Source of the DNA: an uncultured Candidatus Rokubacteria bacterium | Lineage (GTDB): Bacteria > Methylomirabilota > Methylomirabilia > Rokubacteriales > DASRDR01 | Assembly: GCA_963805625.1 (NCBI GenBank) | Contig: CAWDVE010000014.1 | Location: 96,001 to 160,000 of the forward strand | DNA length: 64,000 nucleotides | Reading direction: 5' to 3' | Shown here: piece after piece, positions 1 through 64,000 of the stretch | Layout: every line of letters starts with the position of its first letter | Numbering within the stretch: the first letter of the stretch is position 1 | Translations under genes and position numbers: made by a program | The notes under the pieces: model-generated | The model's database searches: none | What the model was told of the DNA's origin: nothing | Seen by the model: only the letters and a program-made list of their open reading frames with translations

Positions 1-636
1 GGCCCGTCGGGCGCGGGCAAGACGACAGTCGCGAGCTTGCTCCTGCGCTTCTGGGACCCGCAGTCAGGGATTGTGCGGTTGTTTGGCCACGACCTGCGCC
101 AGTACGTCCTCGACGACCTGCGCCGGCGCATCGCGCTCGTCGCCCAGGACACGTACCTCTTCAACGATACACTCCGTGCCAACATCACGCTCGCGCGCCC
201 AGAGGCGGACGACAGGGCGCTGCGCGCCGCGATCGAGCGCGCGGTACTGAGCGAGCTGGTCGCCACCCTGCCCGACGGACTCGACACAATCGTGGGTGAG
301 CGAGGGGCGCAACTCTCGGGAGGCCAACGCCAGCGGGTGGCCATCGCGCGTGCGTTCCTGAAAGACGCGCCGGTGCTGATCCTGGACGAGGCGACGTCGC
401 ACCTCGACGCCGTGAGCGAGGCGCTGGTGCGTGAGGCCCTCGATCGGCTCGCGCGCGACCGCACCACAATTGTCATCGCCCACCGGCTCTCCACCGTGCG
501 CGACGCCGACGCGATCGTGGTCCTCGAGGGGGGCCGGGTCATGGAGACGGGGCGCCATGCGGATCTGCTCGCCGGCGGGGGCCTCTACGCCCACCTCGTC
601 GCGCGACAGCTCGCGGCAGGAGCGGCCACAGGCTGA
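1..636 (+). CDS. ABC transporter ATP-binding protein (MsbA/CydCD-type exporter), 5' end outside window
   Basis: Frame open from base 1: Walker A GPSGAGKT, signature LSGGQRQR, Walker B ILDEATS, H-loop IAHRLST. Confidence 0.93.
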   Translation, partial: GPSGAGKTTVASLLLRFWDPQSGIVRLFGHDLRQYVLDDLRRRIALVAQDTYLFNDTLRANITLARPEADDRALRAAIERAVLSELVATLPDGLDTIVGERGAQLSGGQRQRVAIARAFLKDAPVLILDEATSHLDAVSEALVREALDRLARDRTTIVIAHRLSTVRDADAIVVLEGGRVMETGRHADLLAGGGLYAHLVARQLAAGAATG

Positions 637-681
637 GATCCGGCAAGCGGCCTGGCATGGGCGGGCCGGACGAGGGCCTCC

Positions 682-741
682 CGGCTCGGCTACGCAGCGC
701 TCCTGCCGGGACAGCGGGAAGCCGTCGAGACGTTGGCCTCC
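682..741 (+). pseudogene. Possible RecQ-helicase N-terminal remnant
   Basis: Translates RLGYAALLPGQREAVETLAS, resembling the RecQ Q-motif; no continuation. Confidence 0.3.
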
Positions 742-1273
742 AAGGGGTCGACGCTCGATCTGGCGGACCCCCGCGCGCTGACTCGTAGATCTGCGACTCA
801 ACACCCGTGTTTCGACCTTGAGGGGGAGGCGAGCACGTCGAATACCGCGCCGCCCGATGGCCTCCCCTCCCTTCACACGGGCACGCTACGTTCGCAGGCG
901 AGGTCCCTTGGACCACCTCCTCGCCGGCCCGTGCTTGGTGGCTGTACAGGTGGCTGTTGGGTCCTTCCCCGGTTCGGAGTGTCCAGCAACGATGGGACTT
1001 GGCCGCGCCATCGGCGCTCTTTACCATAGCTTCGACGTAATCTTCGGTGGGTATGGGCCGACGCACCAGATGAAACTTCCCTGAATGGTCGAATTCCGTG
1101 GCGATTCTCCCGAACCGGTTGAGTGTCGGGAAACCAGCAGGATCTCTCGCAACTAGCTGAGAAAGTCGCGCCGTTTGGCACGTCTTGCATACGTGGAAAA
1201 AGGAGCGATGCATCGCTTTGATCGCAGCAGACATCAAAAGAGTCAGTCGAGACTCGACGGCACGGAGGTTCAG

Positions 1274-1498
1274 ATGAACGACTACGGAGTTCGCGGGGTG
1301 ATGCTGGATTCGGGGCTGACGGCGCTGGCCCTTCGCGGTCTGAAGCAGAAGGAAGGGCACTATCCGTTCATTGAGCGGTTCACGAAGAAGCGCCGTGCCC
1401 ACCGTCCGACCGGGCGTCGAGCGATCCAGTCGATGTTGTCGCGACTTCTCCTTCCGTTTCTCGCGTTCCTGTCGCGCTGGCAGCCGGCCTCGCGCTGA
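1274..1498 (+). CDS. Small hypothetical protein (74 aa; alternative start 1208)
   Basis: GGAGGT RBS before ATG 1274 and AAGGAG before in-frame ATG 1208; no recognisable domain. Confidence 0.4.
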   Translation: MNDYGVRGVMLDSGLTALALRGLKQKEGHYPFIERFTKKRRAHRPTGRRAIQSMLSRLLLPFLAFLSRWQPASR

Positions 1499-1659
1499 CT
1501 TCAGGCTGACCCGCGCCACAACGGGCCCGGCGGGCGGCCGCTGTGCCGGTCAGAAACGCTCATCGGCCAACCGTTGAGATCGCCTGACACGTGGCGCGAG
1601 CGTCCGGAACCACGTCCACGTCTTCTTGAGTGTGATCAGATCGCCGCGCGGATGTCAGC

Positions 1660-1909
1660 CGAGGCCTGGCCTTCCAGCGCCAGTAGAGCCGGAAGCCTTT
1701 GCGGTGCCAGGCCAGCACCGTGGCCGGTTGCACGATGACGAGACTGGACCGCCAGCTCGGCCACAGGCGTGACAGCCAGACCCAGAAGATCCGGTCCCGC
1801 TGAGCCAGACGTGGTTGGCCGGCCGACCGCTAAAGGACGAGAAGTTGATGCGGAGCGCCATGTTCTCAAGGGCGATCGCCGCTGACCCCGAGAACACGGC
1901 ACGAAGGAA
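1660..1909 (-). mobile_element. Integrase-core-type transposase N-terminal remnant (pseudogene)
   Basis: AIALENMALR, frameshift near 1850, then HQLLVL*RSAGQPRLAQRDRIFWVWLSRLWPSWRSSLVIVQPATVLAWHRKGFRLYWRWK; in-frame TAG at 1830-1832. Confidence 0.85.
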
Positions 1910-2101
1910 GGTTGACCCTACCGGATCAGCGGTGGAGACGGTGAAGAAAGTTCAGGTGGGACAGGTAGATGGGGTTATTGACCGGGACAGCCGCATTCGC
2001 ACCCTCGGGTCAGCTTGGATCGACGAAGTCCGTGCGATCGGTTACTGTCAGGATATCGCCTGGGCGCTGCCCCTCGGCCCGGGGTAGGAGAATGGGTTGC
2101 G

Positions 2102-2512
2102 ATGGCGCACTGGTTGCTGAAGTCCGAGCCCGACGATTGGTCCTGGGCCAAGCAGGTCGCGAAGGGCCGCGATGGCGCGGAGTGGACGGGCATCCGCAAC
2201 TTCTCGGCCCAGAAGCACCTGCGCGCCATGAAGAAGGGCGAGCAGGCGTTCTTCTACCATACAGGCAAAGAGCGCGCGATCGTCGGCATCGTCAAGGTGA
2301 TCGCGGAAGCGCACCCCGATTCGACCGACTCCGCTTGGCACGCCATCGACGTCGCCGCAGTCGAATCGCTCCGGACGCCGGTCGGCCTCGATCGGATCAA
2401 GGCGGACAAGCGCCTCGCCAGCATGGCCCTCGCCAGGCTGCCCCGCCTGTCGGTTCAGCCAGTGACCGACGCCGAGTGGCGGCTCATCTGCCAGATGGGG
2501 GGCCTCGGTTAA
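2102..2512 (+). CDS. EVE domain protein
   Basis: MAHWLLKSEP...WTGIRNFSAQKHLRAMKKGEQAFFYHTG...RLSVQPV, typical EVE motifs. Confidence 0.92.
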   Translation: MAHWLLKSEPDDWSWAKQVAKGRDGAEWTGIRNFSAQKHLRAMKKGEQAFFYHTGKERAIVGIVKVIAEAHPDSTDSAWHAIDVAAVESLRTPVGLDRIKADKRLASMALARLPRLSVQPVTDAEWRLICQMGGLG

Positions 2513-2595
2513 GCTACTCCGGCCGGTAGCGCGGTGGCCGCATGGCCGCAATCCGGTCGCTGGCCCGTTTCACGGACGGGACTCTGCGGGGTCTC

Positions 2596-3246
2596 ATGGA
2601 CATGAAGACCCAAGACGGCATCCTGGTTCTGGCCGACATCTCGGGATTCACGGCCTTCGTCACCGCGACCGAGCTCGAGCACGCGCCGCAGATCATCGGA
2701 ACCCTGCTGGAGGCCGTCATGCAACGGCTCTCGCCGCCGTTGGAGATCCAGGAAGTCGAAGGCGACGCGGTCTTCGCCCTGGGCCCGGACGGCGCCCTCC
2801 TGCGCCCAGCCCGGCTCCTCAACGTGCTCGACTCGGCCTTCGTGGCCTTCAAGGAGGTCCAGCGGGAGCTGGCGGCCGACGAGTCGTGCTCGTGCGGCGC
2901 GTGCCGGAGCGTCGAGAGCCTGGATCTGAAGATCGTTGCCCACCACGGCCGCTTCCTTCGCCATGCGGTCGGGGGCCGCGCCCAGGTGGCCGGGGTGGAC
3001 GTCATCCTCGCCCACCGGCTGCTCAAGAACGGGGTGACGTCGCGCGCGTACGTGCTGCTCACGGAGGCGCTGCTCGGATGGCTCGGTGTCGACCCGAGCG
3101 AGCTCGGGCTCGTCCCGCGCGTGGAGTCGTACGAGCACCTGGGCGACGTCCGCTGCTTCGTGCGCGCGCTGGACGCCCTTGCGGACGGTGAAGCTCTGAC
3201 CACTGGCGCAGAAACGGACGCGCGGGAGGTGACGGCGGCCGCCTGA
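2596..3246 (+). CDS. DUF2652 family protein (cyclase-like fold)
   Basis: LADISGFTAF, ELEHA, EVEGDAVF, CSCGAC, LDLKIVAHHG, DVILAHRLLKN. Confidence 0.88.
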   Translation: MDMKTQDGILVLADISGFTAFVTATELEHAPQIIGTLLEAVMQRLSPPLEIQEVEGDAVFALGPDGALLRPARLLNVLDSAFVAFKEVQRELAADESCSCGACRSVESLDLKIVAHHGRFLRHAVGGRAQVAGVDVILAHRLLKNGVTSRAYVLLTEALLGWLGVDPSELGLVPRVESYEHLGDVRCFVRALDALADGEALTTGAETDAREVTAAA

Positions 3247-3447
3247 TCCGCCTGTCGCTACCGCCGGCGGCCACCGGCGATCGCCGGACCTGGCGATGCG
3301 TCGCAATCTGGTCTCGCGCAGGCCCGCACGGTGGGTGAGCGCGGCAGTCAGCCGGTTGGCGACCGCGTCGAGCGTTCCCGGTTCGCTGACCCTTTCCTCT
3401 CCCCTGGTTCTCTTCCTATCGGCAGGCCAGGGATTCGGCGGGGCACC

Positions 3448-3559
3448 GATCGGCACCTTCACGCCGTCCCCAAGCCGTTCGTCTGGACGAAGACGGCGGA
3501 TGAGATCCTCGCCAGTCTGGCGCGATTTTGTTATCGGATCTCCGGGGCAGGACACTGGG
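3448..3559 (+). mobile_element. IS630-family transposase C-terminal remnant
   Basis: PKPFVWTKTADEILASLARFCYRISGAGH, a characteristic IS630 C-terminus; rest absent. Confidence 0.85.
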
Positions 3560-3577
3560 TGGTCAGCTCGTTTGATC

Positions 3578-3946
3578 TCATAGCAGCTCGACGTGCGCCT
3601 CGGTCGGCATGCCGCTGTTGACCGGCAGCATGTCTTGCGGACAGGCGGGGAACTCCACGACCGCGTCCATCTCCGCCCGGACCACGACGTACTGTCCCGG
3701 CTTCGACACCGTCGGCAGGCACTGGATCCCGTTGTCCGTGACGTACTGGGTGTTCTGGAACAGGTTGAACGGGCACGGCGTCTCCGGTGCGGTGAGCCCG
3801 AGCGCCTTCAGCGTGTTCCACAGGTTGTCGGTGCAGTTGTCGTGGTGGTCCTTCGCGCCGAGCTGGCGGTAGCGATAGATGTCGCAGGCGGCAACCAGGG
3901 TGTCGTGGACGCCGGGAGAGGTGTCTTCGCGCAGCGTGATGATCGG
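3578..3946 (-). pseudogene. Urea carboxylase-associated (DUF1989) protein, N-terminally truncated
   Basis: EDTSPGVHDTLVAACD...HDNCTDNL...PFNLFQN...SKPGQYVVVRAEMD..ACPQD; N-terminal half missing. Confidence 0.8.
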
Positions 3947-4251
3947 GTGAGTGGCCGTCCCCACGGGCCCGTTCCGCGGGCCGTGAAAGGCTGGCCGGTT
4001 GCGTGCGGCCGAGTTAGCTCCCGTGCCCGCGAGCGACGTCACGCCGGCCCGTGGGGGCAAGGGTGGTGCCAGGCGGCCCGCGTTGATGTTTTGTCAGAGG
4101 AATCGGTAGGATGGACGGGATGCTCGGGCCCCCTGACTCAGGCGCGAGACCGATCAGCCAGTGGCTGGCCAGCGGCTGCCGGCGCCCGGAAAACAGGCCA
4201 GGCGGACACCTGACCGCCGGGTCGGCGGTATCGAGGACGGGAGAGGCCATC

Positions 4252-4804
4252 GTGGACGTGGATCTTCTGGCCGAGCTCATCGGAGAGAGCCCCGCGATGG
4301 CGGCCATCCGCCAGACGCTTCAGCGTCTCCTGGCCGCCGAGATCCGGACTCGGCGCGGTCGCGCACGACCGGGCGCGATACGCCTCGGCCGAGGCGTGCT
4401 TCTCGGAGGCGCTGCCGGCCTGGCGCGAGGTCGGTGATCAGGAGGGTCTCGCGCTCGCCCTCAACAACCTGGGACGTACGCGAGGGTTCCAGGGAGACTA
4501 CGAGCAGGCCGCGACCCTGGGCCATGAGAGCCTCGAGCTCTTCCGAGCCATCGATCACGCCTGGGGCATCGCCCGGGCGCTCAACAGCCTGGCCAACACG
4601 GCCCACTACCAGGGCAATGTGACGGGGGCGCGGCCGCTGTACGAAGGACTCCGGCTAGCGCCGTCCCGCGCCGGAGGCAGGACCCTAGTCTCGGAGTCTG
4701 TCCGAGTAGCCGCCCCAGGGGCTGGCCGCGCAGGGGCAACGCCTCGAACACCTCAACGCGGCCGTCTTGCTGAACCGAGCACGCCAGCCGGAGGACAGCC
4801 ATGA
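4252..4804 (+). pseudogene. Internally deleted sigma54-activator/TPR regulator remnant
   Basis: VDLLAELIGESPAMAAIRQTLQRLL (paralogous to the start of the 10001 gene) joined out of frame to TPR repeats (GDQEGLALALNNLG...GIARALNSLA). Confidence 0.7.
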
Positions 4805-5614
4805 GACAAGCCGTTTCAGGGTTGCGATTCGGGACCGCTCGCCTCGCGAGCCGGCCCGCAGCTCCACTACGCAGAGCAGGGCAATTCCGATGGAGAGGCC
4901 ATCATCTTCCTCCACGGGTGGCCCGACTCCTGGTTCTCGTACAGCAGGGTCCTGCCGCTATTGCCCGTGCGCTACCACGCATTCGCCCCGGACCAGCGCG
5001 GGTTCGGCGACTCGGATCGTCCCGACGGCGGCTACGGGATCGACGACCTGGCCACCGACGCCGTCGCCCTTCTCGACGCGGTCGGCATCGAGCGCGCGAC
5101 CGTGGTGGGGCACTCGCTGGGAAGCTTCATCGCTCGACGGGTTGCCGTGGCTCATCCCGAACGAGTCGCTCGGCTCGTGCTGATCGACAGTGGTCTGCCG
5201 CCGACGAACCCGGTGACGCGAGAGATCCAGGCGTCCTTGCGGGATCTTGCCGATTCTGTCCCGGTGGAGTTCACCCGCGCGTTCCAGGCCGGCACCGCCT
5301 ATGTTCCGCTCCCTGAAGCGTTCTTCGAGGGGATCGTGGCCGAAAGCCTCAAGGCGCCGGCCCGCGTCTGGCGCGACGTGTTCGCGGGCCTGCTCGCCTA
5401 CGAGGACGCCCAGCAGCTCAGTCGGATCACCGCGCCAACCCTCATCCTGTGGGGTGACCGAGACGCACTGTTCCCGAGGAACGATCAGGAGCTTCTCGTG
5501 GCGGCAATCCCCGGCGCCCGGCTCAAGATCTACCAGGAAACCGGGCACTGCCCGAACTGGGAACGCCCCGAGCAGGTCGTCGCCGACCTCGACGCCTTCG
5601 TGCAAGAGACGTGA
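4801..5614 (+). CDS. Alpha/beta hydrolase, frameshifted near 4850
   Basis: MRQAVSGLRFGTARLAS, shift, then PQLHYAEQG..IIFLHGWPDSW; GHSLG nucleophile elbow; GHCPNWE catalytic His. Confidence 0.8.
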
Positions 5615-5649
5615 TCGCCCGAGGACTTGCGGACCTGACGATCCGGCCA

Positions 5650-5725
5650 TGATCCAACCCGAAACCCGCTTCACTGCCAGCAACGATCGCGTCGCCTACC
5701 CGGTCACGGGCGATGGGCCGGCTCT
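5650..5725 (+). pseudogene. N-terminal remnant of a hydrolase-cyclase type protein
   Basis: MIQPETRFTASNDRVAYPVTGDGP resembles the PETRYAxSGDxxIAYQVxGxGP start; truncated. Confidence 0.45.
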
Positions 5726-5729
5726 GCGC

Positions 5730-8700
5730 CTATGCCGGCCCCGCCACCTCGTACACCCGTCGGACCGCCGGGGCCTGCTCGAGACTCGTGCGGAGCCCCG
5801 GGTCTCTCAGGCTCCCCTTGACGCGGTCGAGCACGTCACGCGCCGCGCGGTAGGCCTCTCCGGCCAGGTCATGCCGCTGCCGCGCCATGTGGAGCTCTCC
5901 CAGGGCCGCGCGCGTCACCCAGAGCTGCGTGGGGTTGCTCGATCGCCTCGGCGATGGCCAGGGAATGGCGAAATGCCGTCTCGGCATCGTCCAGCTGTCG
6001 GCGGGCAAGGGCGATCTGGCCTCGAAGGCGCCACCCCTTCGCCAGATTCTTCCGCGAGTTCGTGCGCGTCGCGAGCTCCAGGCAGCGGTCGGCAAACTCC
6101 GTCGCCCGCGCGGGGTCGCCGCGGACCAGCCCGAGCTCGCCCAGGCCCGCGAAGAGCCGCATCGCGTAGCGCCAGCGCATCCACTGGCTCGTCTTCGGAT
6201 TCCCCCAGTACCGATACGCACTCTCGAAGCACTCCGCGGCCTCGGCCACATCGCCCCTCGCGAGGTAGATCTCCCCCAGGTTGATCTCGGCGTTCGGGAG
6301 CGTTCCGGGGTCGTTCCGCCGCCGACCCACCTCGGCGCTCCGGTGATTGAGCTCGAGGGCACCCGTCCAGATCCCCCAGCTCCGCGTGCAGCCACCCGAG
6401 GCAGTTGAGCAGGCGGTGGTGGATCGCCTCGTCGCCGACCTTTTCGGCCAGGCTCAGTCCCTCTCGGAATAGGGTCAGGGCTGCCTCGTAGTCGCCCTTG
6501 CCGGTCAGGGTGATCCCGTAGAGAAAGAAGTTGAACAGCAGCGGGACGAGGAGGTGATGCTCCCGGGCCAGGACCAGGCCTTCGGCCTGGACCTTCGACG
6601 CCGCGTCGTACTCCCCTTCCCAGTTCTTCAGTAGGCCCGCGACTGACAGTGACAGCGACCGGGAGGCCCTCTCGCCGCTCGATTGACTGGTCACGAGCGC
6701 CCGGTCAATCGCGCCCCTGGCCTCGTCGAGACCGCCGCTCACCGCGCGCACGAACCCGATCGTGAAGTGATGAGAGGGCCACCGTGTCGCCACCGCCCGC
6801 TCCCGCCACCTCGATCGCCTCTCGCGCGCGCGCGACGGCCCCGTCGAGGTCGCGCGCCCACATCGCCGCCCAGGCGATCGCCGCCAGGGCCTTGCCCTCC
6901 CGCGCCCGATCTCCGATCTGGCGCGCGAGGAGCACGACTCGCTCGGCCTCGGCTCGGGACCGGTCGAACTCGCTCAGGACGAAGTACAGCCCGGACCTCG
7001 CCTGGTGGATCTCGATCACGGTCGGCAGATCCGCGGGTCCGGCCAGCCGGTCGACGGCTTCGAGGGCGTGATCGTAGAGGATGAGCGCCTCCCGGATGGC
7101 AAACGCGCTCGCGGCCTTCTCGGCCGCCCTGACGAGGTACGTGAGCGCCTTGGGCCACTCCTCGGCCTTCGAGAAGTGGTGGGCCAGGATCTCGTCCTGC
7201 CCGGGCACGCGGTCAGCGTCGAGGGATTCGATCGCGAGCGCGATCCGGCGATGAAGGTCCGCCCGCCGCTCGGGCGTGAGCGCCCCGTAGGCCACGTCGT
7301 GCGTCAGTGCGTGGGTGAACGTGTACGTGAGCTCGGGGAAGGGGCTCTTCTCGTGGACGAGCTCGGCGGCCTTCAGCTCGCGCAGCGCCTGCTCGCTTCC
7401 CTCTGCGGACTCGCCGACACGATCGAGGAGCCCTCGGCTGAACTCGCGGCCGATCACCGACGCCACCTCGAGGACCTGTCGCGAGGCGTCACTCACCTTC
7501 TGAATGCGCGCCCGGATCACCTCCTCGATGGTGGCCGGCACGACGAGCGCATCGAGATCGCGCGCCACGACCAGCCGGTCCCCCTCCCGACGCACCACCC
7601 CAGCCTCCTGGAACGAGCGGAGCACCTCCTCCACGAAGAAGGGGTTCCCTTCCGTCCGGCGGACGAGCAGCGCCTGCAGGGTCTCCGGGAGCTCGCTGGC
7701 CGACAGCAGCCCGAGCGCCATCGTCACGCTGTCCGCCGGCGACAGGGCCGCCAGGGTGAGCCGCGTGTGGAACAAGCGGTCGCTGATGGGCGGCGCATAG
7801 CCGGGCCGGTACGTCAGGATCATGAGGCTCCGGTGGGCCGCGAGACTGTCGGCCAGCGCCGCGATGAACTCCTCCGTCGCCCGGTCCACCCAGTGCAGGT
7901 CCTCCCACACGACGACGATCGGCCGGCGCTCGGCGGCGCGGACGAATTGCCGCCGCATCGCCTCGAAGATCTCCGCCCGCCGGAGCTTCGGGTCCAGCTG
8001 GAGGACCCGCGGGTCGCCGGGATCGACCGACAGGAGATAGCGCACGAACGGGAGCGTGGACTGGAGATCCTCGCCCAGCTGGAGGACCGCCCGCTCGATC
8101 TTCTCGATGATGACCGCGTGCGGGTCACCCTCGTCGATCCTGAACGCGCGCCGGAGGAGGTTGATGAGCGGGTGGAACGGGATCGTGTGGGCAAAGGACA
8201 GGGCTTGCCCCTCGAACCACGTCGCGCCTTGGCGGACGTGACGCCGGAGCTCCCGGAGGAGCCGGGACTTGCCGATCCCCGGCTCCCCCACGATGGACAC
8301 GACCTGCCCGTGACCCGCCTGCGCCTGGTCGAGACGCTCGCGTAGCAGCCCCAGCTCGGCCTGCCGGCCGACGAAGCCGGTGAGCCCGTGCTCGACGTCC
8401 CGCGCACCCACGAGCCGATGCACGCCGGCCGGCGGTCCGGTCACGGCACCGACCGGCACCAGCTCGAAACGCCGGGCCAGGAGGGTCGCTGCCTGAGGGC
8501 TCACCACCACGGTGCCCGCCTCGGCCGGCTCCCCCAGTGCCTCCAGGACAGCCCGGGCCAGACGCTTGGCGTCCCCATCGACAGCCAGTCCCTCGCGATG
8601 TCGACCCACCTTCGCCAGCTCGGTGTGAAGCGCCAGGGTCACGACCGGGCGTGCCGGGTTCTCCTGATGCCCTCTCGCCGCGACCGTCTGGATCGCGATC

Positions 8701-10001
8701 GCAGCAAAGGCCGCGTGCTCGAGGGCGTCCTCCACCGGCTCGAGGCCGAAGGCTGCGATCAATCCCGTCGGGCTGAGCTCGTCCACGACCCCCCCGAAGC
8801 TCCGGACCTTGTCGACGATGACCTCCATGGCCCGGCTGAGATCGGACGACCTCGGTTCCCCTCCGGAGGACAGGAGCCGCGCCCGCAGGAAGGTCACGCG
8901 ACGCGGCTCCCAGCGGACGCCCGACGGCGCAGGACTCTCGGGGGGCGCGGAGGCCAGCGCGGGCTCTGGAGCTTCGGCCGGCGCGGCCGTGGCGCCGAGC
9001 CCTGGGTCGCGCGGAGCCGGGCTGCCGGAGCTGAGCCCGTACTTCTCCATGCGGTAGCGCAGGGTGTTCCGGGGGACCCCCAGCTGGGCGGCCGCCTGCG
9101 AGATGTTCCACTTGACCGCGCGGAGCACGGTGAGGAGACGACCCCGTTCCGCCTCCGTGTCCGTCTCCTTCGCCGCGCGCCGCTCCTCGGCGGCGCCTGG
9201 CCCCATCGCGACAAGGCCGCGGGGTGACCGCAACCCGAGAATCCCCGGAGTCACGGCGGTCCCCTCCGCAAGCAGCGCCACCCGTTCCATCACGTTGCCC
9301 AGCTCCCGCACATTCCCGGGCCACGGGTAGCCACGCAGGGTAGCCCGGGCCTCTCCGGTCAGGGTCTTGAGCGGCAGCCCGTAGTCCTCACAGGCGCGCC
9401 TGAGAAAGTGCTCGGCCAGGCGGAGGATGTCTTCGTCCCGCTCCCGGAGCGGTGGCAGCCTGAGCGTGACGACGGCCAGCCGGTGGTAGAGGTCCTGGCG
9501 GAAGCGCCGAGCGCGGACGGCCGCCTCCAGGTCCTCGCTTGTCGCGGCCACGAGCCACACGTCCACCGCCTCGCTCCGCGTGCTCCCCAGCCGCCGCACG
9601 GTCTGCTCCTCCAGCACCTTCAGGAGCTTCGCCTGTAGGCCCTCCGGTAGGAGCCCTATCTCGTCGAGGAACAGCGTCCCCCGGTGTGCCGCCTGGAAGA
9701 GCCCCGCCTTGGCGTGCCGGGCGTCCGTGAACGCCCCCCGCTCGAACCCGAACAGCTCCGCCTCGAGGAGCGTCTCGGGGATGGCGGCGCAGTTGAGGTC
9801 GACGAACGGGCCCGCGGCCCGAGGGCCGGCCCGGTGAATCGCCCCCGCGAGCAGGCCCTTGCCGGTCCCGGTCTCCCCGAGGACGAGGATCGGCGGCAGG
9901 CGCCGCGCGCCCCCGGCCTGTCGCTGGAGGAGACGCCCTACCTGCTCCCGGACCGCCACGATGCCGGGGCTCTCACCAAACAGCTCGGCGAGGGGTGCCA
10001 C
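5730..10001 (-). CDS. Sigma54-dependent activator (AAA+, Fis-HTH) fused to a degenerate cyclase domain, STAND ATPase and TPR tail; three frameshifts in the TPR tail
   Basis: GETGTGKG, GAFTDA, LFLDEIG, WPGNVREL, HTH NISQAAAQLGVPRNTLRYRM, second P-loop GEPGIGKS; TPR reading continues across shifts near 6790, 6360 and 5930 to the stop at 5730. Confidence 0.85.
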
Positions 10002-10025
10002 GCCCCAATCCTATCGCGACCCTCC

Positions 10026-10063
10026 GGTGTCGAAAACTGCCGAATCGGGCAGGCTTCGACACC
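10026..10063. promoter_or_regulatory. Candidate upstream activating sequence (inverted repeat)
   Basis: GGTGTCGAA-N20-TTCGACACC perfect 9-bp arms; a third half-site TTTCGACAC at 10108-10116. Confidence 0.55.
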
Positions 10064-10116
10064 TGCCACCACGTCAAACCGTCCGGCAAGTTCCTGATTT
10101 TCCCCACTTTCGACAC

Positions 10117-10131
10117 TGGCACCTCGGTTGC
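10117..10131 (+). promoter_or_regulatory. Sigma54 -24/-12 promoter for the mtoX unit
   Basis: TGGCAC-CTCGG-TTGC with exact GG-N10-GC spacing, next to a divergent sigma54 activator. Confidence 0.85.
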
Positions 10132-10193
10132 CCTCTGGGAGGGGCAACGACGGGGCCCCGGCAGACCTCAGCCGGGAGCGAAAGGAGCAAGCC

Positions 10194-10358
10194 ATGCACA
10201 ACGGGGAACGACGCGCCGACCGACTGCTGGGCTACCTCGGTCTACTCGTCATCGGTGCCCTGGGTTGGGCTGCCGACCACGTCCGCCTCGGGCCGACAGC
10301 GCCCGAGAGGACCGCCCACCCCCACATCACACACGCCTCAGGGAGGGCTCGCGCATGA
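10194..10358 (+). CDS. Small single-TM hypothetical protein (54 aa)
   Basis: AAAGGAG RBS; hydrophobic LLGYLGLLVIGALGW; stop overlaps the mtoX start (ATGA). Confidence 0.55.
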   Translation: MHNGERRADRLLGYLGLLVIGALGWAADHVRLGPTAPERTAHPHITHASGRARA

Positions 10359-11680
10359 AGACCACACGCAAGGATCGGTTCACCTGGTACGTCGCCGCGG
10401 CCACGGTCGCCATCGCGCTCCTGTTGGCGCCGGCGGCCGTGTGGGCCGACGAGACCTGCCAGTCGCCGTACATGCCGAAGATCACGGGCGAGGAGGAGTA
10501 CGTCTACGTCTGGACCCTCGGGGTCGAGGGCCTGGGCGACGGTTCCGACAAGCTCGTGACCGTCGACGCGCGCAAGGGCTCGCCGACCCACGGTCAGGTG
10601 ATCCACACCGTCTCGGTCGGGGGGCGCCACGAGGCGCACCACGCCGACTTCACCGACGACCGACGCTTCCTCTGGGCGAGCGGGCTCGACACGAGCCAGA
10701 TCTTCATCTTCGACGTCCACACCGACCCGGCGAAGCCGCGCCTCGTCCGGACGATTGACGACTTCACCCAGGCCTCGGGCGGTGTCGTCGGCCCCCACGG
10801 CTTCTACGCGCTCCCTGGGCGGATGCTGATCGGCGGCCTGTCCAACGCCAAGGATCAGACGGGCCGCACGGGTCTTGTCGAGTACACGAACGAGGGGCGG
10901 TACATCACGACCCACTGGATGCCCACCGACGCCGAGCCGCGCGGCGCCGTCATCGAGAAGGTGGCCGACGGCTACGGGTACGACGCTCGGGTCCTCCCGC
11001 GGAAGAACGTCATGTTCACGACGTCGTTCACCGGCTGGTCGAACTACATGATGGACTTCGGCCAGATGGTGAAGGACGAGGCGGCCATGAAGCGCTTCGG
11101 CCAGACGGCGGCCGTCTGGAACTTCCACACGCGCCAGCCGAAGAAGGTCTTCCACGTGCCCGGCGCGCCGCTCGAGGTCCGGGTCGCGTGGGGCCCGACC
11201 CACAACTACGCCTTCACCACCACCGCCCTCACCTCCCAGATCTGGCTGATCCACGAGGACGAGCGGGGCGAGTGGCAGGCGAAGGCCGTCGGGGACATCG
11301 GCGACCCGAAACAGCTTCCGCTGCCGGTCGACATCAGCCTCTCGGCCGACGACCGGACCTTGTGGGTGGACTCGTTCATGGACGGCATGGTCCGCGCCTT
11401 CGACGTGTCCGACCCGTTCAAGCCGAAGCAGGTCTACGAGAAGAAGATCGGCCGCCAGCTCAACATGGTGTCCCAGAGCTGGGACGGCAAGCGTCTCTAC
11501 TTCACGAGCTCGCTCATCGCGCGCTGGGACAAGCAGGGCGCGGACAACGAGCAGTTCCTGAAGGCGTACACCTGGGACGGAACGGAGCTTCGCGACCGCT
11601 TCGCCCTCGACTTCACACAGCTCAAGCTCGGCCGCCCGCATGTGATGCGATTCGGGAGCGCGGCCCTCTACCGGAACTGA
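10355..11680 (+). CDS. mtoX: Methanethiol oxidase (SBP56/selenium-binding family), exported
   Basis: Signal peptide, then DETCQSPYMPKITG.EEYVYVWTLG; EAHH, GPH and GRPH His motifs; Trp228 (FTGW) and Trp391 (RWDK); followed by SCO. Confidence 0.88.
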   Translation: MKTTRKDRFTWYVAAATVAIALLLAPAAVWADETCQSPYMPKITGEEEYVYVWTLGVEGLGDGSDKLVTVDARKGSPTHGQVIHTVSVGGRHEAHHADFTDDRRFLWASGLDTSQIFIFDVHTDPAKPRLVRTIDDFTQASGGVVGPHGFYALPGRMLIGGLSNAKDQTGRTGLVEYTNEGRYITTHWMPTDAEPRGAVIEKVADGYGYDARVLPRKNVMFTTSFTGWSNYMMDFGQMVKDEAAMKRFGQTAAVWNFHTRQPKKVFHVPGAPLEVRVAWGPTHNYAFTTTALTSQIWLIHEDERGEWQAKAVGDIGDPKQLPLPVDISLSADDRTLWVDSFMDGMVRAFDVSDPFKPKQVYEKKIGRQLNMVSQSWDGKRLYFTSSLIARWDKQGADNEQFLKAYTWDGTELRDRFALDFTQLKLGRPHVMRFGSAALYRN

Positions 11681-11781
11681 ACGCACCGGATACCTACGCG
11701 CCGGCTCTCGGGGGAGGCGGGAACATCGCCCAGTCCCCCCGGGAGCCGGGCCGCCTGGGCTCGCATCGCAAGGGAGACACC

Positions 11782-12525
11782 ATGCACGCGACGAGGATCG
11801 CTCGACGGATAGTCCTCGCGGCCCTGGCCGCGGCCGTGGCCAGCGCGCCCGGCCCGGGCGCCTGGGCCCACCCCGGACACCCTCACGCGCAGTCGCCGGA
11901 GCCGGCGGCGGTCGAGGCCCCGGTCGGGCGTCGCGCCGAGTTCGACTTCGACGCCCCGACGCCCGGCACCTACCGGCTGCCGGTCATCAAGCCCGCGCCG
12001 GACGGACCGGTGCTCGACGCCCGCGGCGCCGAGCGCCGCCTGCACCAGCTCATGGCCGGCAAGGTCGTCGTCCTGAGCTTCGTCTACACGCAGTGCAGCG
12101 ACGCACGGGGCTGTCCTCTCGCGACCGCCGTGCTCTATCAGCTCCACCGGATGAGCGCGTCGGACCGGGCGCTCGCCGAGCACCTCAAGCTCATCACCCT
12201 GAGCTTCGATCCGGCCCACGACACCCCGGCGGTGATGGCGCGCTACGCCGGGCCGCGCGACTCGTGGGCCGCGCGAGCGAGCGAGTGGGACCGCCTGACC
12301 ACGGCGTCCGAGCGTACCCTCGCACCCATCCTCGCCGGCTACGGCCAGGTCATCAGCCGGCCCACCGCCAACCCGGCCGCGGGCCTGACCCACCGTCTGC
12401 GCGTCTACCTCATCGACCGCCAGCAGCGGATCCGGAACATCTACGGGCTCGACTTCCTCGATCCGCGCCTGCTGATCGCGGACGTCCGGACGCTGCTCCA
12501 GGAGGACCGCGAGGTCCGACGCTGA
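11782..12525 (+). CDS. SCO1/SenC copper chaperone
   Basis: Signal peptide; FVYTQCSDARGCP; LSFDPAHDTP; LTHRLRVYLID. Confidence 0.88.
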   Translation: MHATRIARRIVLAALAAAVASAPGPGAWAHPGHPHAQSPEPAAVEAPVGRRAEFDFDAPTPGTYRLPVIKPAPDGPVLDARGAERRLHQLMAGKVVVLSFVYTQCSDARGCPLATAVLYQLHRMSASDRALAEHLKLITLSFDPAHDTPAVMARYAGPRDSWAARASEWDRLTTASERTLAPILAGYGQVISRPTANPAAGLTHRLRVYLIDRQQRIRNIYGLDFLDPRLLIADVRTLLQEDREVRR

Positions 12526-12726
12526 CGCCCGGCGCCCAGGACCGCGGGTCCCTCGCAGCCGCGCGCTCCCCGACTGCCGGGAGCGTTGCCATGTCCCGCC
12601 GTTGCGCGCTACACTCCATCCAACTCGCAGACGGCACCGGTGGCGCAGCCGCCGGCAGGAGCAGCCGAACGCTTCCTTGAACGACCTAGGCTGAGACCCA
12701 GGGATCCCGGGAAGGAGCGTCCGCTC

Positions 12727-12978
12727 ATGCCTCTCTACCTGGACGTCCACAACAAGATCGAGGGCCTCACCACCGACCTGGCGGCCGAGGCCCACAAGAA
12801 GGACCTCGCCGTCCAGGGCAAGTACGGGGTCAACTACATCCGATACTGGTACGACGAGGGCGCCGGCAAGGTGTTCTGTCTCTGCACGGCCCCCAGCAAG
12901 GAGGCAGCGGCGGCGGTGCACCGCGAGGCCCACGGTGCAATGGCCGACGAGATCATCGAGGTGAAGGAAGGCTCTTAG
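12727..12978 (+). CDS. DUF4242 / SCO4226-like nickel-binding protein
   Basis: LYLDVH..EAHKKDLAVQGKYGVNYIRYWYDE..KVFCL..APSKEAAAAVHREAHG. Confidence 0.88.
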   Translation: MPLYLDVHNKIEGLTTDLAAEAHKKDLAVQGKYGVNYIRYWYDEGAGKVFCLCTAPSKEAAAAVHREAHGAMADEIIEVKEGS

Positions 12979-13037
12979 GAGCGCCGTCGCTTGCAGGAGG
13001 GGCCGCCACCATCCGCCCGGGAGCACGAGGGACCGAC

Positions 13038-16000
13038 GTGAGTTGCCCTCAGTGCCGGCAGGACAACCCTCCTGGCGCCAAGTTCTGCAGCGGCTGCGGC
13101 GGGCGACTCGAGTCGGCTTGCCCGGGGTGCGGGCACGCCTACCTGCCGGGCAGCCGATTCTGCAACGAGTGCGGCAAGCCGCTTGCGACCTCGTCCGTGG
13201 CTGCGCCGGGGCTCGCGTCTCCTCAGAGCTACACGCCTCGCTATCTGGCGGAGAAGATCCTCACCTCCCGCCCGGCTCTCGAGGGCGAGCGGAAGCAGGT
13301 GACCGTGCTGTTCGCCGATATGAAAGGCTCGCTCGAGCTGCTCGCCGACCGCGACCCGGAGGACGCGCGCAAGCTCCTGGACCCCGTTCTCGAGCGCATG
13401 ATGGAGGCGGTGCACCGCTACGAGGGCACCGTCAACCAGGTCATGGGGGATGGCATCATGGCGCTCTTCGGCGCCCCCCTGGCGCACGAGGACCATGCCG
13501 TGCGCGCCTGCTACGCCGCGCTGGCCATGCAGCAGGCGATCCGCCGGTACACCGTCGAGATCCGGCGAGAGCACGGCATCGAGGTCCAGGTTCGCGTGGG
13601 CCTCAACTCCGGGGAGGTGGTCGTGCGGGCGATCGGGAGCGATCTCCGCATGGACTACTCAGCGGTGGGCCAGACCACGCATCTCGCCGCGCGCATGGAG
13701 CAGCTCGCGACACCGGGCTCGACGCGGCTGACCGCCGAGACGCTCCGGCTCGCCGAGGGGTTCGTCGAGGTCGTCCCGATCGGTCCCGTCCCGGTCAAGG
13801 GAATGGCGAGTCCAGTCGAGGTGTTCGAGCTGGCCGGACCGTCGGCGACGCGCACGCGGCTCCAGGCGGCGGCGGCGCGGGGGCTCACCCGGTTCGTCGG
13901 GCGCACCCAGGAGCTGGACCATCTCCGCCAGGCTCTCGAAAAGGCGCGCGGGGCTCAGGGACAAGTCGTCGCCGCGGTGGGCGAGCCCGGCGTGGGGAAA
14001 TCGCGTCTCCTCTGGGAGTTCATCCACTCGCACCGGACCCAGGGCTGGCTAGTGCTGGAATCGAGCTCCGTCTCCTACGGCAAGGCCAGCGCGTATTTGC
14101 CCGTCATCGACCTCTGCAAGAGCTACTTCCGGATCGAGCCGCGCGACGACGCCCGCAGTATCCGGGAGAAGGTGACGGGCAAGCTCCTGACGCTCGACGA
14201 GTCGCTGCGTGCCATGGTGCCGGGCTTCCTCTCCCTCCTGGACGTGCCGACCGACGACGCCTCGTGGGACGCTCTCGACCCCGGGCAGCGCCGGCGGCGG
14301 ACGATCGACGGCCTGCGGCGAATGCTCCTCCGCGAGAGCCAGGTCCAGCCGCTCTGCCTGGTCTTCGAGGATCTCCACTGGGTGGATGCCGAGACCCAGG
14401 GCCTCCTCGACTCGCTGGTCGAGAGCCTGCCGACGGCGCGGCTCCTCCTCCTGGTCAACTACCGGCCGGAGTACAGCCACGGCTGGGGGAGCAAGACCTA
14501 TTACAGCCAGCTCCGGCTCGATCCGCTGCCGGCCGAGAGCGCGGACGAGCTGCTCCGCGCGCTGCTCGGGGAGGACGAGGCGCTCGATCCGCTCAAGCGC
14601 CTGCTGGTAGAGCGGACGGAGGGTGTGCCCCTGTTCCTCGAGGAGAGCGTGCGGACGCTCGTGGAGACAGGCGCTCTGGACGGCGAGCGGGGCGGTTATC
14701 GCCTGGCGCGCCCCTTCGACACCATCCAGGTGCCGGCCACGGTGCAGGCCATCCTCGCCGCCCGGATCGATCGCCTCCCGCCGGAGGACAAGACCCTGCT
14801 CCAGACCGCGGCCGTCATCGGCAAGGACGTGCCGTTCGCGCTCTGGCAGGCCATCGCAGACACCCCCGAGGAGAACCTCCGCCAGTGTCTCGGACGCCTC
14901 CAGGCGGCCGAGTTCCTCTACGAGACCGCCCTCTTCCCCGAGCTGGAGTACACCTTCAAGCACGCGCTCACCCAGGAGGTGGCCTACGGCGGCCTGCTCC
15001 AGGAGCGGCGGCGCGCCCTGCATGCCGGGATCGTCCGGGCCTTCGAAACCTTGTACCCCGGGCGCGCGGGCGAGCGGTCGAGCTGGCTCACGCTTCACGC
15101 CTTCCGCGGCGAGGTCTGGGACCGCGCCGTGGCCTACCTGCAGGGGAGCGACCTGCCGACCCTGGACGGGTTCCAGAGCGGGCTCATCGGCGTCGACAAC
15201 CCGGGGGCGGCCTGGTGGATGGGAGACCACGAGCACGTCGTCAGGGCTGCCCAGCGAGAGCTGGGCGCAGTCCCGCTCATGACCTCCTCGTGGCGCATGC
15301 CCTTGACCGTCGCGATGAACCTCCGGCTCGGTCAGGCTCACCACTCCCTCGGCCAGTACTCGCGGGCGATGGACGCGCTCCGGAAGAACGTCGAACTGCT
15401 CGCGGGTGACCTCCTGCACGACCTCTGCTACATGGCCGGGCTGCCCTCCGTCTTCTCCCGGGCCTGGCTGGCGCTCTGTCTCGCCGAGCGAGGGGAGTTC
15501 GGTGAGGCCCTGGCCATCGGCCAGGAGGCGCTTCGGATCGCCGAGACCGGGGACCCCGGCTTCAGCCTCGTCGTCGGGTGCGCCGGCCTCGGGAACGTGT
15601 GCGTGGCCAAGGGGGACTTCGCGCGCGCCGTCGCCGTCCTGGAGCCCGGCCTGCCTCGCGAGCCGGGCGAGGTCATCGCCCGCGTGTGGCCTTTCGGCGC
15701 GTCCGCGCTGGGCGCCGCGTACACGCACCTCGGGCGCGCCGGCGAGGCGCTGCCGCTCCTCGAGGAGTCGATCGAACGGGCGGGGACCTTGAAGCTCAAG
15801 GCCAATCACTCGGTCCGGGTGGCTCGCCTCGCCGAGGCGTACCTCGGCGTCGGCCAGGCCGAGCGTGCGTTCTCGGTCGCCGCCCAGGCCCTCGACCTCG
15901 CCCAGGAGCACCGCGAGCGCGGCCACGAGGCGCATGTCCTCCGGCTCCTCGCCGCGATCGAGCTCGCGCGTGAGGCACCGGCCCTCGACCGGGCCGAGGA

Positions 16001-16190
16001 GGGCTACCGGAAGGCCCTCGCCCTCGCCGAGGCTCTCGGGATGCGGCCGCTCCAGGCGCACTGCCACCGTGGCCTCGGTCGTCTCTATCGGCGACGGGGC
16101 GATCTCGAGACCGGCTCCTCGGAGGTCGCGGTGGCGCGCGATCTCTTCCGCGCAATGGACATGACCTTCTGGCTCGACGAGACCGACTAA
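13038..16190 (+). CDS. Double zinc ribbon-adenylate/guanylate cyclase-STAND ATPase-TPR protein
   Basis: Four CxxC; ERKQVTVLFADMKGS; MGDGIMALFG; GEPGVGKS; FEDLHW; YTFKHALT; C-terminal TPR repeats. Confidence 0.93.
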   Translation: MSCPQCRQDNPPGAKFCSGCGGRLESACPGCGHAYLPGSRFCNECGKPLATSSVAAPGLASPQSYTPRYLAEKILTSRPALEGERKQVTVLFADMKGSLELLADRDPEDARKLLDPVLERMMEAVHRYEGTVNQVMGDGIMALFGAPLAHEDHAVRACYAALAMQQAIRRYTVEIRREHGIEVQVRVGLNSGEVVVRAIGSDLRMDYSAVGQTTHLAARMEQLATPGSTRLTAETLRLAEGFVEVVPIGPVPVKGMASPVEVFELAGPSATRTRLQAAAARGLTRFVGRTQELDHLRQALEKARGAQGQVVAAVGEPGVGKSRLLWEFIHSHRTQGWLVLESSSVSYGKASAYLPVIDLCKSYFRIEPRDDARSIREKVTGKLLTLDESLRAMVPGFLSLLDVPTDDASWDALDPGQRRRRTIDGLRRMLLRESQVQPLCLVFEDLHWVDAETQGLLDSLVESLPTARLLLLVNYRPEYSHGWGSKTYYSQLRLDPLPAESADELLRALLGEDEALDPLKRLLVERTEGVPLFLEESVRTLVETGALDGERGGYRLARPFDTIQVPATVQAILAARIDRLPPEDKTLLQTAAVIGKDVPFALWQAIADTPEENLRQCLGRLQAAEFLYETALFPELEYTFKHALTQEVAYGGLLQERRRALHAGIVRAFETLYPGRAGERSSWLTLHAFRGEVWDRAVAYLQGSDLPTLDGFQSGLIGVDNPGAAWWMGDHEHVVRAAQRELGAVPLMTSSWRMPLTVAMNLRLGQAHHSLGQYSRAMDALRKNVELLAGDLLHDLCYMAGLPSVFSRAWLALCLAERGEFGEALAIGQEALRIAETGDPGFSLVVGCAGLGNVCVAKGDFARAVAVLEPGLPREPGEVIARVWPFGASALGAAYTHLGRAGEALPLLEESIERAGTLKLKANHSVRVARLAEAYLGVGQAERAFSVAAQALDLAQEHRERGHEAHVLRLLAAIELAREAPALDRAEEGYRKALALAEALGMRPLQAHCHRGLGRLYRRRGDLETGSSEVAVARDLFRAMDMTFWLDETD

Positions 16191-16207
16191 CTCAGGAGGC
16201 GACGATC

Positions 16208-17393
16208 ATGGCTCCAGCCACCACGTCCCCGATCCTGCCCGAGGCGATGCTCCAGCGCTTCCGCGACCGCGCGCCCGGCTACGACCGCGAGAACCGGTTC
16301 TTCCAGGAGGACTTCGACGAGCTACGCGGGGCCGGGTATCTCGCCATCGCCGTGCCGCGCGAGCTGGGAGGCAGGGGCCTGACCTTCGCGGAGTGCATGC
16401 GCGAGCAGCGCCGGCTCGCCCACTACGCGCACGCCACGGCGCTGGCCATGAACATGCACCTCTACTGGGTCGGAGTGGCCGCCGACCTCTGGCGCGCGGG
16501 CGACCGCTCCCTCGAGTGGATGCTGCGCGGGGCCGTGTCCGGCGAGGTCTTCGCGGCGGGCCATGCCGAGCGCGGCAACGACATGCCACTGTTCCTCTCC
16601 ACCACGAAGGCCGAGCGGGTCGCGGGCGGCTACCGCATTCACCGGCCACAAGTCCTTCGGAAGCCTGACGCCCGTCTGGACCTACCTGGGCCTGCATGCG
16701 ATGGACTCGAGCGATCCCGCGGCGCCGAAGATCGTGCACGCGTTCATGCCCCGGGCGACGGAGGGGTACTCGATCAAGGAGACCTGGGACGTCCTGGGGA
16801 TGCGGGCCACCGCCAGCCAGGACACCGTGCTCCAGGGGGCGTTCGTGCCCGACCGGTACATCGCCCGCGTGGTGCCCACCGGGTTCGCCGGCGCCGACCT
16901 CTTCATCCTGGCCATCTTCGCCTGGGCGCTGACCGGCTTCGCGAACGTCTACTACGGGCTGGCCCGGCACGTGCTCGACCTGACGGTCGACAACCTCAAG
17001 AGCAAGACGTCGATCGCCATCTCCCGCGGCTCGCTGATCCACCACCCCGAGGTCCAGCACGCCGTCGCCGACATGGTGATCGAGCTGGAGGGGATCGGGC
17101 CCCAGCTCGACCGGCTCGCCGACGACTGGACCCAGGGGGTGGACCACGGCGGCGCGTGGCCGGTGAAGATCGTGGCCACGAAGTACCGGACGGTGGAGGC
17201 CGCCTGGAAGGTGGTGGACACCGCCCTCGATCTCGCCGGCGGCTACGGCATCTTCGCGGCCTCCGGCATCGAGCGGCTGTTCCGGGACGCTCGGCTCAGC
17301 CGGATCCACCCGGCGAACTCCGCCCTGACCCACGAGGTCGTGGGCAAGCTAACCCTCGGGGTCGATCCGGACGCGCAGCCGCGCTGGGGCTGA
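16208..17393 (+). CDS. Acyl-CoA dehydrogenase-fold flavoprotein, frameshift near 16635
   Basis: [15 protein letters not shown]...ATALAMNMH...GGYR, one extra base, FTGHKSFGS...[11 protein letters not shown]...IERLFRDAR. Confidence 0.85.
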
Positions 17394-17559
17394 GAGCGGC
17401 CGGCGGCCGCGATCTGCCTGATCGAGCACGACACCGTCATCACGGCTCGACCAGGAGCGCCGCAGGATGACGCGAGATGGGCAGGCGCTCGCGAGATCGC
17501 CGCTCGCCCAAGTAGGCGCGGATCTCAGCTCGCCATCCTCACGCACTCGATGGCTTGGC

Positions 17560-17825
17560 GGACCCGGCGCGGCCAGAACGTCCGGCGTGAACGGCTTCTG
17601 GAGGACATCCGCGTCCGGCACGCCTCCATGGGCGGTGATCTCGTCGTAGCCGCTCATGTAGAGCACCTTCGTCTCGGGCCGGACCGCGGTGAGCTGCCGG
17701 GCCAATTCCCAGCCGTTGGACAGGTCAAGCCCGATGCCCTGGCCGGGATCCTTGGTCGTGAAGAAGGGCTCGAAGATGCGCGCCTGCGTTGCCTGATCCA
17801 TGCCCACGCCGGTGTCGCTCACCAG
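17560..17825 (-). pseudogene. Hybrid histidine kinase/receiver remnant with internal deletion
   Basis: [30 protein letters not shown] fused directly to the receiver half NGWELARQL...VLYMSGY...LQKPFTP. Confidence 0.8.
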
Positions 17826-17937
17826 GGCACCCCATTTCGATCTGACCCTGGCTCGGACGGGCATCAAAGCAAAGCCCCAACAACGGACCGCCCGTCGACT
17901 ACCCGCCTCTGCACCCCGCGTGGCACAATAGCGACCC

Positions 17938-18219
17938 ATGAGAGACTACTGGCTCAGCAAGCTCTTCTTCGATCTTCAGAGCTCCCCGCCGCTCGGCGCA
18001 CAGTATCGCGCCGAGCGGAAGACAGTTCTCGACCGCTATCCCCTGACGCCCGAGGTGCGCTCCGCGGTCGAGCGCGACGACGTTGCGTTTCTCGCGCCGC
18101 GGGTCAACGCCTACCTGCTCCGGTTCTATTTCGTCGTCACCGGCATGCCCGAGGCGGAGTTCCTGAGCAAGGTGAGGACCGCCGGGGCTCCCGGCGCGGC
18201 GACGGCTCGCCATGGCTGA
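17938..18219 (+). CDS. LigA-like small subunit of an extradiol dioxygenase
   Basis: [10 protein letters not shown]...[16 protein letters not shown]; overlaps the LigB-like gene. Confidence 0.65.
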
Positions 18220-19045
18220 GCTGGTTGGCGTGTTCGCGTCCAGCCACGCGCCGCTCTTCATCCGCGGCTGGAAAGACATCAAGCCGGACAATCAGCAGAG
18301 CATCATGCGCTCGCTCACCGAGCTCGGCCGGCGCATCACGGCCACCCACCCCGACGTCCTCGTCGAGATCTCGCCCGATCACTGGGTGAATTTCTTCATC
18401 GACAATCTGCCCAGCATCTGCATCGGCGTGGGCGACGTGCACGAAGGGCCCGCAGAGCCGTGGATGAAGGACTGCCCCTTCAAGACCATCGCCGGCCATC
18501 CGCAGCTGGCGAGCCACATCCTTCAGGTCGCGTTCGAGCGCGACTTCGAGCCATCGGTTTCGCACCGTCTGACGCTCGACCACGGCTTCTGCATCCCACT
18601 GTGGAAGAGCGGCCTCGATCCCCTGCCTCCGATCGTTCCGATCATCTTCAATGACCTCGAGCCGCCGTACCCGAGCGTGCAGCGCTGCCTCCAGTGGGGA
18701 ACGATGCTGGCGGAAGCGATCCGCAGCTACCCGCAGGATCTTCGCGTCGCGGTTCTCGCGACCGGCGGCCTGAGTCACTCGATCGGAGAGCCCACGATGG
18801 GTGAGATCGACGAGCCGTTCGACCGTGAATGCATCCGCCACTTCGAGGAAGGCGCCGAGCGCCCCCTGATCGACTTCCTGAACGGGCGGCTGCCCACCAT
18901 CGGCAACGGCGCGGCCGAGATCCGCAACTGGGTGGCCGCCCACGGCGCCGCGGGCAAGCGCGGCTTCGAGCTGATCGGCTATTGCAACTGCCCCGAGGTG
19001 TACGTCGGCTGCGGGTTTGCCTCATGGAACCTCGGCACTCGCTGA
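18212..19045 (+). CDS. LigB/MhpB-family (class III) extradiol ring-cleavage dioxygenase
   Basis: ASSHAP, SPDHW.NF, LDHGFCIP, ATGGLSH, EIRNW motifs. Confidence 0.9.
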   Translation: MAELVGVFASSHAPLFIRGWKDIKPDNQQSIMRSLTELGRRITATHPDVLVEISPDHWVNFFIDNLPSICIGVGDVHEGPAEPWMKDCPFKTIAGHPQLASHILQVAFERDFEPSVSHRLTLDHGFCIPLWKSGLDPLPPIVPIIFNDLEPPYPSVQRCLQWGTMLAEAIRSYPQDLRVAVLATGGLSHSIGEPTMGEIDEPFDRECIRHFEEGAERPLIDFLNGRLPTIGNGAAEIRNWVAAHGAAGKRGFELIGYCNCPEVYVGCGFASWNLGTR

Positions 19046-19188
19046 GCGATCCCCCACCTTGAGCCAAGCGAAGCATCTCCGCTCTCGGAGGCACCGGAGA
19101 CGGACGGCATGGGGTCCGACGAGGGAAAGAGCGCCGCAGTGACGATGTCGAACTACACGGTCTCCGGGACGGGCAGGGTCACCGCGCG

Positions 19189-19332
19189 CAGGACGCGCAC
19201 AAGGGGCGCAGTCGTCAACAACCAGTAGACGGCCACGCGAGCCCGGGCCGGTATCGCCCATCGCCCCGAGCCAGCCGGGGAACATCACGAACACCAGCAT
19301 GAGCATGAAGCCCACGAGCACGAGATGCACGT
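19189..19332 (-). repeat. Degenerate partial duplicate of the 21589-22029 gene
   Basis: 19288-19332 is identical over 45 bp to 21852-21896; similarity extends over 19189-19332 versus 21739-21896. Confidence 0.85.
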
Positions 19333-19393
19333 ACGCGAGGGCAGCCCGACGAGCCGGTTTACGACTGTCGCCGCGGGTCGGCTCGTCGGGCGC

Positions 19394-20917
19394 TCACTTC
19401 TGCTCGATGATGCGCCCCTCGACGGTCGGCGACACCGTAGTGCGCGCCGCGATGTATTCCATGACCACGTTGGCCATCAGCGGACCGCCGCTGGCGTCGA
19501 TGACCGGCCGACCCTTCTTCAGCGAAGCATAGCCATCGCCGCCGGCCATCATGTACTCGTTGGTGGCCAGCCGGTAGGTCGCGGCCGGATCGAGCGGCTT
19601 GCCGCCGATGGTCACCTGTAGCACCCGGTTGCCCCTCGGCCGCTTCGGGTCGAAGGTGAAGGAAAGCCCGGAGACCTGCGGGAACCGGCCGGCCACGTCC
19701 TCGACCAAGCTGACACCCTCCTCCAGCGCGGCCAGCAGGTCGGCGCCGCTGATCTCCAGCAGCACCGTGACGTTGCCGAAAGGCAGCTCAGTGAGGATGT
19801 CCTTGCGGGTCAGCGTCGTGCCCGACGCGTAGGTGCGATCGCCGCGGATGCCGCCGCCATTGGTGACCGCCACGTCGGCCTTCGTGAAGTCGCGGATGGC
19901 GTCCGCGATGAGATTCCCCATCGCGCTCTCCTTGAGGCGCACGGTGGCGCGTCGGGAGTCCAGCTCCACCCCCGTTGTGCCAACGGCCACCTTGAGATTC
20001 TCGTCGAGCTTGGCCTCGTGCTGCTTGACGATCGCCGCGATGGCCGGATCCGGCGCCACCCCGGCGGTCGAGATCACGCGCCACTCGCGCGGCCAGACCT
20101 TCACCTGCGGCCCGCGCTGGGTCTGGACCTTCTCGATCTCGATCCGCGCCACGCCGAGGTAGTGCGCGTCGACCCCGACCTTGAAGATGAACACACCGCT
20201 CTCGTACACGGTCATGGGGTCGTGATCGTGGCCGCTCAGGATGACGTCGATGCCCTTGACCGCGCGGGCGAGCTCGCGGTCCTGGGCGATGGTCAGGTGC
20301 GTCAAGGCCACGATGGCGTCGGCACCCTGATCCTTGAGCTGCTTGACCGCGGCGCGGGCGGTGTCCAGAACTGGCAGGAACTTCACGTCCGGACCCGTGT
20401 TGGACAGGTGGTGCGTGTCGGGGGTGAGAATCCCGAAGAAGCCGATCGTCAGCTCCCCGACCTTCCGGGTCAGGACAGGCACGAGACCCCCGAAGATCTT
20501 CCCATCATCGCCCATGACGTTGGTGCCGAGCCAAGGGAACTTCGATTCGGTGACGCGCTGCTTGAGGACCTCGGAGCCGAAGTCGAATTCGTGGTTCCCG
20601 ACCACGGCGATGTCGAGCCCGATGGCATTCATCAGCTCGATCATCTGCGTCCCTTTGGTGATCCCTGACATCATGGACGAGCCGATGAGGTCGCCCCCGA
20701 GCGTGGTGATCGCGTCGGGCGCCGCGGCGCGCTCCCGCTGTAGGAGGGTCATGAGCGGTGCGATCCCCCCGCGCCCCTCCTTGGGGCTGATCTCGTAGAC
20801 GTCGTTGAGGTGCAGGAAGGTGACCGTGGCCGTCTGGGCGAAGGCCGACACCGCCAGGACGAGAACGACGGCGGCCGTCACGACTGCAGTGCGCACCAGG
20901 GCGGACAGTGAAGGCAT
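19394..20917 (-). CDS. Exported 5'-nucleotidase / UDP-sugar hydrolase
   Basis: GGAGG RBS, signal peptide, LHLNDVY, GGD, GNHEFD, LTH, SGHDH, NGGGIRG, RFPQVSG. Confidence 0.93.
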   Translation of the reverse strand: MPSLSALVRTAVVTAAVVLVLAVSAFAQTATVTFLHLNDVYEISPKEGRGGIAPLMTLLQRERAAAPDAITTLGGDLIGSSMMSGITKGTQMIELMNAIGLDIAVVGNHEFDFGSEVLKQRVTESKFPWLGTNVMGDDGKIFGGLVPVLTRKVGELTIGFFGILTPDTHHLSNTGPDVKFLPVLDTARAAVKQLKDQGADAIVALTHLTIAQDRELARAVKGIDVILSGHDHDPMTVYESGVFIFKVGVDAHYLGVARIEIEKVQTQRGPQVKVWPREWRVISTAGVAPDPAIAAIVKQHEAKLDENLKVAVGTTGVELDSRRATVRLKESAMGNLIADAIRDFTKADVAVTNGGGIRGDRTYASGTTLTRKDILTELPFGNVTVLLEISGADLLAALEEGVSLVEDVAGRFPQVSGLSFTFDPKRPRGNRVLQVTIGGKPLDPAATYRLATNEYMMAGGDGYASLKKGRPVIDASGGPLMANVVMEYIAARTTVSPTVEGRIIEQK

Positions 20918-21262
20918 GGCAATGACCTCCCTGCGGACAGAGGTTGGGTGGTTCACGCGGTCCCGGTGGGAGCACGAAACGGTCCCTCCCGGGCCCGGCA
21001 GTCTAGCTGACCCGGAGCGCGTCGGGCCAGGGGCCCCGCCGCGCCACGTGCATCGGGAGGTCACACCCTCTCCCCGTCTTCGGCCAGCACGATCTCGAAC
21101 CTCGACCAGGTCCCGCAACATGTATGTCAGCTTTGCGCCAGACGCCCGATGTCGCCCTGTGCGCCGTGCCAAGCACAATCTCGTATGCGCCCGCCGGCCG
21201 TTGCTGTCAAGTCGTGCCCGGATACGTGCCCGGACACGAACAGAGCCGCGCGCGCCGGAACC

Positions 21263-21540
21263 GAATCAGATCGCGGAGGGGGTTGACGCTGCTCGAACGG
21301 GCGCTGTCGTCGCGCCGGTTCGGCCCGTAGACGCTCGAGGCGGCGATCGCGGCGGTGCACGCCGAGGCCCCCTCCTTGCCGTGACGGACTGTACCACCTG
21401 CGCACTCGGCGCGGGCGGCCCTGTGCGGACGGCTGGGGCGGACAGCGGAAGCCCGAGTCGCCTACCAACGGGCCCACGGCCACACGCGACAGGAGCCGGA
21501 GCGGCGATTTGTCGAGGGACGCCTGCGCAAGCTGCGGGGC
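21263..21540 (+). pseudogene. ECF sigma factor (DUF6596/TPR) C-terminal remnant
   Basis: QIAEG-LTLLERALSSRRFGP*TLEAAIAAVHAEA...HSARA.LCGRLGRTAEARVAYQRA..QEPERRFVEGRL, with a stop and frameshifts. Confidence 0.75.
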
Positions 21541-21588
21541 GGAGACACCGAGCGGGCGGACACGGTCACGCACGGCTCGAGCCCACCG

Positions 21589-22029
21589 TCACGGCGAGGG
21601 CGGCGCGGTCCCTCCGGGCATGCGGACGCGGGTCCACATGTTGGCGACGAAGACGATGGCCGACGCAAGCTGACCGAGTCCGCCGAGGGCTGCCAGGGAG
21701 GAGCCGCGGGTACCCGCGGCGGCCGCCGCGAGCTCGCCCAGGACGCGCACGAGGGTCGAGCCCGTCAACAGCCAGTAAACGAGCCAGGCGAGCCCGGGCC
21801 GGTACCGCCCGCCGTCCCGGGCCGGCCGGGGGAACATCCACGTCGCCACCCCGAACACCAGCATGAGCATGAAGCCCACGAGCACGAGATGCACGTGGGC
21901 GGTGATGACCGGCCACGCCACTGCCCGGCCCAGGAGGTTCACCTCGACCGTGATGTAACCGCCCAGGATCAGCCCGAGAAGCAAAAAGGCGAAGCTCGTC
22001 TTGATGTACAGGCGGACCAACGGCGTCAT
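21589..22029 (-). CDS. Four-TM membrane protein related to one heme-copper-oxidase repeat unit
   Basis: Four hydrophobic helices; TAHVHLVLVGFM..VATWMFPR HxH motif. Confidence 0.75.
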   Translation of the reverse strand: MTPLVRLYIKTSFAFLLLGLILGGYITVEVNLLGRAVAWPVITAHVHLVLVGFMLMLVFGVATWMFPRPARDGGRYRPGLAWLVYWLLTGSTLVRVLGELAAAAAGTRGSSLAALGGLGQLASAIVFVANMWTRVRMPGGTAPPSP

Positions 22030-22157
22030 GGCGTCCTCACGGTCCCGGGTGGCCGACGCGAAGCGATGGAAGCACAGGCGTCACGTGGGTGCTGGAGCCG
22101 ACGAGCGCCAGCGTAGCATGGCAACCCGTGTCGAGCGGATGCCGCCTACCGCCGCGC

Positions 22158-23576
22158 TCAGCGGCTCCCGATGCGCGCCGGCGTCCAGGGCGGGTCGAAG
22201 GTCAGCCTCACGTCAACCTCCTCCACGCCAGCCATCCCGAGCACTGCGCGGCGCACCCAGTCGGCCATGACGCCGTGCAGAGGGCAACCCGGAGCCGTGA
22301 GGGTCATGGTGACGCGGACGATGCCGCCCTCGACGGCCACCCCGTAGATCAGGCCCAGATCGACTACCGAGAGTCCCAGCTCCGGATCGACGACCGCGCG
22401 GAGCGTCTCCGTCACCCGCTCCGGCGTGACGGCGGGCGCGGCGTCCGAGCCGCCGACGATCTCGCGTCCGCGCGATGCCCCCCTCTGCCCGCCGGCCGGC
22501 TCGTACGCGCAGCCAGGGTCCTCAGCCAGCGGGTCGCCGGTGACCGCATACGCCCGGGCGCGGCTTCCGCCGCAGCGATCGCGGTACTCGCAGCGGCCGC
22601 ACCGGCCGCCGAGCTGCGTCGGATCGCGAAGCGCCCGAAAGAGCGGATCCTCCCGGTAGACCACGACGAGGTCGCGCTCCCGCGCGTTCGCCACCGGGAT
22701 CGGTAGGAACCCGCTCGGACAGATCTCGCCCCGGTGATCGATGAAGACGAACCCGTTCCCGTCAGTCACGGCCCGGGCCGCGCGGCCGATGGCGTCGGGA
22801 CGCATCACGGCCCGGGCGCCGGCGGAGCCGCCGTCCGCCGGGGAGTCCAGTCGCGCGGCCCGCCGGCGCATGGCCGCGACCCGGAGGTACTGGGGCGCCT
22901 CGGTGGTCTTCAGCCCGAAGGGGGCGTGCTCGGCGAGCGCCGCCGCCCAGTGCAGCACACCCTCGATCTCGCCGGCCGAGAGCGCCTGGTGCACCTGGGC
23001 GCGCCCGACCGGGATGAGGAAGAAGAGAGCCCAGAGCGCCGGCTGGATGGCTTCGATCTGCGGGACGAGAGCCGGCAAGTCGTCCACGGTCTGCCGGCAC
23101 ACCGTCGTGTTGACCTGGAGCGGGAGGCCGAGGGCACGTGCCCGCTCGAGAATCCGCAGCGTGTGGCGGTGGGAGCCGTGCACGCCCCGGAATGCGTCGT
23201 GGGTCGCTGCCGTGGCCCCGTCCAGACTCACCGCCAGTCGGCCCAGGCCCGCGTCGCTGAGCGCCCGCAGCTTCTCCTCCGTCACCAGCGCCGTCCCGCT
23301 CGGGGTCAGCGAGACCGTCACCCCGCGCCGCCGCGCGTGGGCGACCAGGTCCACGATGTCCGGCCGCCGCAGGGGATCGCCCCCGGTGAGCACCAGGACC
23401 GGCGGCGGGTCGCTGAACGCCGCCACGCGGTCGATGAGCCGGCAGCCCTCCTCCGTCGTGAGCTCCGCGGGATCCCGCCGCGGGATCGCCTCGGCCCGGC
23501 AATGGACGCACGCCAGCGCACACGCCCGGGTCGTCTCCCAGATGACGATGAAGGGCGCACGGTCGAACGTGGTCAT
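22158..23576 (-). CDS. Radical SAM/SPASM protein (TIGR04053, AhbD/NirJ-like) fused to a C-terminal DUF59 domain
   Basis: WETTRACALACVHC; SPASM CPSGFLP..CGRCEYRDRCGGSRARA..DPGC; DUF59 VVDPELGLSVVDLGLIY..TLTAPGCP..FDPPWTP. Confidence 0.88.
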   Translation of the reverse strand: MTTFDRAPFIVIWETTRACALACVHCRAEAIPRRDPAELTTEEGCRLIDRVAAFSDPPPVLVLTGGDPLRRPDIVDLVAHARRRGVTVSLTPSGTALVTEEKLRALSDAGLGRLAVSLDGATAATHDAFRGVHGSHRHTLRILERARALGLPLQVNTTVCRQTVDDLPALVPQIEAIQPALWALFFLIPVGRAQVHQALSAGEIEGVLHWAAALAEHAPFGLKTTEAPQYLRVAAMRRRAARLDSPADGGSAGARAVMRPDAIGRAARAVTDGNGFVFIDHRGEICPSGFLPIPVANARERDLVVVYREDPLFRALRDPTQLGGRCGRCEYRDRCGGSRARAYAVTGDPLAEDPGCAYEPAGGQRGASRGREIVGGSDAAPAVTPERVTETLRAVVDPELGLSVVDLGLIYGVAVEGGIVRVTMTLTAPGCPLHGVMADWVRRAVLGMAGVEEVDVRLTFDPPWTPARIGSR

Positions 23577-24880
23577 CGCGGCTCAGCCGGAAGCGGCGCC
23601 GGGACGGGACGGCCGCCCGGGCCGGGGAGCAGGGGGAGGAGGGTCCGCCCCAGCGCGGCCGCGAACGCCACGGCCCCGGCGGCGACGGCGGTGGCCGACG
23701 CCGTGATGGCCGGGCGCACCCCGGTGGCGACTGCGAGGGCGAGCGCGAGCGTGCCGCCCGTCAGAAGACCGTAGGCCAAGCGCTCGGCGGACGGCCAGGA
23801 CAGCTGGGCGAGCATCGGCACCGGCTCGCGGCCGGCGCGTGGCGCGTAGACGCGATACCAGACCAGGAACGGCACGATCTTGAGCATCATGCCCACGATC
23901 GTGAACGACACCCAGCCGCCGAGGGCGATGATGGCGTAGGCCATTGCCGCGCGCGGGCCGCCGTCGAGCGCGAGCATGAGACCCAGCGCGGCGCCCGGCG
24001 CGAGGCACGCGGTCCCCGTGAGCGCGAACCGGAGTCCGCTGTCGACAGCCGGGCGCTTCCGGCGCCGCGCAAAGTGGATCACCCACGTCGCGTGGACCGC
24101 CAGCGCCGCGGCCACAGTGGCGGCACCCGCGACCAGGAGCGTGACGCGCCCGAGAAGCAGGCCTGCCGCCAGCACCGGAACACCCAGTCCGAGTCCCCAG
24201 AGCTGGACCCGCGCCCCGCGGCCGTCGGGCTCCGGTGCAAGCAGGAACATGGGGTAGACCCGCGCCGCGACCCCCAGGATCATCGGCGCGATCCAGCCGA
24301 GGAGGGCCAGGTGAAAGTGGGCCTGCACGGCCGAGAGAACGCCACCCGGGAACACGTCGCGGCCGTGGGTGGCGGCCAGCGTGATGCCAAACCCGACCGT
24401 CAGCGTGAGCCCCGCGAGCCCGAGCGCGAGACTGCGGGCGGTGAACGTCCAGCGCGCCACCGCCCGAAGGGTCAGCGCGACGTTGACCACGTGAGCCAGG
24501 GCGCCCGCGCCCACCAGCGCGGCTGCCCACCCCATGCCCGCCCATCGCCCGGTCCAGAAATGGCTGACCATCCCGACGATACCCGCGACGAGCGCTGTCA
24601 GCTGCCAGCGCGCGAGGCGCTCGCTCCAGAGCGGCCGCTCGATCGCGACCGGGATCAGCTGGTAGCTCGCCCCCATGATCGCCAGCGTGATCCAGCCGAG
24701 GGCAACGACGTGCACGAGGGCGAGGAGCCGCGGGTGGTAGTAGTGCCCCGTCAGCTCGGCGCCGAGGGCGGGAAGGCTGAGCGCGGCCAGGACGAACGCC
24801 ATGGCGGCCGCCCCGAGGTAGGCGAGCGGCAGCGTCACGGACGGAGGGGACGCGGACCCTCGGGTCGGGAGGGGGATCAC
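23573..24880 (-). CDS. Polytopic membrane protein (heme-copper-oxidase-related accessory family)
   Basis: About 12 TM; LVHVVALGW..MGASYQLIP, AHFHLALLGW, GMMLKIVPFLVW. Confidence 0.75.
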   Translation of the reverse strand: MIPLPTRGSASPPSVTLPLAYLGAAAMAFVLAALSLPALGAELTGHYYHPRLLALVHVVALGWITLAIMGASYQLIPVAIERPLWSERLARWQLTALVAGIVGMVSHFWTGRWAGMGWAAALVGAGALAHVVNVALTLRAVARWTFTARSLALGLAGLTLTVGFGITLAATHGRDVFPGGVLSAVQAHFHLALLGWIAPMILGVAARVYPMFLLAPEPDGRGARVQLWGLGLGVPVLAAGLLLGRVTLLVAGAATVAAALAVHATWVIHFARRRKRPAVDSGLRFALTGTACLAPGAALGLMLALDGGPRAAMAYAIIALGGWVSFTIVGMMLKIVPFLVWYRVYAPRAGREPVPMLAQLSWPSAERLAYGLLTGGTLALALAVATGVRPAITASATAVAAGAVAFAAALGRTLLPLLPGPGGRPVPAPLPAEPR

Positions 24881-25416
24881 GCCCGCGAGTCCTCCCGCCA
24901 GATCGCGATGCGGACCAGCCCGGGTTCGGGTTCGTCCGTGGCGTGGCAGAAGCCGCGCTCGTCAAGCTGAGGGTAGAGGAACAGGGGGCGGCGGTCGTGA
25001 AGCACCTCGAGCCGACCCCCGGGCCCCAGCCGCTCGATGGCCTCCAGGGCCCGCACCATCGGCCAGGGTGGCTCCATACCGCGAACGTCGAGACGGATCA
25101 CGCCCTGGTCTCCGCGGACCGGCGGTACGATGGCCGCCGGCGTCGCCTTCGGTGCCGAGGTTGCAGCAGGCGCCTGACGGTAGAACCAGATCCACCAGTC
25201 ACCCGGCGCCCGGCGCTCGGCGCGGTGGGCAAAGCCTCGAGCCCCCAGCACCTTGTAGAGCGGCAGCGGCTCGAATGGAACGTGCAGGACCAGCGCCTCG
25301 TCCGGACCGAGCTCGCCGACGGCCGCGACGATCCTCTGGAGCGGCTCCGCGCCCTGTTCGATGTCCCCTCGGACGTCGAGGTGCCGCTCCGCGGCGAAGC
25401 CCACCGGTGAGCTCAC
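24877..25416 (-). CDS. Tandem DUF2249 domain protein
   Basis: LDVRGDIEQGAEPL..PFEPLPLY..LGARGF and LDVRGMEPPWPM..HDRRPLFLYPQLDERGF. Confidence 0.85.
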   Translation of the reverse strand: MSSPVGFAAERHLDVRGDIEQGAEPLQRIVAAVGELGPDEALVLHVPFEPLPLYKVLGARGFAHRAERRAPGDWWIWFYRQAPAATSAPKATPAAIVPPVRGDQGVIRLDVRGMEPPWPMVRALEAIERLGPGGRLEVLHDRRPLFLYPQLDERGFCHATDEPEPGLVRIAIWREDSRA

Positions 25417-25685
25417 GTCCCGTCTCTCCAGTCAGCATCGAGCGCCTCCAGCACTGTCTCGACGGCGACCCCCGCCGACGCTGCCGCTTGCGAGAGCGTC
25501 AGGCGCCCGCCGCAGCAGGTGTCGATGCCGAACCCCCGCAGGATCTCGGCTGCGCGCGGCGACCGCCGCGCCGCGTCCTTGACGGTCTCCGCGGAACCAT
25601 TGGGGCGACGGCCTTCCGTGCACACCGTGGCGCCCGGGTCGACTGTCACGCCGTGCTTGCATCCACATCCAGATGTCTCGCCCAT
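25413..25685 (-). CDS. DUF542 (ScdA/RIC N-terminal-like) protein
   Basis: AEILRGFGIDTCCGGRLTLSQAA; GAGGAG RBS. Confidence 0.82.
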   Translation of the reverse strand: MGETSGCGCKHGVTVDPGATVCTEGRRPNGSAETVKDAARRSPRAAEILRGFGIDTCCGGRLTLSQAAASAGVAVETVLEALDADWRDGT

Positions 25686-25711
25686 GGGCCTCGTCCTCCT
25701 CGCTGCCGAGC

Positions 25712-27019
25712 CTACGTCGCCCGCGGTCCGCCCCCTATGACCCTGGTCATAGGCCAGCCTCGCCGACGGATGACGGTACCGACGAAGCCCGCTCCCAGAC
25801 AGGCCAGTGCCACCCACACGAGGGCCCCCGAGAACGGCAGGAGCCAGAGGATGGCCTCAACCCCGTAGTCCGCCAGGGCCTCCGAGGTCCGGAGGAGGAC
25901 GGCCGCGAGCAGCGCCCCGAATGCCACCTCGCGCAGTCTCGGCCACGGGAGGGCCACACCCTCGACCACCGGGATCAGCCGGAACCCCATCCCCACGACC
26001 ATCGACGTGAGCAGGCCCACCGTCACGAGGTGACGGAGGGCGTCGGCAAGGAGGCTCAGCGGGACCGCCGCCCAGGCGAGAACCGCGGCGCCTGCCGATC
26101 CCACCGCGGCAACGGCCGCCGCGAGCATCGCCATCCGGAAGAGCCGCGTCTCGGGCCCGCCCCGGGCCAGGAGCGGCAGGGCGCCGCCCGGGGCCCGCCG
26201 GAAGGCGCCGCCGCTCAGGGCAACCGTAGCGACCATCCCCAGGGCGAGGGCCTCCCCCGACCGCTCGAGCGCCGCCCGCGTCACGTCGGACCACGGTCCG
26301 GCGACGCCCACTCCCGCGAGGACGACACCCAGCCCGAGCGCCGCCGGAACCACCCGGGCCATCGTGTCGGGCACTCTCCATCGTGAGACCAGCATCGGCC
26401 CGGCCCTCAGCACGACGCCGACGATCCATCCCACGACACCCCCGTAGATCGCCATCGCGTGCGCGGCCCGCATCCCCCCGACGTCCGGGCCGCCATCCAC
26501 GGTCGCCCAAGCGCGGAGGCCCGCCTCGAGGACGAGGGCCGCGACGAGCCAGGCCGTGGCCGGGGTCAGATGCTTTCGCGTGAGCCGGAGATGCGGCGCG
26601 TCGAGTGCTCGCGCCACCCAGGCGCCGAAGAGCCCAAAGGCGAGCGCCTGGAGTAGCGCGGCCACCACCACCGGCGCGGCCGACCCGGCGGCCGCGCCGG
26701 CGACGCGAAGCCCAAGCGCGGCGCCGAGCGCGACCACGAGCCATCGTGTCCAAGGCGTCACGGCCACCGGTCGTCCGGCGAACCTCGGGACGAGGTGATG
26801 GGCGACGCCGACGATCAGCGTTCCGAAGAAGCCGAAGATCTGCAGATGGGCGTGGAGCCACACGGACTCGACCGGGACGGGGCCCCCGCCCCAGTAGAGC
26901 CGCGTCAACATCCAGGTCCCGAGGGGCGTGCCGACCAGGAGCGTCGTCGCCAGCGCGATCAGGGCGAACGGCCGATAGACGGGCGGCTCACGGACAGACG
27001 GGGCCGGGCCGGACAACAT
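25712..27019 (-). CDS. nnrS: NnrS-family membrane protein
   Basis: YRPF start, WLHAHLQIFGFFGTLIVG, DALRHLVTVG; about 12 TM. Confidence 0.7.
   Translation of the reverse strand: MLSGPAPSVREPPVYRPFALIALATTLLVGTPLGTWMLTRLYWGGGPVPVESVWLHAHLQIFGFFGTLIVGVAHHLVPRFAGRPVAVTPWTRWLVVALGAALGLRVAGAAAGSAAPVVVAALLQALAFGLFGAWVARALDAPHLRLTRKHLTPATAWLVAALVLEAGLRAWATVDGGPDVGGMRAAHAMAIYGGVVGWIVGVVLRAGPMLVSRWRVPDTMARVVPAALGLGVVLAGVGVAGPWSDVTRAALERSGEALALGMVATVALSGGAFRRAPGGALPLLARGGPETRLFRMAMLAAAVAAVGSAGAAVLAWAAVPLSLLADALRHLVTVGLLTSMVVGMGFRLIPVVEGVALPWPRLREVAFGALLAAVLLRTSEALADYGVEAILWLLPFSGALVWVALACLGAGFVGTVIRRRGWPMTRVIGGGPRAT
25734..25753. promoter_or_regulatory. Crp/Fnr-type operator (internal promoter for the DUF542 sub-operon)
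   Basis: CCTATGAC-CCTG-GTCATAGG; centre at -41.5 relative to minus-strand -10 TAGGCT (25714-25709). Confidence 0.75.
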
Positions 27020-27058
27020 CGATGCCAGGACGAGCCCTCAGCGCACGGGCGTGATGGC

Positions 27059-27523
27059 TTACGGGACCTCGTCGAGCCGGTACATGGCATGGCATGCCAC
27101 GCAGTTCCCGGTGACCAGGGCCAGTCCCCGGATCGCGTCGTCCCGAGTCCCGCCGTTCTTGATCCTGTCGGCCAGGTCGTCGAACGCCCGGTGTGCCTGC
27201 AGCCCCAGCTGCCGAAAGGGCGGCAGGAGGCGCCGCATGACCTCGGGGTCCATCTCGACGGCCATTGCCGTGCCGGAGGCCCGAGCGGCCTTCTCCGCCG
27301 CGACCAGGTCGTTCGCGACCACGGCGTGGAGAACGGCGTTGACGGACTCGAGCATGTGCCGCATCTCGGCGAGAACCTTGTCGCGAGCCGGCGGCGGCAG
27401 CCCGAGTCGCTGTCGCGCGTCTCCCGGTGGCTGGCCACTGCCGGTGCCAGCCACGCCCAGCATGATGCCCAGCATCGCGAGACTCGCCGTGACCCTTCGT
27501 ACAGGGAATGCGCCACGTCGCAT
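27059..27523 (-). CDS. Periplasmic monoheme cytochrome c (class II-like)
   Basis: Signal peptide; C-terminal CVACH; helical-bundle composition. Confidence 0.85.
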   Translation of the reverse strand: MRRGAFPVRRVTASLAMLGIMLGVAGTGSGQPPGDARQRLGLPPPARDKVLAEMRHMLESVNAVLHAVVANDLVAAEKAARASGTAMAVEMDPEVMRRLLPPFRQLGLQAHRAFDDLADRIKNGGTRDDAIRGLALVTGNCVACHAMYRLDEVP

Positions 27524-27550
27524 CCGATCCTCCTTGGCGCGGCGCTGTGT

Positions 27551-28141
27551 CTACGCGCCGGTCTTGCCGACAACCTGGAACGGGTACATCCGCGGAATCA
27601 CGAGCGCGAGCGCCGCCGCCGCGACGATTCCCAGGGCCGTGCCTACCAGGAAAAGCGACCAGGTGTTCGGTCGGATGGCCCCGAGGGCCACGATGACGAA
27701 GAGAATCGGCAGATCAAGGAAGTGGGTGAACGTTGGCACGTGCTCCTGTCGGGCTCTCTCGAGCTCGGGGGTGGAGGTTCCCTGCTCCAGGGCAGCGATG
27801 GTCAATCGTCGGAGTCGCATGAAGTAGAGCCGCGTGATCGTGTTCCCTTCGATGAACTCGAACGCGAAGAGAGCCACCATGCCCGCGAGCCACGGCATTC
27901 CCAAGAACGCCCAACCGCCGTAGACCGTCACCGTTAGCCAGGTGCCGGAGCCCAGCAGAAGGAGGGCACCCGGAACCACGAGACCATCATAGAACACCGC
28001 GACCTGGCGGATGCTCTCGGCGAAGAGCTCGAGGTGGTGGACTTGCCGTGACCGCAGATCGGCGTACCAGACGCCAATCAACCCGGCGCCCATGAGCGTC
28101 AAGCCGAGAAGATGGACGAATCTCAGGATGGGGTAGGTGAT
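27551..28141 (-). CDS. DUF2269-family membrane protein (start uncertain)
   Basis: YPILRFVHLLG..DGLVVPGALLLLGSG..FTHFLD..LGAIRP; GGAGG lies 6 nt before ATC at 28141. Confidence 0.7.
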   Translation of the reverse strand: MTYPILRFVHLLGLTLMGAGLIGVWYADLRSRQVHHLELFAESIRQVAVFYDGLVVPGALLLLGSGTWLTVTVYGGWAFLGMPWLAGMVALFAFEFIEGNTITRLYFMRLRRLTIAALEQGTSTPELERARQEHVPTFTHFLDLPILFVIVALGAIRPNTWSLFLVGTALGIVAAAALALVIPRMYPFQVVGKTGA

Positions 28142-28188
28142 CGAGTGCCTCCAGCGTCGGCCGGATGACCGTCCGCCTGTCCCTGCGC

Positions 28189-28809
28189 TCAGTGGTCCCC
28201 TGTCGCACGCAATTGCCCGCCCCAACGAAGGGTCAGCTCCTGCTGGTTCGAGAGCTCCAGCAGAAGGACCTGTCCCGACTCGACCTCCACCGTCGCCGCG
28301 ATACGCCGCTCGGACGACGATGTCGCGGCACCCTTCGCGGGTGCCCCGCCCGCCTCGACGAGCGCCCCTTCAAGGACGTGACGGCCTAGCGGCACCGAGA
28401 GCTCCTCGTACACGAACGTAGGGCCGTCGTGCCGGAGCCCGCTCGGCCGGTAGGTCCTCTCGAGGATGGGCCGGCCGTCCAACGTAACGCGAAGGGTCGT
28501 ATCACGGCGGGTCCCAGTCGCGCCGCTCTGGCCGCCCTGGGGTCGCATGTGCCGCGGGAGCTTCTCCAGCTCCTCCCGCGAGAGCGCGGCACCCGTCTCC
28601 GCGAACGTGGAGACGTGTTTGAAGGCGACCTTGAGCATCGCGACGCCGGGCGGTGTGGCGGCCCACGGGAACGACGAGAAGACGGCGAGGCCCGCAGCAA
28701 CAGCCAGGAAGAGCAGGACGAACCCGGCGAGCCGCCCCGGCCTTGGCCGGCGGTCTTCGAGCACTGGCGGCACCGCCTCTGACGATAGGGGTGCATCCTG
28801 CGCCGTCAC
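28189..28809 (-). CDS. Membrane-anchored hypothetical partner of the cytochrome b fusion
   Basis: GTG overlaps the upstream stop; one TM, then EELEKLPRHMR..LDGRPILERTYRPSGLRHDGP. Confidence 0.75.
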   Translation of the reverse strand: MTAQDAPLSSEAVPPVLEDRRPRPGRLAGFVLLFLAVAAGLAVFSSFPWAATPPGVAMLKVAFKHVSTFAETGAALSREELEKLPRHMRPQGGQSGATGTRRDTTLRVTLDGRPILERTYRPSGLRHDGPTFVYEELSVPLGRHVLEGALVEAGGAPAKGAATSSSERRIAATVEVESGQVLLLELSNQQELTLRWGGQLRATGDH

Positions 28810-30449
28810 GCCGCAAGCCTCCGCGCGAACGCCGCGAGATCGCGGAGGAAACGGTCCACCTCCACCGCCGCGTACCAGCGGGCGACGAGTCGCCCCTCGG
28901 GCAGGCCCTTGAGAGACGGCAGTCGCTGCCCCGAGAGACGTTCCGCGAGCCACTGACTCCCCTCCCGGGCGGAGCAGTTCTCCGGCACGCACCCGGCGAC
29001 GAACACGCCCCGGGCCCCGGCGGCGAGCGTCTTCGTGATCATGTCGGGGTGCAGCATCCCGACGCACGGAAGCCCCATCACCGTGACGCCCGGCAGGCCG
29101 ACCAGGCTCCCTTCCGGCGAGAGAGAGTCGCCGAGGCGGCTCATGAGCCGGCACGCGTAGACGACGACTGGCGGTCCCTCGCCTGCCGCCGAGGCGGCGC
29201 GGAGGCGCCACGTGACGGCCTCACCGAGCACGCTCACCGGCTGGTCGCCGAGGAGGATCCCCGCTGAGTCGCAAGCGCCGACACAGATCCCGCATCCCAC
29301 GCACTTCGCCGGGTTGACGACCGCCACCTGCTTGTAGCGTCCCCCTTCCTGGCGCGGAACCATAACGATGGCCTCGTACGGGCAGTCCTTCCAGCAGCGC
29401 GTGCAGCCGGTGCACGCCGAGTTCTCGATGCGGGCCTGCGGAGGAGCCGGCCCGCGCAAGAGCCACGGGAGCGCGGCGACCACGAGCCCGGTCCCGAAGG
29501 TGAGCGCTCCCCCGACCTTCGGGTCGAGTCCCGTGAGCGGGAAGTAGAAGAAGTAGAACCAGTCGATCGAGACGAGACCCGGGAGGCGCGACAGGTCGGC
29601 CGGCGGGCCCGAGACAGCCGGGCGCACGAGGCTAGCGACGACGAGCGCCGTCCCCGTGACCCACAGCACGACGCGGGGCGGCATGAACCGCGCCCGGGAC
29701 AGGCGCATGACGTGGAACCAGTAGGCCGCCCCCAGGAGAAACGGGATCGAGATGTGCGCGAAGAGCACCAGGAAGAAGAGGAACGTCTGGATGCGCTCGG
29801 AATCCACGAACGTGCGGACGAGCGGCTCGCCGAAGATGGGCAGGACGTCGAGGAGCTTCGCGGTCGTCACGGAGAGGATCTGGGCCTGCACATCCCAGAC
29901 GAGCCAGTAGCCGGTGGCCCCTGTCACCCAGACGAGCGAGAGAAGCGCGAGACCCGAGACCCATCCGATCCAGCGGGCTCCCCAGAATCGGTCGTCGAGC
30001 AGCATCTTCAGCCCGTGGAGCGCCGCGGCCAGGATCGCCGCGTCCGATGCGTAGCGGTGGAGCGACCGCATCAGGGCGCCGATCCCGAGGGGATGGACCA
30101 TGATCCCCTCGATCGAACGGTGGGCGGCCTCGGTCCCCACCCGATAGAACACGAAGAGGTACAGGCCCGTCACGGTAGCGACCGCCAGCGAGAAGACCGC
30201 GATCGTGCCCGAGTGGTAGAGGGGGTTCAGGGACGGGGAGACGATCCGGTCGAGCAGCACCTCCGCCCACTGATAGACGGTGGCGGCCCCGGAGAGCAGA
30301 CGACGGGGCCAGCGCGCCCGGCGGAGCGGGCGCGGCGGAAACGCCAGGAAAGGGCGGCGCGGCACCGGCGGCGCCGTTACCCCTTCCGACCCGGTCATTG
30401 GCGCCCCGACCATCGGGTCGCCGCGGTCGGTCCCGTCGGGCACCGTCAC
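28806..30449 (-). CDS. Cytochrome b - 2x[4Fe-4S] ferredoxin - MvhD/FlpD fusion
   Basis: His pairs LHRYASDAAILAAALH and AHISIPFLLGAAYWFH; DWFY; CTGCTRCWKDCP and CVGCGICVGAC; MvhD-like YAC, LPCVG, AGCVPENC. Confidence 0.88.
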   Translation of the reverse strand: MTVPDGTDRGDPMVGAPMTGSEGVTAPPVPRRPFLAFPPRPLRRARWPRRLLSGAATVYQWAEVLLDRIVSPSLNPLYHSGTIAVFSLAVATVTGLYLFVFYRVGTEAAHRSIEGIMVHPLGIGALMRSLHRYASDAAILAAALHGLKMLLDDRFWGARWIGWVSGLALLSLVWVTGATGYWLVWDVQAQILSVTTAKLLDVLPIFGEPLVRTFVDSERIQTFLFFLVLFAHISIPFLLGAAYWFHVMRLSRARFMPPRVVLWVTGTALVVASLVRPAVSGPPADLSRLPGLVSIDWFYFFYFPLTGLDPKVGGALTFGTGLVVAALPWLLRGPAPPQARIENSACTGCTRCWKDCPYEAIVMVPRQEGGRYKQVAVVNPAKCVGCGICVGACDSAGILLGDQPVSVLGEAVTWRLRAASAAGEGPPVVVYACRLMSRLGDSLSPEGSLVGLPGVTVMGLPCVGMLHPDMITKTLAAGARGVFVAGCVPENCSAREGSQWLAERLSGQRLPSLKGLPEGRLVARWYAAVEVDRFLRDLAAFARRLAA

Positions 30450-31327
30450 CCCCGCTCGGCGAGGAGGCGCGCGAGATCCGCCTCGATGCGCGTCTCCGGG
30501 TGCGCGAGCCCGCGGTAGGTAAAGGCGGCGCGTCCTGCGCGATCGAGCAGCACCACCACGTTGTCGTGGGCCAGCTCGCCGTCGGGCAGGCGCATCACCT
30601 GCACGCGGTGCGCCTCGGCGACCCGCCGCACCGCGGCGGGGTCGCCCGTCAGGAGATGCCAGCGGGGACCGAGACCCCAGCGCGCCGCATGCTCGGCAAG
30701 GACGGCCGGCGTGTCCCGCTCGGGATCGAGCGTCACGGCAACGAAACGCGCAGCCCCGGACTGGCGCGCCTCGAGCCCCTGCAGGCGTCCGAGGAGCGCG
30801 GGACAGGTCGCGTGACAGTTCGTATAGATGAACGTCAACACCGCCGGCGTTCCGCGCAGCGTCTCGGCCGTCACGCGCGCCCCGCGGTGGTCGACCAGGG
30901 AAAATGCCGGTCCAGGCGATCCGTCGCGGATCGGGGCGGGGAGCACCATCGGGGTTGGGGGCATTCCCGTCGCCGAGACCTCGGCGGTCGCGAGAAGCCA
31001 GGTCGCCGGCCCGAGGAAGAGCGCCGCGGCCAGGGCGACGGCGGCTCGACCACGCCACGCGCGGAGAAAGGCGCGGAGCTCGTCCGCGTAGAACAGGCCG
31101 ACCACCGCGACGAACAGCGGCGGCTGGAGGAGCGCCAGGAGCAGCGCGTCCAGCCGGTAGCGCCGAGCCGCGGCGTTCCAGCCGAAGCACGCCGTCAGGA
31201 GCGTGTCCGCCCACGCGCCGAGCCCGGGACCGACGAGAAGGAAGATGACCATGGCCGAGCCCCACACTAGCGCCGCCAGCACGAGGCCGGGAGCGAGGCC
31301 GGCGCGGGACGGCACGAGGCTCACCAT
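30446..31327 (-). CDS. SCO family copper chaperone with N-terminal TM domain
   Basis: FIYTNCHATCP; VTLDPERDTP; LAHDNVVVLLD. Confidence 0.88.
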   Translation of the reverse strand: MVSLVPSRAGLAPGLVLAALVWGSAMVIFLLVGPGLGAWADTLLTACFGWNAAARRYRLDALLLALLQPPLFVAVVGLFYADELRAFLRAWRGRAAVALAAALFLGPATWLLATAEVSATGMPPTPMVLPAPIRDGSPGPAFSLVDHRGARVTAETLRGTPAVLTFIYTNCHATCPALLGRLQGLEARQSGAARFVAVTLDPERDTPAVLAEHAARWGLGPRWHLLTGDPAAVRRVAEAHRVQVMRLPDGELAHDNVVVLLDRAGRAAFTYRGLAHPETRIEADLARLLAERG

Positions 31328-32205
31328 CGTCGGATCGCCACGTCCAGCGCCACGCCCAGGAAGAGCAGGAGGAGGAAGAGGTTGGACGCGTGGAAGCTCT
31401 GAAGGGCGAGCCGTCGATCGGTCGGATGGGCCCGGAGCCCTGCCTGGCGGATCACGAGCAGGCTCCCGCCCACCACGACCCCTAGCAGGAGATACACCCA
31501 GCCCAGGATCCCCAGGGCGAAAGGCAAGATGCTCGCGGTGAGAAGCCCGGCCGTGTTCAGGAGAATACCCCGGGCGGCGCCGGCCTCGCCCTTGACGACC
31601 GGGAGCATCGGGATCCGCGCGCCCGCGTAGTCCTGCTTGTAGGCGATGGCCAGGCTCCAGAAGTGGGAAGGGCTCCAGAAGAAGAGCACGAGCGCGAACA
31701 GGACGGGCGGCAGGCACAGCTCGGGCCGCGCGGCCGAGCCGCCGGCGAGGACGGCGAAGGAGCCGGCCAGCCCGCCGATCACCACGTTGAGCCAGGATCG
31801 CCGCTTGAGCCAGACGGTGTAGACGATGACGTACGTGAACGCGCCGAGGAAGACGTGGAGCCCCACCAGGGGGTTGAGCCGCCAGAATGCGAGGCCCACG
31901 CCGATGCCGACGAGGCCGAGCCCGAGCGCGACGACGTGCCAGACGTGCCGGATGCGCCCCGACGGCAACGGGCGCCGCGCGGTCCGCGGCATGCGCGCGT
32001 CCAGGTCGCGATCGAGAACGTGGTTGAGAGCGCCCGCCCCCCCGGCCGCGATCACCGTGGCGGCGAACAGGAACAGGAGCGGGGCCAGTGCCGTACCACC
32101 AGCCGCCGGCGCCGGGGGGAGGGTCGCCAGGTAGCCGAGGACGGCCGCGAGCCCGATGAACGTGCCGACCCGGAGCTTGAGCGACTCGACGTACGCCGAG
32201 ACCAT
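31321..32205 (-). CDS. ctaB: Protoheme IX farnesyltransferase (heme O synthase)
   Basis: NHVLDRDLDARMPRTARRPLPSG; YTVWLKRR; WSPSHFWSLA..DYAGARIPMLP. Confidence 0.93.
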   Translation of the reverse strand: MVSAYVESLKLRVGTFIGLAAVLGYLATLPPAPAAGGTALAPLLFLFAATVIAAGGAGALNHVLDRDLDARMPRTARRPLPSGRIRHVWHVVALGLGLVGIGVGLAFWRLNPLVGLHVFLGAFTYVIVYTVWLKRRSWLNVVIGGLAGSFAVLAGGSAARPELCLPPVLFALVLFFWSPSHFWSLAIAYKQDYAGARIPMLPVVKGEAGAARGILLNTAGLLTASILPFALGILGWVYLLLGVVVGGSLLVIRQAGLRAHPTDRRLALQSFHASNLFLLLLFLGVALDVAIRRW

Positions 32206-32215
32206 CGCTCCCTCC

Positions 32216-33685
32216 TCACCGCCCTCGCCGAGTGAGAGGGATGCCCACGTTGAGCACGAAGGCGAGCCCACCCAGGATAGCGAGAAGCGACCCTAACCCC
32301 ATCAGGTTCATAGCCACCAGCGCCTGGGCGTTGGCCCAGGTGAAGCCGAACGTCTTCCGCGGAGCTCCGTGGCCTCCTGCCCAGTGCATCCCCGCCATGA
32401 TCCCGAGAAGCCCGAGGCCGTAGAGGTACGGCTGCCAGCGCGCCACGCGCGCGCTCCAGAGCCGTCGACCCGAGATCTCGAGAAGGAGGGGCGCCAGGCC
32501 CATGTAGGCGAGTGTCACCGCGCCGACCATGCCGTGGTAGTGGGCCGGTACGCGCGTGTCCTGGTTGAAGCCGACGACGCCGAGGATGCCTCCCGTCGCG
32601 AACAGCGCCAGGGACAGCGCCGTTCCGGAGAACACCGGGCTCCCCCATGGCAGCCGGCCCGGCCCGCCGCGGCGGCGCCAGACCGCCACCAGCATGAGCC
32701 CGATCGGCACGGCGCCGGCGCCCACCCCCCAGAAGGTCGCGATCGTGACCAGGTGGTTCACGAGGAGCGCCTCGGGCGCGTACGCGAGATACAGCGCCGC
32801 GGTGACGAGGAGGAAGGGCATGAGTCCCCACACGCAGGCGCGCACAACGCGGCGGGGCGGGGGCACGATCCCCACCGCCACCCCGGCGGCGACGAGCCAG
32901 ACCGCGATCGTCCCGGCCACGTGGAGGAACTGCAGGAGATGCCCGGGTCCCCAGAAGAGGGCGCGGAGACGATAGCCGAACGGGACCTCGGCATGGAGTC
33001 GCGCGAGCGACAGAGCCATCACGCCGAGCGCCAGCAGCAGCGCCAGCGCCCCCACCGCCATCGCCAGGGCTTCCGGCACGTCCATCCCGCCGGGTCCGCC
33101 GGCCACTGGCGCGCGACGCCGGCCGCGCCCATACGCGACCAAGTAGGCGACCGCCTGCACGCCGACTCCGACCCCCGTCAGCGTCAGGCCGACCCAGAAG
33201 AGCGGATGGTCGATGGCCGGCACGTAGTCGGACAGATAGGGCTTCCCCACCCCGGTGAACGCCGGGACCGCAAGCAGCGCCGTGCCCGCAGTCGCCACGC
33301 CAAGGCCAGCCCAGGACCACCGGGCGCTGAGCGGCAGGTTCGCCCGCCAGGCGACGTAGACCCAGAGGGCGCCCGAGAAGGCGAGGAACCACACGGTGAA
33401 CGCGAACGTGACGTGGCCCACCAGCGCGAGCTGGAAGGCGCCGGCGGAGAACAGGCGGTAGACCACCGGCGTGCGCGCGAAGGCGGCGACCGCAGCGAAC
33501 AAGCCCGCCACGACCAGCGAGCCCACCGCCAGCCCGAGCCATCCGGCCAGAAGCCGTCGAGTCATCGCGGGGATCAAGCCGGGGGCGAGAGCCCGATCCC
33601 CGCGAGCGACAGCGCCAGTCCCGTTCCACATCGCCCCCGGAGAAAGCCCGGAGACCGACAAGGGGCCGTCGAAAGGCGTCATCAC
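32216..33685 (-). CDS. Heme-copper oxidase subunit I paralogue lacking the CuB His-His pair
   Basis: LALVGHV, FWGPGHLLQF and VPAHYHG present; no HH in the helix VII region. Confidence 0.78.
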   Translation of the reverse strand: MMTPFDGPLSVSGLSPGAMWNGTGAVARGDRALAPGLIPAMTRRLLAGWLGLAVGSLVVAGLFAAVAAFARTPVVYRLFSAGAFQLALVGHVTFAFTVWFLAFSGALWVYVAWRANLPLSARWSWAGLGVATAGTALLAVPAFTGVGKPYLSDYVPAIDHPLFWVGLTLTGVGVGVQAVAYLVAYGRGRRRAPVAGGPGGMDVPEALAMAVGALALLLALGVMALSLARLHAEVPFGYRLRALFWGPGHLLQFLHVAGTIAVWLVAAGVAVGIVPPPRRVVRACVWGLMPFLLVTAALYLAYAPEALLVNHLVTIATFWGVGAGAVPIGLMLVAVWRRRGGPGRLPWGSPVFSGTALSLALFATGGILGVVGFNQDTRVPAHYHGMVGAVTLAYMGLAPLLLEISGRRLWSARVARWQPYLYGLGLLGIMAGMHWAGGHGAPRKTFGFTWANAQALVAMNLMGLGSLLAILGGLAFVLNVGIPLTRRGR

Positions 33686-33689
33686 GGGG

Positions 33690-35363
33690 TCACCGCACGA
33701 ACCAGATCGCGGCCAGCCACTTCCAGTTGAGGAAGTAGTAGATGACGAACGCAGCCAGGAATACGAAGACCAGGATCATCGTCCCGGAGATCGGCGTGTG
33801 CTTGCCGCCCTCCGGGGCCATCGCCGCGAGCGGGACCGCGCCCGGCGTGTCGGGCACGCGGCTCCCGAAGAAGACGGACACGACCGTGAGCAGCACGTAA
33901 AGCCCGCCGCCCGCCGCTGCCAGGAGTCCGCCGATCCCCATCAGCCCGAGGAAGAAGAACGCGGCCGGCTCGATAGGCGGCTGGAAGATCGACGAAGCGA
34001 ACTGCACGTCCCAGTGACGGCGGGGGATCGCGTAGGAGCCGGCGGTCGTCATCCCGCCGGCGAACAGCGCGATCCCGATGCCGAAGAGGTAGATCTGGGC
34101 AGTGGCCAGGCGCGGCCAGATGATCCGGCGCCGGAAGATGAGCGGCACGACGTAGTACGTGAGCCCCATGAAGGCGAGCGTCGTGCCGGCCACGACCGTC
34201 GAATGGAAGTGCCCGGGGATGCGGAGGGTGTTGTGGGAGATGATGTTGACCTGCTCCGCCCCGAAGGTGACGCCCGTGATGCCGCCCATGAACCCGAACA
34301 GCGCGAGCGACAGCGCGAGCGCGGCGAACCCGGGGTTGCCCCACGGCGCCTTGGCCAGCCACTCGAAGAGGCCCTTCGAGAGCCCCTTTTTCCGCTGGGC
34401 GACCTCGACGGCCGCCGGCACCGTCATCCCGTGCACCATGCTCGCCAGCACCGCGAGGTACATCGCGTACGAGGTGTTGAAAACCTTCCACGCCGGGGAC
34501 AGCTGGGGATCGACGAGGAGGTGATGAGCGGATGCGAGGTTGATGAACAAGATGTAAAGGAGAAATGCCGTCCGGCAGACCTTCTCGTTGATGGGGACGG
34601 CGCCGACCGTCAGCGTGGCGAGCAGGTACCACACTGCCACCATGGCCGTGACGTTGATCTGCTGCGACGAGTGCCCGAGGCCCCACCAGACCAGCCGGTA
34701 CATGCCGGAGTCGAGATTCTGGATGATCCCGAGCGACCAGAGCCACGTCGGGATGTAGATGATGGCACCGTGCGCGAGGGTCGCGACGGCGATAATCGCG
34801 GCCGCGGCGGCGCCGAAGGTCACTAGCGGGATCGAGCCCTCGTAGGTCCGCTCGGCGCGGGCCACCACGAGGGTGGCGAAGAAGTTGGAGACACCGATCA
34901 GTGCCCCGACCGCGAAGAGGATCCAGCCGAGGTAGAAATACGAGACGGCTCGAAGCGGCACGTAGGAGGTGAACATGACGTCAGCGCCGCCCCGGAGGAT
35001 CGCGACGTCGATCAGGAGGGACCCCGCCACCATGAGCCCGAACCCCACCCATCCGACCCGGGGCCAGGCCACGCGGCTTCCGAGCAGGATCGGCCCCGCA
35101 AAGTACAGGACCGCCACCTCGAAGAAGATGATCCAGAAGATGAGCATGTTCATCCCGTGGAACGTGAGCGCCCGGTAGTACATCGCCGGCCCGAGCAGGT
35201 GGACGGCCGGCCACCGGGTCAGGACCACGAGCACCGCCGCGATGCCGCCGAAGAGGATCGCCAGGACCCCGGCCACGGCGTGGACCTTGATCAGGCGCTC
35301 GGCCGCGTCGTGGACGCGAAGACCGGTCTGGGCGCAGGTGCGAAACGTCGCTGTCCCGTTCAT
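33690..35363 (-). CDS. Heme-copper nitric oxide reductase subunit I, eNOR type
   Basis: LTFHG, WWGLGHSSQQINV (Gln where O2 reductases have the cross-linked Tyr), SAHHLL, PGHFH. Confidence 0.85.
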   Translation of the reverse strand: MNGTATFRTCAQTGLRVHDAAERLIKVHAVAGVLAILFGGIAAVLVVLTRWPAVHLLGPAMYYRALTFHGMNMLIFWIIFFEVAVLYFAGPILLGSRVAWPRVGWVGFGLMVAGSLLIDVAILRGGADVMFTSYVPLRAVSYFYLGWILFAVGALIGVSNFFATLVVARAERTYEGSIPLVTFGAAAAAIIAVATLAHGAIIYIPTWLWSLGIIQNLDSGMYRLVWWGLGHSSQQINVTAMVAVWYLLATLTVGAVPINEKVCRTAFLLYILFINLASAHHLLVDPQLSPAWKVFNTSYAMYLAVLASMVHGMTVPAAVEVAQRKKGLSKGLFEWLAKAPWGNPGFAALALSLALFGFMGGITGVTFGAEQVNIISHNTLRIPGHFHSTVVAGTTLAFMGLTYYVVPLIFRRRIIWPRLATAQIYLFGIGIALFAGGMTTAGSYAIPRRHWDVQFASSIFQPPIEPAAFFFLGLMGIGGLLAAAGGGLYVLLTVVSVFFGSRVPDTPGAVPLAAMAPEGGKHTPISGTMILVFVFLAAFVIYYFLNWKWLAAIWFVR

Positions 35364-35375
35364 CGGGGGGCCTCC

Positions 35376-35900
35376 CTACTCGACGATGATCTTGCCCACC
35401 ATCTGGTGGTGCCCGATCCCGCAGAATTCGTTGCAGACGGCGTAGACCTCACCCTTCTCGGTCGGCGTGACCGTGAGAACGTACTCGTAGCCGGGCAGCA
35501 CCATGAAGTTCAGATTCAGGGGGAACAGCGAGAACCCGTGAACCAGGTCGAGCGAGGACAGGTGGAGTCGGTAGGTTTCACCCTTCTTGAGTTTGACCAC
35601 CGGGTACCACTGCCACAGCCGGCCCAGCATGTAGACGTCCGCGCCGGGACCGGGCGCGACGACCGGGAACCCGCGGTCCTCCCCCACCTTGGTCTTCTGG
35701 ACGTGGGCCTCCACCTTCGCCTGGTAGTCGGCCGCCGTGATCCGGTAGGTCTCGAAGGACGGGTTCTGGCCGCCCTTCCAGTGCCAGAGCGGCATCATCG
35801 CGAAGAGGATCAGGCACCATGCCAGTGCGATGCCGAGCCAGACCTTCTCGCTCCGGTCGACCTTCTTCCACCACACGCCCTTGAGCGCCTGGATGCTCAT
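35376..35900 (-). CDS. CuA-containing subunit II (B-family/eNOR type)
   Basis: One TM; DLVHGF; CNEFCGIGHHQM CuA motif. Confidence 0.92.
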   Translation of the reverse strand: MSIQALKGVWWKKVDRSEKVWLGIALAWCLILFAMMPLWHWKGGQNPSFETYRITAADYQAKVEAHVQKTKVGEDRGFPVVAPGPGADVYMLGRLWQWYPVVKLKKGETYRLHLSSLDLVHGFSLFPLNLNFMVLPGYEYVLTVTPTEKGEVYAVCNEFCGIGHHQMVGKIIVE

Positions 35901-35909
35901 GGCGCCCTC

Positions 35910-36092
35910 CTACTTGGGGAGCTCGAACGGAGGGGCCAGCGGGATGCTGGCGATCTCGAGCAGTCCCCAGATCGTGTAGAACACGATCGGGACCGCGAGC
36001 CCCAGGACGAGCAGGAGGAAGATGTTGTCGAAGAAGATCTGCGCTAGTGGAATCCGCTCGCGTGGGTTGTCCGGGGGTGCTCCGTCCGTCAT
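35910..36092 (-). CDS. Small single-TM subunit (IIa-like)
   Basis: GGAGG RBS; QIFFDNIFLLLVLGLAVPIVFYTIWGLLEI; first gene of the operon. Confidence 0.78.
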   Translation of the reverse strand: MTDGAPPDNPRERIPLAQIFFDNIFLLLVLGLAVPIVFYTIWGLLEIASIPLAPPFELPK

Positions 36093-36164
36093 GCCGCGCC
36101 TCCTCCGGGAGCCACTGGCCGAGGCTCCTCGGGTGGAAGGCTAAGCGCCAGTGCCCCCCTGCTC

Positions 36165-36182
36165 CTATGACGAGGGTCATAG
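36165..36182. promoter_or_regulatory. Crp/Fnr-type operator upstream of the eNOR operon
   Basis: CTATGAC-GAGG-GTCATAG; centre about -42.5 relative to minus-strand -10 TAGCCT (36143-36138). Confidence 0.75.
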
Positions 36183-36356
36183 AGCGAGGTGCCCATGCCG
36201 GGATGGGGTGTTCGCATGAGCCTGGCCGCCGGAGACCCACGGCGAGCCGGCAGGGTGAGGTGCCGACGCCCCAGGTGGGGCGACGGCGCACCTCCACGGC
36301 GTCCGTCGTGCATGGCAGAGGACGGGCCCCGTGGGATTGGCGGGGGCGAGGCCACG

Positions 36357-36372
36357 TGGCACTTCTCGTGCA
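36357..36372 (+). promoter_or_regulatory. Sigma54 promoter upstream of the oxidoreductase operon
   Basis: TGGCAC-TTCTC-GTGCA, GG-N10-GC, about 44 nt before ATG 36416. Confidence 0.65.
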
Positions 36373-36415
36373 ATCAGGAGATGGGGCTCGCTTACGCGGG
36401 CCGGAGGTGAGTCGT

Positions 36416-38410
36416 ATGGCCGTCGCCCACGTCTCGGATCCGCTCCCGGCGGTCTCGTACGCGGGGCTGCCGGCGACGGCCGACGGCTCCGAGATGGTGG
36501 TCTGGGTGGAGACCCAAGTTTCCCAGGGGGCGTGCGCCTATCCGATCACGTCGTCGACCAACATGGGCGCGGGCTACCAGGCCGCCCAGGCCGCCGGCCG
36601 GAAGAACCTATGGGGCGAACCCCTCTTCTTCCTCGAGCTCGAGTCCGAGCACTCGTCGGCATCGACCTGCGAGGGCTTCGCCCTCGCCGGCGGGCGCGTC
36701 ACCAACTTCACCTCCGGTCAGGGCCTGGTCCTGATGAAGGAGGTGCTCTACACGATCGCTGGCAAGCGGCTGCCGGCGGTGTTCCACATCGGCGCCCGGG
36801 CACTGACGTCTCAGGCCTTGAACGTCCACTGCGGCCACGACGACGTCATGGCGGTTGCGGACACGGGCTGGGGGATCCTTTTTGCCCGGAACGCTCAGGC
36901 TGTCGGCGACCTCGCCCTGATCGCGCGGCGCGCTGCGGAAGAGTCGGAGACCCCGTTCCTCGTCGTCCAGGATGGGTTCCTCACCACCCACACCGTCGAG
37001 AACGTCCGCCTCCCCGAGCCCGAGCTGATGAAGGACTTCGTCGGGGATCCCTACGCCCTCACACGGCTCCGCAACCTCATGAACCCGGCCAAGCCCATCA
37101 TGTCCGGCGTCGTGCAGAACCAGGACGCCTACATGAAGGGCAAGGTCGGCCAGCGCTTCTTCTACGACCGGCTGCCGGGAATCCTAGCGCGGGTCACGGC
37201 CCGCTACGGCGAGCTGACCGGACGTCGATACGGCCTCGTGGAGACCTATCGCCTCGAGGACGCAGACTGGGCGATCGTCGGAATGGGCAGCCTGATCGAC
37301 ACCGCGATGGCGACCGCCGACTGGATTCGGCGCGAGAAGGGCTGGCGCGTGGGTACCCTCCACGTCACCGCCTTCCGTCCATTCCCGGGGCGGGACATCG
37401 TCGCCGCCCTCCGTCACGTCGCCGGCGTGGCGGTCATCGAGCGGATGGACAACCCGGGGGCGCAGTCCAATCCTCTCACCCTCGAGGTCAAGGCTGCGTT
37501 CGCCGACGCCGTGATGGACGGGACGGGGGACCCGGGCGATCTGCGCATCCCGGCAATCCACTCCGGTGTCGCCGGGCTTGGCAGCCGCGATATCCGGCCC
37601 GGCGACTTCGTGGCGACCGTCGCCAACATGGTCCGTCGCGGGTCCCGCATCTTCGCGCTCGGGATCGATCACCCCCTCGCGCTCCACCGCGAGGAGGACC
37701 CCGACGTGCGCCCCCCAGGGGCCTTCTCGATGCGCGGGCACTCGGTCGGCGGCTTCGGATCGGTCGCCACCAACCGGATCATCGCGACGGTCCTCGGCGA
37801 TCTCTTTCATCTGCGCGTCCAGGCCTATCCGCTTTACGGGTCGGAGAAGAAGGGCCTGCCCACGACCTACTATCTGACGGTCGCCGACGACCCCATCCAC
37901 GTCCACTCCGAGCTCACGCACGTCGACTTCGTGCCGCTCAACGACGTCAATGCGTTCCGGCTCGGCAACCCGCTGGCGGGGCTGACCGAGGGCGGCATGC
38001 TCTTCGTCCAGAGCACGGCGTCGGACCCCGAGGCCATCTGGGCGGGCATCCCCGAGGGCGCTCGCCAGCTCATCGCCCAGCGTGACATCCGCGTCCTCGC
38101 CCTCGACACGCTCAGGATCGCCAGCGAGGTTGCCGGCCGGCCCGAACTCCGGCAGCGGATGCAAGGGATCGTCCTCCTCGGGGTCTTCCTGCGGGTCACG
38201 CCCTTCCGCGAACAGCGCGGGCTCGACGAGGACGCCGTCTTCTCGGCCGTCGAGCGCTCCCTCCGGAAGGTCTTCGGCAAGCGCGGCGAGCAGGTCATCC
38301 GGGACAACATGACCGCGGTCCGGCGAGGCTACGAGGAGGTCGTGGAGGTTCCCAGGGAGGTCATGCGGGGCGCGGGGCGATCGGCCACGAGGAGCAGGGT
38401 CGGTGGATGA
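36416..38410 (+). CDS. 2-oxoacid (pyruvate):ferredoxin oxidoreductase, NifJ-like N-terminal half (alpha+gamma)
   Basis: AYPITSST, ESEHS, FTSGQGL, HIGARALT, DGFLTTH, FRPFP, SVGGFG, YGSEKKG. Confidence 0.9.
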   Translation: MAVAHVSDPLPAVSYAGLPATADGSEMVVWVETQVSQGACAYPITSSTNMGAGYQAAQAAGRKNLWGEPLFFLELESEHSSASTCEGFALAGGRVTNFTSGQGLVLMKEVLYTIAGKRLPAVFHIGARALTSQALNVHCGHDDVMAVADTGWGILFARNAQAVGDLALIARRAAEESETPFLVVQDGFLTTHTVENVRLPEPELMKDFVGDPYALTRLRNLMNPAKPIMSGVVQNQDAYMKGKVGQRFFYDRLPGILARVTARYGELTGRRYGLVETYRLEDADWAIVGMGSLIDTAMATADWIRREKGWRVGTLHVTAFRPFPGRDIVAALRHVAGVAVIERMDNPGAQSNPLTLEVKAAFADAVMDGTGDPGDLRIPAIHSGVAGLGSRDIRPGDFVATVANMVRRGSRIFALGIDHPLALHREEDPDVRPPGAFSMRGHSVGGFGSVATNRIIATVLGDLFHLRVQAYPLYGSEKKGLPTTYYLTVADDPIHVHSELTHVDFVPLNDVNAFRLGNPLAGLTEGGMLFVQSTASDPEAIWAGIPEGARQLIAQRDIRVLALDTLRIASEVAGRPELRQRMQGIVLLGVFLRVTPFREQRGLDEDAVFSAVERSLRKVFGKRGEQVIRDNMTAVRRGYEEVVEVPREVMRGAGRSATRSRVGG

Positions 38411-38822
38411 CGCGAAAGTCCGCGACTGGATGCATCTGGGGGTGATCACGTGCTCGCCCGACACCCCGGCGGAAGAGGTCGCCGGCACCATGGCCGCCCA
38501 CGACGTCAGCGCGCTCGTGGTGGTCGACGCGGACGGCTACGCGGTGGGGCTGATCTCGCGCACGGACTTGGTCAATGCGACGTTCGTCCAGCCGTACCTG
38601 CGCCACTGGCGGGGCCTGAGCGCCCGCCACCTCATGTCGTCGCCCGTGATCAGCGTCCCCGAGGACACGCCTGTCGAGAGGGCGCTCGCGCTCATCCGTG
38701 AGCGGAAGATCCACCGGGTCGTCGTTACCGTCGCCGAGGGAGGCCGGGAGCGGCCGATCGGCATCCTGTCGGTCACCGACGTCGTCGGCCACCTCGGCCG
38801 GATCGAGGAGGCGCAGGCATGA
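38403..38822 (+). CDS. CBS-pair protein
   Basis: VRDWMHLGVITCSPDT..GLISRTDL..LMSSPVISV..IGILSVTDV; overlaps both neighbours. Confidence 0.88.
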   Translation: MDDAKVRDWMHLGVITCSPDTPAEEVAGTMAAHDVSALVVVDADGYAVGLISRTDLVNATFVQPYLRHWRGLSARHLMSSPVISVPEDTPVERALALIRERKIHRVVVTVAEGGRERPIGILSVTDVVGHLGRIEEAQA

Positions 38823-40498
38823 CCGAGGCACTCGCGTTCTCCCCGTTCGAGGAAAGCGCTCCCATCGAGGATCTCGGGACCAAGCAGCCCGGTACCTCGA
38901 AGGAGGCCCACGAGATCCAGTTCGTGCCTGCAGGTGTACTGGCGCTGGACGTCGAGGCGTACGTCGACGATTTCAACGCGCGGGTCATCGGCGCCTACGA
39001 GAAGGGCGCGGGCTCCCAGGATCTGCCGGCCGACGTGGGCGTCGCCCGGAGTCTCATCCCCGCCGGCACGGCCGCGCTCCGTGACTTCTCCTACCTGTCG
39101 CCGCTCCTCCCCGAGCTCCTGGCCGACCACTGCGTCGGATGCATGACATGCGTGACCGAGTGCCCGGACACGGCCATCCTGGGCAAGGCCGTCCCCGCCT
39201 CCCGCCTCGACGCCGAGCTCTCGCGGGTCGCTGACGACGCCGAGCGCGCCTTCCTCCGCGACCAGTGGGCCAAGACGCGGAAGTACTTCGAGGTGCCGGC
39301 GCGGAAGGGGCTCGAGGGCGCGATGTTCGGCATCTTCATCGATCCGACCAAGTGCAAAGGGTGTGCGGAGTGCGTCGAGGTCTGTGCGGACCTGGGCTAC
39401 CACGCGCTCCGCATGGTTCCGAAGGGCGAGGAGACCCTCGGCCGGTACCGTGAAGCCTTCCAGTTCTATCGGCGGGTCGGTCCGACGCCCAAGGAGTACG
39501 TGAACGAGAAGGCGCTTGCCGACATGATGCTGACGGACCAGTCGCTGCTCTACGTCGGCGGCGCGGGCTCGTGCATGGGCTGCGGCGAGGGCACCGCCAT
39601 TCGCATGATGGTCGCCGCCACCGCCTTCACTCACGGGCCGGAGGGCATGGCCATCGTCGCCGCGACCGGCTGCAACACCGTGTACACCTCCACGTATCCC
39701 TATAATCCCTACCTGGTTCCCTGGACCAACTCCCTCTTCGAGAACGCCCCCGCGGTCGCGCTGGGCGTCCGCGCCAAGTGGGACCAGCGCGGCTGGCAGG
39801 AGAAGCGGCTGTGGGTCTTGGGCGGTGACGGGGCCATGTACGACATCGGCTTCCAGTCGCTTTCGCGGATGCTCGCGTCGGGGATGGACATCAAGGTCCT
39901 GGTCCTGGACACGCAGGTGTACTCGAACACGGGCGGCCAGGTGTCCACCGCCTCCTTCCTCGCGCAGGATGCCAAGATGGCCGCGGTCGGCCCCGCAACA
40001 CCCGGCAAGACCGAGCGCCGGAAGGAGCTCGGGCTCCTCTGCCTCGCGCACCCCGAGGTCTTCGTGGCGCAGACGACAGCCGCTCACATCAACCACTTCT
40101 ACCGCGCCGTCATTGATGCCAACAGCTACCCCGGTCCGGCGGTCGTCATCGCCTACACCACGTGCCAGCCCGAGCATGGCGTGGGCGACGATCGGGCCTC
40201 GGCGCAGGCTCGGCTCGCCGTCGACTCGCGCGCCTTCCCGCTCTTCGTGCACGACCCCCGGAAGGGCGAGCGGATCGCCGAGCGGCTGTCGCTCCAGGGC
40301 AATCCCGACCCGAAAGAGGATTGGCACCGCCACCCGCAGACCGGGGAAGTGGTGGACTTCGTTACCTTCGCCCGCACCGAGGGCCGCTTCGCGCGGCAGT
40401 TTGATGCCGAGGGGCGTCCCTCCCCGGCGCTCTTCGCCGCCCAGGCCGACCGCTTGGCCAACTGGCGCCGGCTCCAGGAGCTGTCCGGACTCCGCTGA
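38819..40498 (+). CDS. 2-oxoacid:ferredoxin oxidoreductase C-terminal half (ferredoxin + TPP-binding)
   Basis: CVGCMTCVTECP, CKGCAECVEVC, SCMGCGE, AATGC, GGDGAMYDIG, YSNTGGQ. Confidence 0.9.
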   Translation: MTEALAFSPFEESAPIEDLGTKQPGTSKEAHEIQFVPAGVLALDVEAYVDDFNARVIGAYEKGAGSQDLPADVGVARSLIPAGTAALRDFSYLSPLLPELLADHCVGCMTCVTECPDTAILGKAVPASRLDAELSRVADDAERAFLRDQWAKTRKYFEVPARKGLEGAMFGIFIDPTKCKGCAECVEVCADLGYHALRMVPKGEETLGRYREAFQFYRRVGPTPKEYVNEKALADMMLTDQSLLYVGGAGSCMGCGEGTAIRMMVAATAFTHGPEGMAIVAATGCNTVYTSTYPYNPYLVPWTNSLFENAPAVALGVRAKWDQRGWQEKRLWVLGGDGAMYDIGFQSLSRMLASGMDIKVLVLDTQVYSNTGGQVSTASFLAQDAKMAAVGPATPGKTERRKELGLLCLAHPEVFVAQTTAAHINHFYRAVIDANSYPGPAVVIAYTTCQPEHGVGDDRASAQARLAVDSRAFPLFVHDPRKGERIAERLSLQGNPDPKEDWHRHPQTGEVVDFVTFARTEGRFARQFDAEGRPSPALFAAQADRLANWRRLQELSGLR

Positions 40499-40530
40499 TA
40501 AGCCCGACAGAGGTGAGGAGGAACGGTCCC

Positions 40531-40776
40531 ATGGCCATGTCGAACGACTTCGACGATCCCGGATGCTGCCCGTTCCTGGTCCCCGTCGTCGCGGATCGGC
40601 TTTGGATGCGCCCGATCGGGGTGTACTGTCGGCGGCCGGGGCGGCGGGTGCGGATCCCAGCCGCGTCGACCCTGACGCGTTGCTGCACCGCGCAGTATCG
40701 CCTGTGTGAAGGCTACTCGGAGATGTGGGCCGACAGCCTGACCGAGGAGAACACGCACAGGCTTCTCGGCCGCTGA
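40531..40776 (+). CDS. Small Cys-rich hypothetical protein
   Basis: GAGGAGG RBS; CCPFL..YCRRP..RCC..LC; sits within the operon. Confidence 0.65.
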   Translation: MAMSNDFDDPGCCPFLVPVVADRLWMRPIGVYCRRPGRRVRIPAASTLTRCCTAQYRLCEGYSEMWADSLTEENTHRLLGR

Positions 40777-40784
40777 CCGCCCCG

Positions 40785-41900
40785 ATGAGCGCCGACGGGC
40801 AGCCTGGGGGGCTGATCTTCGACGAGGCACCGCTCCGGGTCTACTGGGAGTTGACCCGGGCGTGTGATCTCGCCTGTCGGCACTGTCGCGCCGAGGCGAT
40901 CGCCCGGCGCGATCCCCGCGAGCTGACCTTGACCGAGGGACGCCAGCTGCTCGACGCGCTACGAGCGACCGCCACGCCTCCGCGCGTAGTGCTAACGGGA
41001 GGCGATCCGTTGAAGCGGCCCGACTTCTGGACGCTCCTCGAGCACGGGGTGGGGATCGGTCTTGGCGTCTCGGTCGCACCCAGTGCCACGCCGGCCCTCA
41101 CCACCGAGGTCGTCCGCCAGCTCCGGCGCGCGGGCATTGAAGCCATGTCGCTTAGCCTGGACGGCTCCGACGCCGCTCGGCACGACGGATTCCGCGGCGT
41201 GTCGGGCTGCTTCGCCCGGACGATGACGGCCATCCGAACGGCCGTCGAGGAAGGCATCCCGCTCCAGGTGAACACGCTCGCGACGGCCGAGACCCTCCCC
41301 GACCTCCCGGCCATCGCGGACCTGGTTGACGGGACGGGGGCCGCACGATGGAGCCTCTTCTTCCTCGTCCAGGTCGGCCGCGGCCGGACGCTCGACCAGC
41401 TGTCGCCCCGCGCGTGCGAGGCCCTTCTTGCCTGGCTCTGGCGGCGGGCGCAGCAGACCTCGCTCGTCGTCACGACGACCGAGGCTCCTCACTACCGGCG
41501 CGTGGCCCTCCAGCAGGCACGCGCGAAAGGGGCAGGCGGTCCCGAACCCCGAGTCGGTCCGACCCGACGGTCCGGCCTCGGCCTGCGCGACGGCAATGGG
41601 ATCATGTTCATCTCGCATACCGGGGAGGTCCAGCCGTCGGGCTTCCTCCCACTCACCGAGGGGAACGTGCGCACATCGAGCCCCCTCGATGTCTATCGGC
41701 AGAGCCCTGTCTTCCGGAGGCTCCGAGAGCCCGGACGTTTCGGCGGCCGGTGCGGCCGCTGCGAGTATCGGCAGATCTGTGGAGGCTCGCGGGCACGCGC
41801 CCACGCGGCCAGCGGCGATCCACTCGGGGAGGACCCGCTCTGCGCCTACGAGCCCGGCGTCCCCGACAAACCGCCGAGGGAGAGGTCAGCATGGGCATAG
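40785..41900 (+). CDS. Second TIGR04053-type radical SAM/SPASM protein (AhbD/NirJ-like)
   Basis: YWELTRACDLACRHC; TTEAPHYRR; PSGFLP..CGRCEYRQICGGSRARA..DPLC. Confidence 0.88.
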   Translation: MSADGQPGGLIFDEAPLRVYWELTRACDLACRHCRAEAIARRDPRELTLTEGRQLLDALRATATPPRVVLTGGDPLKRPDFWTLLEHGVGIGLGVSVAPSATPALTTEVVRQLRRAGIEAMSLSLDGSDAARHDGFRGVSGCFARTMTAIRTAVEEGIPLQVNTLATAETLPDLPAIADLVDGTGAARWSLFFLVQVGRGRTLDQLSPRACEALLAWLWRRAQQTSLVVTTTEAPHYRRVALQQARAKGAGGPEPRVGPTRRSGLGLRDGNGIMFISHTGEVQPSGFLPLTEGNVRTSSPLDVYRQSPVFRRLREPGRFGGRCGRCEYRQICGGSRARAHAASGDPLGEDPLCAYEPGVPDKPPRERSAWA

Positions 41901-42553
41901 CGCGTTTCGATCTCCAGGAGGCGACGATCGACCTTGACCGTCTCCTCACCAACACAGCGGACGGGGTGTGCGCCATCGGCGTCGATGGACGGATCGTGTT
42001 CTGGAACCGATCGGCGGAGCGCCTCCTCGGCTACACGGCCCGCGAGGTCGCCGGAAAGCCCTGCTGTGACGTCTTCGTTGGCCGCGACCCGGCCGGCAAT
42101 CGCCTCTGCTACCAGGGCTGCCACGTGCAGACGCTGGTGAAGCGGGGGGATGCCGTCGAGCACTTCGAGATGGCGACGCGCACGAAGGCCGGCCGACCCG
42201 TGTGGCTCGACATCAGCATCCTCGCCGTGCCCGGCACGCGGCGCGACGCGACGACGACCGTTCATCTCTTCCGCGACGTCACGACCGCGCACGAGGTGGA
42301 AACGCTCGTACGGGAGCGTCTCGCCCAGATGCGGCCCTCGTCCGACGACGACCAGCCGCCCTCGGATCTCACTCCCCGCGAGGTCACGATCCTGCGGTTG
42401 ATCGCCGGCGGTGCCAGCACGCGGGCCATGGCGGAGAAGCTCCACGTGAGCCCCGTCACCATCCGGAACCACGTCCAGCACATCCTGGGGAAGCTCGGCC
42501 TCCACAGCCGGCTCGAGGCAGCCGCCTACGCGACCCGCCGCGGGCTCGTCTGA
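41891..42553 (+). CDS. PAS-LuxR transcriptional regulator
   Basis: IVFWNRSAERLLGY PAS; LTPREVTILRLIAGG..TIRNHVQHILGKLG HTH. Confidence 0.9.
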   Translation: MGIARFDLQEATIDLDRLLTNTADGVCAIGVDGRIVFWNRSAERLLGYTAREVAGKPCCDVFVGRDPAGNRLCYQGCHVQTLVKRGDAVEHFEMATRTKAGRPVWLDISILAVPGTRRDATTTVHLFRDVTTAHEVETLVRERLAQMRPSSDDDQPPSDLTPREVTILRLIAGGASTRAMAEKLHVSPVTIRNHVQHILGKLGLHSRLEAAAYATRRGLV

Positions 42554-42737
42554 TACGTCGCGCGGGCCGCGCGGGGTGCCCCCGGGCGCCTCCTCGAGGC
42601 AGGCCGAATGACTGGGGCGTCGACGCCTCCGCAGGGAAGCGCTGCCGCGGTCCTCGTGGCGGAGAGGGCAAATGCCCTGACACGATGCCTTTGCACGCGA
42701 CTTCACGCGGATCATCGCGGTCGCCGGAGGTGGTCCC

Positions 42738-43121
42738 ATGAAAGCAATCCTCGCGCTCATCCTGACGGTGGCACTCGGCGCTCTGGCGATCGTGTATGCC
42801 CAGCCGGGGCCGATGCCCGGCGCGGGCCGCATGGGCCCGGGCATGATGATGGGGATGCACCAGCAGATGATGGGCATCATGCAGCAGATGGGCGGCATGA
42901 TGCAGCAGATGGGTGAGATGATGGCCGGTGGCGGGGAGATGTCGCCCGAGCGGATGAAGCAGATGGGCGAGGCGATGAAGCAGATGGGCAGCATGATGGG
43001 TAGCATGGGCGTGCGGGGCGGCTCGATGGGCCCGATGGCCATGCCCGAGATGTCGAAGATGATGGAGCAGATGGCCGAGATGCAGAAGCGCATGTCGGAC
43101 ATGATGGGCACGCCGAAGTGA
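42738..43121 (+). CDS. Exported methionine-rich protein
   Basis: GGAGG RBS; Sec signal ending VYA-Q; 35 Met in 127 aa; repeated MQQMG/MKQMG units. Confidence 0.85.
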   Translation: MKAILALILTVALGALAIVYAQPGPMPGAGRMGPGMMMGMHQQMMGIMQQMGGMMQQMGEMMAGGGEMSPERMKQMGEAMKQMGSMMGSMGVRGGSMGPMAMPEMSKMMEQMAEMQKRMSDMMGTPK

Positions 43122-43123
43122 AG

Positions 43124-43154
43124 TGACGGCCGGTCGCTGCCCGGCCGGCCGTCA
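43124..43154. terminator. GC-rich hairpin between convergent genes
   Basis: TGACGGCCGG...CCGGCCGTCA 10-bp stem just after the stop at 43121; no U tract. Confidence 0.4.
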
Positions 43155-43202
43155 GAGCGATGTCGCCCAGGCGAGAAGGACCTTACCCTTCGCCTACGCG
43201 AC

Positions 43203-43280
43203 CTATCGCGCCACGCGGTTCAGGTAGGCCGCCCGAACCCGCGGGTCCCGCTTGAGTTCGTCCGCCCTCACCTCCGGCAC
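43203..43280 (-). pseudogene. LivF-type ABC ATPase C-terminal remnant
   Basis: RADELKRDPRVRAAYL followed by a stop; no upstream body. Confidence 0.5.
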
Positions 43281-43336
43281 CACGCGTGGGCGTCCTACCG
43301 GGTGCCGCCGTGCGGGACGGCGTCTCCCCGGCCGGC

Positions 43337-44188
43337 TCAGAGGCGGAAAAGCTCCACCGCGTTGTCGCGGATGAGCTTTCGCTTGGCTTCGGGCTTGAGC
43401 CCGAGCTGCTCGACCTGATCCAGGCTCTCTTTCCAGGGTAGCCCGTTCGTCCCCCAGAGGCACCGGTCCTGGCCCATCCGGCTCCCGATGAACTGGATGA
43501 CCTCGGGCTTGAGGTACTTCGGCATCCAGGCATCGATGCCGAGCCAGACGTTCTCCCACTTGTAGCAGACGGAGATCAGCTCCTCGACCCAGGGCCAGCC
43601 CGTATGCGCGCCGATCATCTTGAGGTCCGGAAAGTCGCAGGCGATCCGGTCGAGGTACATCGGGCGCGCGTGCTCGCTCGGCATCGCCTCGAGCACGTGC
43701 CCTACCTGCATGGACACGGGCACGTTCAGCTCGACACACTTGGCGAACAGTGGGTACATCTTCGGATCGTGGAGCGGAATGTCGAACCCGAAGATGTGCA
43801 CGTACACGCCCTTGAATCCGTGCTCGCGCACGGCGACCTCGATCTCCCGCAGGCTGTCCTTGATCCGGAAAGGATTGTAGCCGGCCAGCCCGACGAAGCG
43901 GCCGGGGTATGCCCGCGTGTACTGGGTCACTTCCTCGAGCGTGGTGTCCATGTACATCCATTTGTTCCAGTGCGACCACATCTTGGTCTGCGTGACGAAC
44001 ACCCGTTCGACGTTGGCCTCATCCATTTTCTGGACCATGGCACTGATCGAGTCAAACGAGGGCAGGCCTCCGATCGCGCGCTCCATGCGGCAGATCAGCT
44101 CGCCCTTCTTGGCGTCGTTCCACTTGGCGATGAATTCCGGAGTGGCGACATAGTACATGAAGTCGATCGCCGGGACGTTCTGGGCCAT
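43337..44188 (-). CDS. Amidohydrolase_2 family protein
   Basis: YPGRFVGLAG, MYPLFAKCVELNVPV, IGAHTGWPW, LWGTNG. Confidence 0.88.
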   Translation of the reverse strand: MAQNVPAIDFMYYVATPEFIAKWNDAKKGELICRMERAIGGLPSFDSISAMVQKMDEANVERVFVTQTKMWSHWNKWMYMDTTLEEVTQYTRAYPGRFVGLAGYNPFRIKDSLREIEVAVREHGFKGVYVHIFGFDIPLHDPKMYPLFAKCVELNVPVSMQVGHVLEAMPSEHARPMYLDRIACDFPDLKMIGAHTGWPWVEELISVCYKWENVWLGIDAWMPKYLKPEVIQFIGSRMGQDRCLWGTNGLPWKESLDQVEQLGLKPEAKRKLIRDNAVELFRL

Positions 44189-44301
44189 CGGGAGCTCCTC
44201 TCCGCTCGACTGGTTGTCCGGCCAAGACCGGGATTCGAGGCAGGGCCAGGGCATATGCACCTCCTGCCCCGGGGTCGGGCCCGCCGCCCCGGCCCCGGCG
44301 G

Positions 44302-44519
44302 TCAGCACATCGTCAATCCGCCGCTCACCGATAGCGTCTGGCCGGTGACGAAGTCCGATCCGGGCGAGGCGAAGAAGGCAACCGCCGCCGCGATCTCCTC
44401 GGGCGTGGCCACCCGGCCGAACGGGGTCGCGCGGGTCACGGCCTCGAGGATCTTCTCCATCTTCGGGGATTGATCCCGGAGGGACTGTAGCAGCGGCGTC
44501 TCGGTGAGCCGAGCTTCAA
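44302..44519 (-). pseudogene. Internally deleted SDR (BadH-like C-terminus)
   Basis: AAGGAGG + TTG AAG CTC start joined out of frame to LTETPLL...PFGRVATPEEIAAAVAFFAS..FVTGQTLSVSGGLTM. Confidence 0.78.
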
Positions 44520-44531
44520 GGGGACCTCCTT

Positions 44532-45323
44532 TCAGCGGTCCTTCCATACCGGCGAGCGCTTCTGAAGGAAGGCACGCAACCCTTCCTCGGCATCCTCGGT
44601 CTGCATGAGCTGCCAGAGGTAGATCTCCTCCAGCTCCGAGAGCGCCGCGTCGAATCGGTCACCCTGCCCTCGCCGTACCGCCTGCTTGGTGAGTCGCAGG
44701 ATCGCCGCACTCTTGTCGGTGAAGGCAGCGATGGCCGCCGACACCGCGGACTCAAAGTCGCTGGCCGGCACGACCCGGTCTACCAAGCCGATCCGCTCCG
44801 CAGCCCGCGCCGGGAGCGTCTCGCCGGAGAGCAGGAGCTGGATGGTCCGTGGGATGCCGATCCGCGCCGGGTAGTGGACGGCCGCGATCGGTGGGAACAC
44901 GCCCACCTTGATCTCGGGCTGCCCAAAGGTGGCACTCTCGCTCGCGATCACGAGGTCGCAGAACGCGGCCAGCTCCGCCCCGCCGCCAAGCGCCGGCCCC
45001 TGGACCGCCGCCACCGTCGCGCACTCCAGTGCGTTGATAATCCGGAAGGCCCGGTGGAAGGCCGCCAACATGGGTCGGGCCCGGTCGCCGAGATGGTCCT
45101 CGACGGCCACTCCCGCACAGAACGCCCGACCCTCGGCGGCAAGAAGCAGCACCTTCACTTCCGCGCGGCGACCGACCTCTTCGAGCGCGGTGTCGAGCTC
45201 CTCGATGGCGTCGAGCGTGAGGATATTGAGCGGCGGCCGCGCCAGCGTGACGCGCGCCACGCTCTCGTCGAAGGTCAGCCGGATCGCGTGGTCTTCCACG
45301 GCGCTCTCGTGTCGGCCCAGCAT
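44532..45323 (-). CDS. dch: Cyclohexa-1,5-diene-1-carbonyl-CoA hydratase (crotonase family)
   Basis: LARPPLNIL, FCAGVAVEDH, GQPEIKVGVFPP, LEEIYL.QLMQTEDAEEGL.AFL.KR; adjacent to bcr genes. Confidence 0.8.
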   Translation of the reverse strand: MLGRHESAVEDHAIRLTFDESVARVTLARPPLNILTLDAIEELDTALEEVGRRAEVKVLLLAAEGRAFCAGVAVEDHLGDRARPMLAAFHRAFRIINALECATVAAVQGPALGGGAELAAFCDLVIASESATFGQPEIKVGVFPPIAAVHYPARIGIPRTIQLLLSGETLPARAAERIGLVDRVVPASDFESAVSAAIAAFTDKSAAILRLTKQAVRRGQGDRFDAALSELEEIYLWQLMQTEDAEEGLRAFLQKRSPVWKDR

Positions 45324-45347
45324 CGAGCCATCACCTCGCAAGCGGGG

Positions 45348-45363
45348 TATGACCCCTGTCATA
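45348..45363. promoter_or_regulatory. Third copy of the TATGAC-N4-GTCATA operator, upstream of dch
   Basis: TATGAC-CCCT-GTCATA; no clear -10 at the expected spacing. Confidence 0.55.
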
Positions 45364-45431
45364 GAAGGACAAGGCCGCGGCTTCCGGCCGCTGCCGGCCA
45401 GCCCGGATACAGCGCGCCAGTGACCGCGCAG

Positions 45432-45743
45432 CTACCGGAGAGGCTCTAGCCGGGGAGCTTCCGCGTCGCTCGAGATCTCCGGGAGGTCGCAGCAGCGTTG
45501 CGCGCATCCAGCGCGCAGCGGCCAGAGCGTACAGCCCCGGATCCGCAGGAGCGGCCGGCTCAAAGCGGCCGTCCACGCCGCATGCCCCGCATCGACCGCG
45601 ACGGCGGCCGGCAGGTGGGTTTCCGGGCAGCGTAGCCACCGCGGCGCCCGGAAACGCAGGTACACGCTCCCCGCGACGGGGACCAGGACGAATACAAACG
45701 CGACCACCGCGAGTCCCGCCAGGACCGCCCAGGGGTCTGTCAT
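45432..45743 (-). CDS. Small membrane-anchored Cys-motif protein
   Basis: AAGGAGG RBS; N-terminal TM; CPET..GCTLWP..GCAQRCC. Confidence 0.75.
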   Translation of the reverse strand: MTDPWAVLAGLAVVAFVFVLVPVAGSVYLRFRAPRWLRCPETHLPAAVAVDAGHAAWTAALSRPLLRIRGCTLWPLRAGCAQRCCDLPEISSDAEAPRLEPLR

Positions 45744-45866
45744 GGTCTCCTCCTTCCGGCTGCATTGCTGGCCCGACCGAGCGCCGGGCTCCGGGCACCG
45801 CGAGCGTCCCGGGCGAGACCCCTCGAATCGTCGGCCACATTCGAGCGCCCCGAGCCGGCGAAGTCC

Positions 45867-45957
45867 ATGAGGCGATCGCCTCATTTGCCTGAACCCGGCG
45901 ACCCAGAAAACCCCCCGGATGCGGCGAACCAAGCTCCGACCTGATGCGATCGCGTCA
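45867..45957. promoter_or_regulatory. Pair of related palindromes in the divergent intergenic region
   Basis: ATGAGGCGATCGCCTCAT (45867-45884, perfect) and TGATGCGATCGCGTCA (45942-45957). Confidence 0.6.
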
Positions 45958-46049
45958 CGGAAATGAAGCGCTTGCCGGATTCCCGACGTCCCGGTGAACA
46001 GCTTACCGTCAGGCCAGACGATCGACTGTTCGGTGGGAGGTTCGGGCCG

Positions 46050-46694
46050 ATGATCGGAGCACGGTACGAGGGCATCCTGGAGGCGGCGTGCGACGTCATC
46101 GCGCGCCGTGGCTTCCAGCAGGCCTCAATCCGCGAGATCGCCAACGCCTCCGGCCTCTCGCTGGCCGGCCTGTACCACTATGTCGGTGGGAAAGACGAGC
46201 TACTGTTCCTGGTCCTGGACCGTGCCCTCGACCGGCTGCTCGCCGCACTCGAGGCCGCGTGCCGCGGGACGAGCACTCCCGGGGAGCGTCTTCACGCGCT
46301 GGTCGAGACCCATCTCGACTTCGCCTCGCGCGACCCGCACGCGCTCAAGATCGTCAACCGAGACTACGACCTGCTCGGCGAGCCGCACCGCTCAGAGGTC
46401 GCCGCCAAGCGGCAGGAGTACCTCCGTCGCGGGCTCGCGGTCCTGCGCGAGCTCGACCCGCACGAGCGCTCGGAAGAGGAGCTGTTCTCGGCGACGAACC
46501 TTCTCCTGGGCATGCTGAACGGCATCGGGACCCGACCGTTCGTCCGCTCCGGCCAGAGTGTCCGGACGCTCGCGAACGAGGTCACGAGCCTCTTCCTTCA
46601 CGGCTTTCTCGATAGAGGCACGGGGAGCTCGGGCCATGATCCGGAGCCTGTGGAGATGGCTGCAGGGCCAGATGGTACGGGGCGTGCCGGATAG
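46050..46694 (+). CDS. TetR-family regulator (KstR2-like C-terminus)
   Basis: ILEAACDVIARRGFQQASIREIANASGLSLAGLYHYVGGKDELL. Confidence 0.92.
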   Translation: MIGARYEGILEAACDVIARRGFQQASIREIANASGLSLAGLYHYVGGKDELLFLVLDRALDRLLAALEAACRGTSTPGERLHALVETHLDFASRDPHALKIVNRDYDLLGEPHRSEVAAKRQEYLRRGLAVLRELDPHERSEEELFSATNLLLGMLNGIGTRPFVRSGQSVRTLANEVTSLFLHGFLDRGTGSSGHDPEPVEMAAGPDGTGRAG

Positions 46695-46769
46695 CTTCGC
46701 TACGGCAGTGGACGCCTTGGCCTGCATGCCTGGACTCGGGGCCGGTAGGCCGGGGGATAGGGGAAGAGC

Positions 46770-47924
46770 ATGAAGCCGGACGCCCTCCTCGAGCACTGCC
46801 GGCAGCTGATCGCCGAACCGCTTGGGAACGTCGCGCGCCAGTGGAAGGCCGGCCATCCGGATGGCCGGGCCGTCGCCGTCTACCCTGTGTGGGCCCCGGC
46901 CGAGCTGATCCACGCAGCGGGCATGCTGCCGCTGGCTCTTCTCGGCGGCGGGGCGTCAGTCGAGCTCACGCACGCGGACGCCCGATTTCAGTCCTTCGTC
47001 TGCTCGATCGCCAAGTCCTCGCTCGAGCTGGGCTTCCAGGGGCTCGTCAAGGGGGTCGACGGGTTCATCTTCTCGAACATCTGCGACGTCGCTCGGAACC
47101 TTGGGAGCATCTACCGGCGGAACTTCCCGGACGCCTTCGTGGAGTACCTGCACCTGCCGCAGAACTCGACCTCACCCGCCGTCGCCGGCTACACAGCCGC
47201 CGAGCTCCGTCGACTGGCGGACCGATTCGAGGAGGCTTTCGCGCTGCCGGTCACCGAGGCCGCGCTCGAGAAGAGCATCGAGACCTACAACGCGCTTCGC
47301 GCACGGCTACGCGCTCTCTACGCGTTCCGGATCGAGGAGCCGCAGAAGCTCTCCACGACCGAGCTCTACGCGATCCAGCGGGCAACGACGCTGGTCCCAC
47401 CCGAGGTAAGTCTCGGATGGCTCGATACCCTGCTGGCCGAGCTGCCTCTTCGCTCGGCCAAGCCGCGCGACCGGCTCCGCGTCGTGATCGAAGGCGCCTT
47501 CTGCGAGCAGCCGCCGCTTGGCCTCCTGGAGGTACTCGAGGAAGCCGGCTGTTACGTCGTGGAAGACGATCTCCTGCTCGGCTGGCGCTGGTTCACGGCC
47601 GACGTGGACGGAAGCGGAGATCCGTTCGGACGACTCGGGCGCGCCTACGTGGATCGCGCCGTTCCCTCCTCCACCCGCCACGAGAGCCGCGTTCATCGCG
47701 CCGACGGTCTCATCGAGAAGGTGCGCCGGTCCCGCGCCGACGCGGTCGTGTTCATGCCAGCCAAGTTCTGTGAGCCGGCCCTCTTCGACTACGTCCTCAT
47801 GAAGCAGGGACTGGACCGCGCCGGCATCCCGCATCTCCTGGTCGAGTTCGAGGAGAAGATGTGGACCTTCGAGCGAACCCGGAACGAGATCGAGACCTTC
47901 GTCGAGTCCATGCTGTTCGACTAG
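46770..47924 (+). CDS. bcrC: Benzoyl-CoA reductase subunit C (Thauera-type)
   Basis: ARQWK, ELIHAAGMLPL.LLGGG, QSFVC, ICDV.RNL, PQN, G.FCEQPPL, GCYVVEDD, FCEPAL. Confidence 0.82.
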   Translation: MKPDALLEHCRQLIAEPLGNVARQWKAGHPDGRAVAVYPVWAPAELIHAAGMLPLALLGGGASVELTHADARFQSFVCSIAKSSLELGFQGLVKGVDGFIFSNICDVARNLGSIYRRNFPDAFVEYLHLPQNSTSPAVAGYTAAELRRLADRFEEAFALPVTEAALEKSIETYNALRARLRALYAFRIEEPQKLSTTELYAIQRATTLVPPEVSLGWLDTLLAELPLRSAKPRDRLRVVIEGAFCEQPPLGLLEVLEEAGCYVVEDDLLLGWRWFTADVDGSGDPFGRLGRAYVDRAVPSSTRHESRVHRADGLIEKVRRSRADAVVFMPAKFCEPALFDYVLMKQGLDRAGIPHLLVEFEEKMWTFERTRNEIETFVESMLFD

Positions 47925-47942
47925 GAGCGGGGAGGACTGTTC

Positions 47943-49226
47943 ATGGCCACCGCCGCCACGACCCAGCCGGTCACCGAGCGCCAGTACCAGGGTCGGATCC
48001 ACGTGCGCTCGCGCCAGCTCATGCTGGACTGGATGCGAGAGCTCTCGCGCGCCGAAGCCGAAGGTCGGACGACAGGCGCGCTCATGATCTCGGGGAACTG
48101 TGTCGAGCTCCTGCGGGCCTGCCACGTCATCCCGATGTTCCCCGAGGTCGTCGCGCTCCAGAACGCGATCCGCCACAAATCGCTTCCACTGATCCTGAAG
48201 GCCGAGCAGGCGGGATACTCGAGCGACAACTGCGCCTACGTCAAGGCCGATGTCGGGCTCTTCCTGGACGGCGGGATGGGGCCCGGAAAGTCGATCCCCT
48301 TCCCCACGATCATCGTGTGCAACTACGTGGGCTGCAACGTCTACGTCAAGTGGTTCGAGCACCTGGCCGACCTGAGCGGCGCGCGGCTGTTCATGCTCGA
48401 CGTGCCCTTCGCCCGGACCGACGTACCGAGCCCCGAGGACGTCCGCTACGTGGTGAGCCAGCTCGAGGAGTTGATCGCCCTGTGCGAGGGCGTGACCGGA
48501 CGGAAGTTCGACATCGACGAGCTGCGGGAAGTCCTGGGCCACGCCGCCCGCGCCGAGGACGGCTACGCACGCTGCAAGCACCTCACGAAGCACCACCCCG
48601 CGCCGTTCGACTCCTACTTCGATTCGATCAACATGATGGGGCCGATCAACGTGCTCCGGGGCACTCCCGAAGCGGCCGGCTTCTTCGACGAGGCGGTGGC
48701 CGAGTTCGAGGGTCTGGTGGAGGCCGGGCTCGGTCCGCTCTCCGAGGAGCGCTTCCGTACCGTCATCGAGGGGCCGCCCCCCTACCCCTACTACCGGAGC
48801 TTCCGCAACCTCTTCACCCGCTGGGGCGCGGTGGCCGTTCAGTCGACCTACTCGACAGTCGGCGGGATCTGGGAGTTCGGGTTCCGCAAGGATCCACGCC
48901 GTCCGCTTGAATCGATCGCCGAGCAGATGCTCCGCGAGAACCTGACCAACCGCTCGATCGTCGCCCGCTACGGGCAGATCAAGCGGTACGTGGAGGAGTG
49001 GGAGGCCGACGCGCTCGTCATCCACTCCATCAAGTCATGCCGGCTCTTCTCCGCCGGGCAGGGCGACATGCGCGACTACTTCACGCGGGAGCTGGGCGTG
49101 CCGACGCTGATGGTGGAGTCCGACCTGGAGGATCCCCGGTACTACGCGGAAGCTCAGATCAAGAACCGGATCGACGCGTTCTTCGAGTCGCTCGAGCACA
49201 AGAAGGTCGTGGCAGGCGCGCGCTAG
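47943..49226 (+). CDS. bcrB: Benzoyl-CoA reductase subunit B
   Basis: CAYVKADVG, GC..YVKWFE, KFDIDELRE, VIEGPP, VGG.WEFGFR, SIKSCRLFSAGQ, ESDLEDPRY. Confidence 0.85.
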   Translation: MATAATTQPVTERQYQGRIHVRSRQLMLDWMRELSRAEAEGRTTGALMISGNCVELLRACHVIPMFPEVVALQNAIRHKSLPLILKAEQAGYSSDNCAYVKADVGLFLDGGMGPGKSIPFPTIIVCNYVGCNVYVKWFEHLADLSGARLFMLDVPFARTDVPSPEDVRYVVSQLEELIALCEGVTGRKFDIDELREVLGHAARAEDGYARCKHLTKHHPAPFDSYFDSINMMGPINVLRGTPEAAGFFDEAVAEFEGLVEAGLGPLSEERFRTVIEGPPPYPYYRSFRNLFTRWGAVAVQSTYSTVGGIWEFGFRKDPRRPLESIAEQMLRENLTNRSIVARYGQIKRYVEEWEADALVIHSIKSCRLFSAGQGDMRDYFTRELGVPTLMVESDLEDPRYYAEAQIKNRIDAFFESLEHKKVVAGAR

Positions 49227-49255
49227 GGCCTGAGGAAGGCGAGGAGCGCCCGGAC

Positions 49256-51991
49256 ATGGCGGGACCGAGCCCGGTGGTCGAGAGGATCCCCGTCTACTGC
49301 TACCAGTGCGTCGCCGGCCCCGACCTCCTGAAGGTCGTGGTCCGTGACGGCGTGGCGGTGGGGGTGGAGCCGAATCACGACGTCGCCGAGGTGCATCCCG
49401 CATGCGGCAAGGTCTGCGTCCGCGCCTACGGGCTGATCCACAAGCTCTACAACCCCGCGCGTGTCACGACGCCGATGCGCCGGACGAACCCACGGAAGGG
49501 CCGCCACGAGGACCCGGGCTGGGTGCCGATCTCGTGGGACGACGCGCTCGGGATCCTGACCGTCCGGCTCCGGGCCATCCGCGGTCGCGGGCTCGTCGAC
49601 GAGGCCGGCTATCCGCGCCTGGCGGCCACGTTCGGCGCGGGCGGCATCGCCCCGGCCTACCTCGGCACCTTCGCCGCTTTCCTGGCGGCGTGGGGGCCCG
49701 TGGACCAGGGCATCGGCAGCGGCCAGGGCGTCAAGTGCTACCACTCAGAGCACCTCTACGGGGAGTTCTGGCACCGCGCCTTCACCGTCGCGGCCGACGT
49801 GCCCCGATCGGACCTGGTTCTCTCCTTCGGATACAACGGCGACGCCTCCGGCGGGGTGACGGGGGTCTTTCGTCACGCCGAGGCGCGAGCGCGAGGTCTC
49901 CGTTGGATCCAGCTCGAGCCGCACCTGTCGGTCACCGGGGCTGGCGCCGAGGAGTGGGTGCCGATCCGTCCCAAGACCGACGCGGCCGTCCTGCTCGCGC
50001 TTCTGCACGTGATCCTCCTCGAGCACGACTGGCGCGCGGTCTGCGACGTCCCGTTCCTGACTGCAATGACCAGCTCGCCGTATCTGGTTTCCTCGGGCGG
50101 CCACTACCTCCGCGATCCCTCGACCGACAAACCCCTCGTCTGGGATCTGGACCGGGATCGTCCAGTCCCGTTCGACGATCCTGCCTGCCGGCAGCCCGCG
50201 ATGGACGGGAGCTACCTCGCCGCCGGGGTCGAGGTAGGCGCCGACGGCGCGCGCCGAACCGTCGCGGAGCGCGTGCGGCCCGCCTTCGTCCACCTCGTCG
50301 ACCACGTGCGGCCGTACACGCCGGAGTGGGCCGCCGCGATCGCCGACGTGCCAGCCGCGACGATCCGCCGACTGGCCGAGGCCTACCTGCGCCACGCGCG
50401 GGTCGGGGCGACGATCGAGCTCGACGGGGTGAGCTACCCGCACCGTCCCGTGGCAATCGTCCTCGGCAAGACCGTGACGAACGGGTGGGGCGGCTACGAG
50501 TGCTGCTGGGCCCGCACCGTGCTGGCGGGGCTGGTCGGAGCCCTGGAGGTGCCGGGAGGGATCGTGGGCACCACCGTGCGGCTGAACCGGCCGGCCCAGA
50601 ACCGCCTCGACTCGGTCCGCCCCGGCCTCGACGGATTCATGGAGCAGCCGGTGAACGCCACAGGCAAGGACACCTGGGCCAGCGCGCCCCACGTCCGGAA
50701 CGCGTACCGGACGCTCGTCCCCCTCGCCGGCGACTCTCCGTGGTCACCCGCGCTCGGTCCGGCTCACCTGCCCTGGTTGTTCCTCGACGAGCCGCCCGAT
50801 CGCTGGCCGGCGCCGACGCTGCCAGACGTGTGGATCATCTACCGCACGAACCCGGCCATCTCCAACTGGGATACTGGGCGCATCGAGCGCGAGCTCGAGC
50901 GCTTCCCCTTCGTGGCCGCCTTCGCGTACACGCAGGACGAGACGAACTGGTACGCGGACCTGCTTCTCCCGGAGGCGACGGACCTCGAATCGCTTCAGCT
51001 CTACCGGATCGGCGGCACCAAGTACATCGAGCAGTTCTGGCAGCACACGGGATGGGCGCTCCGCCAGCCGGTGCTGTCGGCGGGAAGCGGACCCGCCGAC
51101 ACGCGCGACCTCACGGACATCGCCACCGAGCTGGCCGCGCGCGTCGGTGTCCTCGACGAGTATCTCGCGGCCCTCAACCGGGGCTCCGGCACCACCGTGT
51201 CGCTGCGGGGCGAGGGGTACGACTTCAGGCTCCCCCCCGGCTCCCGCCCATCGGCGGCAGAGATCTGGGACCGTGTATGCCGCGCCGCCACCCGGTCGCT
51301 CTCCGGCGGCGGCGTGGAGCACGACCTCACCTGGTTCCGTGAGCATGGGGCCTTCTTCGTGCCGTTCGAGACGGGCCGCTACTACCTGCACACCACGATG
51401 GCCGCCAAGGGCCTGCGGTACGAGCTGCCCTACCAGGAGCGGATCCTGCGGATGGGCGAGGAGCTCCGCGCGAGGCTCCACGAGCGTGGCATCGTGTGGT
51501 GGGATGCCCAGCTGGAGGAGTACCAGCCGCTGCCCCGCTGGAAGGACTTTCCCGCGATCTGGCAGGCAACGGCCCGGGCCAACGGAAGAGACCCAAAGGA
51601 CTTTCCCTTCTGGCTCCTCACGAGCCGCTCGATGCAGTACTCCTGGGGCTCGAACGTGTCGCTGCCGATCCTCGCCGACGTGGCGCGCCACGTGACTGGC
51701 CACTTCGGCATCATCCTGAACCGCGGGTCGGCCCGGCGCCTCGGCGTCGGGGACGGAGACCTCGTCGAGATCGAATCGCCGACCGGCCGGACACACGGGC
51801 GTGCGATCCTCCGGGAGGGAGTGCGCCCGGACGTCGCCGTCATCCTCCAGCAGTTCGGCCACTGGGCCACGCCGTTCGCCCGGGACCTCGGGATGCCCAG
51901 CCTGAACCAGGTCGCGACCATGGACCTGGCGCTCACCGACGCCACCGGGAGTGGGGCGGACCTCGTCCCCGTGGCAATCCGGAGGGCGTGA
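49256..51991 (+). CDS. padB: Phenylacetyl-CoA:acceptor oxidoreductase molybdopterin subunit
   Basis: YCYQCVAGPDLL, GKVCV.AYGLI.K.YNP, RTNPRKGRHEDPG, GSGQGVKCYHSEHLYGEFWHRAF; no Tat signal. Confidence 0.8.
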   Translation: MAGPSPVVERIPVYCYQCVAGPDLLKVVVRDGVAVGVEPNHDVAEVHPACGKVCVRAYGLIHKLYNPARVTTPMRRTNPRKGRHEDPGWVPISWDDALGILTVRLRAIRGRGLVDEAGYPRLAATFGAGGIAPAYLGTFAAFLAAWGPVDQGIGSGQGVKCYHSEHLYGEFWHRAFTVAADVPRSDLVLSFGYNGDASGGVTGVFRHAEARARGLRWIQLEPHLSVTGAGAEEWVPIRPKTDAAVLLALLHVILLEHDWRAVCDVPFLTAMTSSPYLVSSGGHYLRDPSTDKPLVWDLDRDRPVPFDDPACRQPAMDGSYLAAGVEVGADGARRTVAERVRPAFVHLVDHVRPYTPEWAAAIADVPAATIRRLAEAYLRHARVGATIELDGVSYPHRPVAIVLGKTVTNGWGGYECCWARTVLAGLVGALEVPGGIVGTTVRLNRPAQNRLDSVRPGLDGFMEQPVNATGKDTWASAPHVRNAYRTLVPLAGDSPWSPALGPAHLPWLFLDEPPDRWPAPTLPDVWIIYRTNPAISNWDTGRIERELERFPFVAAFAYTQDETNWYADLLLPEATDLESLQLYRIGGTKYIEQFWQHTGWALRQPVLSAGSGPADTRDLTDIATELAARVGVLDEYLAALNRGSGTTVSLRGEGYDFRLPPGSRPSAAEIWDRVCRAATRSLSGGGVEHDLTWFREHGAFFVPFETGRYYLHTTMAAKGLRYELPYQERILRMGEELRARLHERGIVWWDAQLEEYQPLPRWKDFPAIWQATARANGRDPKDFPFWLLTSRSMQYSWGSNVSLPILADVARHVTGHFGIILNRGSARRLGVGDGDLVEIESPTGRTHGRAILREGVRPDVAVILQQFGHWATPFARDLGMPSLNQVATMDLALTDATGSGADLVPVAIRRA

Positions 51992-51992
51992 C

Positions 51993-52628
51993 ATGCGCTG
52001 GGGCATGGTGATCGACCTCGGCCGTTGCGTCGGCTGCCAGACCTGCACGATCGCCTGCAAGCAGGAGCACGGGCTGCCGGCGGGGACGTCCTGGCGCTTC
52101 GTCGCCGACTGCGAGGTGGGTGCGTACCCCGACGTCCGGCGCGTGTTCTTGCCGATGCAGTGCATGCATTGCGCCGAGCCACCGTGCGTTCCGGTGTGCC
52201 CGACCGGCGCCTCACGCCAGCGCGAGGACGGGATCGTCTGGGTCGCCTACGACGCGTGCGTCGGCTGCGGCTATTGCGCGATGGCGTGCCCGTACCGGGC
52301 GCGCCACCTCGTGCACGAAGCCGATCCCTATTTCGCCGAGCCGATTCCGCCCGAGCGGCTCAGCGTCCCGCCCGAGCGCCGGGGCGTCATGACCAAGTGC
52401 ACCTTCTGCAAGGAGCGGGTGGACGACGGCCGGGCCCGGGGCCTCCGGCCCGGGGTGGATCCCGACGCCACACCGATGTGCGCGGTGGCATGCATCACCG
52501 GCGCGATCGTCTTCGGCGACCTCGACGATGCCGGCAGCGCCGTCGCGAAGCTTCTCGCCCAGGGCGATGCCGTCCCGTTGCTGCCCGAGTGCGGCACCGC
52601 ACCCTCTGTGTTCTACCGGACGAGGTGA
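51993..52628 (+). CDS. padC: 4Fe-4S subunit of phenylacetyl-CoA:acceptor oxidoreductase
   Basis: CVGCQTCTIAC, CMHCAEPPCVPVCP, CVGCGYCAMACP, KCTFC..PGVDPDATP.C. Confidence 0.82.
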   Translation: MRWGMVIDLGRCVGCQTCTIACKQEHGLPAGTSWRFVADCEVGAYPDVRRVFLPMQCMHCAEPPCVPVCPTGASRQREDGIVWVAYDACVGCGYCAMACPYRARHLVHEADPYFAEPIPPERLSVPPERRGVMTKCTFCKERVDDGRARGLRPGVDPDATPMCAVACITGAIVFGDLDDAGSAVAKLLAQGDAVPLLPECGTAPSVFYRTR

Positions 52629-52632
52629 GCAA

Positions 52633-53532
52633 ATGGGCCCAATCGCCGCACGGCCACTGGAGGGCCCGGCACACGAGAGCCGGATACCCCTACTCCCGCC
52701 GATCGCCCAGGCCCTCTGGGGCTGGCCCGCCGTCCTTAACTTCGCCCTGGGGGGGCTCGGCGCCGGCCTCTACGTCATGGCGGCCGTGACCGCCGGATTC
52801 GCCCCGTCGCCGGCGCTCCGGATCGCCGCGTGGCTCGGGCCGCTCCTCGTCCTCGGAGGCTTTGGCGCCGTCGCCACGGAGGCCGGCCGCCCCTTCCGCG
52901 GTCCGCGTGTCCTCGCGCGCGTCCGGACTTCGTGGATGTCGCGCGAGCTCTGGCTCGGCGGCGTCTTCACGGTCCTCGCTGCCGGCGGCCTTCTCCTCGA
53001 GGAAACAATTCTGCGCGCCCTGGCGGCCGCCGCAGGGGCCGCTCTCGCGCTGGCCCAGGGGCAGATCCTGCGGCACGCCCGGGGCGTGATGGTCTGGGCG
53101 GTGCCCCCGATGCCGTTCGTCTTCCTCACCTCAGCCCTCGTCTCCGGCTCGGGCCTGCTCATCGTGCTGGAGGCGGGGAACGGGTCATCGCTGGACCAGC
53201 TACTCGGAGCGGCTCTCACCGTCCTGATCGTGCACGTCTGCGCCTGGTCGGTGCTCGTCAGCTGGTCGCATGACGGGGCGTTCCGCCAAGGTGTCCGCCC
53301 ACTCCGCGAGGGGCCGAGTGCCCTGGTCATCGTCGTCGGAGGCTATGTCCTCCCGTCACTGCTCGCCGCCCTCGCCATCGCTCTGCCCCGGCTCGGGCCG
53401 TCCCTCGCGGCCGCCGCCGGCGCTCTGATGGCCGCCGGTCAGGTCTTTGCGAAGGCCGCCGTCATCCTGAAGGCGGGTCAGCTCAGACCGGTCTCGCTCA
53501 CGCTGCCGCCGCTCCAGAGGAGGTCACCATGA
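52633..53532 (+). CDS. padD: DmsC/NrfD-type membrane anchor
   Basis: [32 protein letters not shown]; multiple TM. Confidence 0.75.
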
Positions 53533-54344
53533 TCGCCGGCGCCGGAGTCGACGTGGGTTCGACCCAGACCAAGGCCGTCATCATCGACGGCGCGCGCCGG
53601 ATCGTGGCGCGAACCCTGATCGCAACGGGGGCGAACGTCTCCCGCGCCGGTGAGCGCGCGTTCATCGCCGCCTGCGAGACCGCGGGGCTTCCGCGCGAGG
53701 CGGTGAGCTACGTCGTCGGTACCGGCTACGGCCGCTACAAGGTGACGTTCGGCGACGCCCAGATCACCGAGATCACCTGCCATGCCCGGGGCGCACACTT
53801 CCTCTTCCCCGGGTCGCGAACCGTGATCGACATGGGCGGCCAGGACACGAAGGCGATCCGCGTGAACCCGGACGGCTCCGTGATGGACTTCTCGATGAAC
53901 GACAAGTGCGCGGCCGGCACCGGTCGCTTCCTGTCCGCGGCGGCCGACGTCACGGGCATCGGCCTCGACGAGATCGGGCCCGTGTCCCTCAAGGCCAAGG
54001 CGCCGGTGCGGCTCACGTCGGTCTGCACGGTCTTCGTCGAGTCCGACATCATGTCCTACCTCGCCCAGCGGAAGACGGTTGAGGACATCCTGGGCGGGGT
54101 CCACAAGGCGATCGCCACGCGGACGATGTCACTGGTCCGGCGCGTGGGCGTCGAGGACGAAGTCACGTTCACGGGCGGCGTCTCTCGCAACGTCGGCATG
54201 GTCCGGGCACTCGAGAACGTCCTCGGGCGGCCTCTCAACGTGAGCCCGGACGGCCACTTCATTGGGGCGCTCGGAGCGGCCCTCTTCGCTCTCGAGCGGG
54301 CCGAGGCCGCGGCCGGCGCCGTCGTCCCGGCAGGAGGGAGCTGA
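53529..54344 (+). CDS. bcrA: Benzoyl-CoA reductase ATPase subunit (short BcrA-like, ASKHA fold)
   Basis: [48 protein letters not shown]. Confidence 0.72.
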
Positions 54345-54347
54345 GTC

Positions 54348-55148
54348 ATGGTGGTCGCCGGTATCGACCTCGGGTCAGGCACCACGAAGTGCGTGCTCGT
54401 CGACGGCGAGCGGATGGTGCGCGGGCACGGCATCGTCCGGACCAAGGCCGACTTCGAGAAGGTCGCCCGGGAGGTCCTCGATGCGGCGCTGGCGGACGCG
54501 GGCCTCTCGTCCGAGGCGGTCGCCTACACGGCGACTACCGGCCTCGGCCGCAGCGCGATCCCATTTCGCGACATCCAGATCACCGACCTCACCTGCGGGG
54601 CGCGGGGAGCGGCGACCCTGTTTCCCGCCACGCGCTTCGTCCTCGACATCGGGGCCCAGTGCTCGCGCGCGATCCGACTCCGCGACGGCGGCAAGGTCAA
54701 GGAGTTCCACATGAACGAGAAATGCGCAGCGGGATCGGGCGGCTTTCTCGAGCGGGCAGCCAAGTATCTCGAGGTGACGGTCGCCGACATCGGCCCCCTG
54801 TCGCTCGCCGCAGCACAACCCCAGCCGATCTCGAGCGTCTGCGCGGTTCTCGCCGAGTCCGAGATCATCAACCACATCTCGGAGGGCGTGGCGGTGGAGA
54901 ACATTCTCCGGGGGATCCACGACTCCCTGGCCGACCGGGCGCTGTCCCTACTCAAGCGCGTGGGGCTCGACGGGGATGTCACCCTCATCGGGGGCGTGGC
55001 GCTCCAGGCCGGCATGGTCGCGGCGCTCCGGGACAAGCTCGGCGTGATGGTCAACGTGCCCGACGAGCCTCAGCTGACCACCGCTCTCGGCGCCGCCGTC
55101 CTCGGTCTCCAGCGCCTGCAGCGGCTCGGCGCCCCGGCGGCAGCCTGA
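54348..55148 (+). CDS. bcrD: Benzoyl-CoA reductase ATPase subunit D
   Basis: AGIDLGSG, ATTG, VLDIGA..RAIR, CAAGSG.FLE, SSVCAVLAE, NILRGIH. Confidence 0.8.
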   Translation: MVVAGIDLGSGTTKCVLVDGERMVRGHGIVRTKADFEKVAREVLDAALADAGLSSEAVAYTATTGLGRSAIPFRDIQITDLTCGARGAATLFPATRFVLDIGAQCSRAIRLRDGGKVKEFHMNEKCAAGSGGFLERAAKYLEVTVADIGPLSLAAAQPQPISSVCAVLAESEIINHISEGVAVENILRGIHDSLADRALSLLKRVGLDGDVTLIGGVALQAGMVAALRDKLGVMVNVPDEPQLTTALGAAVLGLQRLQRLGAPAAA

Positions 55149-55188
55149 CGGACTGGACCGATTGGGCAAGGACGAAAGCGAGGGAGCC

Positions 55189-55635
55189 ATGAGCCGCGCG
55201 GACGTGATGGTGCGCCCCCTGGAGCCGACCGACATCGACGCCATCGTGACGATCGACGAGAAGCTCTCGGGTCAGACGCGGAAGGACTACTGGCAGCGGC
55301 GGATCGAGATCGCGAGCCTCCGGCCGCCCTGGATGTCGATGGTGGCGGAAACGGACGGCCGGGTCGCCGGCTTCCTCTTCGGCTGGGTCGGCGAATCGGA
55401 GTTCGGGATCCCCCAACGTACCGGGTGGGTCGACCTGATCGGGGTCGACCCGGCCTACCGCAGTCGGGGCGTCGCCCACGCCCTCCTCGACCGGTTCGTC
55501 GAGAGCGGCCGGGAGCTCCGGGCGCTCGAACGGGTCGCTACCCTCATCGACCTCGGCCAGGTAGACGTCCGCGAGTTCTTCCTGCGCCAGGGCTTCCAGC
55601 CCGGGCGGATGGTCCAGCTGGAGCGCGCGGTGTGA
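55189..55635 (+). CDS. GNAT acetyltransferase (BadL-like context)
   Basis: VRPLEPTDIDAIVTIDE, VAETDGRVAGFL, IGVDPAYRSRGVA. Confidence 0.85.
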   Translation: MSRADVMVRPLEPTDIDAIVTIDEKLSGQTRKDYWQRRIEIASLRPPWMSMVAETDGRVAGFLFGWVGESEFGIPQRTGWVDLIGVDPAYRSRGVAHALLDRFVESGRELRALERVATLIDLGQVDVREFFLRQGFQPGRMVQLERAV

Positions 55636-55825
55636 CGCCGGCCGATGTGATCGCGGTCATACCCCGGCCGCCAGGCTCCGGCCATCCTGGACGCGTGACC
55701 ACCGTCCACGTGCTCCCGCCAACAAGAAGGCTGAGGCTTCCCTTCACCGCGGCCACCGACAGTCCGTGAACGCCGTGCGCGTCATGGGCCCCGCGAGCCC
55801 CACGCGCTAGGAAGGAGCCCGCCCC

Positions 55826-55969
55826 GTGAACGGGGTCATCGACTACTGGTGCAACATCTTCACCCCCGAGGGGATCCGGGCGAGCTTCACCGAGCAGCCG
55901 GAGCTGGCGGAGGTCTTAAGCTCTGAGCGGCCGGATGAGGGCGGTGACGTGCTGGCTTCCACGAGCTGA
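55826..55969 (+). pseudogene. Truncated amidohydrolase-like N-terminus
   Basis: GAAGGAG RBS, MNGVIDYWCNIFTPEGIRASFTEQPELAEV, then unrelated sequence and a stop after 47 aa. Confidence 0.55.
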
Positions 55970-56018
55970 CGATGGGGGCTGACGACGGCGCCGTCCCCAG
56001 AAAGGGGGTCGTCCCACC

Positions 56019-56597
56019 ATGTCCTGTCACCTCCACCTGAAGCGCCCGGCCACGGCCCAGGCCGGCCAGGCGACCGCGGACCTTCGGGACGAGCACGAGG
56101 TGATCCTTCAGGCGCTCGCCGTGCTCGAGCGGGTCGCCAGCCGCCTCGCGTCCGGCCAACCCGTAAGCGACTCGACGCTGGCCGAGCTCGTCCAGTTCCT
56201 GCAGACATTCGCCGACCGCTGCCACCACGGCAAGGAGGAAGACCAACTCTTCCCCGCCATGCGGGCCAAGGGTGTCGGAGACACCCTTGCCGTCTTCAAG
56301 GAAGAACACGAGGAAGGGCGGCGCTACCTCCGCACCATCGCGAGCGGCGCCTCCAACGCCGAGCGGGCGGCTGCGGCGCGTCGCTATGTCGCCATGCTGC
56401 AAGGCCACATCGAACGCGAGAACGAGGTCCTGTTTCCTATGGCCGATGGGCTCTTCACCGCCGAGGAGCACGGCGCCCTGGCGCGCGCATACGAGGACGT
56501 GGAGCGCCAGGTCGCGGGCGCCGGCGCCCACGAGAGGCTCCTGACCACGCTGGCCCGGCTCGACGCCGCCGTGCCGCGGGACCGGGCCACGCCATGA
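56019..56597 (+). CDS. Hemerythrin (HHE) domain protein
   Basis: DEHEVI, DRCHHGKEEDQLFP, EEHEEGR, GHIERENEVLFP. Confidence 0.92.
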   Translation: MSCHLHLKRPATAQAGQATADLRDEHEVILQALAVLERVASRLASGQPVSDSTLAELVQFLQTFADRCHHGKEEDQLFPAMRAKGVGDTLAVFKEEHEEGRRYLRTIASGASNAERAAAARRYVAMLQGHIERENEVLFPMADGLFTAEEHGALARAYEDVERQVAGAGAHERLLTTLARLDAAVPRDRATP

Positions 56598-57037
56598 GCG
56601 TCCCGGTCAGGAGCGTCGACCGCGTCGCCATCGCCGTCCGTAGCCTGGATCGGGCACGCGCCTTCTTCGAGCGTCACTTCGGCGCGGAGTTCGGCCCCGT
56701 CGAGGACGTCGCGGTGGACGGCTATCGCTATGTCCCGTTCAGGATCGCCGGCTTCACCCTGGAGCTCCTGGAGCCGTACACCCCCGACAGCCCGATCGCC
56801 CGGTTCCTCGATCGCCGCGGGGAAGGCGTCTACCAGATCTCTTTCATGGTCGACGACGTCGATGCCGCGGCGGCCACCCTGCGGGCCGAAGGCCTCACCG
56901 TCCTCGGCCCCCGCACGTACGACACGGACGTCGTGCTCGAGGGATGCCGGTGGAAGGAGGCCTTCGTCCATCCGAAGGACGCCCACGGGGTGCTGCTCTT
57001 CCTCGGCGAGCGGACACCGGTGACCGAGGCGACCTGA
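56594..57037 (+). CDS. VOC family protein (methylmalonyl-CoA epimerase-like)
   Basis: VAIAVRSLD, LELLEP..DSPIARFL.RRGEG, FVHPKDAHGVL. Confidence 0.85.
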   Translation: MSVPVRSVDRVAIAVRSLDRARAFFERHFGAEFGPVEDVAVDGYRYVPFRIAGFTLELLEPYTPDSPIARFLDRRGEGVYQISFMVDDVDAAAATLRAEGLTVLGPRTYDTDVVLEGCRWKEAFVHPKDAHGVLLFLGERTPVTEAT

Positions 57038-57126
57038 CCGGGCTCGGACGTGCCCCATCTCCCCTGCACGTTCCTTGATCCACGGCCGAACGCGTCAGCT
57101 CGACTGACGAATGCCTCGCGGACCCC

Positions 57127-57558
57127 TCAGCCACGGAGCGAGAGGCCGAGGAGGACGATCGACAGGGCGACCAGGACGTTCAGGCGGGCGACCCAGGACG
57201 CTCGGACGCGAGCGGACGGATCCGCACCGGGGAGGTTGGCGCGCGGGCCGAGGACGAAGTCGTGGAACGCGCTCAAGAGCAGAGCGAGACCCACGAGCCC
57301 CAGCTTCCCGTGGAACCGGCCGGAGCGGAGCAGGCCTGGTTGAAACCACAGGTTCAGGAGCCCCGTGAGGAGCAGAATCCCCAGCGCGATCCAGGCGATC
57401 GTCCGGAAGCGCCGACCGCTGTCCTGGATGAGGCGCGCCCGGAGCGTCGCGTCGCCGAGCGCCCGGGCCGTGGGGACCAGGACCAGCGCGATGAACAGCA
57501 TGCCGCCTACCCAGGTGATCGCCGAAAGGACGTGGACCCAGCGGACGAACAGCGCCAC
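57127..57558 (-). CDS. CopD/DUF4149-like four-TM protein
   Basis: RWVHVLSAITWVGGMLF, LSAFHDFVLGP; GTG overlaps the Crp/Fnr stop. Confidence 0.78.
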   Translation of the reverse strand: MALFVRWVHVLSAITWVGGMLFIALVLVPTARALGDATLRARLIQDSGRRFRTIAWIALGILLLTGLLNLWFQPGLLRSGRFHGKLGLVGLALLLSAFHDFVLGPRANLPGADPSARVRASWVARLNVLVALSIVLLGLSLRG

Positions 57559-58268
57559 TACTGCGACTCGCCCTGGGCGCGGGCGCGCAAGGCAGCCTGG
57601 TCCCGTACGATGAGGCGGCCACCGTGGTCCTCCACCAGCTCGTCCCGCAGCCAGCGGCTCACCACGCGGATGGCTGTCTCCACCGTGGTCCCCGACATGT
57701 CGGCCAGGCTCTGACGCGTCAAGTGGAACGGCAACTCGACCCCGCGCTTCGTGCGGACCCCCTCCCGGTCCGCCAGCCGCAGCAGGGTGGCCGCCAGGCG
57801 CGCCTCCACCGGCTCGGCCGACAGGGACTTGACCGAGTCGTGGGCGGCCCGAAGCCGCCGGCCGATCAGGAGCGCCATCTCGCGGACGACCGGCGGATGG
57901 CGTTCCGCGAGACCCACGACGACGTCGGCCGGGATCTGCACCACGATACTGGGCTCCGTCGCCTGGGCCGACGCCGGATAAGGTCGTCGCTCGATGACGG
58001 CGACGCCGCCGAAGATCTCGCCGGGGCCGAGCAGCTCCAGGACCACGTCCTTGCCCGTGCGGGAATGATGCACAATCCGCACATGCCCGGCCCTGACGAG
58101 ACAGAGCCACAGCGCCGGATCGCCCTCGTGGAACACATACTCTCGGGCTCGGCAGGGCACCTCGCGCGCCGCCGCCGCGAGGGACTCCAGCTCGAGGGCC
58201 GGAAGCCCAGCAAACACGGAGCTGGCCCGCAAGAAGTCGAGCGCTTCCCCGGAGTCCGGACGCGACAT
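57558..58268 (-). CDS. Crp/Fnr-family regulator (DNR/NnrR-like, no FNR Cys cluster)
   Basis: VFHEGDPA, LGPGEIFG, YPASAQA, VEARLA, HTH LTRQSLADMSGTTVETAIRVVSRW. Confidence 0.92.
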   Translation of the reverse strand: MSRPDSGEALDFLRASSVFAGLPALELESLAAAAREVPCRAREYVFHEGDPALWLCLVRAGHVRIVHHSRTGKDVVLELLGPGEIFGGVAVIERRPYPASAQATEPSIVVQIPADVVVGLAERHPPVVREMALLIGRRLRAAHDSVKSLSAEPVEARLAATLLRLADREGVRTKRGVELPFHLTRQSLADMSGTTVETAIRVVSRWLRDELVEDHGGRLIVRDQAALRARAQGESQ

Positions 58269-58387
58269 CGGCGGCCAGGATAGCACGCGGCGCCGAGCCG
58301 AGACCGGCTGGCGACCCGGTGCGGGAGCCCGACGCTCCTCGAATCAGTCCTGACCGGTTGCGTCCAATCCAACCCGTCTGTGGCCGA

Positions 58388-58957
58388 TCAGTGCCGGTCG
58401 TCACCTTTCGGTCGATCCCCGACGGGCGACTGAACTGACGTCGCACCGCCTTCAGCTCGCCCCTCAGCAGGGAGGGTGTGCCAGCGCTCCTTGGCCACGA
58501 CCTTGGGCTCCGCCGGATCTCCTTCGTAGGCCGGGGTCATGATCTGCACGCCGTACTCGTTGAACACATCCAGAATGTTGCGGTGCATGTCCGAGTACAG
58601 CGCATTCATCGCCTGCGCGTTGTCGCAGTAGGCGTTGAGCTCGTACAGTCAGGCGCCGGCAAAGTCGATCCGAGCGACTTGGCTGCCGGCACGAACGGCT
58701 CGGACTGCACCGCTGGATCTCGAGCAGGCGCGATGTTCCCGGATGACACGGGCGCGATCGCAGCCGGAACCGACATGGCGCCAACGACCCAGAAGAGGAC
58801 TCGCCACCGGCGCGACGGAGGCCGTTTGGGGTCCCGCCTCCTGCATTTCCTCCAGCGCACCAGCCTGATCCTCGACGGGATCGGCCGCGCGCGCGGGCGC
58901 CGCGTCAAGGAGCGCCCAGACCTGAATCGCGATTCCCGCTATGAAAATTGCTTTCAT
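58388..58957 (-). pseudogene. MscS-family channel gene, internally deleted
   Basis: Signal-peptide start at 58957, frameshifted body, then C-terminus YELNAYCD..LYSDMHRNILDVFNEYGVQIMTPAYEGDP. Confidence 0.75.
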
Positions 58958-58983
58958 GACTCCTTCCATCGGAACCGGTCCTC

Positions 58984-61353
58984 TCAGCGGCCGCCGGCCA
59001 GGGCCTGGCTCCACTCGACCGGATCCTCCGGCGCGACCCCCGCGGGCCGGAGCCCCGACGAGGTCTGGAGATCCGCCCAGCTGAGGCGGCCGTCGACCCC
59101 GTACGGGCGGAGGCGGACGCGGCCCGACGAGGGCTCCACTCGGACCTCCACGAAGCTCTGGTAGAACGGCGCGACGTTGACGTCGAATGCCGCCGAGAGC
59201 CACTCCACCGAGTACGGCCAGGCGCCCAGGTACTGGGTCCACCACCAGAAGGGCGCCTTCCAGGGCGGGAGGGTCGCCCGGATCTTCCCGGTGACCTGGG
59301 CGGTCGTCGGGTGGAACGCCCAATCGGCGGCGGCCGGCGCGGCCGGCCAGTCGAGCGCGGTGCCGAAGCTCAGGTAGGCCCCACCGCCACCATTGACGAC
59401 GTGGGTGACGCCCCCGCGGCCACCGCCATCCCCGCGCTCCAGGTAGTACTCGAGATCGTGAGTGTCGCCGGCCATGACGATGGCGACCCCGTGCTGGCGC
59501 AGGAGCCGGTGGAGCGCGAGGAACTCGTCGTCTCCCTCCGCCCGGTAGAGGCCCCCTGCGTACAACGGATGGCCCAGAATGGCCATCGTGAATTTGCCGC
59601 GCGCCGCGGCGAGCGCGCCCTGGAGCCACGCATGCTGGGCCGGGTCGACCCGCCGGATGACCCCGGTGTCGACGGCCAGCAGCGCGAAGTCACGGGTCTG
59701 GATCTGGAAGAAGGGGGCGCGCTGGAACCCCGTGGGCACCCCGTACTGCCGGCGAAGCTGCCCGGCCTGGGCGATCAGCTCCTCGATCCGCCCGTCCGTG
59801 GTGCTCGTGAGCCGGTTGTCGACCTCGATCCGCGCCCGCATCGTCCGCCGGGCTGCCTCCTCGGTCATGAACGTGGCGGCGAACGCCTCCAGTGCGTCGT
59901 ACCAATCGTGATTGCCGGGGATGGCATACACCGGCTTGCCGGTTCCCTTAAAGGGCAGCCAGAACTTCGCCTCGTAGTCTTTCATCGCCCCCACCGGGTA
60001 GACCACGTCCGACGACACCACGATGAAGCGCACGTCCTCGCGCCGGGCCACCGCGAGAAGCTGGTCCCGCAGGATCTGCTGGGACGCGTCCCCTTCGCCG
60101 GGGTCGCCGATGACGATGAAGGCGAAGTCCCCACCGTCCGCGACGCCGGGCGGCGTCACCGCGAACGCCTCGGCGCCGGCGCGGGGCTCCTGGTCCAACA
60201 CCGTCGCGACCATCGCTTCCCGCCAGGTGTCGGTGCGCGCCTCGGCCCAGCGGTTCCACATACCCGCCGCCCAGTTCTCGGTGTCGAAGAACCAGCTCAT
60301 GCCGAACACCGGGGACGTGGCCGCCACGAACGCAGCGGCGGGTAGACCGATCTGGAGGCCGCGGCTCAATGCCGCGGGCAGTGAGTAGCGCGCCGCACGG
60401 AGGCGCACGGCGAACCGGAGCCGGTGGTCGAGCCAGGCCCGGACAAGCGCGCGCGTCCACCGGGAGCCGCTTGCGTCGAGGCACCACGCCCACGCGCGCC
60501 GCTCGAGCCCCCGGCTGGCGCGTCGGGTGAGCAGGCGGGCGGGGATCACGACCCCGAACGCGATGAGAAGGGCGAGGGAGAGGTCACCCAGCACGGCCAC
60601 GAAAGGCGACAGGACGCCGAGCGCCGACCGGTCTAGGCCCATGCGGCCGAGGTGAATGCCGAAGAGCGTGACGGCGAACGCGGCGATCCAGCCCCGGTCG
60701 ATCCCCGCTCGTCCCTGCTCCTCTGTTGCCAGACTACGGGCGAGGTCCGCCAGGGCCGGGCTGTCCGCCAGATCCAGGTCCTGCGCGACCGTGTCGCCGG
60801 TATCCTCGGGCGTGTAGGCCGGCGTCGTGATGATGCTCCACGTCGTGCCCACGAGGCGGAATGCGCCAGCGGCGGCGATCGCCCACCGGACGGCGGATCC
60901 GCGGACCAGGAGCAGCAGGACCGCCAGCAGCCCGTAGCCGAGCGCGGGCAGGGCCCGGGCTCGAAGCCCGGGCCCTGCCCCGGCGGCGCGGCCCACGGCG
61001 TTCCGGAGCGCGTCGACTCCGAACCAGGCCGCGAGCAGAAGCAAGATGGCCCGGCCGGCCAGGTCGCCGGCCTGCAGGACCAGTACGCCCATGGCGAGCG
61101 TGATCGCCCCACCGATCCACGCCGCGCGTCGGCCCTCCGCGGTCGACCGGCGAACGCCGTGAGCGAGCTCGAGGCAGGCTCCTGTCAGGAGCGCGAGCCC
61201 CACGACCGTCGGGGTGGCGGGCCCCGCGAAGAGCGGCGCCACCGCGGCGAGCGCCGCCAGCAGCAGGACGACGGCGCCCAGCCCGCTCGGTCCGGGGCGC
61301 GCCGGTCCGGTCGCCGCAAACATCCCGCGCAATCGTTGGCGGGGATCTCGCAT
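58984..61353 (-). CDS. Polytopic membrane protein with C-terminal calcineurin-like metallophosphoesterase
   Basis: N-terminal DUF308-like TMs; IGDPGEG, SSDVVYP, PGNHDWYD, LGHP, AGDTH. Confidence 0.85.
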   Translation of the reverse strand: MRDPRQRLRGMFAATGPARPGPSGLGAVVLLLAALAAVAPLFAGPATPTVVGLALLTGACLELAHGVRRSTAEGRRAAWIGGAITLAMGVLVLQAGDLAGRAILLLLAAWFGVDALRNAVGRAAGAGPGLRARALPALGYGLLAVLLLLVRGSAVRWAIAAAGAFRLVGTTWSIITTPAYTPEDTGDTVAQDLDLADSPALADLARSLATEEQGRAGIDRGWIAAFAVTLFGIHLGRMGLDRSALGVLSPFVAVLGDLSLALLIAFGVVIPARLLTRRASRGLERRAWAWCLDASGSRWTRALVRAWLDHRLRFAVRLRAARYSLPAALSRGLQIGLPAAAFVAATSPVFGMSWFFDTENWAAGMWNRWAEARTDTWREAMVATVLDQEPRAGAEAFAVTPPGVADGGDFAFIVIGDPGEGDASQQILRDQLLAVARREDVRFIVVSSDVVYPVGAMKDYEAKFWLPFKGTGKPVYAIPGNHDWYDALEAFAATFMTEEAARRTMRARIEVDNRLTSTTDGRIEELIAQAGQLRRQYGVPTGFQRAPFFQIQTRDFALLAVDTGVIRRVDPAQHAWLQGALAAARGKFTMAILGHPLYAGGLYRAEGDDEFLALHRLLRQHGVAIVMAGDTHDLEYYLERGDGGGRGGVTHVVNGGGGAYLSFGTALDWPAAPAAADWAFHPTTAQVTGKIRATLPPWKAPFWWWTQYLGAWPYSVEWLSAAFDVNVAPFYQSFVEVRVEPSSGRVRLRPYGVDGRLSWADLQTSSGLRPAGVAPEDPVEWSQALAGGR

Positions 61354-61719
61354 TGCGCGACTCTAGCACGCTCCATTCGAGGTAGGCGCCTCAGTCCGAG
61401 ATTGGGCCGGACGACGAGGCGAGGGTCATTCGACATTCCCCAACCGGAATGTCCGGCGGCTTGGTGATCGGCGCCCGCGCCGCTATCGAGCAGGCGCCCC
61501 TGGCGCGGGTCGGCGGGACTCCGAGGACGCGATCAGCACGCCGTTGACCATCCGCCACGACGAGGGCTACCGCTGGCTCACCAAGACGGGAGCGAAGTCC
61601 TCTACCCTTCCGGCCCGGCCTGGCCACACCAGGCGCGGGAGAGCTGGGCGCGCCCCCGTAGGGGCTCACCGCCGGCAGTCCTCGCCACCCAGGCCAGATG
61701 ATCTGGCGGACCGCGCGTC

Positions 61720-63378
61720 CTACGCGCCCAGCCGGTCGAAGACGTTACGCGTGATGCGCTCGACGAACATGTCGCCTCCCTGCAGGCCGTACGCCCATTC
61801 GGTCGAGCCGCAGTTGAAGACCGTCCCCTTGCCCCGGCTGAAGGCGACCATGGCCGCGGTGCCGTACCGGTACTTCTCCAGCCCCGCCGGCGTGACCGTC
61901 CCGTCGAGCTGGCGCACGACCGCCTCCAGGTCCCGCTGGTCCCACATCACGTCGCGCTCGCCGGACGGCCGCTCCCCGAGCGACGCGGGCGCCAGGGCCA
62001 GGATCTCGGTGGTCATGGGCGCGCCGTCGCGGCCGGTCGGGTACGGCAAGCCATGCCGCGTCACGAAGTCGAGCCCATCGCACTCGTAGCCGACGATCCG
62101 GTCCCGGTCGCCGAAGACGTCGCCGTACTCCAGCTGGGTGCCGGCGAACACCCAGTGAGCGGGGCGGTACACCATGTAGCCGCCAGAGGAGCGCGGCATG
62201 ACGTAGCCCAAGCGGTGGTAGCCGCCGCGGGTGAAGGACAGGCCAAAGGTCTGGTTCTCGGGCCGCCCCGTGCGCGGGTTCGACCACATGCCGGTCAGGT
62301 ACTTCTCCTGCGCGGTGCCATAGACGGGGTCGAACTCCGGCACGTACTTGTAGCAGACCATGTCCTGGCCGCCGTTCTCCAGCCGCACCTGCCAGAACGC
62401 GGCGTTGCCGATGAAGAACGCCGCGTGCCCGCCGGCAGCGACGAAGTCGTCCACCACATCGCGCTCCTGCCACGTCCAGTACTCGTCGTGCCCGACCGTC
62501 GTCAGCATGCGGTACCCATCCACTACCCCGGGGTCGCTGTCCAGGTCGCCCTGCACGCAGTAGTCCAGCGCGTAGCCATTGGCTTCCATCCACGGGACGA
62601 AGATCGACTCCCACGTGTGGAAGCCCGCGAACCGCGTCCAGTGGTGGTAGCCCTGCTGGACGTGGCGTGGGAACGCGTCGACGAGCGGACGCTCGCCGAA
62701 ACCCGGGGTACCCGTGTTGGTGTTGCGAATGGTGCTCGGCACCCGGTGCAGCAGGCCGCGCTGCCACGGCCGCTGGAACGACAGCCGGCACGCCACCGAG
62801 CGGTCGTCGCTCGCGTAGAGGCACTTGCCCCCCCAGGCGTTGTAGGCGGCATAGGTGTTGGTGGACAGGACCATCAGGATCTTCGCCACGCGCTTCCGGG
62901 CAGGCGCGCGCACGACGAAGAAGTGGTCCCACTCGAGAGGCTCGCCCTTGGCGTCCTCCGCGCGCAGCGTCACCGCGTAGTAGCCCGACCGCCAGTCCCT
63001 CGGGATCCGGAACGCGAAGCCGTCCGGCCACCCGCAGCCGCGGCCGAACGCCTCGGGCGGCGTCGGATGGAGGGCGCCCCGAATGCCGCTCCGTGTGTAC
63101 ACGAGGTCGCGCCCAGCACCGACCCGCGCGATCTCGATCGAGTATCGCGACGCGGAGGTGGAGGTGTGGAACCGCACCTCGTCGCCCGGCAGGTAGCTCA
63201 GCCGGTCCGTGTAGCACCAGAGGCCGCGCTCGCCGGGCCGGGTGAGACGGTCGTTGTCGGTGCCGACCAGCTTGATGATGAGGCTCAGCCGTCCGGGCGG
63301 TGGCATGTAGGACACCGCATCGGCCGGAGGCCGCTGGGCGACCAGCGCCGCGCGCGGGTCACGTTTCCGCTGGGTCAT
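61720..63378 (-). CDS. N,N-dimethylformamidase large-subunit family protein
   Basis: YTDRLSY, STNTYAAYNAWGG, LSFQRP, VGHDEYW, GN.AFWQVR, GYECDG, VFNCGSTEWAYGL. Confidence 0.85.
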   Translation of the reverse strand: MTQRKRDPRAALVAQRPPADAVSYMPPPGRLSLIIKLVGTDNDRLTRPGERGLWCYTDRLSYLPGDEVRFHTSTSASRYSIEIARVGAGRDLVYTRSGIRGALHPTPPEAFGRGCGWPDGFAFRIPRDWRSGYYAVTLRAEDAKGEPLEWDHFFVVRAPARKRVAKILMVLSTNTYAAYNAWGGKCLYASDDRSVACRLSFQRPWQRGLLHRVPSTIRNTNTGTPGFGERPLVDAFPRHVQQGYHHWTRFAGFHTWESIFVPWMEANGYALDYCVQGDLDSDPGVVDGYRMLTTVGHDEYWTWQERDVVDDFVAAGGHAAFFIGNAAFWQVRLENGGQDMVCYKYVPEFDPVYGTAQEKYLTGMWSNPRTGRPENQTFGLSFTRGGYHRLGYVMPRSSGGYMVYRPAHWVFAGTQLEYGDVFGDRDRIVGYECDGLDFVTRHGLPYPTGRDGAPMTTEILALAPASLGERPSGERDVMWDQRDLEAVVRQLDGTVTPAGLEKYRYGTAAMVAFSRGKGTVFNCGSTEWAYGLQGGDMFVERITRNVFDRLGA

Positions 63379-63660
63379 CGCGTGAGCTCCCCGGTCCGAG
63401 GCGTGCACGTCAGGGCGGCGTCCACCGTGGCGCCACCGTCACGTCGCTTCTACTCGGTCATCCGGACCGATGCAAGAGCCTCCGCCGGCGGCGCCGCTCT
63501 CTCCCGCGTCACCGGCCCCTGTCCCGGGCGCCGGCCCGAAGCGTCAGGCACCGCAGGATGCTCGCGACGTCGGCCGGACCATAATCGCGACACGATGCTT
63601 CCGCGCGGCCCACGACATCACCGCATCCCTGGAAGGAAGCCTCACAAGGTCGACGCGCCC

Positions 63661-63994
63661 TTGCGGCCTCGCGTGAAGGTGTGGGTCGTCTTCGCCGACC
63701 GGCGAAGCTCGGCGACGGCCGGGCCCGCTTCTTCGAGCTGGTCGACGAGCTCGGCTCCATCGGAAGGCCGTCGACCAGATGGGCATGTCCTACCGGGCGG
63801 CGTGGGGGTACATCCGCGAACTGAAGGCCGCCGCCGGATTCGCGTTCCTCACGCGAAAGCCGGGCGGCGGGGGCACGGGCGGCGCGCGCTCGAGCAAGGA
63901 GGGACGAGCCTTCCGGGCTCGGTACCGTCGGTTCCGCGCCTCCCTCGATCAGCTCACGCAGCGTCAATTCGCGCGAACGTTCGGGGAGCCTTGA
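63661..63994 (+). pseudogene. ModE-type winged-HTH regulator with two frameshifts
   Basis: RPRVKVWVVF / KLGDGRARFFELVDELGSI / AVDQMGMSYRAAWGYIREL..GGGGTGGA. Confidence 0.78.
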
Positions 63995-64000
63995 CTGATA

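What the first reader, a model, noticed from the sequence alone, without database searches (positions are those of the whole stretch)
21589..58268. One island linking anaerobic aromatic degradation to eNOR-type NO respiration
Seen: within 37 kb lie an eNOR operon, a divergent 2-oxoacid:ferredoxin oxidoreductase, bcrCB-padBCD-bcrAD, dch, hemerythrin and a Crp/Fnr regulator. The same palindrome precedes eNOR, the DUF542 sub-operon and dch. Known: class I BCR needs ATP and reduced ferredoxin, supplied by a 2-oxoacid:Fd oxidoreductase in Thauera; PadBCD passes electrons from phenylacetyl-CoA to quinone. Inference: a co-regulated donor-plus-acceptor module for aromatic oxidation coupled to NO reduction by eNOR, probably in an uncultured non-proteobacterial lineage. 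I do not know of this arrangement being described.
Basis: partly seen in the sequence, partly recalled or inferred. Interest (0 to 1): 0.85.

Follow-up and report, generated by a model that had tools for sequence, protein, structure and literature searches.

The report
NO reductase linked to aromatic breakdown
In uncultured soil and groundwater Rokubacteria, genes for a nitric-oxide reductase repeatedly sit beside genes predicted to break down aromatic rings without oxygen and share a DNA site with part of them, so the two likely work together; this genome's own copy has two broken genes.

Summary
Observation confirmed. All named genes are present. Subunit I has all five published eNOR channel residues. 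TATGAC-N4-GTCATA occurs exactly three times in 7.27 Mb, all here. The organism is a Rokubacterium. Across 183 genomes of the order, 28 of 33 with eNOR carry this reductase (10.6 expected). Seven genomes in seven genera hold both within 31 kb, in different gene orders and with two eNOR subtypes. No sign of a chimera. Corrections: (1) tetR-bcr-pad has its own conserved promoter and palindromic operator, and here the box faces dch, not bcr. (2) The divergent enzyme is PFOR-type, shares a contig with bcrB only here, and is probably not the dedicated donor. (3) The reductase is closest to MBR (MbdNO); had/oah were not found, and an SDR plus amidohydrolase likely replace them. (4) This genome's SDR and a second amidohydrolase are deleted. 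(5) 31 of 59 bcr genomes have no full-length eNOR match. Co-expression is untested. This scan noted padBCD-inside-bcr before on other DNA; my look-ups found no note of the eNOR link. Verdict: new variant of known kinds, interesting because eNOR is thought to need O2 for its haem while BCR is O2-labile.

The parts
21589..22029 (-). small membrane protein with weak haem-copper-oxidase homology
   Evidence: PF00115 E 5e-7
22158..23576 (-). TIGR04053 radical SAM (AhbD-like) fused to a SufT-like domain
   Evidence: TIGR04053 455 bits, above cut-off; PF01883
23573..24838 (-). membrane protein with weak haem-copper-oxidase homology
   Evidence: PF00115 E 1e-7
24877..25416 (-). DUF2249 protein
   Evidence: PF10006
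25413..25685 (-). DUF542 (ScdA_N / RIC N-terminal domain) protein
   Evidence: PF04405
25736..25751 (.). Crp/Fnr-type box 1, candidate -10 hexamer 21 nt downstream toward DUF542
   Evidence: conserved in L012, L014, L024, L051
25712..27019 (-). NnrS-like membrane protein
   Evidence: PF05940
27059..27475 (-). small c-type cytochrome (one CxxCH), no Pfam hit
   Evidence: sequence
27551..28093 (-). DUF2269 membrane protein
   Evidence: PF10027
28189..28764 (-). conserved last gene of the eNOR operon, no Pfam hit
28806..30449 (-). cytochrome b / 2x[4Fe-4S] / FlpD-like fusion
   Evidence: PF00033, Fer4, PF02662
30446..31327 (-). SCO copper chaperone
   Evidence: PF02630
31321..32205 (-). haem o synthase CtaB
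   Evidence: TIGR01473 above cut-off
32216..33565 (-). eNOR 'scaffold', a subunit-I paralogue with invariant H51, H209, H342, H344 and no His-His pair
   Evidence: alignment A1 of 8 sequences
33690..35363 (-). eNOR subunit I (H231, Q235, Y246, S308, H311)
35376..35900 (-). eNOR subunit II with CuA ligands (H121, C156, C160, H164, M167) and E18
35910..36092 (-). 60-aa small subunit of the eNOR operon
   Evidence: conserved in relatives
36166..36181 (.). Crp/Fnr-type box 2, candidate -10 hexamer 22 nt downstream toward eNOR; none at that spacing toward PFOR
36416..38410 (+). PFOR-type 2-oxoacid:ferredoxin oxidoreductase, alpha-gamma part
   Evidence: best family TIGR02176, 367 bits; PadG 145 bits
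38403..38822 (+). CBS-domain protein
   Evidence: PF00571
38819..40498 (+). PFOR-type oxidoreductase, delta-beta part
   Evidence: TIGR02176 203 bits, Fer4 plus TPP domain
40531..40776 (+). small Cys-rich protein, no Pfam hit
40785..41900 (+). second TIGR04053 radical SAM
   Evidence: 444 bits, above cut-off
41891..42553 (+). PAS-LuxR regulator, often upstream of tetR-bcr in relatives
42738..43121 (+). Met-rich protein with a signal-like N-terminus, no Pfam hit
43337..44188 (-). amidohydrolase-family protein, predicted ring-opening hydrolase
   Evidence: PF04909; follows the SDR gene in relatives
44302..44509 (-). 3' remnant of a BadH-like SDR; 541 bp missing relative to G011
   Evidence: intact 251-257 aa in 6 relatives
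44532..45323 (-). Dch-like enoyl-CoA hydratase
   Evidence: best family TIGR03189, 166 bits, cut-off 292.5
45348..45363 (.). Crp/Fnr-type box 3, faces dch; same site in G011
45432..45743 (-). small Cys-containing protein, no Pfam hit
46004..46033 (+). conserved -10-like hexamer plus palindromic operator (consensus CCGAAC-N4-GTTCGG, 2 mismatches here) ahead of tetR
46050..46694 (+). TetR-family regulator leading the bcr-pad operon
   Evidence: PF00440, PF17932
46770..47924 (+). BcrC/MbdN-like subunit
   Evidence: best PDB match MbdN E 4e-73
47943..49226 (+). BcrB/MbdO-like catalytic subunit (E68, C97, C131, C366)
   Evidence: best PDB match MbdO E 2e-73
49256..51991 (+). PadB-like molybdoenzyme, no twin-arginine signal
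51993..52628 (+). PadC-like Fe-S subunit
52633..53532 (+). PadD-like membrane anchor
   Evidence: weak PF04976
53529..54344 (+). short BcrA-like ATPase subunit (271 aa)
   Evidence: PF01869; matches only positions 212-432 of TIGR02259
54348..55148 (+). BcrD-like ATPase subunit
   Evidence: PF01869, TIGR02261
55189..55635 (+). GNAT acetyltransferase, conserved after bcrD
55646..55661 (.). degenerate fourth box (2 mismatches)
55826..55918 (+). 31-codon remnant of a second amidohydrolase (281 aa in G011)
56019..56597 (+). hemerythrin
   Evidence: PF01814
56594..57037 (+). VOC-family (methylmalonyl-CoA epimerase-like) protein
57127..57558 (-). CopD/DUF4149 membrane protein
57558..58268 (-). Crp/Fnr regulator, predicted binder of the box; only two Cys, helix VETAIR

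Best explanation
This is a gene neighbourhood conserved across Rokubacteriales in which an eNOR operon and NO-stress genes carrying a shared palindrome sit beside a TetR-led operon predicted to oxidise phenylacetate-type acids and reduce the aromatic ring, and it likely lets the cell burn aromatic acids with nitrite-derived NO as one electron sink when oxygen runs out. Predicted flow: a PaaK-like ligase makes the arylacetyl-CoA; PadBCD oxidises it and passes electrons to quinone; a four-subunit 2-oxoacid oxidoreductase (in the operon in G136, G171, G179) gives aroyl-CoA; the MBR-like class I reductase dearomatises it with ATP and reduced ferredoxin; the Dch-like hydratase, BadH-like SDR and amidohydrolase open the ring. 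Electrons return via quinone and cytochrome c to NirK or NirS and eNOR, ending in N2O. Control is predicted to have two tiers: a TetR repressor sensing a CoA ester at the bcr-pad promoter, and a Crp/Fnr activator sensing NO or low O2 at TATGAC-N4-GTCATA. Shown: genes, residues, linkage, boxes, operator, deletions. Inferred: every activity, substrate, signal and co-expression. In this genome the SDR step is broken, so the local copy may be decaying or complemented by a badHI-like cluster on contig C13.
For: eNOR residues match all five in Dataset S1 of PMC11214002. 28 of 33 eNOR genomes carry bcrB among 183 (10.6 expected, odds ratio 21.5); within-genus shuffling gave a mean of 17.1 and never reached 28 in 20000 shuffles. 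Among the 89 Crp-positive genomes eNOR still tracks bcrB (25 of 29, OR 11.6) whereas nirK does not (OR 0.6). All 7 same-contig pairs lie 3.6-31 kb apart. G136: box-eNOR-...-tetR-bcr-pad on one strand. G054: one box between eNOR and luxR-tetR-bcr-pad-dch-nirK. G118: box ahead of tetR-bcr. Two eNOR subtypes are linked to one BcrB clade. 72 of 85 genomes with the box have the Crp orthologue; 32 of 33 eNOR genomes have the box. PaaK-like ligase, Liv transporter and PadE/G/I-like genes lie in fuller operons. 20 of the 28 genomes have nirK or nirS, and all 4 nirS genomes have both eNOR and bcrB. G000 has nirK; nosZ and a cNOR-like query found nothing.
Against: 31 of 59 bcrB genomes have no full-length eNOR match, including G097 (4 contigs, 95% complete), G019 and G171. 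21 of the 28 co-occurring genomes have the genes on different contigs, so linkage there is unknown. A box lies within 3 kb upstream of bcrC in only 9 of 38 loci, and in this genome it faces dch. Close BcrB relatives (64-72% identity) in records labelled Planctomycetota, Phycisphaerae or Acidobacteria mostly lack pad and show no eNOR or box within the fetched flanks of up to 10 kb. eNOR is described as needing O2 for haem a synthesis (PMC11214002), which conflicts with an O2-labile reductase (lability recalled). In G000 the SDR and second amidohydrolase are broken, and no orthologue of the four-subunit oxidoreductase was found (best 33-35% identity). Reductase, Dch, PaaK and PadE/G/I matches are all below curated cut-offs. 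Kin are not independent, even within genera.
Confidence: 0.55

Rival explanations
1. Guard model: eNOR and its neighbours mainly remove NO to protect the exposed Fe-S clusters of the ring reductase, PadBC and PFOR; the main electron sink is nitrate reduction, NrfA or trace O2.
For: The box also drives DUF542 (RIC N-domain), DUF2249 and SufT-fused radical SAM genes, and hemerythrin follows bcr in most loci, even three Phycisphaerae-labelled loci. eNOR tracks bcrB but nirK does not among Crp-positive genomes. 8 of 28 eNOR-plus-bcr genomes had no nirK or nirS match. G000 has nrfA, a Nar-like enzyme and a ba3-type oxidase on C19. The class I active site is an open aqua-[4Fe-4S] cluster (PMC11971306).
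Against: The operon keeps the proton-channel residues, CuA subunit and a cytochrome b/Fe-S partner, as expected of a respiratory enzyme; nirK or nirS lies inside the cluster in G054, G118 and G153. The two roles are not exclusive.
Confidence: 0.22
2. Passive clustering: both modules sit in one low-oxygen hot spot that is gained and lost in blocks, with no special functional tie.
For: bcr loci also neighbour ba3-like oxidases, nrfAH, a cNOR-like gene, NnrS, Usp and CBS genes. Block deletions occur: G013 lost window 42447-57386 in one step. bcr-pad has its own promoter and operator in 29 of 38 loci.
Against: The link survives different gene orders in 7 genera and an eNOR subtype change; nirK, in the same regulon, shows no such tie; boxes sit at tetR-bcr promoters in several genomes.
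Confidence: 0.14
3. The four-subunit enzyme acts on a substrate other than benzoyl-CoA (a substituted or heteroaromatic aroyl-CoA, or a 2-hydroxyacyl-CoA), so the module is not simple phenylacetate degradation.
For: All subunits are below BCR cut-offs; the catalytic Glu and three Cys are shared with the dehydratase HadB; Phycisphaerae-labelled relatives sit in beta-oxidation-type operons; had/oah not found.
Against: MbdO/MbdN score 251/250 bits against 129/157 for the dehydratase; Dch-like, BadH-like, PaaK-like and PadB-labelled neighbours. A substituted benzoate would still fit the main model.
Confidence: 0.08
4. Chimeric assembly between 36 and 46 kb.
For: The closest relative G013 lacks the aromatic block; G000 contamination is 6.3%. 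No single laid contig spans the whole stretch.
Against: In G013 both flanks are adjacent and both flanking genes are cut, which reads as a deletion there. Contigs of three runs from three studies bridge the step from the PAS-LuxR gene into the block at about 42.55-42.75 kb, and two bridge parts of 45.4-46.1 kb. The same linkage occurs in six other genomes.
Confidence: 0.01

Closest known systems
eNOR of Rhodothermus marinus (Murali et al. 2024, PMC11214002; main text parts 1-3 of 6, Dataset S1, rows of S6 and S8 read)
   Same: B-family-derived subunit I with Gln for the cross-link Tyr, same channel residues, CuA subunit II. Rokubacteriales eNORs are already listed in Dataset S8.
   Different: No ctaA in this operon (a weak CtaA match lies on C21). 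It sits beside an anaerobic ring reductase, whereas eNOR users are described as obligate aerobic denitrifiers.
eNOR operon of Ferrigenium straubiae (bioRxiv 10.64898/2026.01.22.701106; passages read)
   Same: eNOR II, I, haem o synthase, sco1, 'scaffold' gene and cytochrome b/Fe-S genes; present under nominally anoxic growth, raising the same haem a question.
   Different: Iron-oxidising autotroph; no aromatic genes in the passages read.
mbd cluster and MBR-type class I reductase of Aromatoleum/Azoarcus sp. CIB and Thauera (PMC4424350 passages; PMC11971306 parts 1-2 of 8 and passages; PDB 9g87)
   Same: Best structural relatives MbdO and MbdN; TetR-family repressor; mbd and bzd genes also need an oxygen-dependent activator, AcpR.
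   Different: Different operator (MbdR binds ATAC-N10-GTAT); padBCD nested between catalytic and ATPase genes; physically tied to eNOR; different phylum. That MbdWXY are a hydratase, SDR and amidohydrolase is recalled only; one search found no text with those names.
pad pathway (PadBCD, PadEFGHI, PadJ) of Thauera aromatica and Aromatoleum aromaticum (PMC9765128 passages; enzyme details recalled)
   Same: Three-subunit signal-less molybdoenzyme whose 78-96% homologues are labelled phenylacetyl-CoA:acceptor oxidoreductase by JGI; ligase and 2-oxoacid oxidoreductase in fuller operons.
   Different: No direct comparison with characterised PadB was possible; A. aromaticum uses NirS/NorBC/NosZ with FNR-type motifs, and the passages read show no linkage of nor to pad or bzd.
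DNR/NnrR/HcpR-type Crp/Fnr regulons (recalled; PMC9765128 passage on dnrD and nnr)
   Same: Palindrome with 4-nt core about 41-43 nt from the predicted start; members include nor, nir, NnrS, RIC-domain and hemerythrin genes.
   Different: Half-site TATGAC; regulon reaches into aromatic catabolic genes; signal untested.

Membership tests
eNOR | Gln in place of the cross-linked Tyr (R. marinus Q245) | tested here: met
   H231-x3-Q235; aligned to ba3; criterion in PMC8756737 and Dataset S1
eNOR | Channel residues Y256, S318, H321 and subunit II E21 | tested here: met
   Y246, S308, H311 at a constant 10-residue offset; E18 in subunit II
eNOR | B-family scaffold with six metal-binding His and a CuA subunit II | tested here: met
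   ba3 is the best PDB match, E 1e-39; motifs FHG, AHHL, GHFH and CuA ligands
eNOR | Haem As and NO-to-N2O activity without O2 reduction | not testable with these tools
   needs purified enzyme
B-family O2 reductase (ba3) | His-Tyr cross-link | tested here: not met
   Gln at that site; the true ba3-type relative has GHPIVY
class I benzoyl-CoA reductase | Two catalytic HGD-D subunits plus two ATPase subunits in one operon | tested here: met
class I benzoyl-CoA reductase | Catalytic Glu and three Cys of the aqua-[4Fe-4S] site | tested here: met
   E68, C97, C131, C366 align with MbdO; not diagnostic, as HadB shares them
class I BCR, Thauera BCR type | TIGR02259/02260/02261/02263 above cut-off; long BcrA | tested here: not met
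   208/578, 306/487, 195/313, 290/421 bits; BcrA is 271 aa
class I BCR, MBR type | Closest to MbdO/MbdN rather than BzdO/N or HAD | tested here: inconclusive
   best PDB matches by about 100 bits or more, but no tree with characterised enzymes was built
class I benzoyl-CoA reductase | ATP-dependent ring reduction to dienoyl-CoA | not testable with these tools
   needs assay
PadBCD | Signal-less Mo subunit, Fe-S subunit and membrane anchor; homologues assigned to PadB | tested here: met
   label is an automatic JGI name
PadBCD | Orthology to characterised Thauera/Aromatoleum PadB | tested here: inconclusive
   no NCBIfam hit at 1e-40; no named PadB among plasmid records
KGOR-type BCR electron donor (recalled for Thauera) | Kor/OAFO family 2-oxoacid oxidoreductase | tested here: not met
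   window enzyme scores 67 bits on TIGR03710 and best matches PFOR; a TIGR03710 member above cut-off lies on C10
Thauera-type lower benzoyl-CoA pathway | had and oah genes | tested here: not met
   best 124/339 and 119/464 bits in G000
FNR (O2-sensing, Fe-S) | Four-Cys cluster motif (recalled) | tested here: not met
   only C39 and C56
DNR-type NO sensor | Haem/NO-dependent binding to the box | not testable with these tools
   only co-occurrence of box and regulator shown
mobile genomic island | Integrase, tRNA site or compositional shift | tested here: not met

The most novel reading that the evidence does not exclude
Rokubacteria run eNOR as the respiratory partner of an O2-labile ring reductase under true anoxia, building its haem a without O2 from genes in the same cluster (the His-bearing 'scaffold' paralogue, the cytochrome b/Fe-S fusion, CtaB and two AhbD-like radical SAM enzymes). 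That would overturn the view that eNOR users are obligate aerobic denitrifiers, name candidates for an O2-independent haem a route, and make this common soil and aquifer lineage an unrecognised source of N2O from aromatic acids.
Probability: 0.2. Interest if true: 0.85.

Novelty: new variant of a known kind. Interest (0 to 1): 0.58.

Why it matters
It gives an uncultured, widespread lineage a concrete predicted anaerobic lifestyle (aromatic acids plus nitrite, probably ending in N2O, since nosZ was not found in G000) and an enrichment recipe. It supplies a defined regulator, box and operator to test. It also sharpens an open question stated in the Ferrigenium preprint: how eNOR obtains haem a without oxygen. 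The parts and the general physiology (denitrifiers degrading aromatics under Fnr-type control) are known, which caps the score.

Tried and rejected
RNA evidence: four metatranscriptome runs hold short contigs on both modules, but they are contigs with a small word share, so level, strand and co-expression cannot be read. Generic repeat search missed the box among GC-rich noise; a palindrome scan found it. PFOR as dedicated donor: in 25 of 183 genomes, 17 of them with bcrB, on the bcrB contig only in G000; beside eNOR in G000, G010, G013, G015. nirS in G000: only weak beta-propeller hits. nosZ, paaA-type epoxidase, had, oah, PadG above cut-off: not found in G000. cNOR-like gene as substitute for eNOR: in 12 of 183 genomes, 7 with bcrB, so it explains few eNOR-less cases. 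Plasmid searches gave no characterised PadB or MbdO to compare. The amidohydrolase matched only an uncharacterised structure; TetR and Crp matched only generic family members. A paper on the Thermus PaaR operator was not held, so any likeness of the TetR operator to it is unverified. Literature: no paper on this linkage appeared in searches for Rokubacteria plus benzoyl-CoA reductase (1 hit, a soil survey, listing only), or (listings only, apart from papers named as read); subscription journals are mostly not covered, and the PNAS SI appendix and alignment file could not be read. No structure or complex prediction was run.

Full report
Observation. On the minus strand: a 60-aa subunit, subunit II, subunit I, a subunit-I paralogue, ctaB, sco, a cytochrome b/Fe-S fusion and a conserved unknown gene (36092-28189), then DUF2269, a small cytochrome c, NnrS-like, DUF542, DUF2249, two oxidase-homology proteins and a radical SAM. 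On the plus strand: a split PFOR-type enzyme with a CBS gene, a second radical SAM and PAS-LuxR; then dch-like, an SDR remnant and an amidohydrolase (minus); then tetR-bcrC-bcrB-padBCD-bcrA-bcrD-GNAT, hemerythrin, VOC, and a convergent Crp/Fnr gene. The palindrome TATGAC-N4-GTCATA occurs at 25736, 36166 and 45348 and nowhere else exactly in 7.27 Mb (0.008 expected). The window is G000:C14:96001-160000. Homologue names and record titles point to Rokubacteria (Methylomirabilota). GC is flat and no tRNA or integrase was seen, so this is a gene neighbourhood, not a mobile island.

The oxidase is an eNOR by sequence. Its best solved relative is ba3, but it has Gln235 where ba3 has the cross-link Tyr. 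Y246, S308, H311 and subunit II E18 match the R. marinus residues in Dataset S1 of PMC11214002. That paper already lists Rokubacteriales eNORs and says eNOR needs microoxic conditions because CtaA makes haem a with O2. This operon has ctaB but no ctaA; a weak CtaA match lies on C21. The same operon layout and the same puzzle are described for Ferrigenium (passages). G000 has nirK above cut-off, nrfA, a Nar-like enzyme and a ba3-type oxidase; nirS, nosZ and a cNOR-like query found nothing.

The reductase is class I-like and closest to MBR. MbdO and MbdN are the best PDB matches (251 and 250 bits against 129 and 157 for the dehydratase), BcrA is short, and all four subunits fall below Thauera-type cut-offs. 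had and oah were not found above cut-off. Instead relatives carry dch-like, BadH-like SDR and amidohydrolase genes in a row, often with a PaaK-like ligase, a Liv transporter and a four-subunit 2-oxoacid oxidoreductase with an NAD(P)-binding flavoprotein. That points to phenylacetate or a substituted arylacetate. PadB rests on automatic JGI labels and architecture. Earlier notes of this scan reached the same reading of padBCD inside bcr; I confirmed the gene order but not orthology to characterised PadB.

The linkage is conserved. All 183 genomes of the order were searched. BcrB matched in 59 and eNOR subunit I in 33 (E at most 1e-100); 28 have both. Expected 10.6; odds ratio 21.5; within-genus shuffling gave a mean of 17.1 and never reached 28 in 20000 tries. 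As a control, nirK tracks bcrB weakly overall (OR 2.3) and not at all among the 89 Crp-positive genomes (OR 0.6), where eNOR still does (25 of 29, OR 11.6). Seven of the 28 have both genes on one contig, always close: G054 3.6 kb, G136 8.2, G000 12.6, G118 20.2, G145 20.9, G153 24.3, G179 30.9; these are seven genera in two families. The other 21 are split over contigs of fragmented assemblies. Two more loci (L086, L099) show eNOR genes cut by a contig end, divergent from tetR-bcr, and L078, L080 and L082 carry single eNOR-operon genes next to it. Gene order differs: one strand from box through eNOR to bcr-pad in G136; divergent from one box in G054; convergent in G118, G145, G179. G054's eNOR belongs to a second subtype (branch 0.85, support 100/100) while its BcrB nests in the common clade (13 and 21 rows, chosen from loci in hand). 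Against an obligate tie: 31 of 59 bcrB genomes lack a full eNOR match, and 64-72% relatives in Planctomycetota-labelled records show neither eNOR nor the box in the fetched flanks.

Not a chimera. G013, about 93-95% identical in DNA, is colinear on both sides but lacks window 42447-57386; the join cuts both PAS-LuxR and the CopD-like gene, which reads as a deletion in G013. Contigs from three runs of three studies bridge about 42.55-42.75 kb and two bridge parts of 45.4-46.1 kb, though none spans the whole stretch (4 of 24 listed runs laid).

Regulation has two tiers. The exact box occurs in 85 of 183 genomes (reversed control in 2); 72 of these have the Crp orthologue and 32 of 33 eNOR genomes have it. 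Candidate -10 hexamers lie 21-23 nt beyond the box toward eNOR, DUF542 and dch, an activator geometry; none at that spacing faces PFOR or tetR in this genome. The regulator has only two Cys, so it is unlikely to be an Fe-S FNR (motif recalled); its neighbours suggest NO sensing, untested. A box lies within 3 kb upstream of bcrC in 9 of 38 loci (0 of 38 for three control patterns), and by eye faces tetR-bcr in about six. The 38 are the TetR-led loci with usable upstream DNA among the 80 returned. Independently, tetR is preceded by a conserved -10 and a palindrome CCGAAC-N4-GTTCGG (within 2 mismatches in 29 of 38, control 0 of 38), placed like a repressor site. TetR plus an oxygen-dependent activator is also how mbd genes are controlled (passages), so two-tier control is not new in kind.

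The divergent oxidoreductase. It best matches PFOR, occurs in 25 genomes, 17 with bcrB, shares a contig with bcrB only in G000, and sits by eNOR in four close relatives. A Kor-type enzyme, the kind recalled as the Thauera donor, lies on C10. The window enzyme could still supply reduced ferredoxin here, or stand in for the missing arylglyoxylate step, but nothing shows it.

This copy is damaged. Against G011 the SDR lacks 541 bp and the second amidohydrolase keeps 31 codons. Run X1, possibly the source sample, bridges both joins; an X2 contig matches up to the SDR join and runs on with other sequence, consistent with an intact gene in a close strain. The SDR is whole in six relatives. G000 also lacks an orthologue of the four-subunit oxidoreductase, but has a PaaK-like ligase (C17), a benzoate-CoA ligase (C10) and a badHI-like cluster (C13) that might compensate.

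Verdict. The module is looser than proposed, and function is inferred throughout. A donor-plus-acceptor role (0.55) leads a protective role (0.22) and passive clustering (0.14). I found no description of the linkage in the searches named under Tried and rejected. New variant of known kinds; interest 0.58.

Noticed in passing
window 32216-33565 (-): The eNOR 'scaffold' paralogue keeps H51, H209, H342 and H344 invariant in 8 sequences but lacks the His-His pair, so it may bind haem without a full metal site; candidate maturation factor.
   Followed up: partly
window 22158-23576 and 40785-41900: Two TIGR04053 (AhbD-like) radical SAM paralogues, about 48% identical, in one NO-linked cluster; one is fused to a SufT-like domain that is a separate ORF in G118.
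   Followed up: partly
window 55189-55635 (+): A GNAT acetyltransferase follows bcrD in most Rokubacterial bcr operons that reach that far; target unknown.
   Followed up: no
window 40531-40776 and 45432-45743: Two small Cys-containing proteins with no Pfam match; the first recurs near PAS-LuxR and bcr loci in relatives.
   Followed up: no
L127:32-12983, L124, L136, L143: Phycisphaerae/Planctomycetota-labelled records carry the same MBR-like reductase (65-70%) at the end of an operon with a second HGD-D/ATPase pair, a CoA ligase, a thiolase and a 3-hydroxyacyl-CoA dehydrogenase fusion; no pad.
   Followed up: partly
L123:2447-10387: In one Sulfotelmatobacter-labelled record padB/padC lie between bcrA and bcrD rather than between bcrB and bcrA, a different nesting point.
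   Followed up: no
G000:C19:309684-322342 (L073): Second respiratory cluster: Nar-like DMSO-reductase type II enzyme, nrfA and a ba3-type oxidase, with no box at 2 mismatches or fewer.
   Followed up: partly
G000:C13:340903-344300 (L072): badI-like, badH-like and cyclohexanecarboxyl-CoA dehydrogenase-like genes, all below cut-off.
   Followed up: partly
L053:15849-17219 (-): A cNOR-like large subunit occurs in 12 of 183 genomes at 86-100% identity; in G097 it lies near bcr where eNOR was not found.
   Followed up: partly
window 17938-19045 (+): ligA/ligB-type aromatic ring-opening dioxygenase genes 2.5 kb left of the finding, an aerobic aromatic function next to the anaerobic cluster.
   Followed up: no
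window 10355-12525 (+): SBP56 (selenium-binding, methanethiol-oxidase-like family) gene followed by a SCO gene.
   Followed up: no
window 42738-43121 (+): Met-rich 127-aa protein with internal 21-nt repeats and an 82% paralogue on C10.
   Followed up: no
window 61720-63378 (-): N,N-dimethylformamidase beta-subunit-like protein, conserved in G013.
   Followed up: no
G000:C12:129115 and 164341: Two one-mismatch copies of the box outside the window; neighbouring genes gave no informative family hit.
   Followed up: partly

Follow-up and report, generated by a model that had tools for sequence, protein, structure and literature searches.

What is a cytochrome b without a Rieske protein, fused to ferredoxin and MvhD-like domains, doing inside an operon for eNOR, a common N2O-producing enzyme listed for 547 GTDB genomes (Table 1 of PMC11214002)? 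The locus lies in a 64-kb stretch of DNA, hereafter the window, whose close relatives are recorded as Rokubacteria/Methylomirabilota. The original prediction read the fusion and a small membrane-anchored partner as a transmembrane wire leading from a cytoplasmic ferredoxin/flavoprotein or quinol to a neighbouring cytochrome c and the CuA site of eNOR, or else as a supply of reductant for haem and copper maturation. The eNOR assays described in PMC11214002 used artificial donors, and a redox unit inherited almost one-to-one with the enzyme is an obvious place to look for the electron source it uses in the cell, or for an assembly step not yet accounted for. Furthermore, the fusion shows a bc1-type cytochrome b reused without a Rieske protein.

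We followed the unit through 151 whole genomes of the window's phylum, all of them kin and all MAGs, and through 94 related loci (15 from genomes, one on a plasmid and 78 from metagenomes), the metagenome loci being drawn from the best 80 of 522 confirmed stretches. Homologues of the fusion were taken from a 50%-identity library that returned 418 matches at E 1e-30, of which the best 150 were kept, and conservation was read from an alignment of 148 rows comprising the protein itself and the 147 of these representatives of at least 440 aa. Residues of the fusion are numbered from the ATG at 30413 (535 aa); the likelier start is the GTG at 30449, which adds 12 aa.

The fusion protein and its detached partner

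The fusion gene (28806–30449, minus strand) encodes helices A–F of a cytochrome b with two haem b sites, followed by a 2×[4Fe-4S] ferredoxin and an MvhD-like domain, as assigned from Pfam, conservation, an AlphaFold2 model and a fold search. Cytochrome_B, two copies of Fer4 and FlpD each score above the Pfam cut-off. In the 148-row alignment of the best 150 of 418 matches, the four predicted haem b ligands, arranged in two H-x13-H pairs (His119/133 and His220/234), are near-invariant and kept in 148, 148, 148 and 147 rows, and the eight cysteines of the two predicted [4Fe-4S] motifs are present in 147–148 rows. The proposed four-Cys MvhD/FlpD-like domain is borne out as well: Cys421/450/475/480 align with the cysteines of PDB 5ODC chain D, and in the same rows all four occur in 117/148, the fourth being missing in 29/148. 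Residues 338–545 (GTG numbering) match HdrA2 571–768 as one block (NF040770, E 5.5e-23). No longer fusions of 938–2675 aa were found at E 1e-20, which is weak evidence.

The predicted alteration of the Qo motif also stands, although the residues aligned with PEWY are IDWF (283–286) rather than DWFY, and only the acid is conserved. Among these rows, again from the best 150 of 418, D284 is kept in 143/148, as it is in the aligned FAD/NAD paralogues described below; the motif's Trp is kept in 63/148, and its Pro is not among the eight commonest residues, which together cover 146/148. No conserved high-potential centre was found near Qo. At position 67, where a b6f-type haem ci would call for Cys, most rows have His, Gln, Tyr or Arg, and the Qi His of bc1 is not conserved at position 239 of the 148-row alignment. 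The AlphaFold2 model (pLDDT 92.6, pTM 0.90) features six long helices followed by ferredoxin and alpha/beta domains, and its best fold matches are bc1 cytochromes b. Given six helices, with N-terminal, bc and de loops that are basic, the Fe-S domains are predicted to face the cytoplasm.

The partner gene (28189–28809, minus strand) overlaps the fusion stop codon with its GTG by 4 bases and encodes a protein with one predicted TM helix, in agreement with the coupled, singly anchored partner originally described. It is a separate gene here, but in relatives it is normally the fused C-terminal part of the fusion: among the best 150 of 418 matches, its profile hits the C-terminus of 107/150 representatives and is fused in 106 of the 112 that reach at least 600 aa, and an hhalign comparison with the C-terminus of the fusion family gives probability 100 (E 5.4e-41). 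By sequence, the partner is thus the C-terminal part of the same protein, usually fused in relatives. The partner model (pLDDT 86) has one TM helix and a beta-sandwich, predicted to lie outside, whose fold matches are generic beta-sandwiches (best Z 8.3, rmsd 3.1 over 98 residues). We considered a Rieske, cupredoxin or cytochrome f fold and found none among the fold matches listed, a result that excludes nothing. A His-Met copper site was also rejected, as it is not conserved and reads Asn-Met in many relatives; His65 occurs in 64/69 separate partners versus 38/91 rows of the fused set, and no conserved metal motif was found in the partner.

A complex model of the fusion with its partner scores 0.75, against 0.00 for the best of three controls. 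The mark used for such models was reached by 116/157 solved pairs versus 2/215 mismatched pairs, a calibration that is only rough here given the custom alignments and haem ligands. Separate runs agree in at least 92% of contacts, with partner pLDDT of at least 75. In the model, the partner touches residues 179, 195–204 and 274–292 of the fusion (cd and ef loops), its helix packs on helices B and E with the helix end against 281–286 at the degenerate Qo motif, and its N-terminal stretch reaches the MvhD domain. The original prediction had also called for modelling with eNOR subunit II; among the contacts listed for that part, none joins it confidently to the partner, and a control with the fusion replaced scored 0.00, which is evidence neither way. 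The helix part of the partner may pass the complex test through its likeness to solved cytochromes b.

The Rieske head docking face is known from bc1 structures. The complex model predicts that helix G comes from the partner, whose beta-sandwich would cover this old docking face and cap the degenerate Qo loop. In the ordinary cytochrome b of the same genome, helix F leads straight into helix G, and it is here that the fusion turns to its Fe-S domains. Taken with the fused relatives and the complex model, this position suggests that the full unit is a cytochrome b of seven helices whose loop after helix F has received the ferredoxin and MvhD domains, with a cap outside.

Operon context and co-occurrence with eNOR

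The fusion lies among the genes of an eNOR operon on the minus strand. Its GTG start overlaps the stop codon of sco (SCO1/SenC copper chaperone, 30446–31273, PF02630) as GTGA, again by 4 bases, and the two genes are translationally coupled. Beyond sco lie ctaB (haem o synthase, 31321–32271, TIGR01473 above cut-off) and a subunit-I-like 'scaffold' gene (32216–33685, PF00115), both optional operon members, followed by subunit I (33690–35363), the CuA-bearing subunit II (35376–35900, PF00116) and a small one-helix protein (35910–36092, one TM helix), which was detected in 41/94 loci and which we take to be IIa-like. Subunit I carries Q235 at ba3 Y237, the cross-linked Tyr position, together with S308 at S309, H311 at T312 and Y246 at Y248 of the K-channel set, to which subunit II contributes E18. 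Since these residues match the eNOR column of Dataset S1 of PMC11214002 (ba3 numbering as reference), the subunit I/II pair is eNOR by its sequence, as originally proposed. Among the related loci (metagenome loci: best 80 of 522), the eNOR Gln is present in 44/44 readable subunits I, the CuA ligands H121, C156, E158, C160, H164 and M167 in 44/44 subunits II, and the K-channel Glu in 43/44.

The same sample shows which genes belong to the module. Directly upstream of the first cytochrome b gene, sco is found in 61 of the 76 loci with enough upstream DNA. The scaffold gene occurs in 38/94 loci; it keeps the haem His without the helix VII His pair (H91 in 34/35; H249, Q252, H382 and H384 in 35/35). 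We rejected the idea that it replaces CtaA, as CtaA and scaffold co-occur in several loci and are thus not mutually exclusive. Minimal operons (L103–L106) keep the small subunit, subunits II and I, sco and the fusion, with ctaB and scaffold absent between them and no ctaB between subunit I and sco. The DUF2269 and cytochrome c genes that were predicted to accompany the unit do follow it in the window, but each was found at 1/94 loci (metagenome loci from the best 80 of 522), 57 of which had at least 1.5 kb of downstream sequence for this search, and both are missing from a 93% identical relative (L012). The cytochrome is moreover of the four-helix, c'-like kind (PF01322, matched below cut-off at E 0.0075). 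Both genes are local extras outside the module. A divergent pyruvate:ferredoxin oxidoreductase was tried as a dedicated donor and dropped, being adjacent in only 1/15 close loci with distant homologues several kb away in 2. No promoter-like site was found, and terminator-like sites occur at chance level. Contigs from soil RNA libraries cover pieces of the fusion and partner; they give neither strand nor level and may derive from DNA. Finally, a SCO–cytochrome b fusion (P0197, 1/150 representatives) was discarded as a probable read-through artefact, a single-member cluster with no TM helix between its domains.

The original prediction had noted no Rieske, hydrogenase or HdrA gene in the window. 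There is no Rieske motif within the 64 kb, the NiFe hydrogenase matches sit on other contigs, and the only MvhD- or HdrA-like match in the whole genome, including that to the HdrA2 model, is the fusion gene itself. In its operon the fusion has no Rieske partner. The genome's own Rieske belongs to a separate, ordinary operon with its PEWY cytochrome b and a cytochrome c, and used as a tblastn query it found a Rieske gene at 0/94 loci (metagenome loci: best 80 of 522); the sole plausible Rieske motif match at the loci, in L041, is an unrelated opposite-strand gene. The genome further holds nirK, a ctaA-like gene and a true B-family oxidase, the latter without such a fusion.

The original prediction proposed phylogenetic profiling against eNOR, and regarded a fusion found mostly without eNOR as grounds to abandon it; the opposite was observed. 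Scored as a near full-length match to the fusion profile, the fusion is carried by 19 of the 151 genomes, all kin within one phylum and all MAGs, and eNOR subunit I by 21, a count that leaves out two B-family-like subunit I matches of 33–35% identity. All 19 fusion genomes have eNOR, in 18 cases on the same contig, and the fusion occurs in 0/130 eNOR-less genomes; one genome (G091) has each of them twice. Two eNOR genomes lack the fusion: in G061 the contig ends inside sco, while G125 is a real exception whose eNOR-type pair lies in a molybdoenzyme cluster (nitrate-reductase-like by inspection) without sco, fusion or partner. Across the related loci, at least one eNOR-operon gene accompanies the fusion at 84/94 loci (metagenome loci: best 80 of 522). 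The other ten comprise eight cut less than 500 bases upstream, one that starts with the partner and a NuoF-like gene, and one internally deleted remnant. The operon also occurs on a plasmid of Defluviimonas. Over 41 loci, the pairwise identities of the fusion rise with those of subunit I (Spearman 0.85), an uncontrolled value that includes kin and shows co-inheritance only. The fusion and partner travel with eNOR, and the linkage is tight and wide among the loci sampled. Judged by sequence and gene context, the unit is real and widespread, and very probably a dedicated redox accessory of eNOR.

Direction of electron flow and competing roles

The likeliest reading of the fusion and partner is an outward transmembrane wire, the form in which the originally proposed wire survives; its neighbouring cytochrome c falls away with the local extras. 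The fusion and cap protein would form one Rieske-free membrane wire, in which a flavoprotein would hand electrons from NAD(P)H or ferredoxin to the MvhD [2Fe-2S] cluster; from there they would cross the two [4Fe-4S] clusters, haem bH and haem bL in turn, and a cytochrome c would carry them to CuA, for turnover or for reductive activation of eNOR. Neither the flavoprotein nor the cytochrome c of this scheme is encoded in the operon of this genome, and candidates for both occur in relatives. A cytochrome b-[2Fe-2S]-FAD-NAD paralogue is present in 12/94 loci, with four of them checked in Pfam; 3/94 have a NuoF-like gene, which in L018 lies between two fusion copies, so that 15/94 loci have one or the other (metagenome loci: best 80 of 522); L086 adds a divergent soluble FNR-ferredoxin gene. 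At the other end, 8/147 representatives (best 150 of 418), known as proteins alone, have a C-terminally fused cytochrome c of class I in which a candidate Met ligand is seen. Small CxxCH genes lie within 2 kb downstream at 12/94 loci; L002's c'-like gene is one of these, and some others belong to nitrite reductase clusters. Cytoplasmic input together with an outer cytochrome c in some relatives suggests outward flow.

Energetics point the same way. NADH has a potential of about −320 mV, cytochrome c and CuA of about +250 mV, and the membrane potential is about 150 mV. Outward transfer from NAD(P)H would be downhill, and would be the only downhill direction through the whole chain given the membrane potential, whereas transfer inward from quinol or cytochrome c to NAD+ would be uphill twice over, in redox potential and against the membrane potential, unless quinol were bifurcated. 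The outward wire is favoured by these energetics together with the finding of no conserved high-potential centre near Qo. Several observations count against it. No NAD(P)H module is encoded in this operon or at most loci, and the paralogue may serve the scaffold instead, as all 12 paralogue loci also carry that gene. The genome's Rieske/PEWY cytochrome b/cytochrome c operon makes a second route to CuA unnecessary, and outward transfer would be paid for in membrane potential. In G125, an eNOR-type enzyme does without all three of sco, fusion and partner. The purified R. marinus eNOR is described as two bands with haem a only (PMC11214002), and in the solved structures of Hdr complexes it is a flavin that receives electrons from the MvhD cluster, opposite to the wire (PMC12350162). 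On balance, a wire running outward from a cytoplasmic donor with eNOR as its sink is a tentative assignment, to which we give somewhat less than an even chance.

The leading rival is a low-flux assembly reductase like CcoG of cbb3 oxidases. Here the outward wire would have no role in turnover; during the building of eNOR it would keep SCO, copper or the CuA site reduced, or serve a haem-modifying step. An assembly role is favoured by the constant sco neighbour, by G125, which lacks sco and fusion alike, by the purified enzyme with its two bands and haem a only, which is active with TMPD/ascorbate (PMC11214002), and by the precedent of CcoG, with two [4Fe-4S] clusters, a periplasmic Ig-like domain and Cu(II) reduction (PMC7558416); L093 adds a P-type ATPase and a DsbD_2-SCO fusion. 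Conversely, the partner lacks a conserved copper motif, likeness to CcoG was not found in Pfam or NCBIfam searches, and the cytochrome c fusions favour electron delivery to CuA. We regard assembly as possible though rather unlikely, and sequence alone cannot choose between a feed for turnover and a supply for maturation.

Readings other than the outward wire fare worse. Quinol could be oxidised at the degenerate Qo site and its electrons split without a Rieske protein, one going to cytochrome c, CuA and NO and the second moving inward, by way of the haems and Fe-S clusters, until it reaches NAD+ or ferredoxin. The retained Qo acid, the role of MvhD as entry to the bifurcating flavin in Hdr complexes (PMC12350162) and the quinol:NAD+ idea of the Ferrigenium preprint, which reports the proteins in the proteome (bioRxiv 10.64898/2026.01.22.701106), are consistent with this; the poorly kept Pro and Trp of the motif, the lack of a conserved high-potential centre near it and the uphill inward step make it improbable. 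Alternatively, the unit could exchange electrons with the quinone pool only, either reducing quinone with NAD(P)H or ferredoxin or acting simply as a quinol:cytochrome c dehydrogenase, and so tuning eNOR supply, with a chain that is partly regulatory or vestigial. The kept cytochrome b core and Qo acid and the fourth MvhD Cys lost in some rows would fit, but the eight ferredoxin Cys and four His are near-invariant, the Qi His position is not conserved and a general quinone reductase needs no such strict linkage to eNOR, and we doubt this reading strongly. Least probable by our estimate is a substitute for complex III, a Rieske-free cytochrome b in an eNOR supercomplex where, by quinol bifurcation, NO reduction would power the delivery of low-potential electrons along the MvhD arm to NAD+ or ferredoxin.

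Comparison with known systems

The architecture is already in print. Kao and Hunte 2014 named a 'PDWF-FeS' clade of cytochromes b, with function not assigned there, whose members from M. magneticum AMB-1 as well as Turneriella parva combine cytochrome b, 4Fe-4S and MvhD, alongside an Alicycliphilus sister form with ferredoxin and flavin domains on cytochrome b (PMC4122944). By that description the clade resembles the window fusion in its domains and in having no Rieske protein in the cluster, but the Qo motif here is IDWF, not PDWF/PDWY. Large cytochromes b with no assigned function are also listed by Dibrova et al. 2017, whose subfamily H may be the same group (PMC5600118). Neither a link to eNOR nor the partner is described in the examined text of PMC4122944 and PMC5600118, and, gene maps aside, the examined text of the eNOR paper PMC11214002 and its preprint does not discuss a fusion-type gene. 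The cultured M. magneticum AMB-1 has both the fusion (PMC4122944) and eNOR.

Placement in an eNOR operon is described for one genus in a 2026 preprint. In Ferrigenium straubiae, eNOR subunits II and I share their operon with haem o synthase, sco and scaffold genes and with a pair of cytochrome b/Fe-S genes, for which a quinol:NAD+ supercomplex is proposed and which are called unusual, possible Ferrigenium markers (bioRxiv 10.64898/2026.01.22.701106); the MvhD domain has 0 mentions there. In contrast, we find that the MvhD form accompanies eNOR widely and also stands without the FAD/NAD paralogue. No functional study, description of the partner or account of the breadth of the eNOR linkage was found in the mostly open-access literature. 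New here are the profile against eNOR and the prediction that the partner is the cytochrome's own helix G and cap, along with the finding that DUF2269 and cytochrome c' do not belong to the module.

Among characterised systems, CcoG likewise sits in the membrane and combines a periplasmic beta-sandwich with two [4Fe-4S] clusters, its gene beside that of a haem-copper enzyme (PMC7558416); the fusion differs in its b haems and MvhD domain, with no conserved copper motif found and homology undetected in Pfam/NCBIfam. The ferredoxin and MvhD part corresponds as one matching block, with four aligned Cys, to the C-terminal region of HdrA (HdrA2; PDB 5ODC chain D), but it is attached to a membrane cytochrome in a genome without HdrA. 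With the cytochromes b of bc1 and b6f complexes, the fusion shares the fold, helices A–F, the ef loop and four His in H-x13-H pairs. It departs from them in having no Rieske or cytochrome c1/f gene, no haem ci Cys and a degenerate Qo motif, and in carrying Fe-S domains inserted after helix F, with helix G predicted to come from the partner.

The subunit-I-like scaffold

The optional subunit-I-like member of the eNOR operon (window 32216-33685, minus strand), here termed the scaffold, keeps the helix II histidine, the helix VI His-x2-Gln and the helix X His-x-His motifs in 34-35 of 35 homologues, but the helix VII histidine pair is missing. The scaffold could bind two haems without a three-histidine metal site, and may be a chaperone for haem or an enzyme that modifies it. 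It is present in all 12 related loci that carry the cytochrome b-[2Fe-2S]-FAD-NAD paralogue.

Variant loci of the cytochrome b fusion

Two related loci (L018, 6422-11381; L079, 294-3663) each have a pair of genes for the cytochrome b-ferredoxin-MvhD-like fusion with a NuoF-like FMN/[4Fe-4S] gene in the middle, a placement that suggests a heterodimer with an NADH-binding subunit. A third locus, L021, from which eNOR genes are absent, holds a fusion remnant with an internal deletion (6020-6894).

Gene neighbourhood of the eNOR operon

DUF2269 is found at window 27551-28225 on the minus strand, where a clear start codon was not found near the start of the Pfam match; related contigs carry single-base indels in this region, at window positions 28184-28188. 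The operon is followed on the same strand by genes for NnrS-like, DUF542 and DUF2249 proteins, two COX1-like membrane proteins and a TIGR04053 radical SAM-DUF59-type fusion (window 21589-27019), which together resemble a cluster for nitrosative stress and haem; a second TIGR04053 gene is located at window 40725-41900. Divergent from the operon, on the plus strand, a CBS-domain gene separates genes for pyruvate:ferredoxin oxidoreductase (window 36047-40498), an arrangement shared by one of 15 close loci. Further plus-strand ORFs resemble, by inspection, a benzoyl-CoA reductase or 2-hydroxyacyl-CoA dehydratase set, with two activator-like genes, and a molybdopterin-enzyme set (window 46770-55148).

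Among the related loci examined, 28 contain a hemerythrin gene, often directly after that of the fusion's one-TM-helix partner (for example L049, 2324-2719). The window's own hemerythrin gene is at 56019-56597, distant from the eNOR operon.

An eNOR-type pair in a molybdoenzyme cluster

Within the same phylum, locus L100 (G125:C69) encodes an eNOR-type pair with the GHPAQQ motif (5479-7843) inside a molybdoenzyme cluster from which sco and the cytochrome b fusion are both absent, and which resembles nitrate reductase or nitrite oxidoreductase.

Follow-up and report, generated by a model that had tools for sequence, protein, structure and literature searches.

A PadBCD-type molybdoenzyme nested between class I aryl-CoA reductase genes in Rokubacteriales: two probable enzymes of an anaerobic phenylacetate route

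The closest described systems are the PadBCD enzyme from the pad clusters of Thauera, Aromatoleum and Sedimenticola, the reductase BcrCBAD of Thauera, the 3-methylbenzoyl-CoA reductase MbdONPQ (MBR type, PDB 9g87) and the Rhodopseudomonas-type bad/ali branch (BadH, BadI, AliB). PadBCD reduces quinones. The mbd row is under TetR control (PMC4424350), and class I ring reduction is a reaction at -622 mV (PMC11971306). The window analysed here, a 64,000 nt stretch from an uncultured Candidatus Rokubacteria bacterium of soil (GenBank GCA_963805625.1, contig CAWDVE010000014.1), contains a gene row (Table 1) whose reductase genes follow the Thauera order C-B-A-D, and whose Mo, FeS and anchor genes follow the order of PadBCD but sit between the reductase genes, unlike in the pad clusters. 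Judged from sequence, the row probably encodes two separate enzymes of an anaerobic phenylacetate route via benzoyl-CoA, made of divergent parts, and no fused machine.

Table 1. Features of the gene row and its surroundings (positions in the window).
Feature	Position	Strand	Remarks
Amidohydrolase-2-fold protein tracking the reductase	43337..44188	-	48% to gene directly after mbdQ
BadH-like short-chain dehydrogenase remnant	44302..44519	-	internal deletion of ~540 nt
Dienoyl-CoA hydratase-like crotonase	44532..45323	-	best NCBIfam match Dch
Inverted repeat, consensus GCCTCAT-N4-ATGAGGC, degenerate here	45952-45969	+	20 upstream regions aligned
CGAAC-N4-GTTCG palindrome	46019-46033	+	20 upstream regions aligned
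TetR-family regulator heading the row	46050..46694	+	in 34/49 loci
Aryl-CoA reductase C/N-type subunit	46770..47924	+	384 aa
Aryl-CoA reductase B/O-type catalytic subunit	47943..49226	+	427 aa
PadB-clade molybdopterin enzyme	49256..51991	+	911 aa
PadC-like 4Fe-4S subunit	51993..52628	+	211 aa
PadD-like membrane anchor	52633..53532	+	299 aa
Short ATP-dependent activator subunit, MbdP-type (A-like)	53529..54344	+	271 aa
Second activator subunit (D-like)	54348..55148	+	266 aa
GNAT acetyltransferase, gene that usually comes next in the row	55189..55635	+	in 23/49 loci
Second amidohydrolase gene, reduced to a remnant of 31 codons; whole in same-genus locus L055	55826..55918	+	
Hemerythrin-domain protein, recurrent neighbour	56019..56597	+	in 17/49 loci

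The row consists of seven open frames on the same strand without internal stops, in the order C-B-Mo-FeS-anchor-A-D and with intergenic gaps of 18, 29, 1, 4, -4 (ATGA overlap) and 3 nt, which bears out the preliminary description of an intact, tightly spaced pad trio between reductase genes with an ATGA overlap of padD and bcrA. The gene spacing suggests co-transcription. The two conserved upstream elements (45952..46033) are likely regulator sites. A promoter scan returned no sigma-70-like sites and four terminator-like sites (2.7 expected), and an FNR-box pattern matched six times (3.45 expected), with no match upstream of the row. RNA runs X17-X20 gave short contigs only, and plasmid searches found no close named reference.

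Both enzymes (hereafter the module) were found in 43 of 201 genomes (Methylomirabilota, Rokubacteriales-type matches), and B lay directly before the Mo gene in 36 of the 201. The search for the same gene order recovered the full B-Mo-FeS-anchor-A order in 24 of the 49 Methylomirabilota-type loci examined, a count in which two pairs each represent one contig included twice and many other loci break off too early for the order to be seen; since the order recurs in this way, the row is neither chance nor an assembly artefact. Rows are complete in L123 and L124 and partial in L122, L125, L261 and L262, complete ones occurring in several genera, and the fuller rows add a PaaK-type ligase, a 2-oxoacid oxidoreductase, a hydratase and a dehydrogenase; they share a PaaK/PadJ-type ligase and an ABC importer with the PadBCD clusters. 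Other arrangements were C-B-A-D-x-Mo, C-B-A-Mo-FeS-D and C-B-A-D alone, 13 of 56 B-carriers were without a cluster-type Mo gene, and in L137 and L138 fragments of the Mo or anchor gene were left between a full-length B and A. Because other orders exist and two relatives keep these scars of pad deletion, the nesting is most likely a cassette insertion of three pad genes into a C-B-A-D operon. Pad and reductase genes close together were also common in Proteobacteria (in G241 and G259, for example, ~9 kb separates them), and only the insertion of pad between reductase genes sets the row apart. The nested order is a curiosity, not a new machine. The idea of peripheral and central pathways in one operon stood as far as one gene row is concerned, since the fuller rows carry ligase, oxidoreductase, hydratase and dehydrogenase genes; its operon part would follow from the spacing noted above.

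In an alignment of 916 residues the Mo protein shared 56% identity with PadB of L101, a verified padBCDEFGHIJ locus in which PadE, G, H and I pass their NCBIfam cut-offs and PadF lies at the cut-off; the PadB reference set was defined by gene order and the PadE-I models, not by a characterised PadB sequence. With an outgroup at ~30% it fell into one clade with proteobacterial PadB (SH-aLRT 100), as a separate subclade, in agreement with the PadB identity first assigned to it. The FeS subunit was 51% identical to PadC of L101, and the anchor, with about six hydrophobic stretches and a weak DmsC match, was 37% identical to PadD over 156 aa, a partial alignment. Around Cys161, the putative active site, the Mo protein was identical to L101 and L088. 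It begins directly with a CxxC cluster motif and no signal peptide was seen by eye (without a predictor), so the trio appears to face the cytoplasm. The AlphaFold model of the Mo subunit was set aside (mean pLDDT 58.9, active-site region <50). The anchor gene was absent from two loci (L041 and L131), unlike in PadBCD. PadB-clade membership does not fix the substrate, because paralogues of the clade occur outside pad clusters; oxidation of phenylacetyl-CoA is the likely reaction. Compared with the pad cluster, the row was without padEFGHI and without the upstream hot-dog thioesterase, which was present in 45 of 47 proteobacterial pad loci versus 0 of 49 Methylomirabilota-type loci.

The reductase had been labelled as Thauera-type BcrCBAD, a name that its subunits did not sustain: all four genes scored below the Bcr equivalog cut-offs (290/421, 306/487, 208/578 and 195/313; models TIGR02259-02263), all four of which control L070 passes. 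Shared with the Thauera type are the VGG and CxxF motifs and, for B, a mean identity of 38%. The gene called bcrA encodes 271 aa versus 430 aa in verified BcrA, the N-terminal part of roughly 160 residues being missing, and its product is 63% identical to MbdP; the D-like activator is 42% identical to both MbdQ and BcrD. These two short activators, with cluster cysteines Cys127 and Cys166 (A-like) and Cys126 and Cys165 (D-like), form a heteromeric pair of MBR type. The B and C subunits lay outside the MbdO/MbdN clade. MbdO and MbdN were their best solved relatives (E 2e-73 and 4e-73, only ~36-37% identical; HadB/C 3e-36 and 7e-45), and the order here is C-B, not O-N (B-C). Six cluster cysteines in N, His131 in O and bzd models above cut-off, the marks of the BZD type, were all missing; the C subunit has conserved Cys78, Cys105 and Cys334 without the six-Cys set of BzdN. 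In B, Glu68, Cys97, Tyr99, Cys131, Tyr303 and Cys366 occupy BzdO active-site positions, the Glu, both Tyr and three Cys being invariant. Val306 and Phe369 match Bcr, not Mbr, position 369 aligning with pocket residue Leu383 of BzdO, and weakly favour plain benzoyl-CoA as substrate.

In the trees the reductase formed a clade with Bcr and Mbr (100/99), in which B/C made up their own clade (100/99) beside Mbr (100/100). FastTree placed it beside Mbr at 91, and smaller trees left the sister group unresolved; an AU test did not reject a grouping of the Rokubacteriales sequences with Bcr (p 0.23), and the pull towards Mbr was weak (77/78). Grouping of B with 2-hydroxyacyl-CoA dehydratases was rejected (AU p 0.0006), the dehydratase sequences being those with the best model match and themselves below the HadB cut-off, so its earlier reading as a reductase was upheld. 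Its place in the Bcr/Mbr radiation, the Glu with three Cys and the heterodimeric activator are those of a class I aryl-CoA reductase in the broad sense. B represents a third, unstudied lineage beside Bcr and Mbr, which a published tree may already include, and we predict that the enzyme dearomatises benzoyl-CoA in an ATP-driven reaction.

Between the two reactions lies the phenylglyoxylate step. PadEFGHI had been reported missing from the window, and neither the window nor the rest of the genome yielded an orthologue (highest score against the PadG model 274 bits, cut-off 700); PadG was above cut-off in 0 of 201 genomes, while control L101 passes. A different 2-oxoacid oxidoreductase occurred at >=69% identity in 10 of the 201 genomes, all of which carry both enzymes. 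Its four genes encode gamma, a GltD-like NAD(P) subunit with 4Fe-4S, alpha and beta, and it forms one clade (SH-aLRT 100) with the oxidoreductases that adjoin padBCD at three loci of Betaproteobacteria, in genomes that had no PadG above cut-off. It was absent from this genome, one of 33 of the 43 carriers without PadG and without the linked oxidoreductase, most of them fragmented assemblies. An oxidoreductase in the window (36416-40498) was rejected as a substitute because family f6, which is without the module, has it as well (12 of 18 genomes). Candidate enzymes for 2-oxoacids that this genome does encode are two fused IORs and a ThDP enzyme.

All downstream ring enzymes scored below their cut-offs. 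The hydratase, which the Thauera Bcr cluster also has nearby, reached 166 bits for Dch (cut-off 292.5) and was 50% identical to its counterpart next to the MBR-type reductase of L182. The deletion junction of the dehydrogenase remnant, a gene that is intact in L055, is bridged by a contig of run X1. The dch-had-oah-fdx set of Thauera Bcr was missing from the row, as were the MbdY/Oah and Zn-type Had of the mbd row, and a search of the 201 genomes found no Oah in any of them. From the bad/ali branch, a BadH-like dehydrogenase stands in the row of L064 (330 bits), and this genome has BadI-like, BadH-like and AliB-like genes grouped at another site; none of these reaches its cut-off. The BadI-like gene has a better score for MenB, and of 20 module carriers tested only 6 had a close copy, which was missing in 14. 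The amidohydrolase-fold protein, without the N-terminal HxH and with GTN where GTD is expected, co-occurs with the module; the mbd row has a gene of the same fold, as does G237, and shares with the present row both this gene (48%) and a TetR-type regulator. As a universal partner of such reductases it was rejected, being absent from 9 of 10 outside genomes tested (all five Bcr-type, four of five Mbr-like). In the mbd row it adjoins a true Oah, which argues against it as the ring opener there.

This genome also encodes a benzoate-CoA ligase, BoxB and BoxC above cut-off and an Hcr-like trio just below, so benzoyl-CoA is a real intermediate in it; B is its only B-type gene, and NarG was not found. 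Its PaaK is unlinked to the row and present also in 6 of 6 same-genus genomes without the module. A ferredoxin gene occurred in 0 of 49 Methylomirabilota-type loci versus 6 of the 47 from Proteobacteria, and a separate ferredoxin is encoded in the genome. Because the link between the two enzymes is filled by no orthologue, this strain's copy is probably decaying or reliant on unlinked enzymes.

In the route that we favour, a PaaK-type ligase would activate phenylacetate in complete copies, the PadBCD-type membrane molybdoenzyme would oxidise phenylacetyl-CoA to phenylglyoxylyl-CoA with electrons passing to quinone, and the four-gene oxidoreductase, again in complete copies, would replace PadEFGHI and yield benzoyl-CoA and reduced ferredoxin. 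The class I reductase would then dearomatise benzoyl-CoA by means of ATP, and the ring would be processed further by the Dch-like hydratase, the BadH-like dehydrogenase and a third enzyme, a BadI-like hydrolase or else the amidohydrolase. Insertion of the pad genes into C-B-A-D would have brought both steps under one TetR-led promoter. A more far-reaching version is tentative and on balance doubtful: a Rokubacteriales pathway from three unstudied parts, namely a permanent-type class I benzoyl-CoA reductase of a third subclass, a non-orthologous phenylglyoxylate oxidoreductase whose NAD(P) subunit is GltD-like and which some Betaproteobacteria share, and an amidohydrolase-fold enzyme that has an altered metal site and takes over ring opening from Oah or BadI.

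The MbdP-type activators, the amidohydrolase shared with the mbd row and G237, TetR control as in mbd (PMC4424350), the low downstream scores and the tree pull to Mbr would also suit a ring-substituted arylacetyl-CoA (hydroxy, methyl or halo), with the reductase acting on the matching aryl-CoA as in MBR. We regard this as unlikely in view of the Bcr-like Val306 and Phe369, a Mo active-site stretch identical to canonical PadB, the PaaK-type ligase in rows and the unrejected grouping with Bcr. Alternatively the two enzymes could be unconnected in most carriers, the Mo enzyme gathering electrons for a respiratory chain, phenylglyoxylate being released or left to general enzymes, and the reductase serving benzoyl-CoA from benzoate or 4-hydroxybenzoate. 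The 33 carriers without a recognisable phenylglyoxylate oxidoreductase, the benzoate ligase, Hcr-like genes, fused IORs and ThDP enzyme of this genome and the pad losses in two relatives point that way; yet the absence counts rest on fragmented genomes, complete rows exist in several genera and tight nesting is kept in 36 genomes, which makes it improbable.

Still less credit is due to a supercomplex in which the Mo/FeS module feeds the reductase instead of ferredoxin: the loci do lack ferredoxin genes, the genes overlap and two loci have lost the anchor, but each enzyme is found without the other, three different orders exist, the genome has its own ferredoxin, and the quinone level of PadBCD is far too positive for ring reduction. 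That B/C form a 2-hydroxyacyl-CoA dehydratase with the product of the Mo hydroxylase as its substrate is scarcely credible. The superfamily is the same, NCBI names some homologues so and His131 of BzdO is Tyr here; however, Phe or Tyr occupies this position in Bcr and Mbr too, the AU test speaks against it, there are two different activator genes, and mandelyl-CoA offers no beta hydrogen for elimination.

The module is present in about one in five of the genomes sampled from this abundant soil phylum. It offers three candidate enzymes, a new reductase lineage, a replacement of PadEFGHI and possibly a ring-opening enzyme, and there is a demand for class I reductases as ring-reducing biocatalysts. 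The standard markers Bcr, PadG and Oah fail to detect the module, so the capacity of these bacteria for oxygen-free aromatic breakdown would be overlooked.

The seven genes of the row (reductase C and B, PadBCD-like Mo, FeS and anchor, then A-like and D-like) are all + strand frames free of internal stops, separated by 18, 29, 1, 4, -4 and 3 nt, with an ATGA common to the anchor and A-like genes, so that the intactness and tight spacing given in the preliminary description were confirmed. A TetR gene stands directly before the row and a GNAT gene after it; the mbd system, according to the accessible portion of PMC4424350, likewise has an operon with a TetR repressor. Close homologues carried the names Rokubacteria, Methylomirabilota and NC10, plus a few other labels. 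The source genome has 7.27 Mb, with a completeness rating of 99.9% and contamination of 6.3%.

Among 201 Methylomirabilota genomes, the Mo protein was matched in 54 (E 1e-50) and B in 57 (E 1e-20). Mo carriers were kept at a match of at least 60% (50 genomes) and B carriers at 59% or more (56 genomes), leaving out G023, G035, G066, G151, G171 and G197, where the Mo copy (63-65%) stood alone. Both enzymes occurred in 43 genomes, with B directly before Mo in 36, genes between them in four and the two on different contigs in three. Related genomes are not independent, so these counts describe distributions and are not tests. Stand-alone PadB-clade trios (63-65%) with a different anchor, and with no ligase or reductase nearby, were seen in L060, L063 and L233 (six genomes of the order).

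The search for the same gene order showed that the nested arrangement recurs, being readable in full in 24 of 49 Methylomirabilota-type loci. Three loci (L052, L053, L141) had C-B-A-D-hemerythrin-Mo-FeS-anchor, L131 had C-B-A-Mo-FeS-D, and L133 and L135-L138 had C-B-A-D without pad genes; remnants of the Mo gene persist between full-length B and A in L137 (22 codons) and in L138 (90 codons, together with anchor fragments). In the B trees, the branch that splits off deepest within the clade has the contiguous C-B-A-D order. We infer that the pad trio was inserted into a C-B-A-D operon, was placed a second time in L131, and was later lost from some loci. This history argues against the two enzymes forming an obligate joint complex.

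The Mo protein had no close solved structure (best E 1e-26) and no NCBIfam model above cut-off; most close homologues bear the JGI label phenylacetyl-CoA:acceptor oxidoreductase, and the PadBCD reaction was taken from the available parts of PMC9765128 and PMC4453571. The Pad reference was L101, a padBCDEFGHIJ locus whose PadE, PadG, PadH and PadI exceed the model cut-offs; its PadF score equals the cut-off. Identity to the L101 proteins was 56% for the window's Mo protein with PadB, 51% for FeS with PadC and 37% (over 156 aa) for the anchor with PadD. The stretch around Cys161, the inferred Mo ligand, is the same in L101 and L088. In a 46-row quick tree with a distant outgroup and a long-branch warning at the root, module Mo proteins formed their own subclade with proteobacterial PadB, and thus did not fall outside the PadB clade.

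The Thauera-type reading of the bcrC,B,A,D genes did not hold: all four subunits were below Bcr cut-offs, which a canonical Bcr set passes, and each formed a separate clade in every tree of B, C, A and D. Failing these cut-offs does not rule out a reductase, since a protein near-identical to MbdO of the 3-methylbenzoyl-CoA reductase (MBR type, PDB 9g87) also fell below them (222 bits). Mean identity of B fell from 38% with Bcr rows through 36% with Mbr and 28% with dehydratase-like rows to 25% with Bzd rows. In a 19-row tree B formed its own clade (100/99), joined with Bcr plus Mbr (100/99); union with dehydratases, the grouping that would have removed it from the reductases, was rejected (p-AU 0.0006), and as sister group neither Mbr (77/78) nor Bcr (p 0.23) was settled. 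The MBR type shares short-activator relatives, the A-like protein being 63% identical to MbdP and the D-like 42% to MbdQ (row of PDB 9g87; subunit names by order and length), whereas position 369 of B is Phe as in Bcr, and Val in Mbr. The Bzd type differs in that C of the module lacks the six-Cys double-cubane set and in one active-site residue: BzdO positions, from the part of PMC11971306 consulted, map in B to Glu68, Cys97, Tyr99, Cys131, Tyr303 and Cys366, and where BzdO has His131 the window's protein has Tyr, and Bcr and Mbr have Phe or Tyr.

Further reductase loci were noted. B of G089 (L133) has Arg in place of the cluster ligand Cys131, possibly an inactive protein or a sequence error. 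G115 has a lone second B gene (80%; L139:8818-10176) behind methylmalonyl-CoA-mutase-like genes, without C, A or D. At L136:2451-3572 a BoxB/PaaA-like diiron gene shares a row with the oxygen-sensitive reductase genes. Reductases of the MBR clade were also present in genomes labelled Chloroflexota, in the family Rhodocyclaceae and in one Methylomirabilota genome (L182, L183, L185, L188), which indicates that MBR-type enzymes extend beyond methylbenzoate degraders.

The two enzymes would be linked by phenylglyoxylate oxidation. PadG was above cut-off in none of the 201 genomes, in line with the described absence of padEFGHI. In L123 and L124 the row goes on with GNAT, oxidoreductase gamma, GltD-like, alpha, beta, PaaK, hydratase, dehydrogenase, amidohydrolase and hemerythrin genes, and L122 plus L262 have this gene set too, with ABC importer genes in between. 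The alpha subunit was matched in 15/201 genomes (E 1e-110), ten of them at 69% or more, all ten with both enzymes. Eight of these ten formed one clade with three betaproteobacterial copies beside padBCD-padJ, apart from PadG and from unlinked relatives (30-row quick tree); those three betaproteobacterial genomes had no PadG above cut-off. The linked oxidoreductase is likely a non-orthologous phenylglyoxylate oxidoreductase. Against a neat replacement count its absence from 33 of 43 carriers and the thioesterase, found in 45/47 proteobacterial pad loci vs 0/49 Methylomirabilota-type loci. A padEFGHI-like set after another Mo enzyme (27-31% to the window's) in L220 (G255) and L229 (G037) suggests that this kind of oxidoreductase may also be supplied by other arylacetyl-type oxidases.

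For ring opening, Oah was found in 0/201 genomes, with positive controls above cut-off. A close BadI/MenB-like gene (at least 86%) was present in 6/20 carriers vs 0/10 non-carriers tested; in G114 and G111 it shares a contig with the module. An amidohydrolase-2-fold protein was matched in 28/201 genomes, 27 at 78% or more, of which 25 had B. Canonical amidohydrolases have an N-terminal HxH and GTD; this protein, 48% identical to that encoded after mbdQ, lacks the HxH and has GTN where GTD is expected. It is a candidate ring opener, and an accessory role is no less likely because it lies beside Oah in the mbd row.

Features upstream of the module (window positions)
Feature	Position	Strand	Remark
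Heme-copper oxidase-like and heme/cytochrome b accessory genes	28806-35900	-	Names from translations
Split pyruvate:ferredoxin-type oxidoreductase	36416-40498	+	CBS gene between
PAS-LuxR-type regulator	41891-42553	+	Recurs near module (19/49 loci)
Small membrane protein, conserved Cys	45432-45743	-	No Pfam match

Oxidase genes of a similar kind lie next to the module in L035, L044, L051, L065 and L140, which suggests a low-oxygen respiratory island as a possible sink for electrons from the Mo enzyme; Rhee and Fuchs reportedly named quinone as acceptor of PadBCD in 1999. The split oxidoreductase, a possible source of reduced ferredoxin, was present in 34/201 genomes; within the order it has 22 carriers, of which 19 also hold a module gene. 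The small membrane protein recurs beside the module in L055, L126, L130, L132 and L137.

Compared with the fuller row of the same-genus locus L055, the dehydrogenase is short of about 540 nt, 31 codons remain of the second amidohydrolase and a close match to the ABC importer was not found. One contig of run X1, which may be the source sample, crosses the dehydrogenase junction with one mismatch, placing the deletion in the DNA; a run X2 contig matches at 99% to the junction and then continues with other sequence, so the gene is probably retained in close strains. Elsewhere in the genome, the ligase search found an unlinked PaaK with 72% identity to the ligase of the row, and there were a benzoate-CoA ligase, BoxB, BoxC, an Hcr-like trio, two fused IORs and BadI/BadH/AliB-like genes; AOR-like genes gave weak matches and NarG none. 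At L252 (G000:C9:55259-62423) an Hcr-like trio lies directly upstream of boxC and boxB, joining an anaerobic to an aerobic benzoyl-CoA step in one row.

The literature search returned nothing relevant on the nested arrangement, or on Rokubacteria with benzoyl-CoA or phenylacetate, in the portions of text available; a published tree may already show the lineage, and the part of PMC10803450 consulted does not mention the phylum. The nested row is real and conserved. It most likely comprises two known kinds of enzyme, with the reductase of an unstudied lineage and the accessory enzymes partly replaced. As the seven core genes are intact, this strain may still use its reductase on benzoyl-CoA of other origin.
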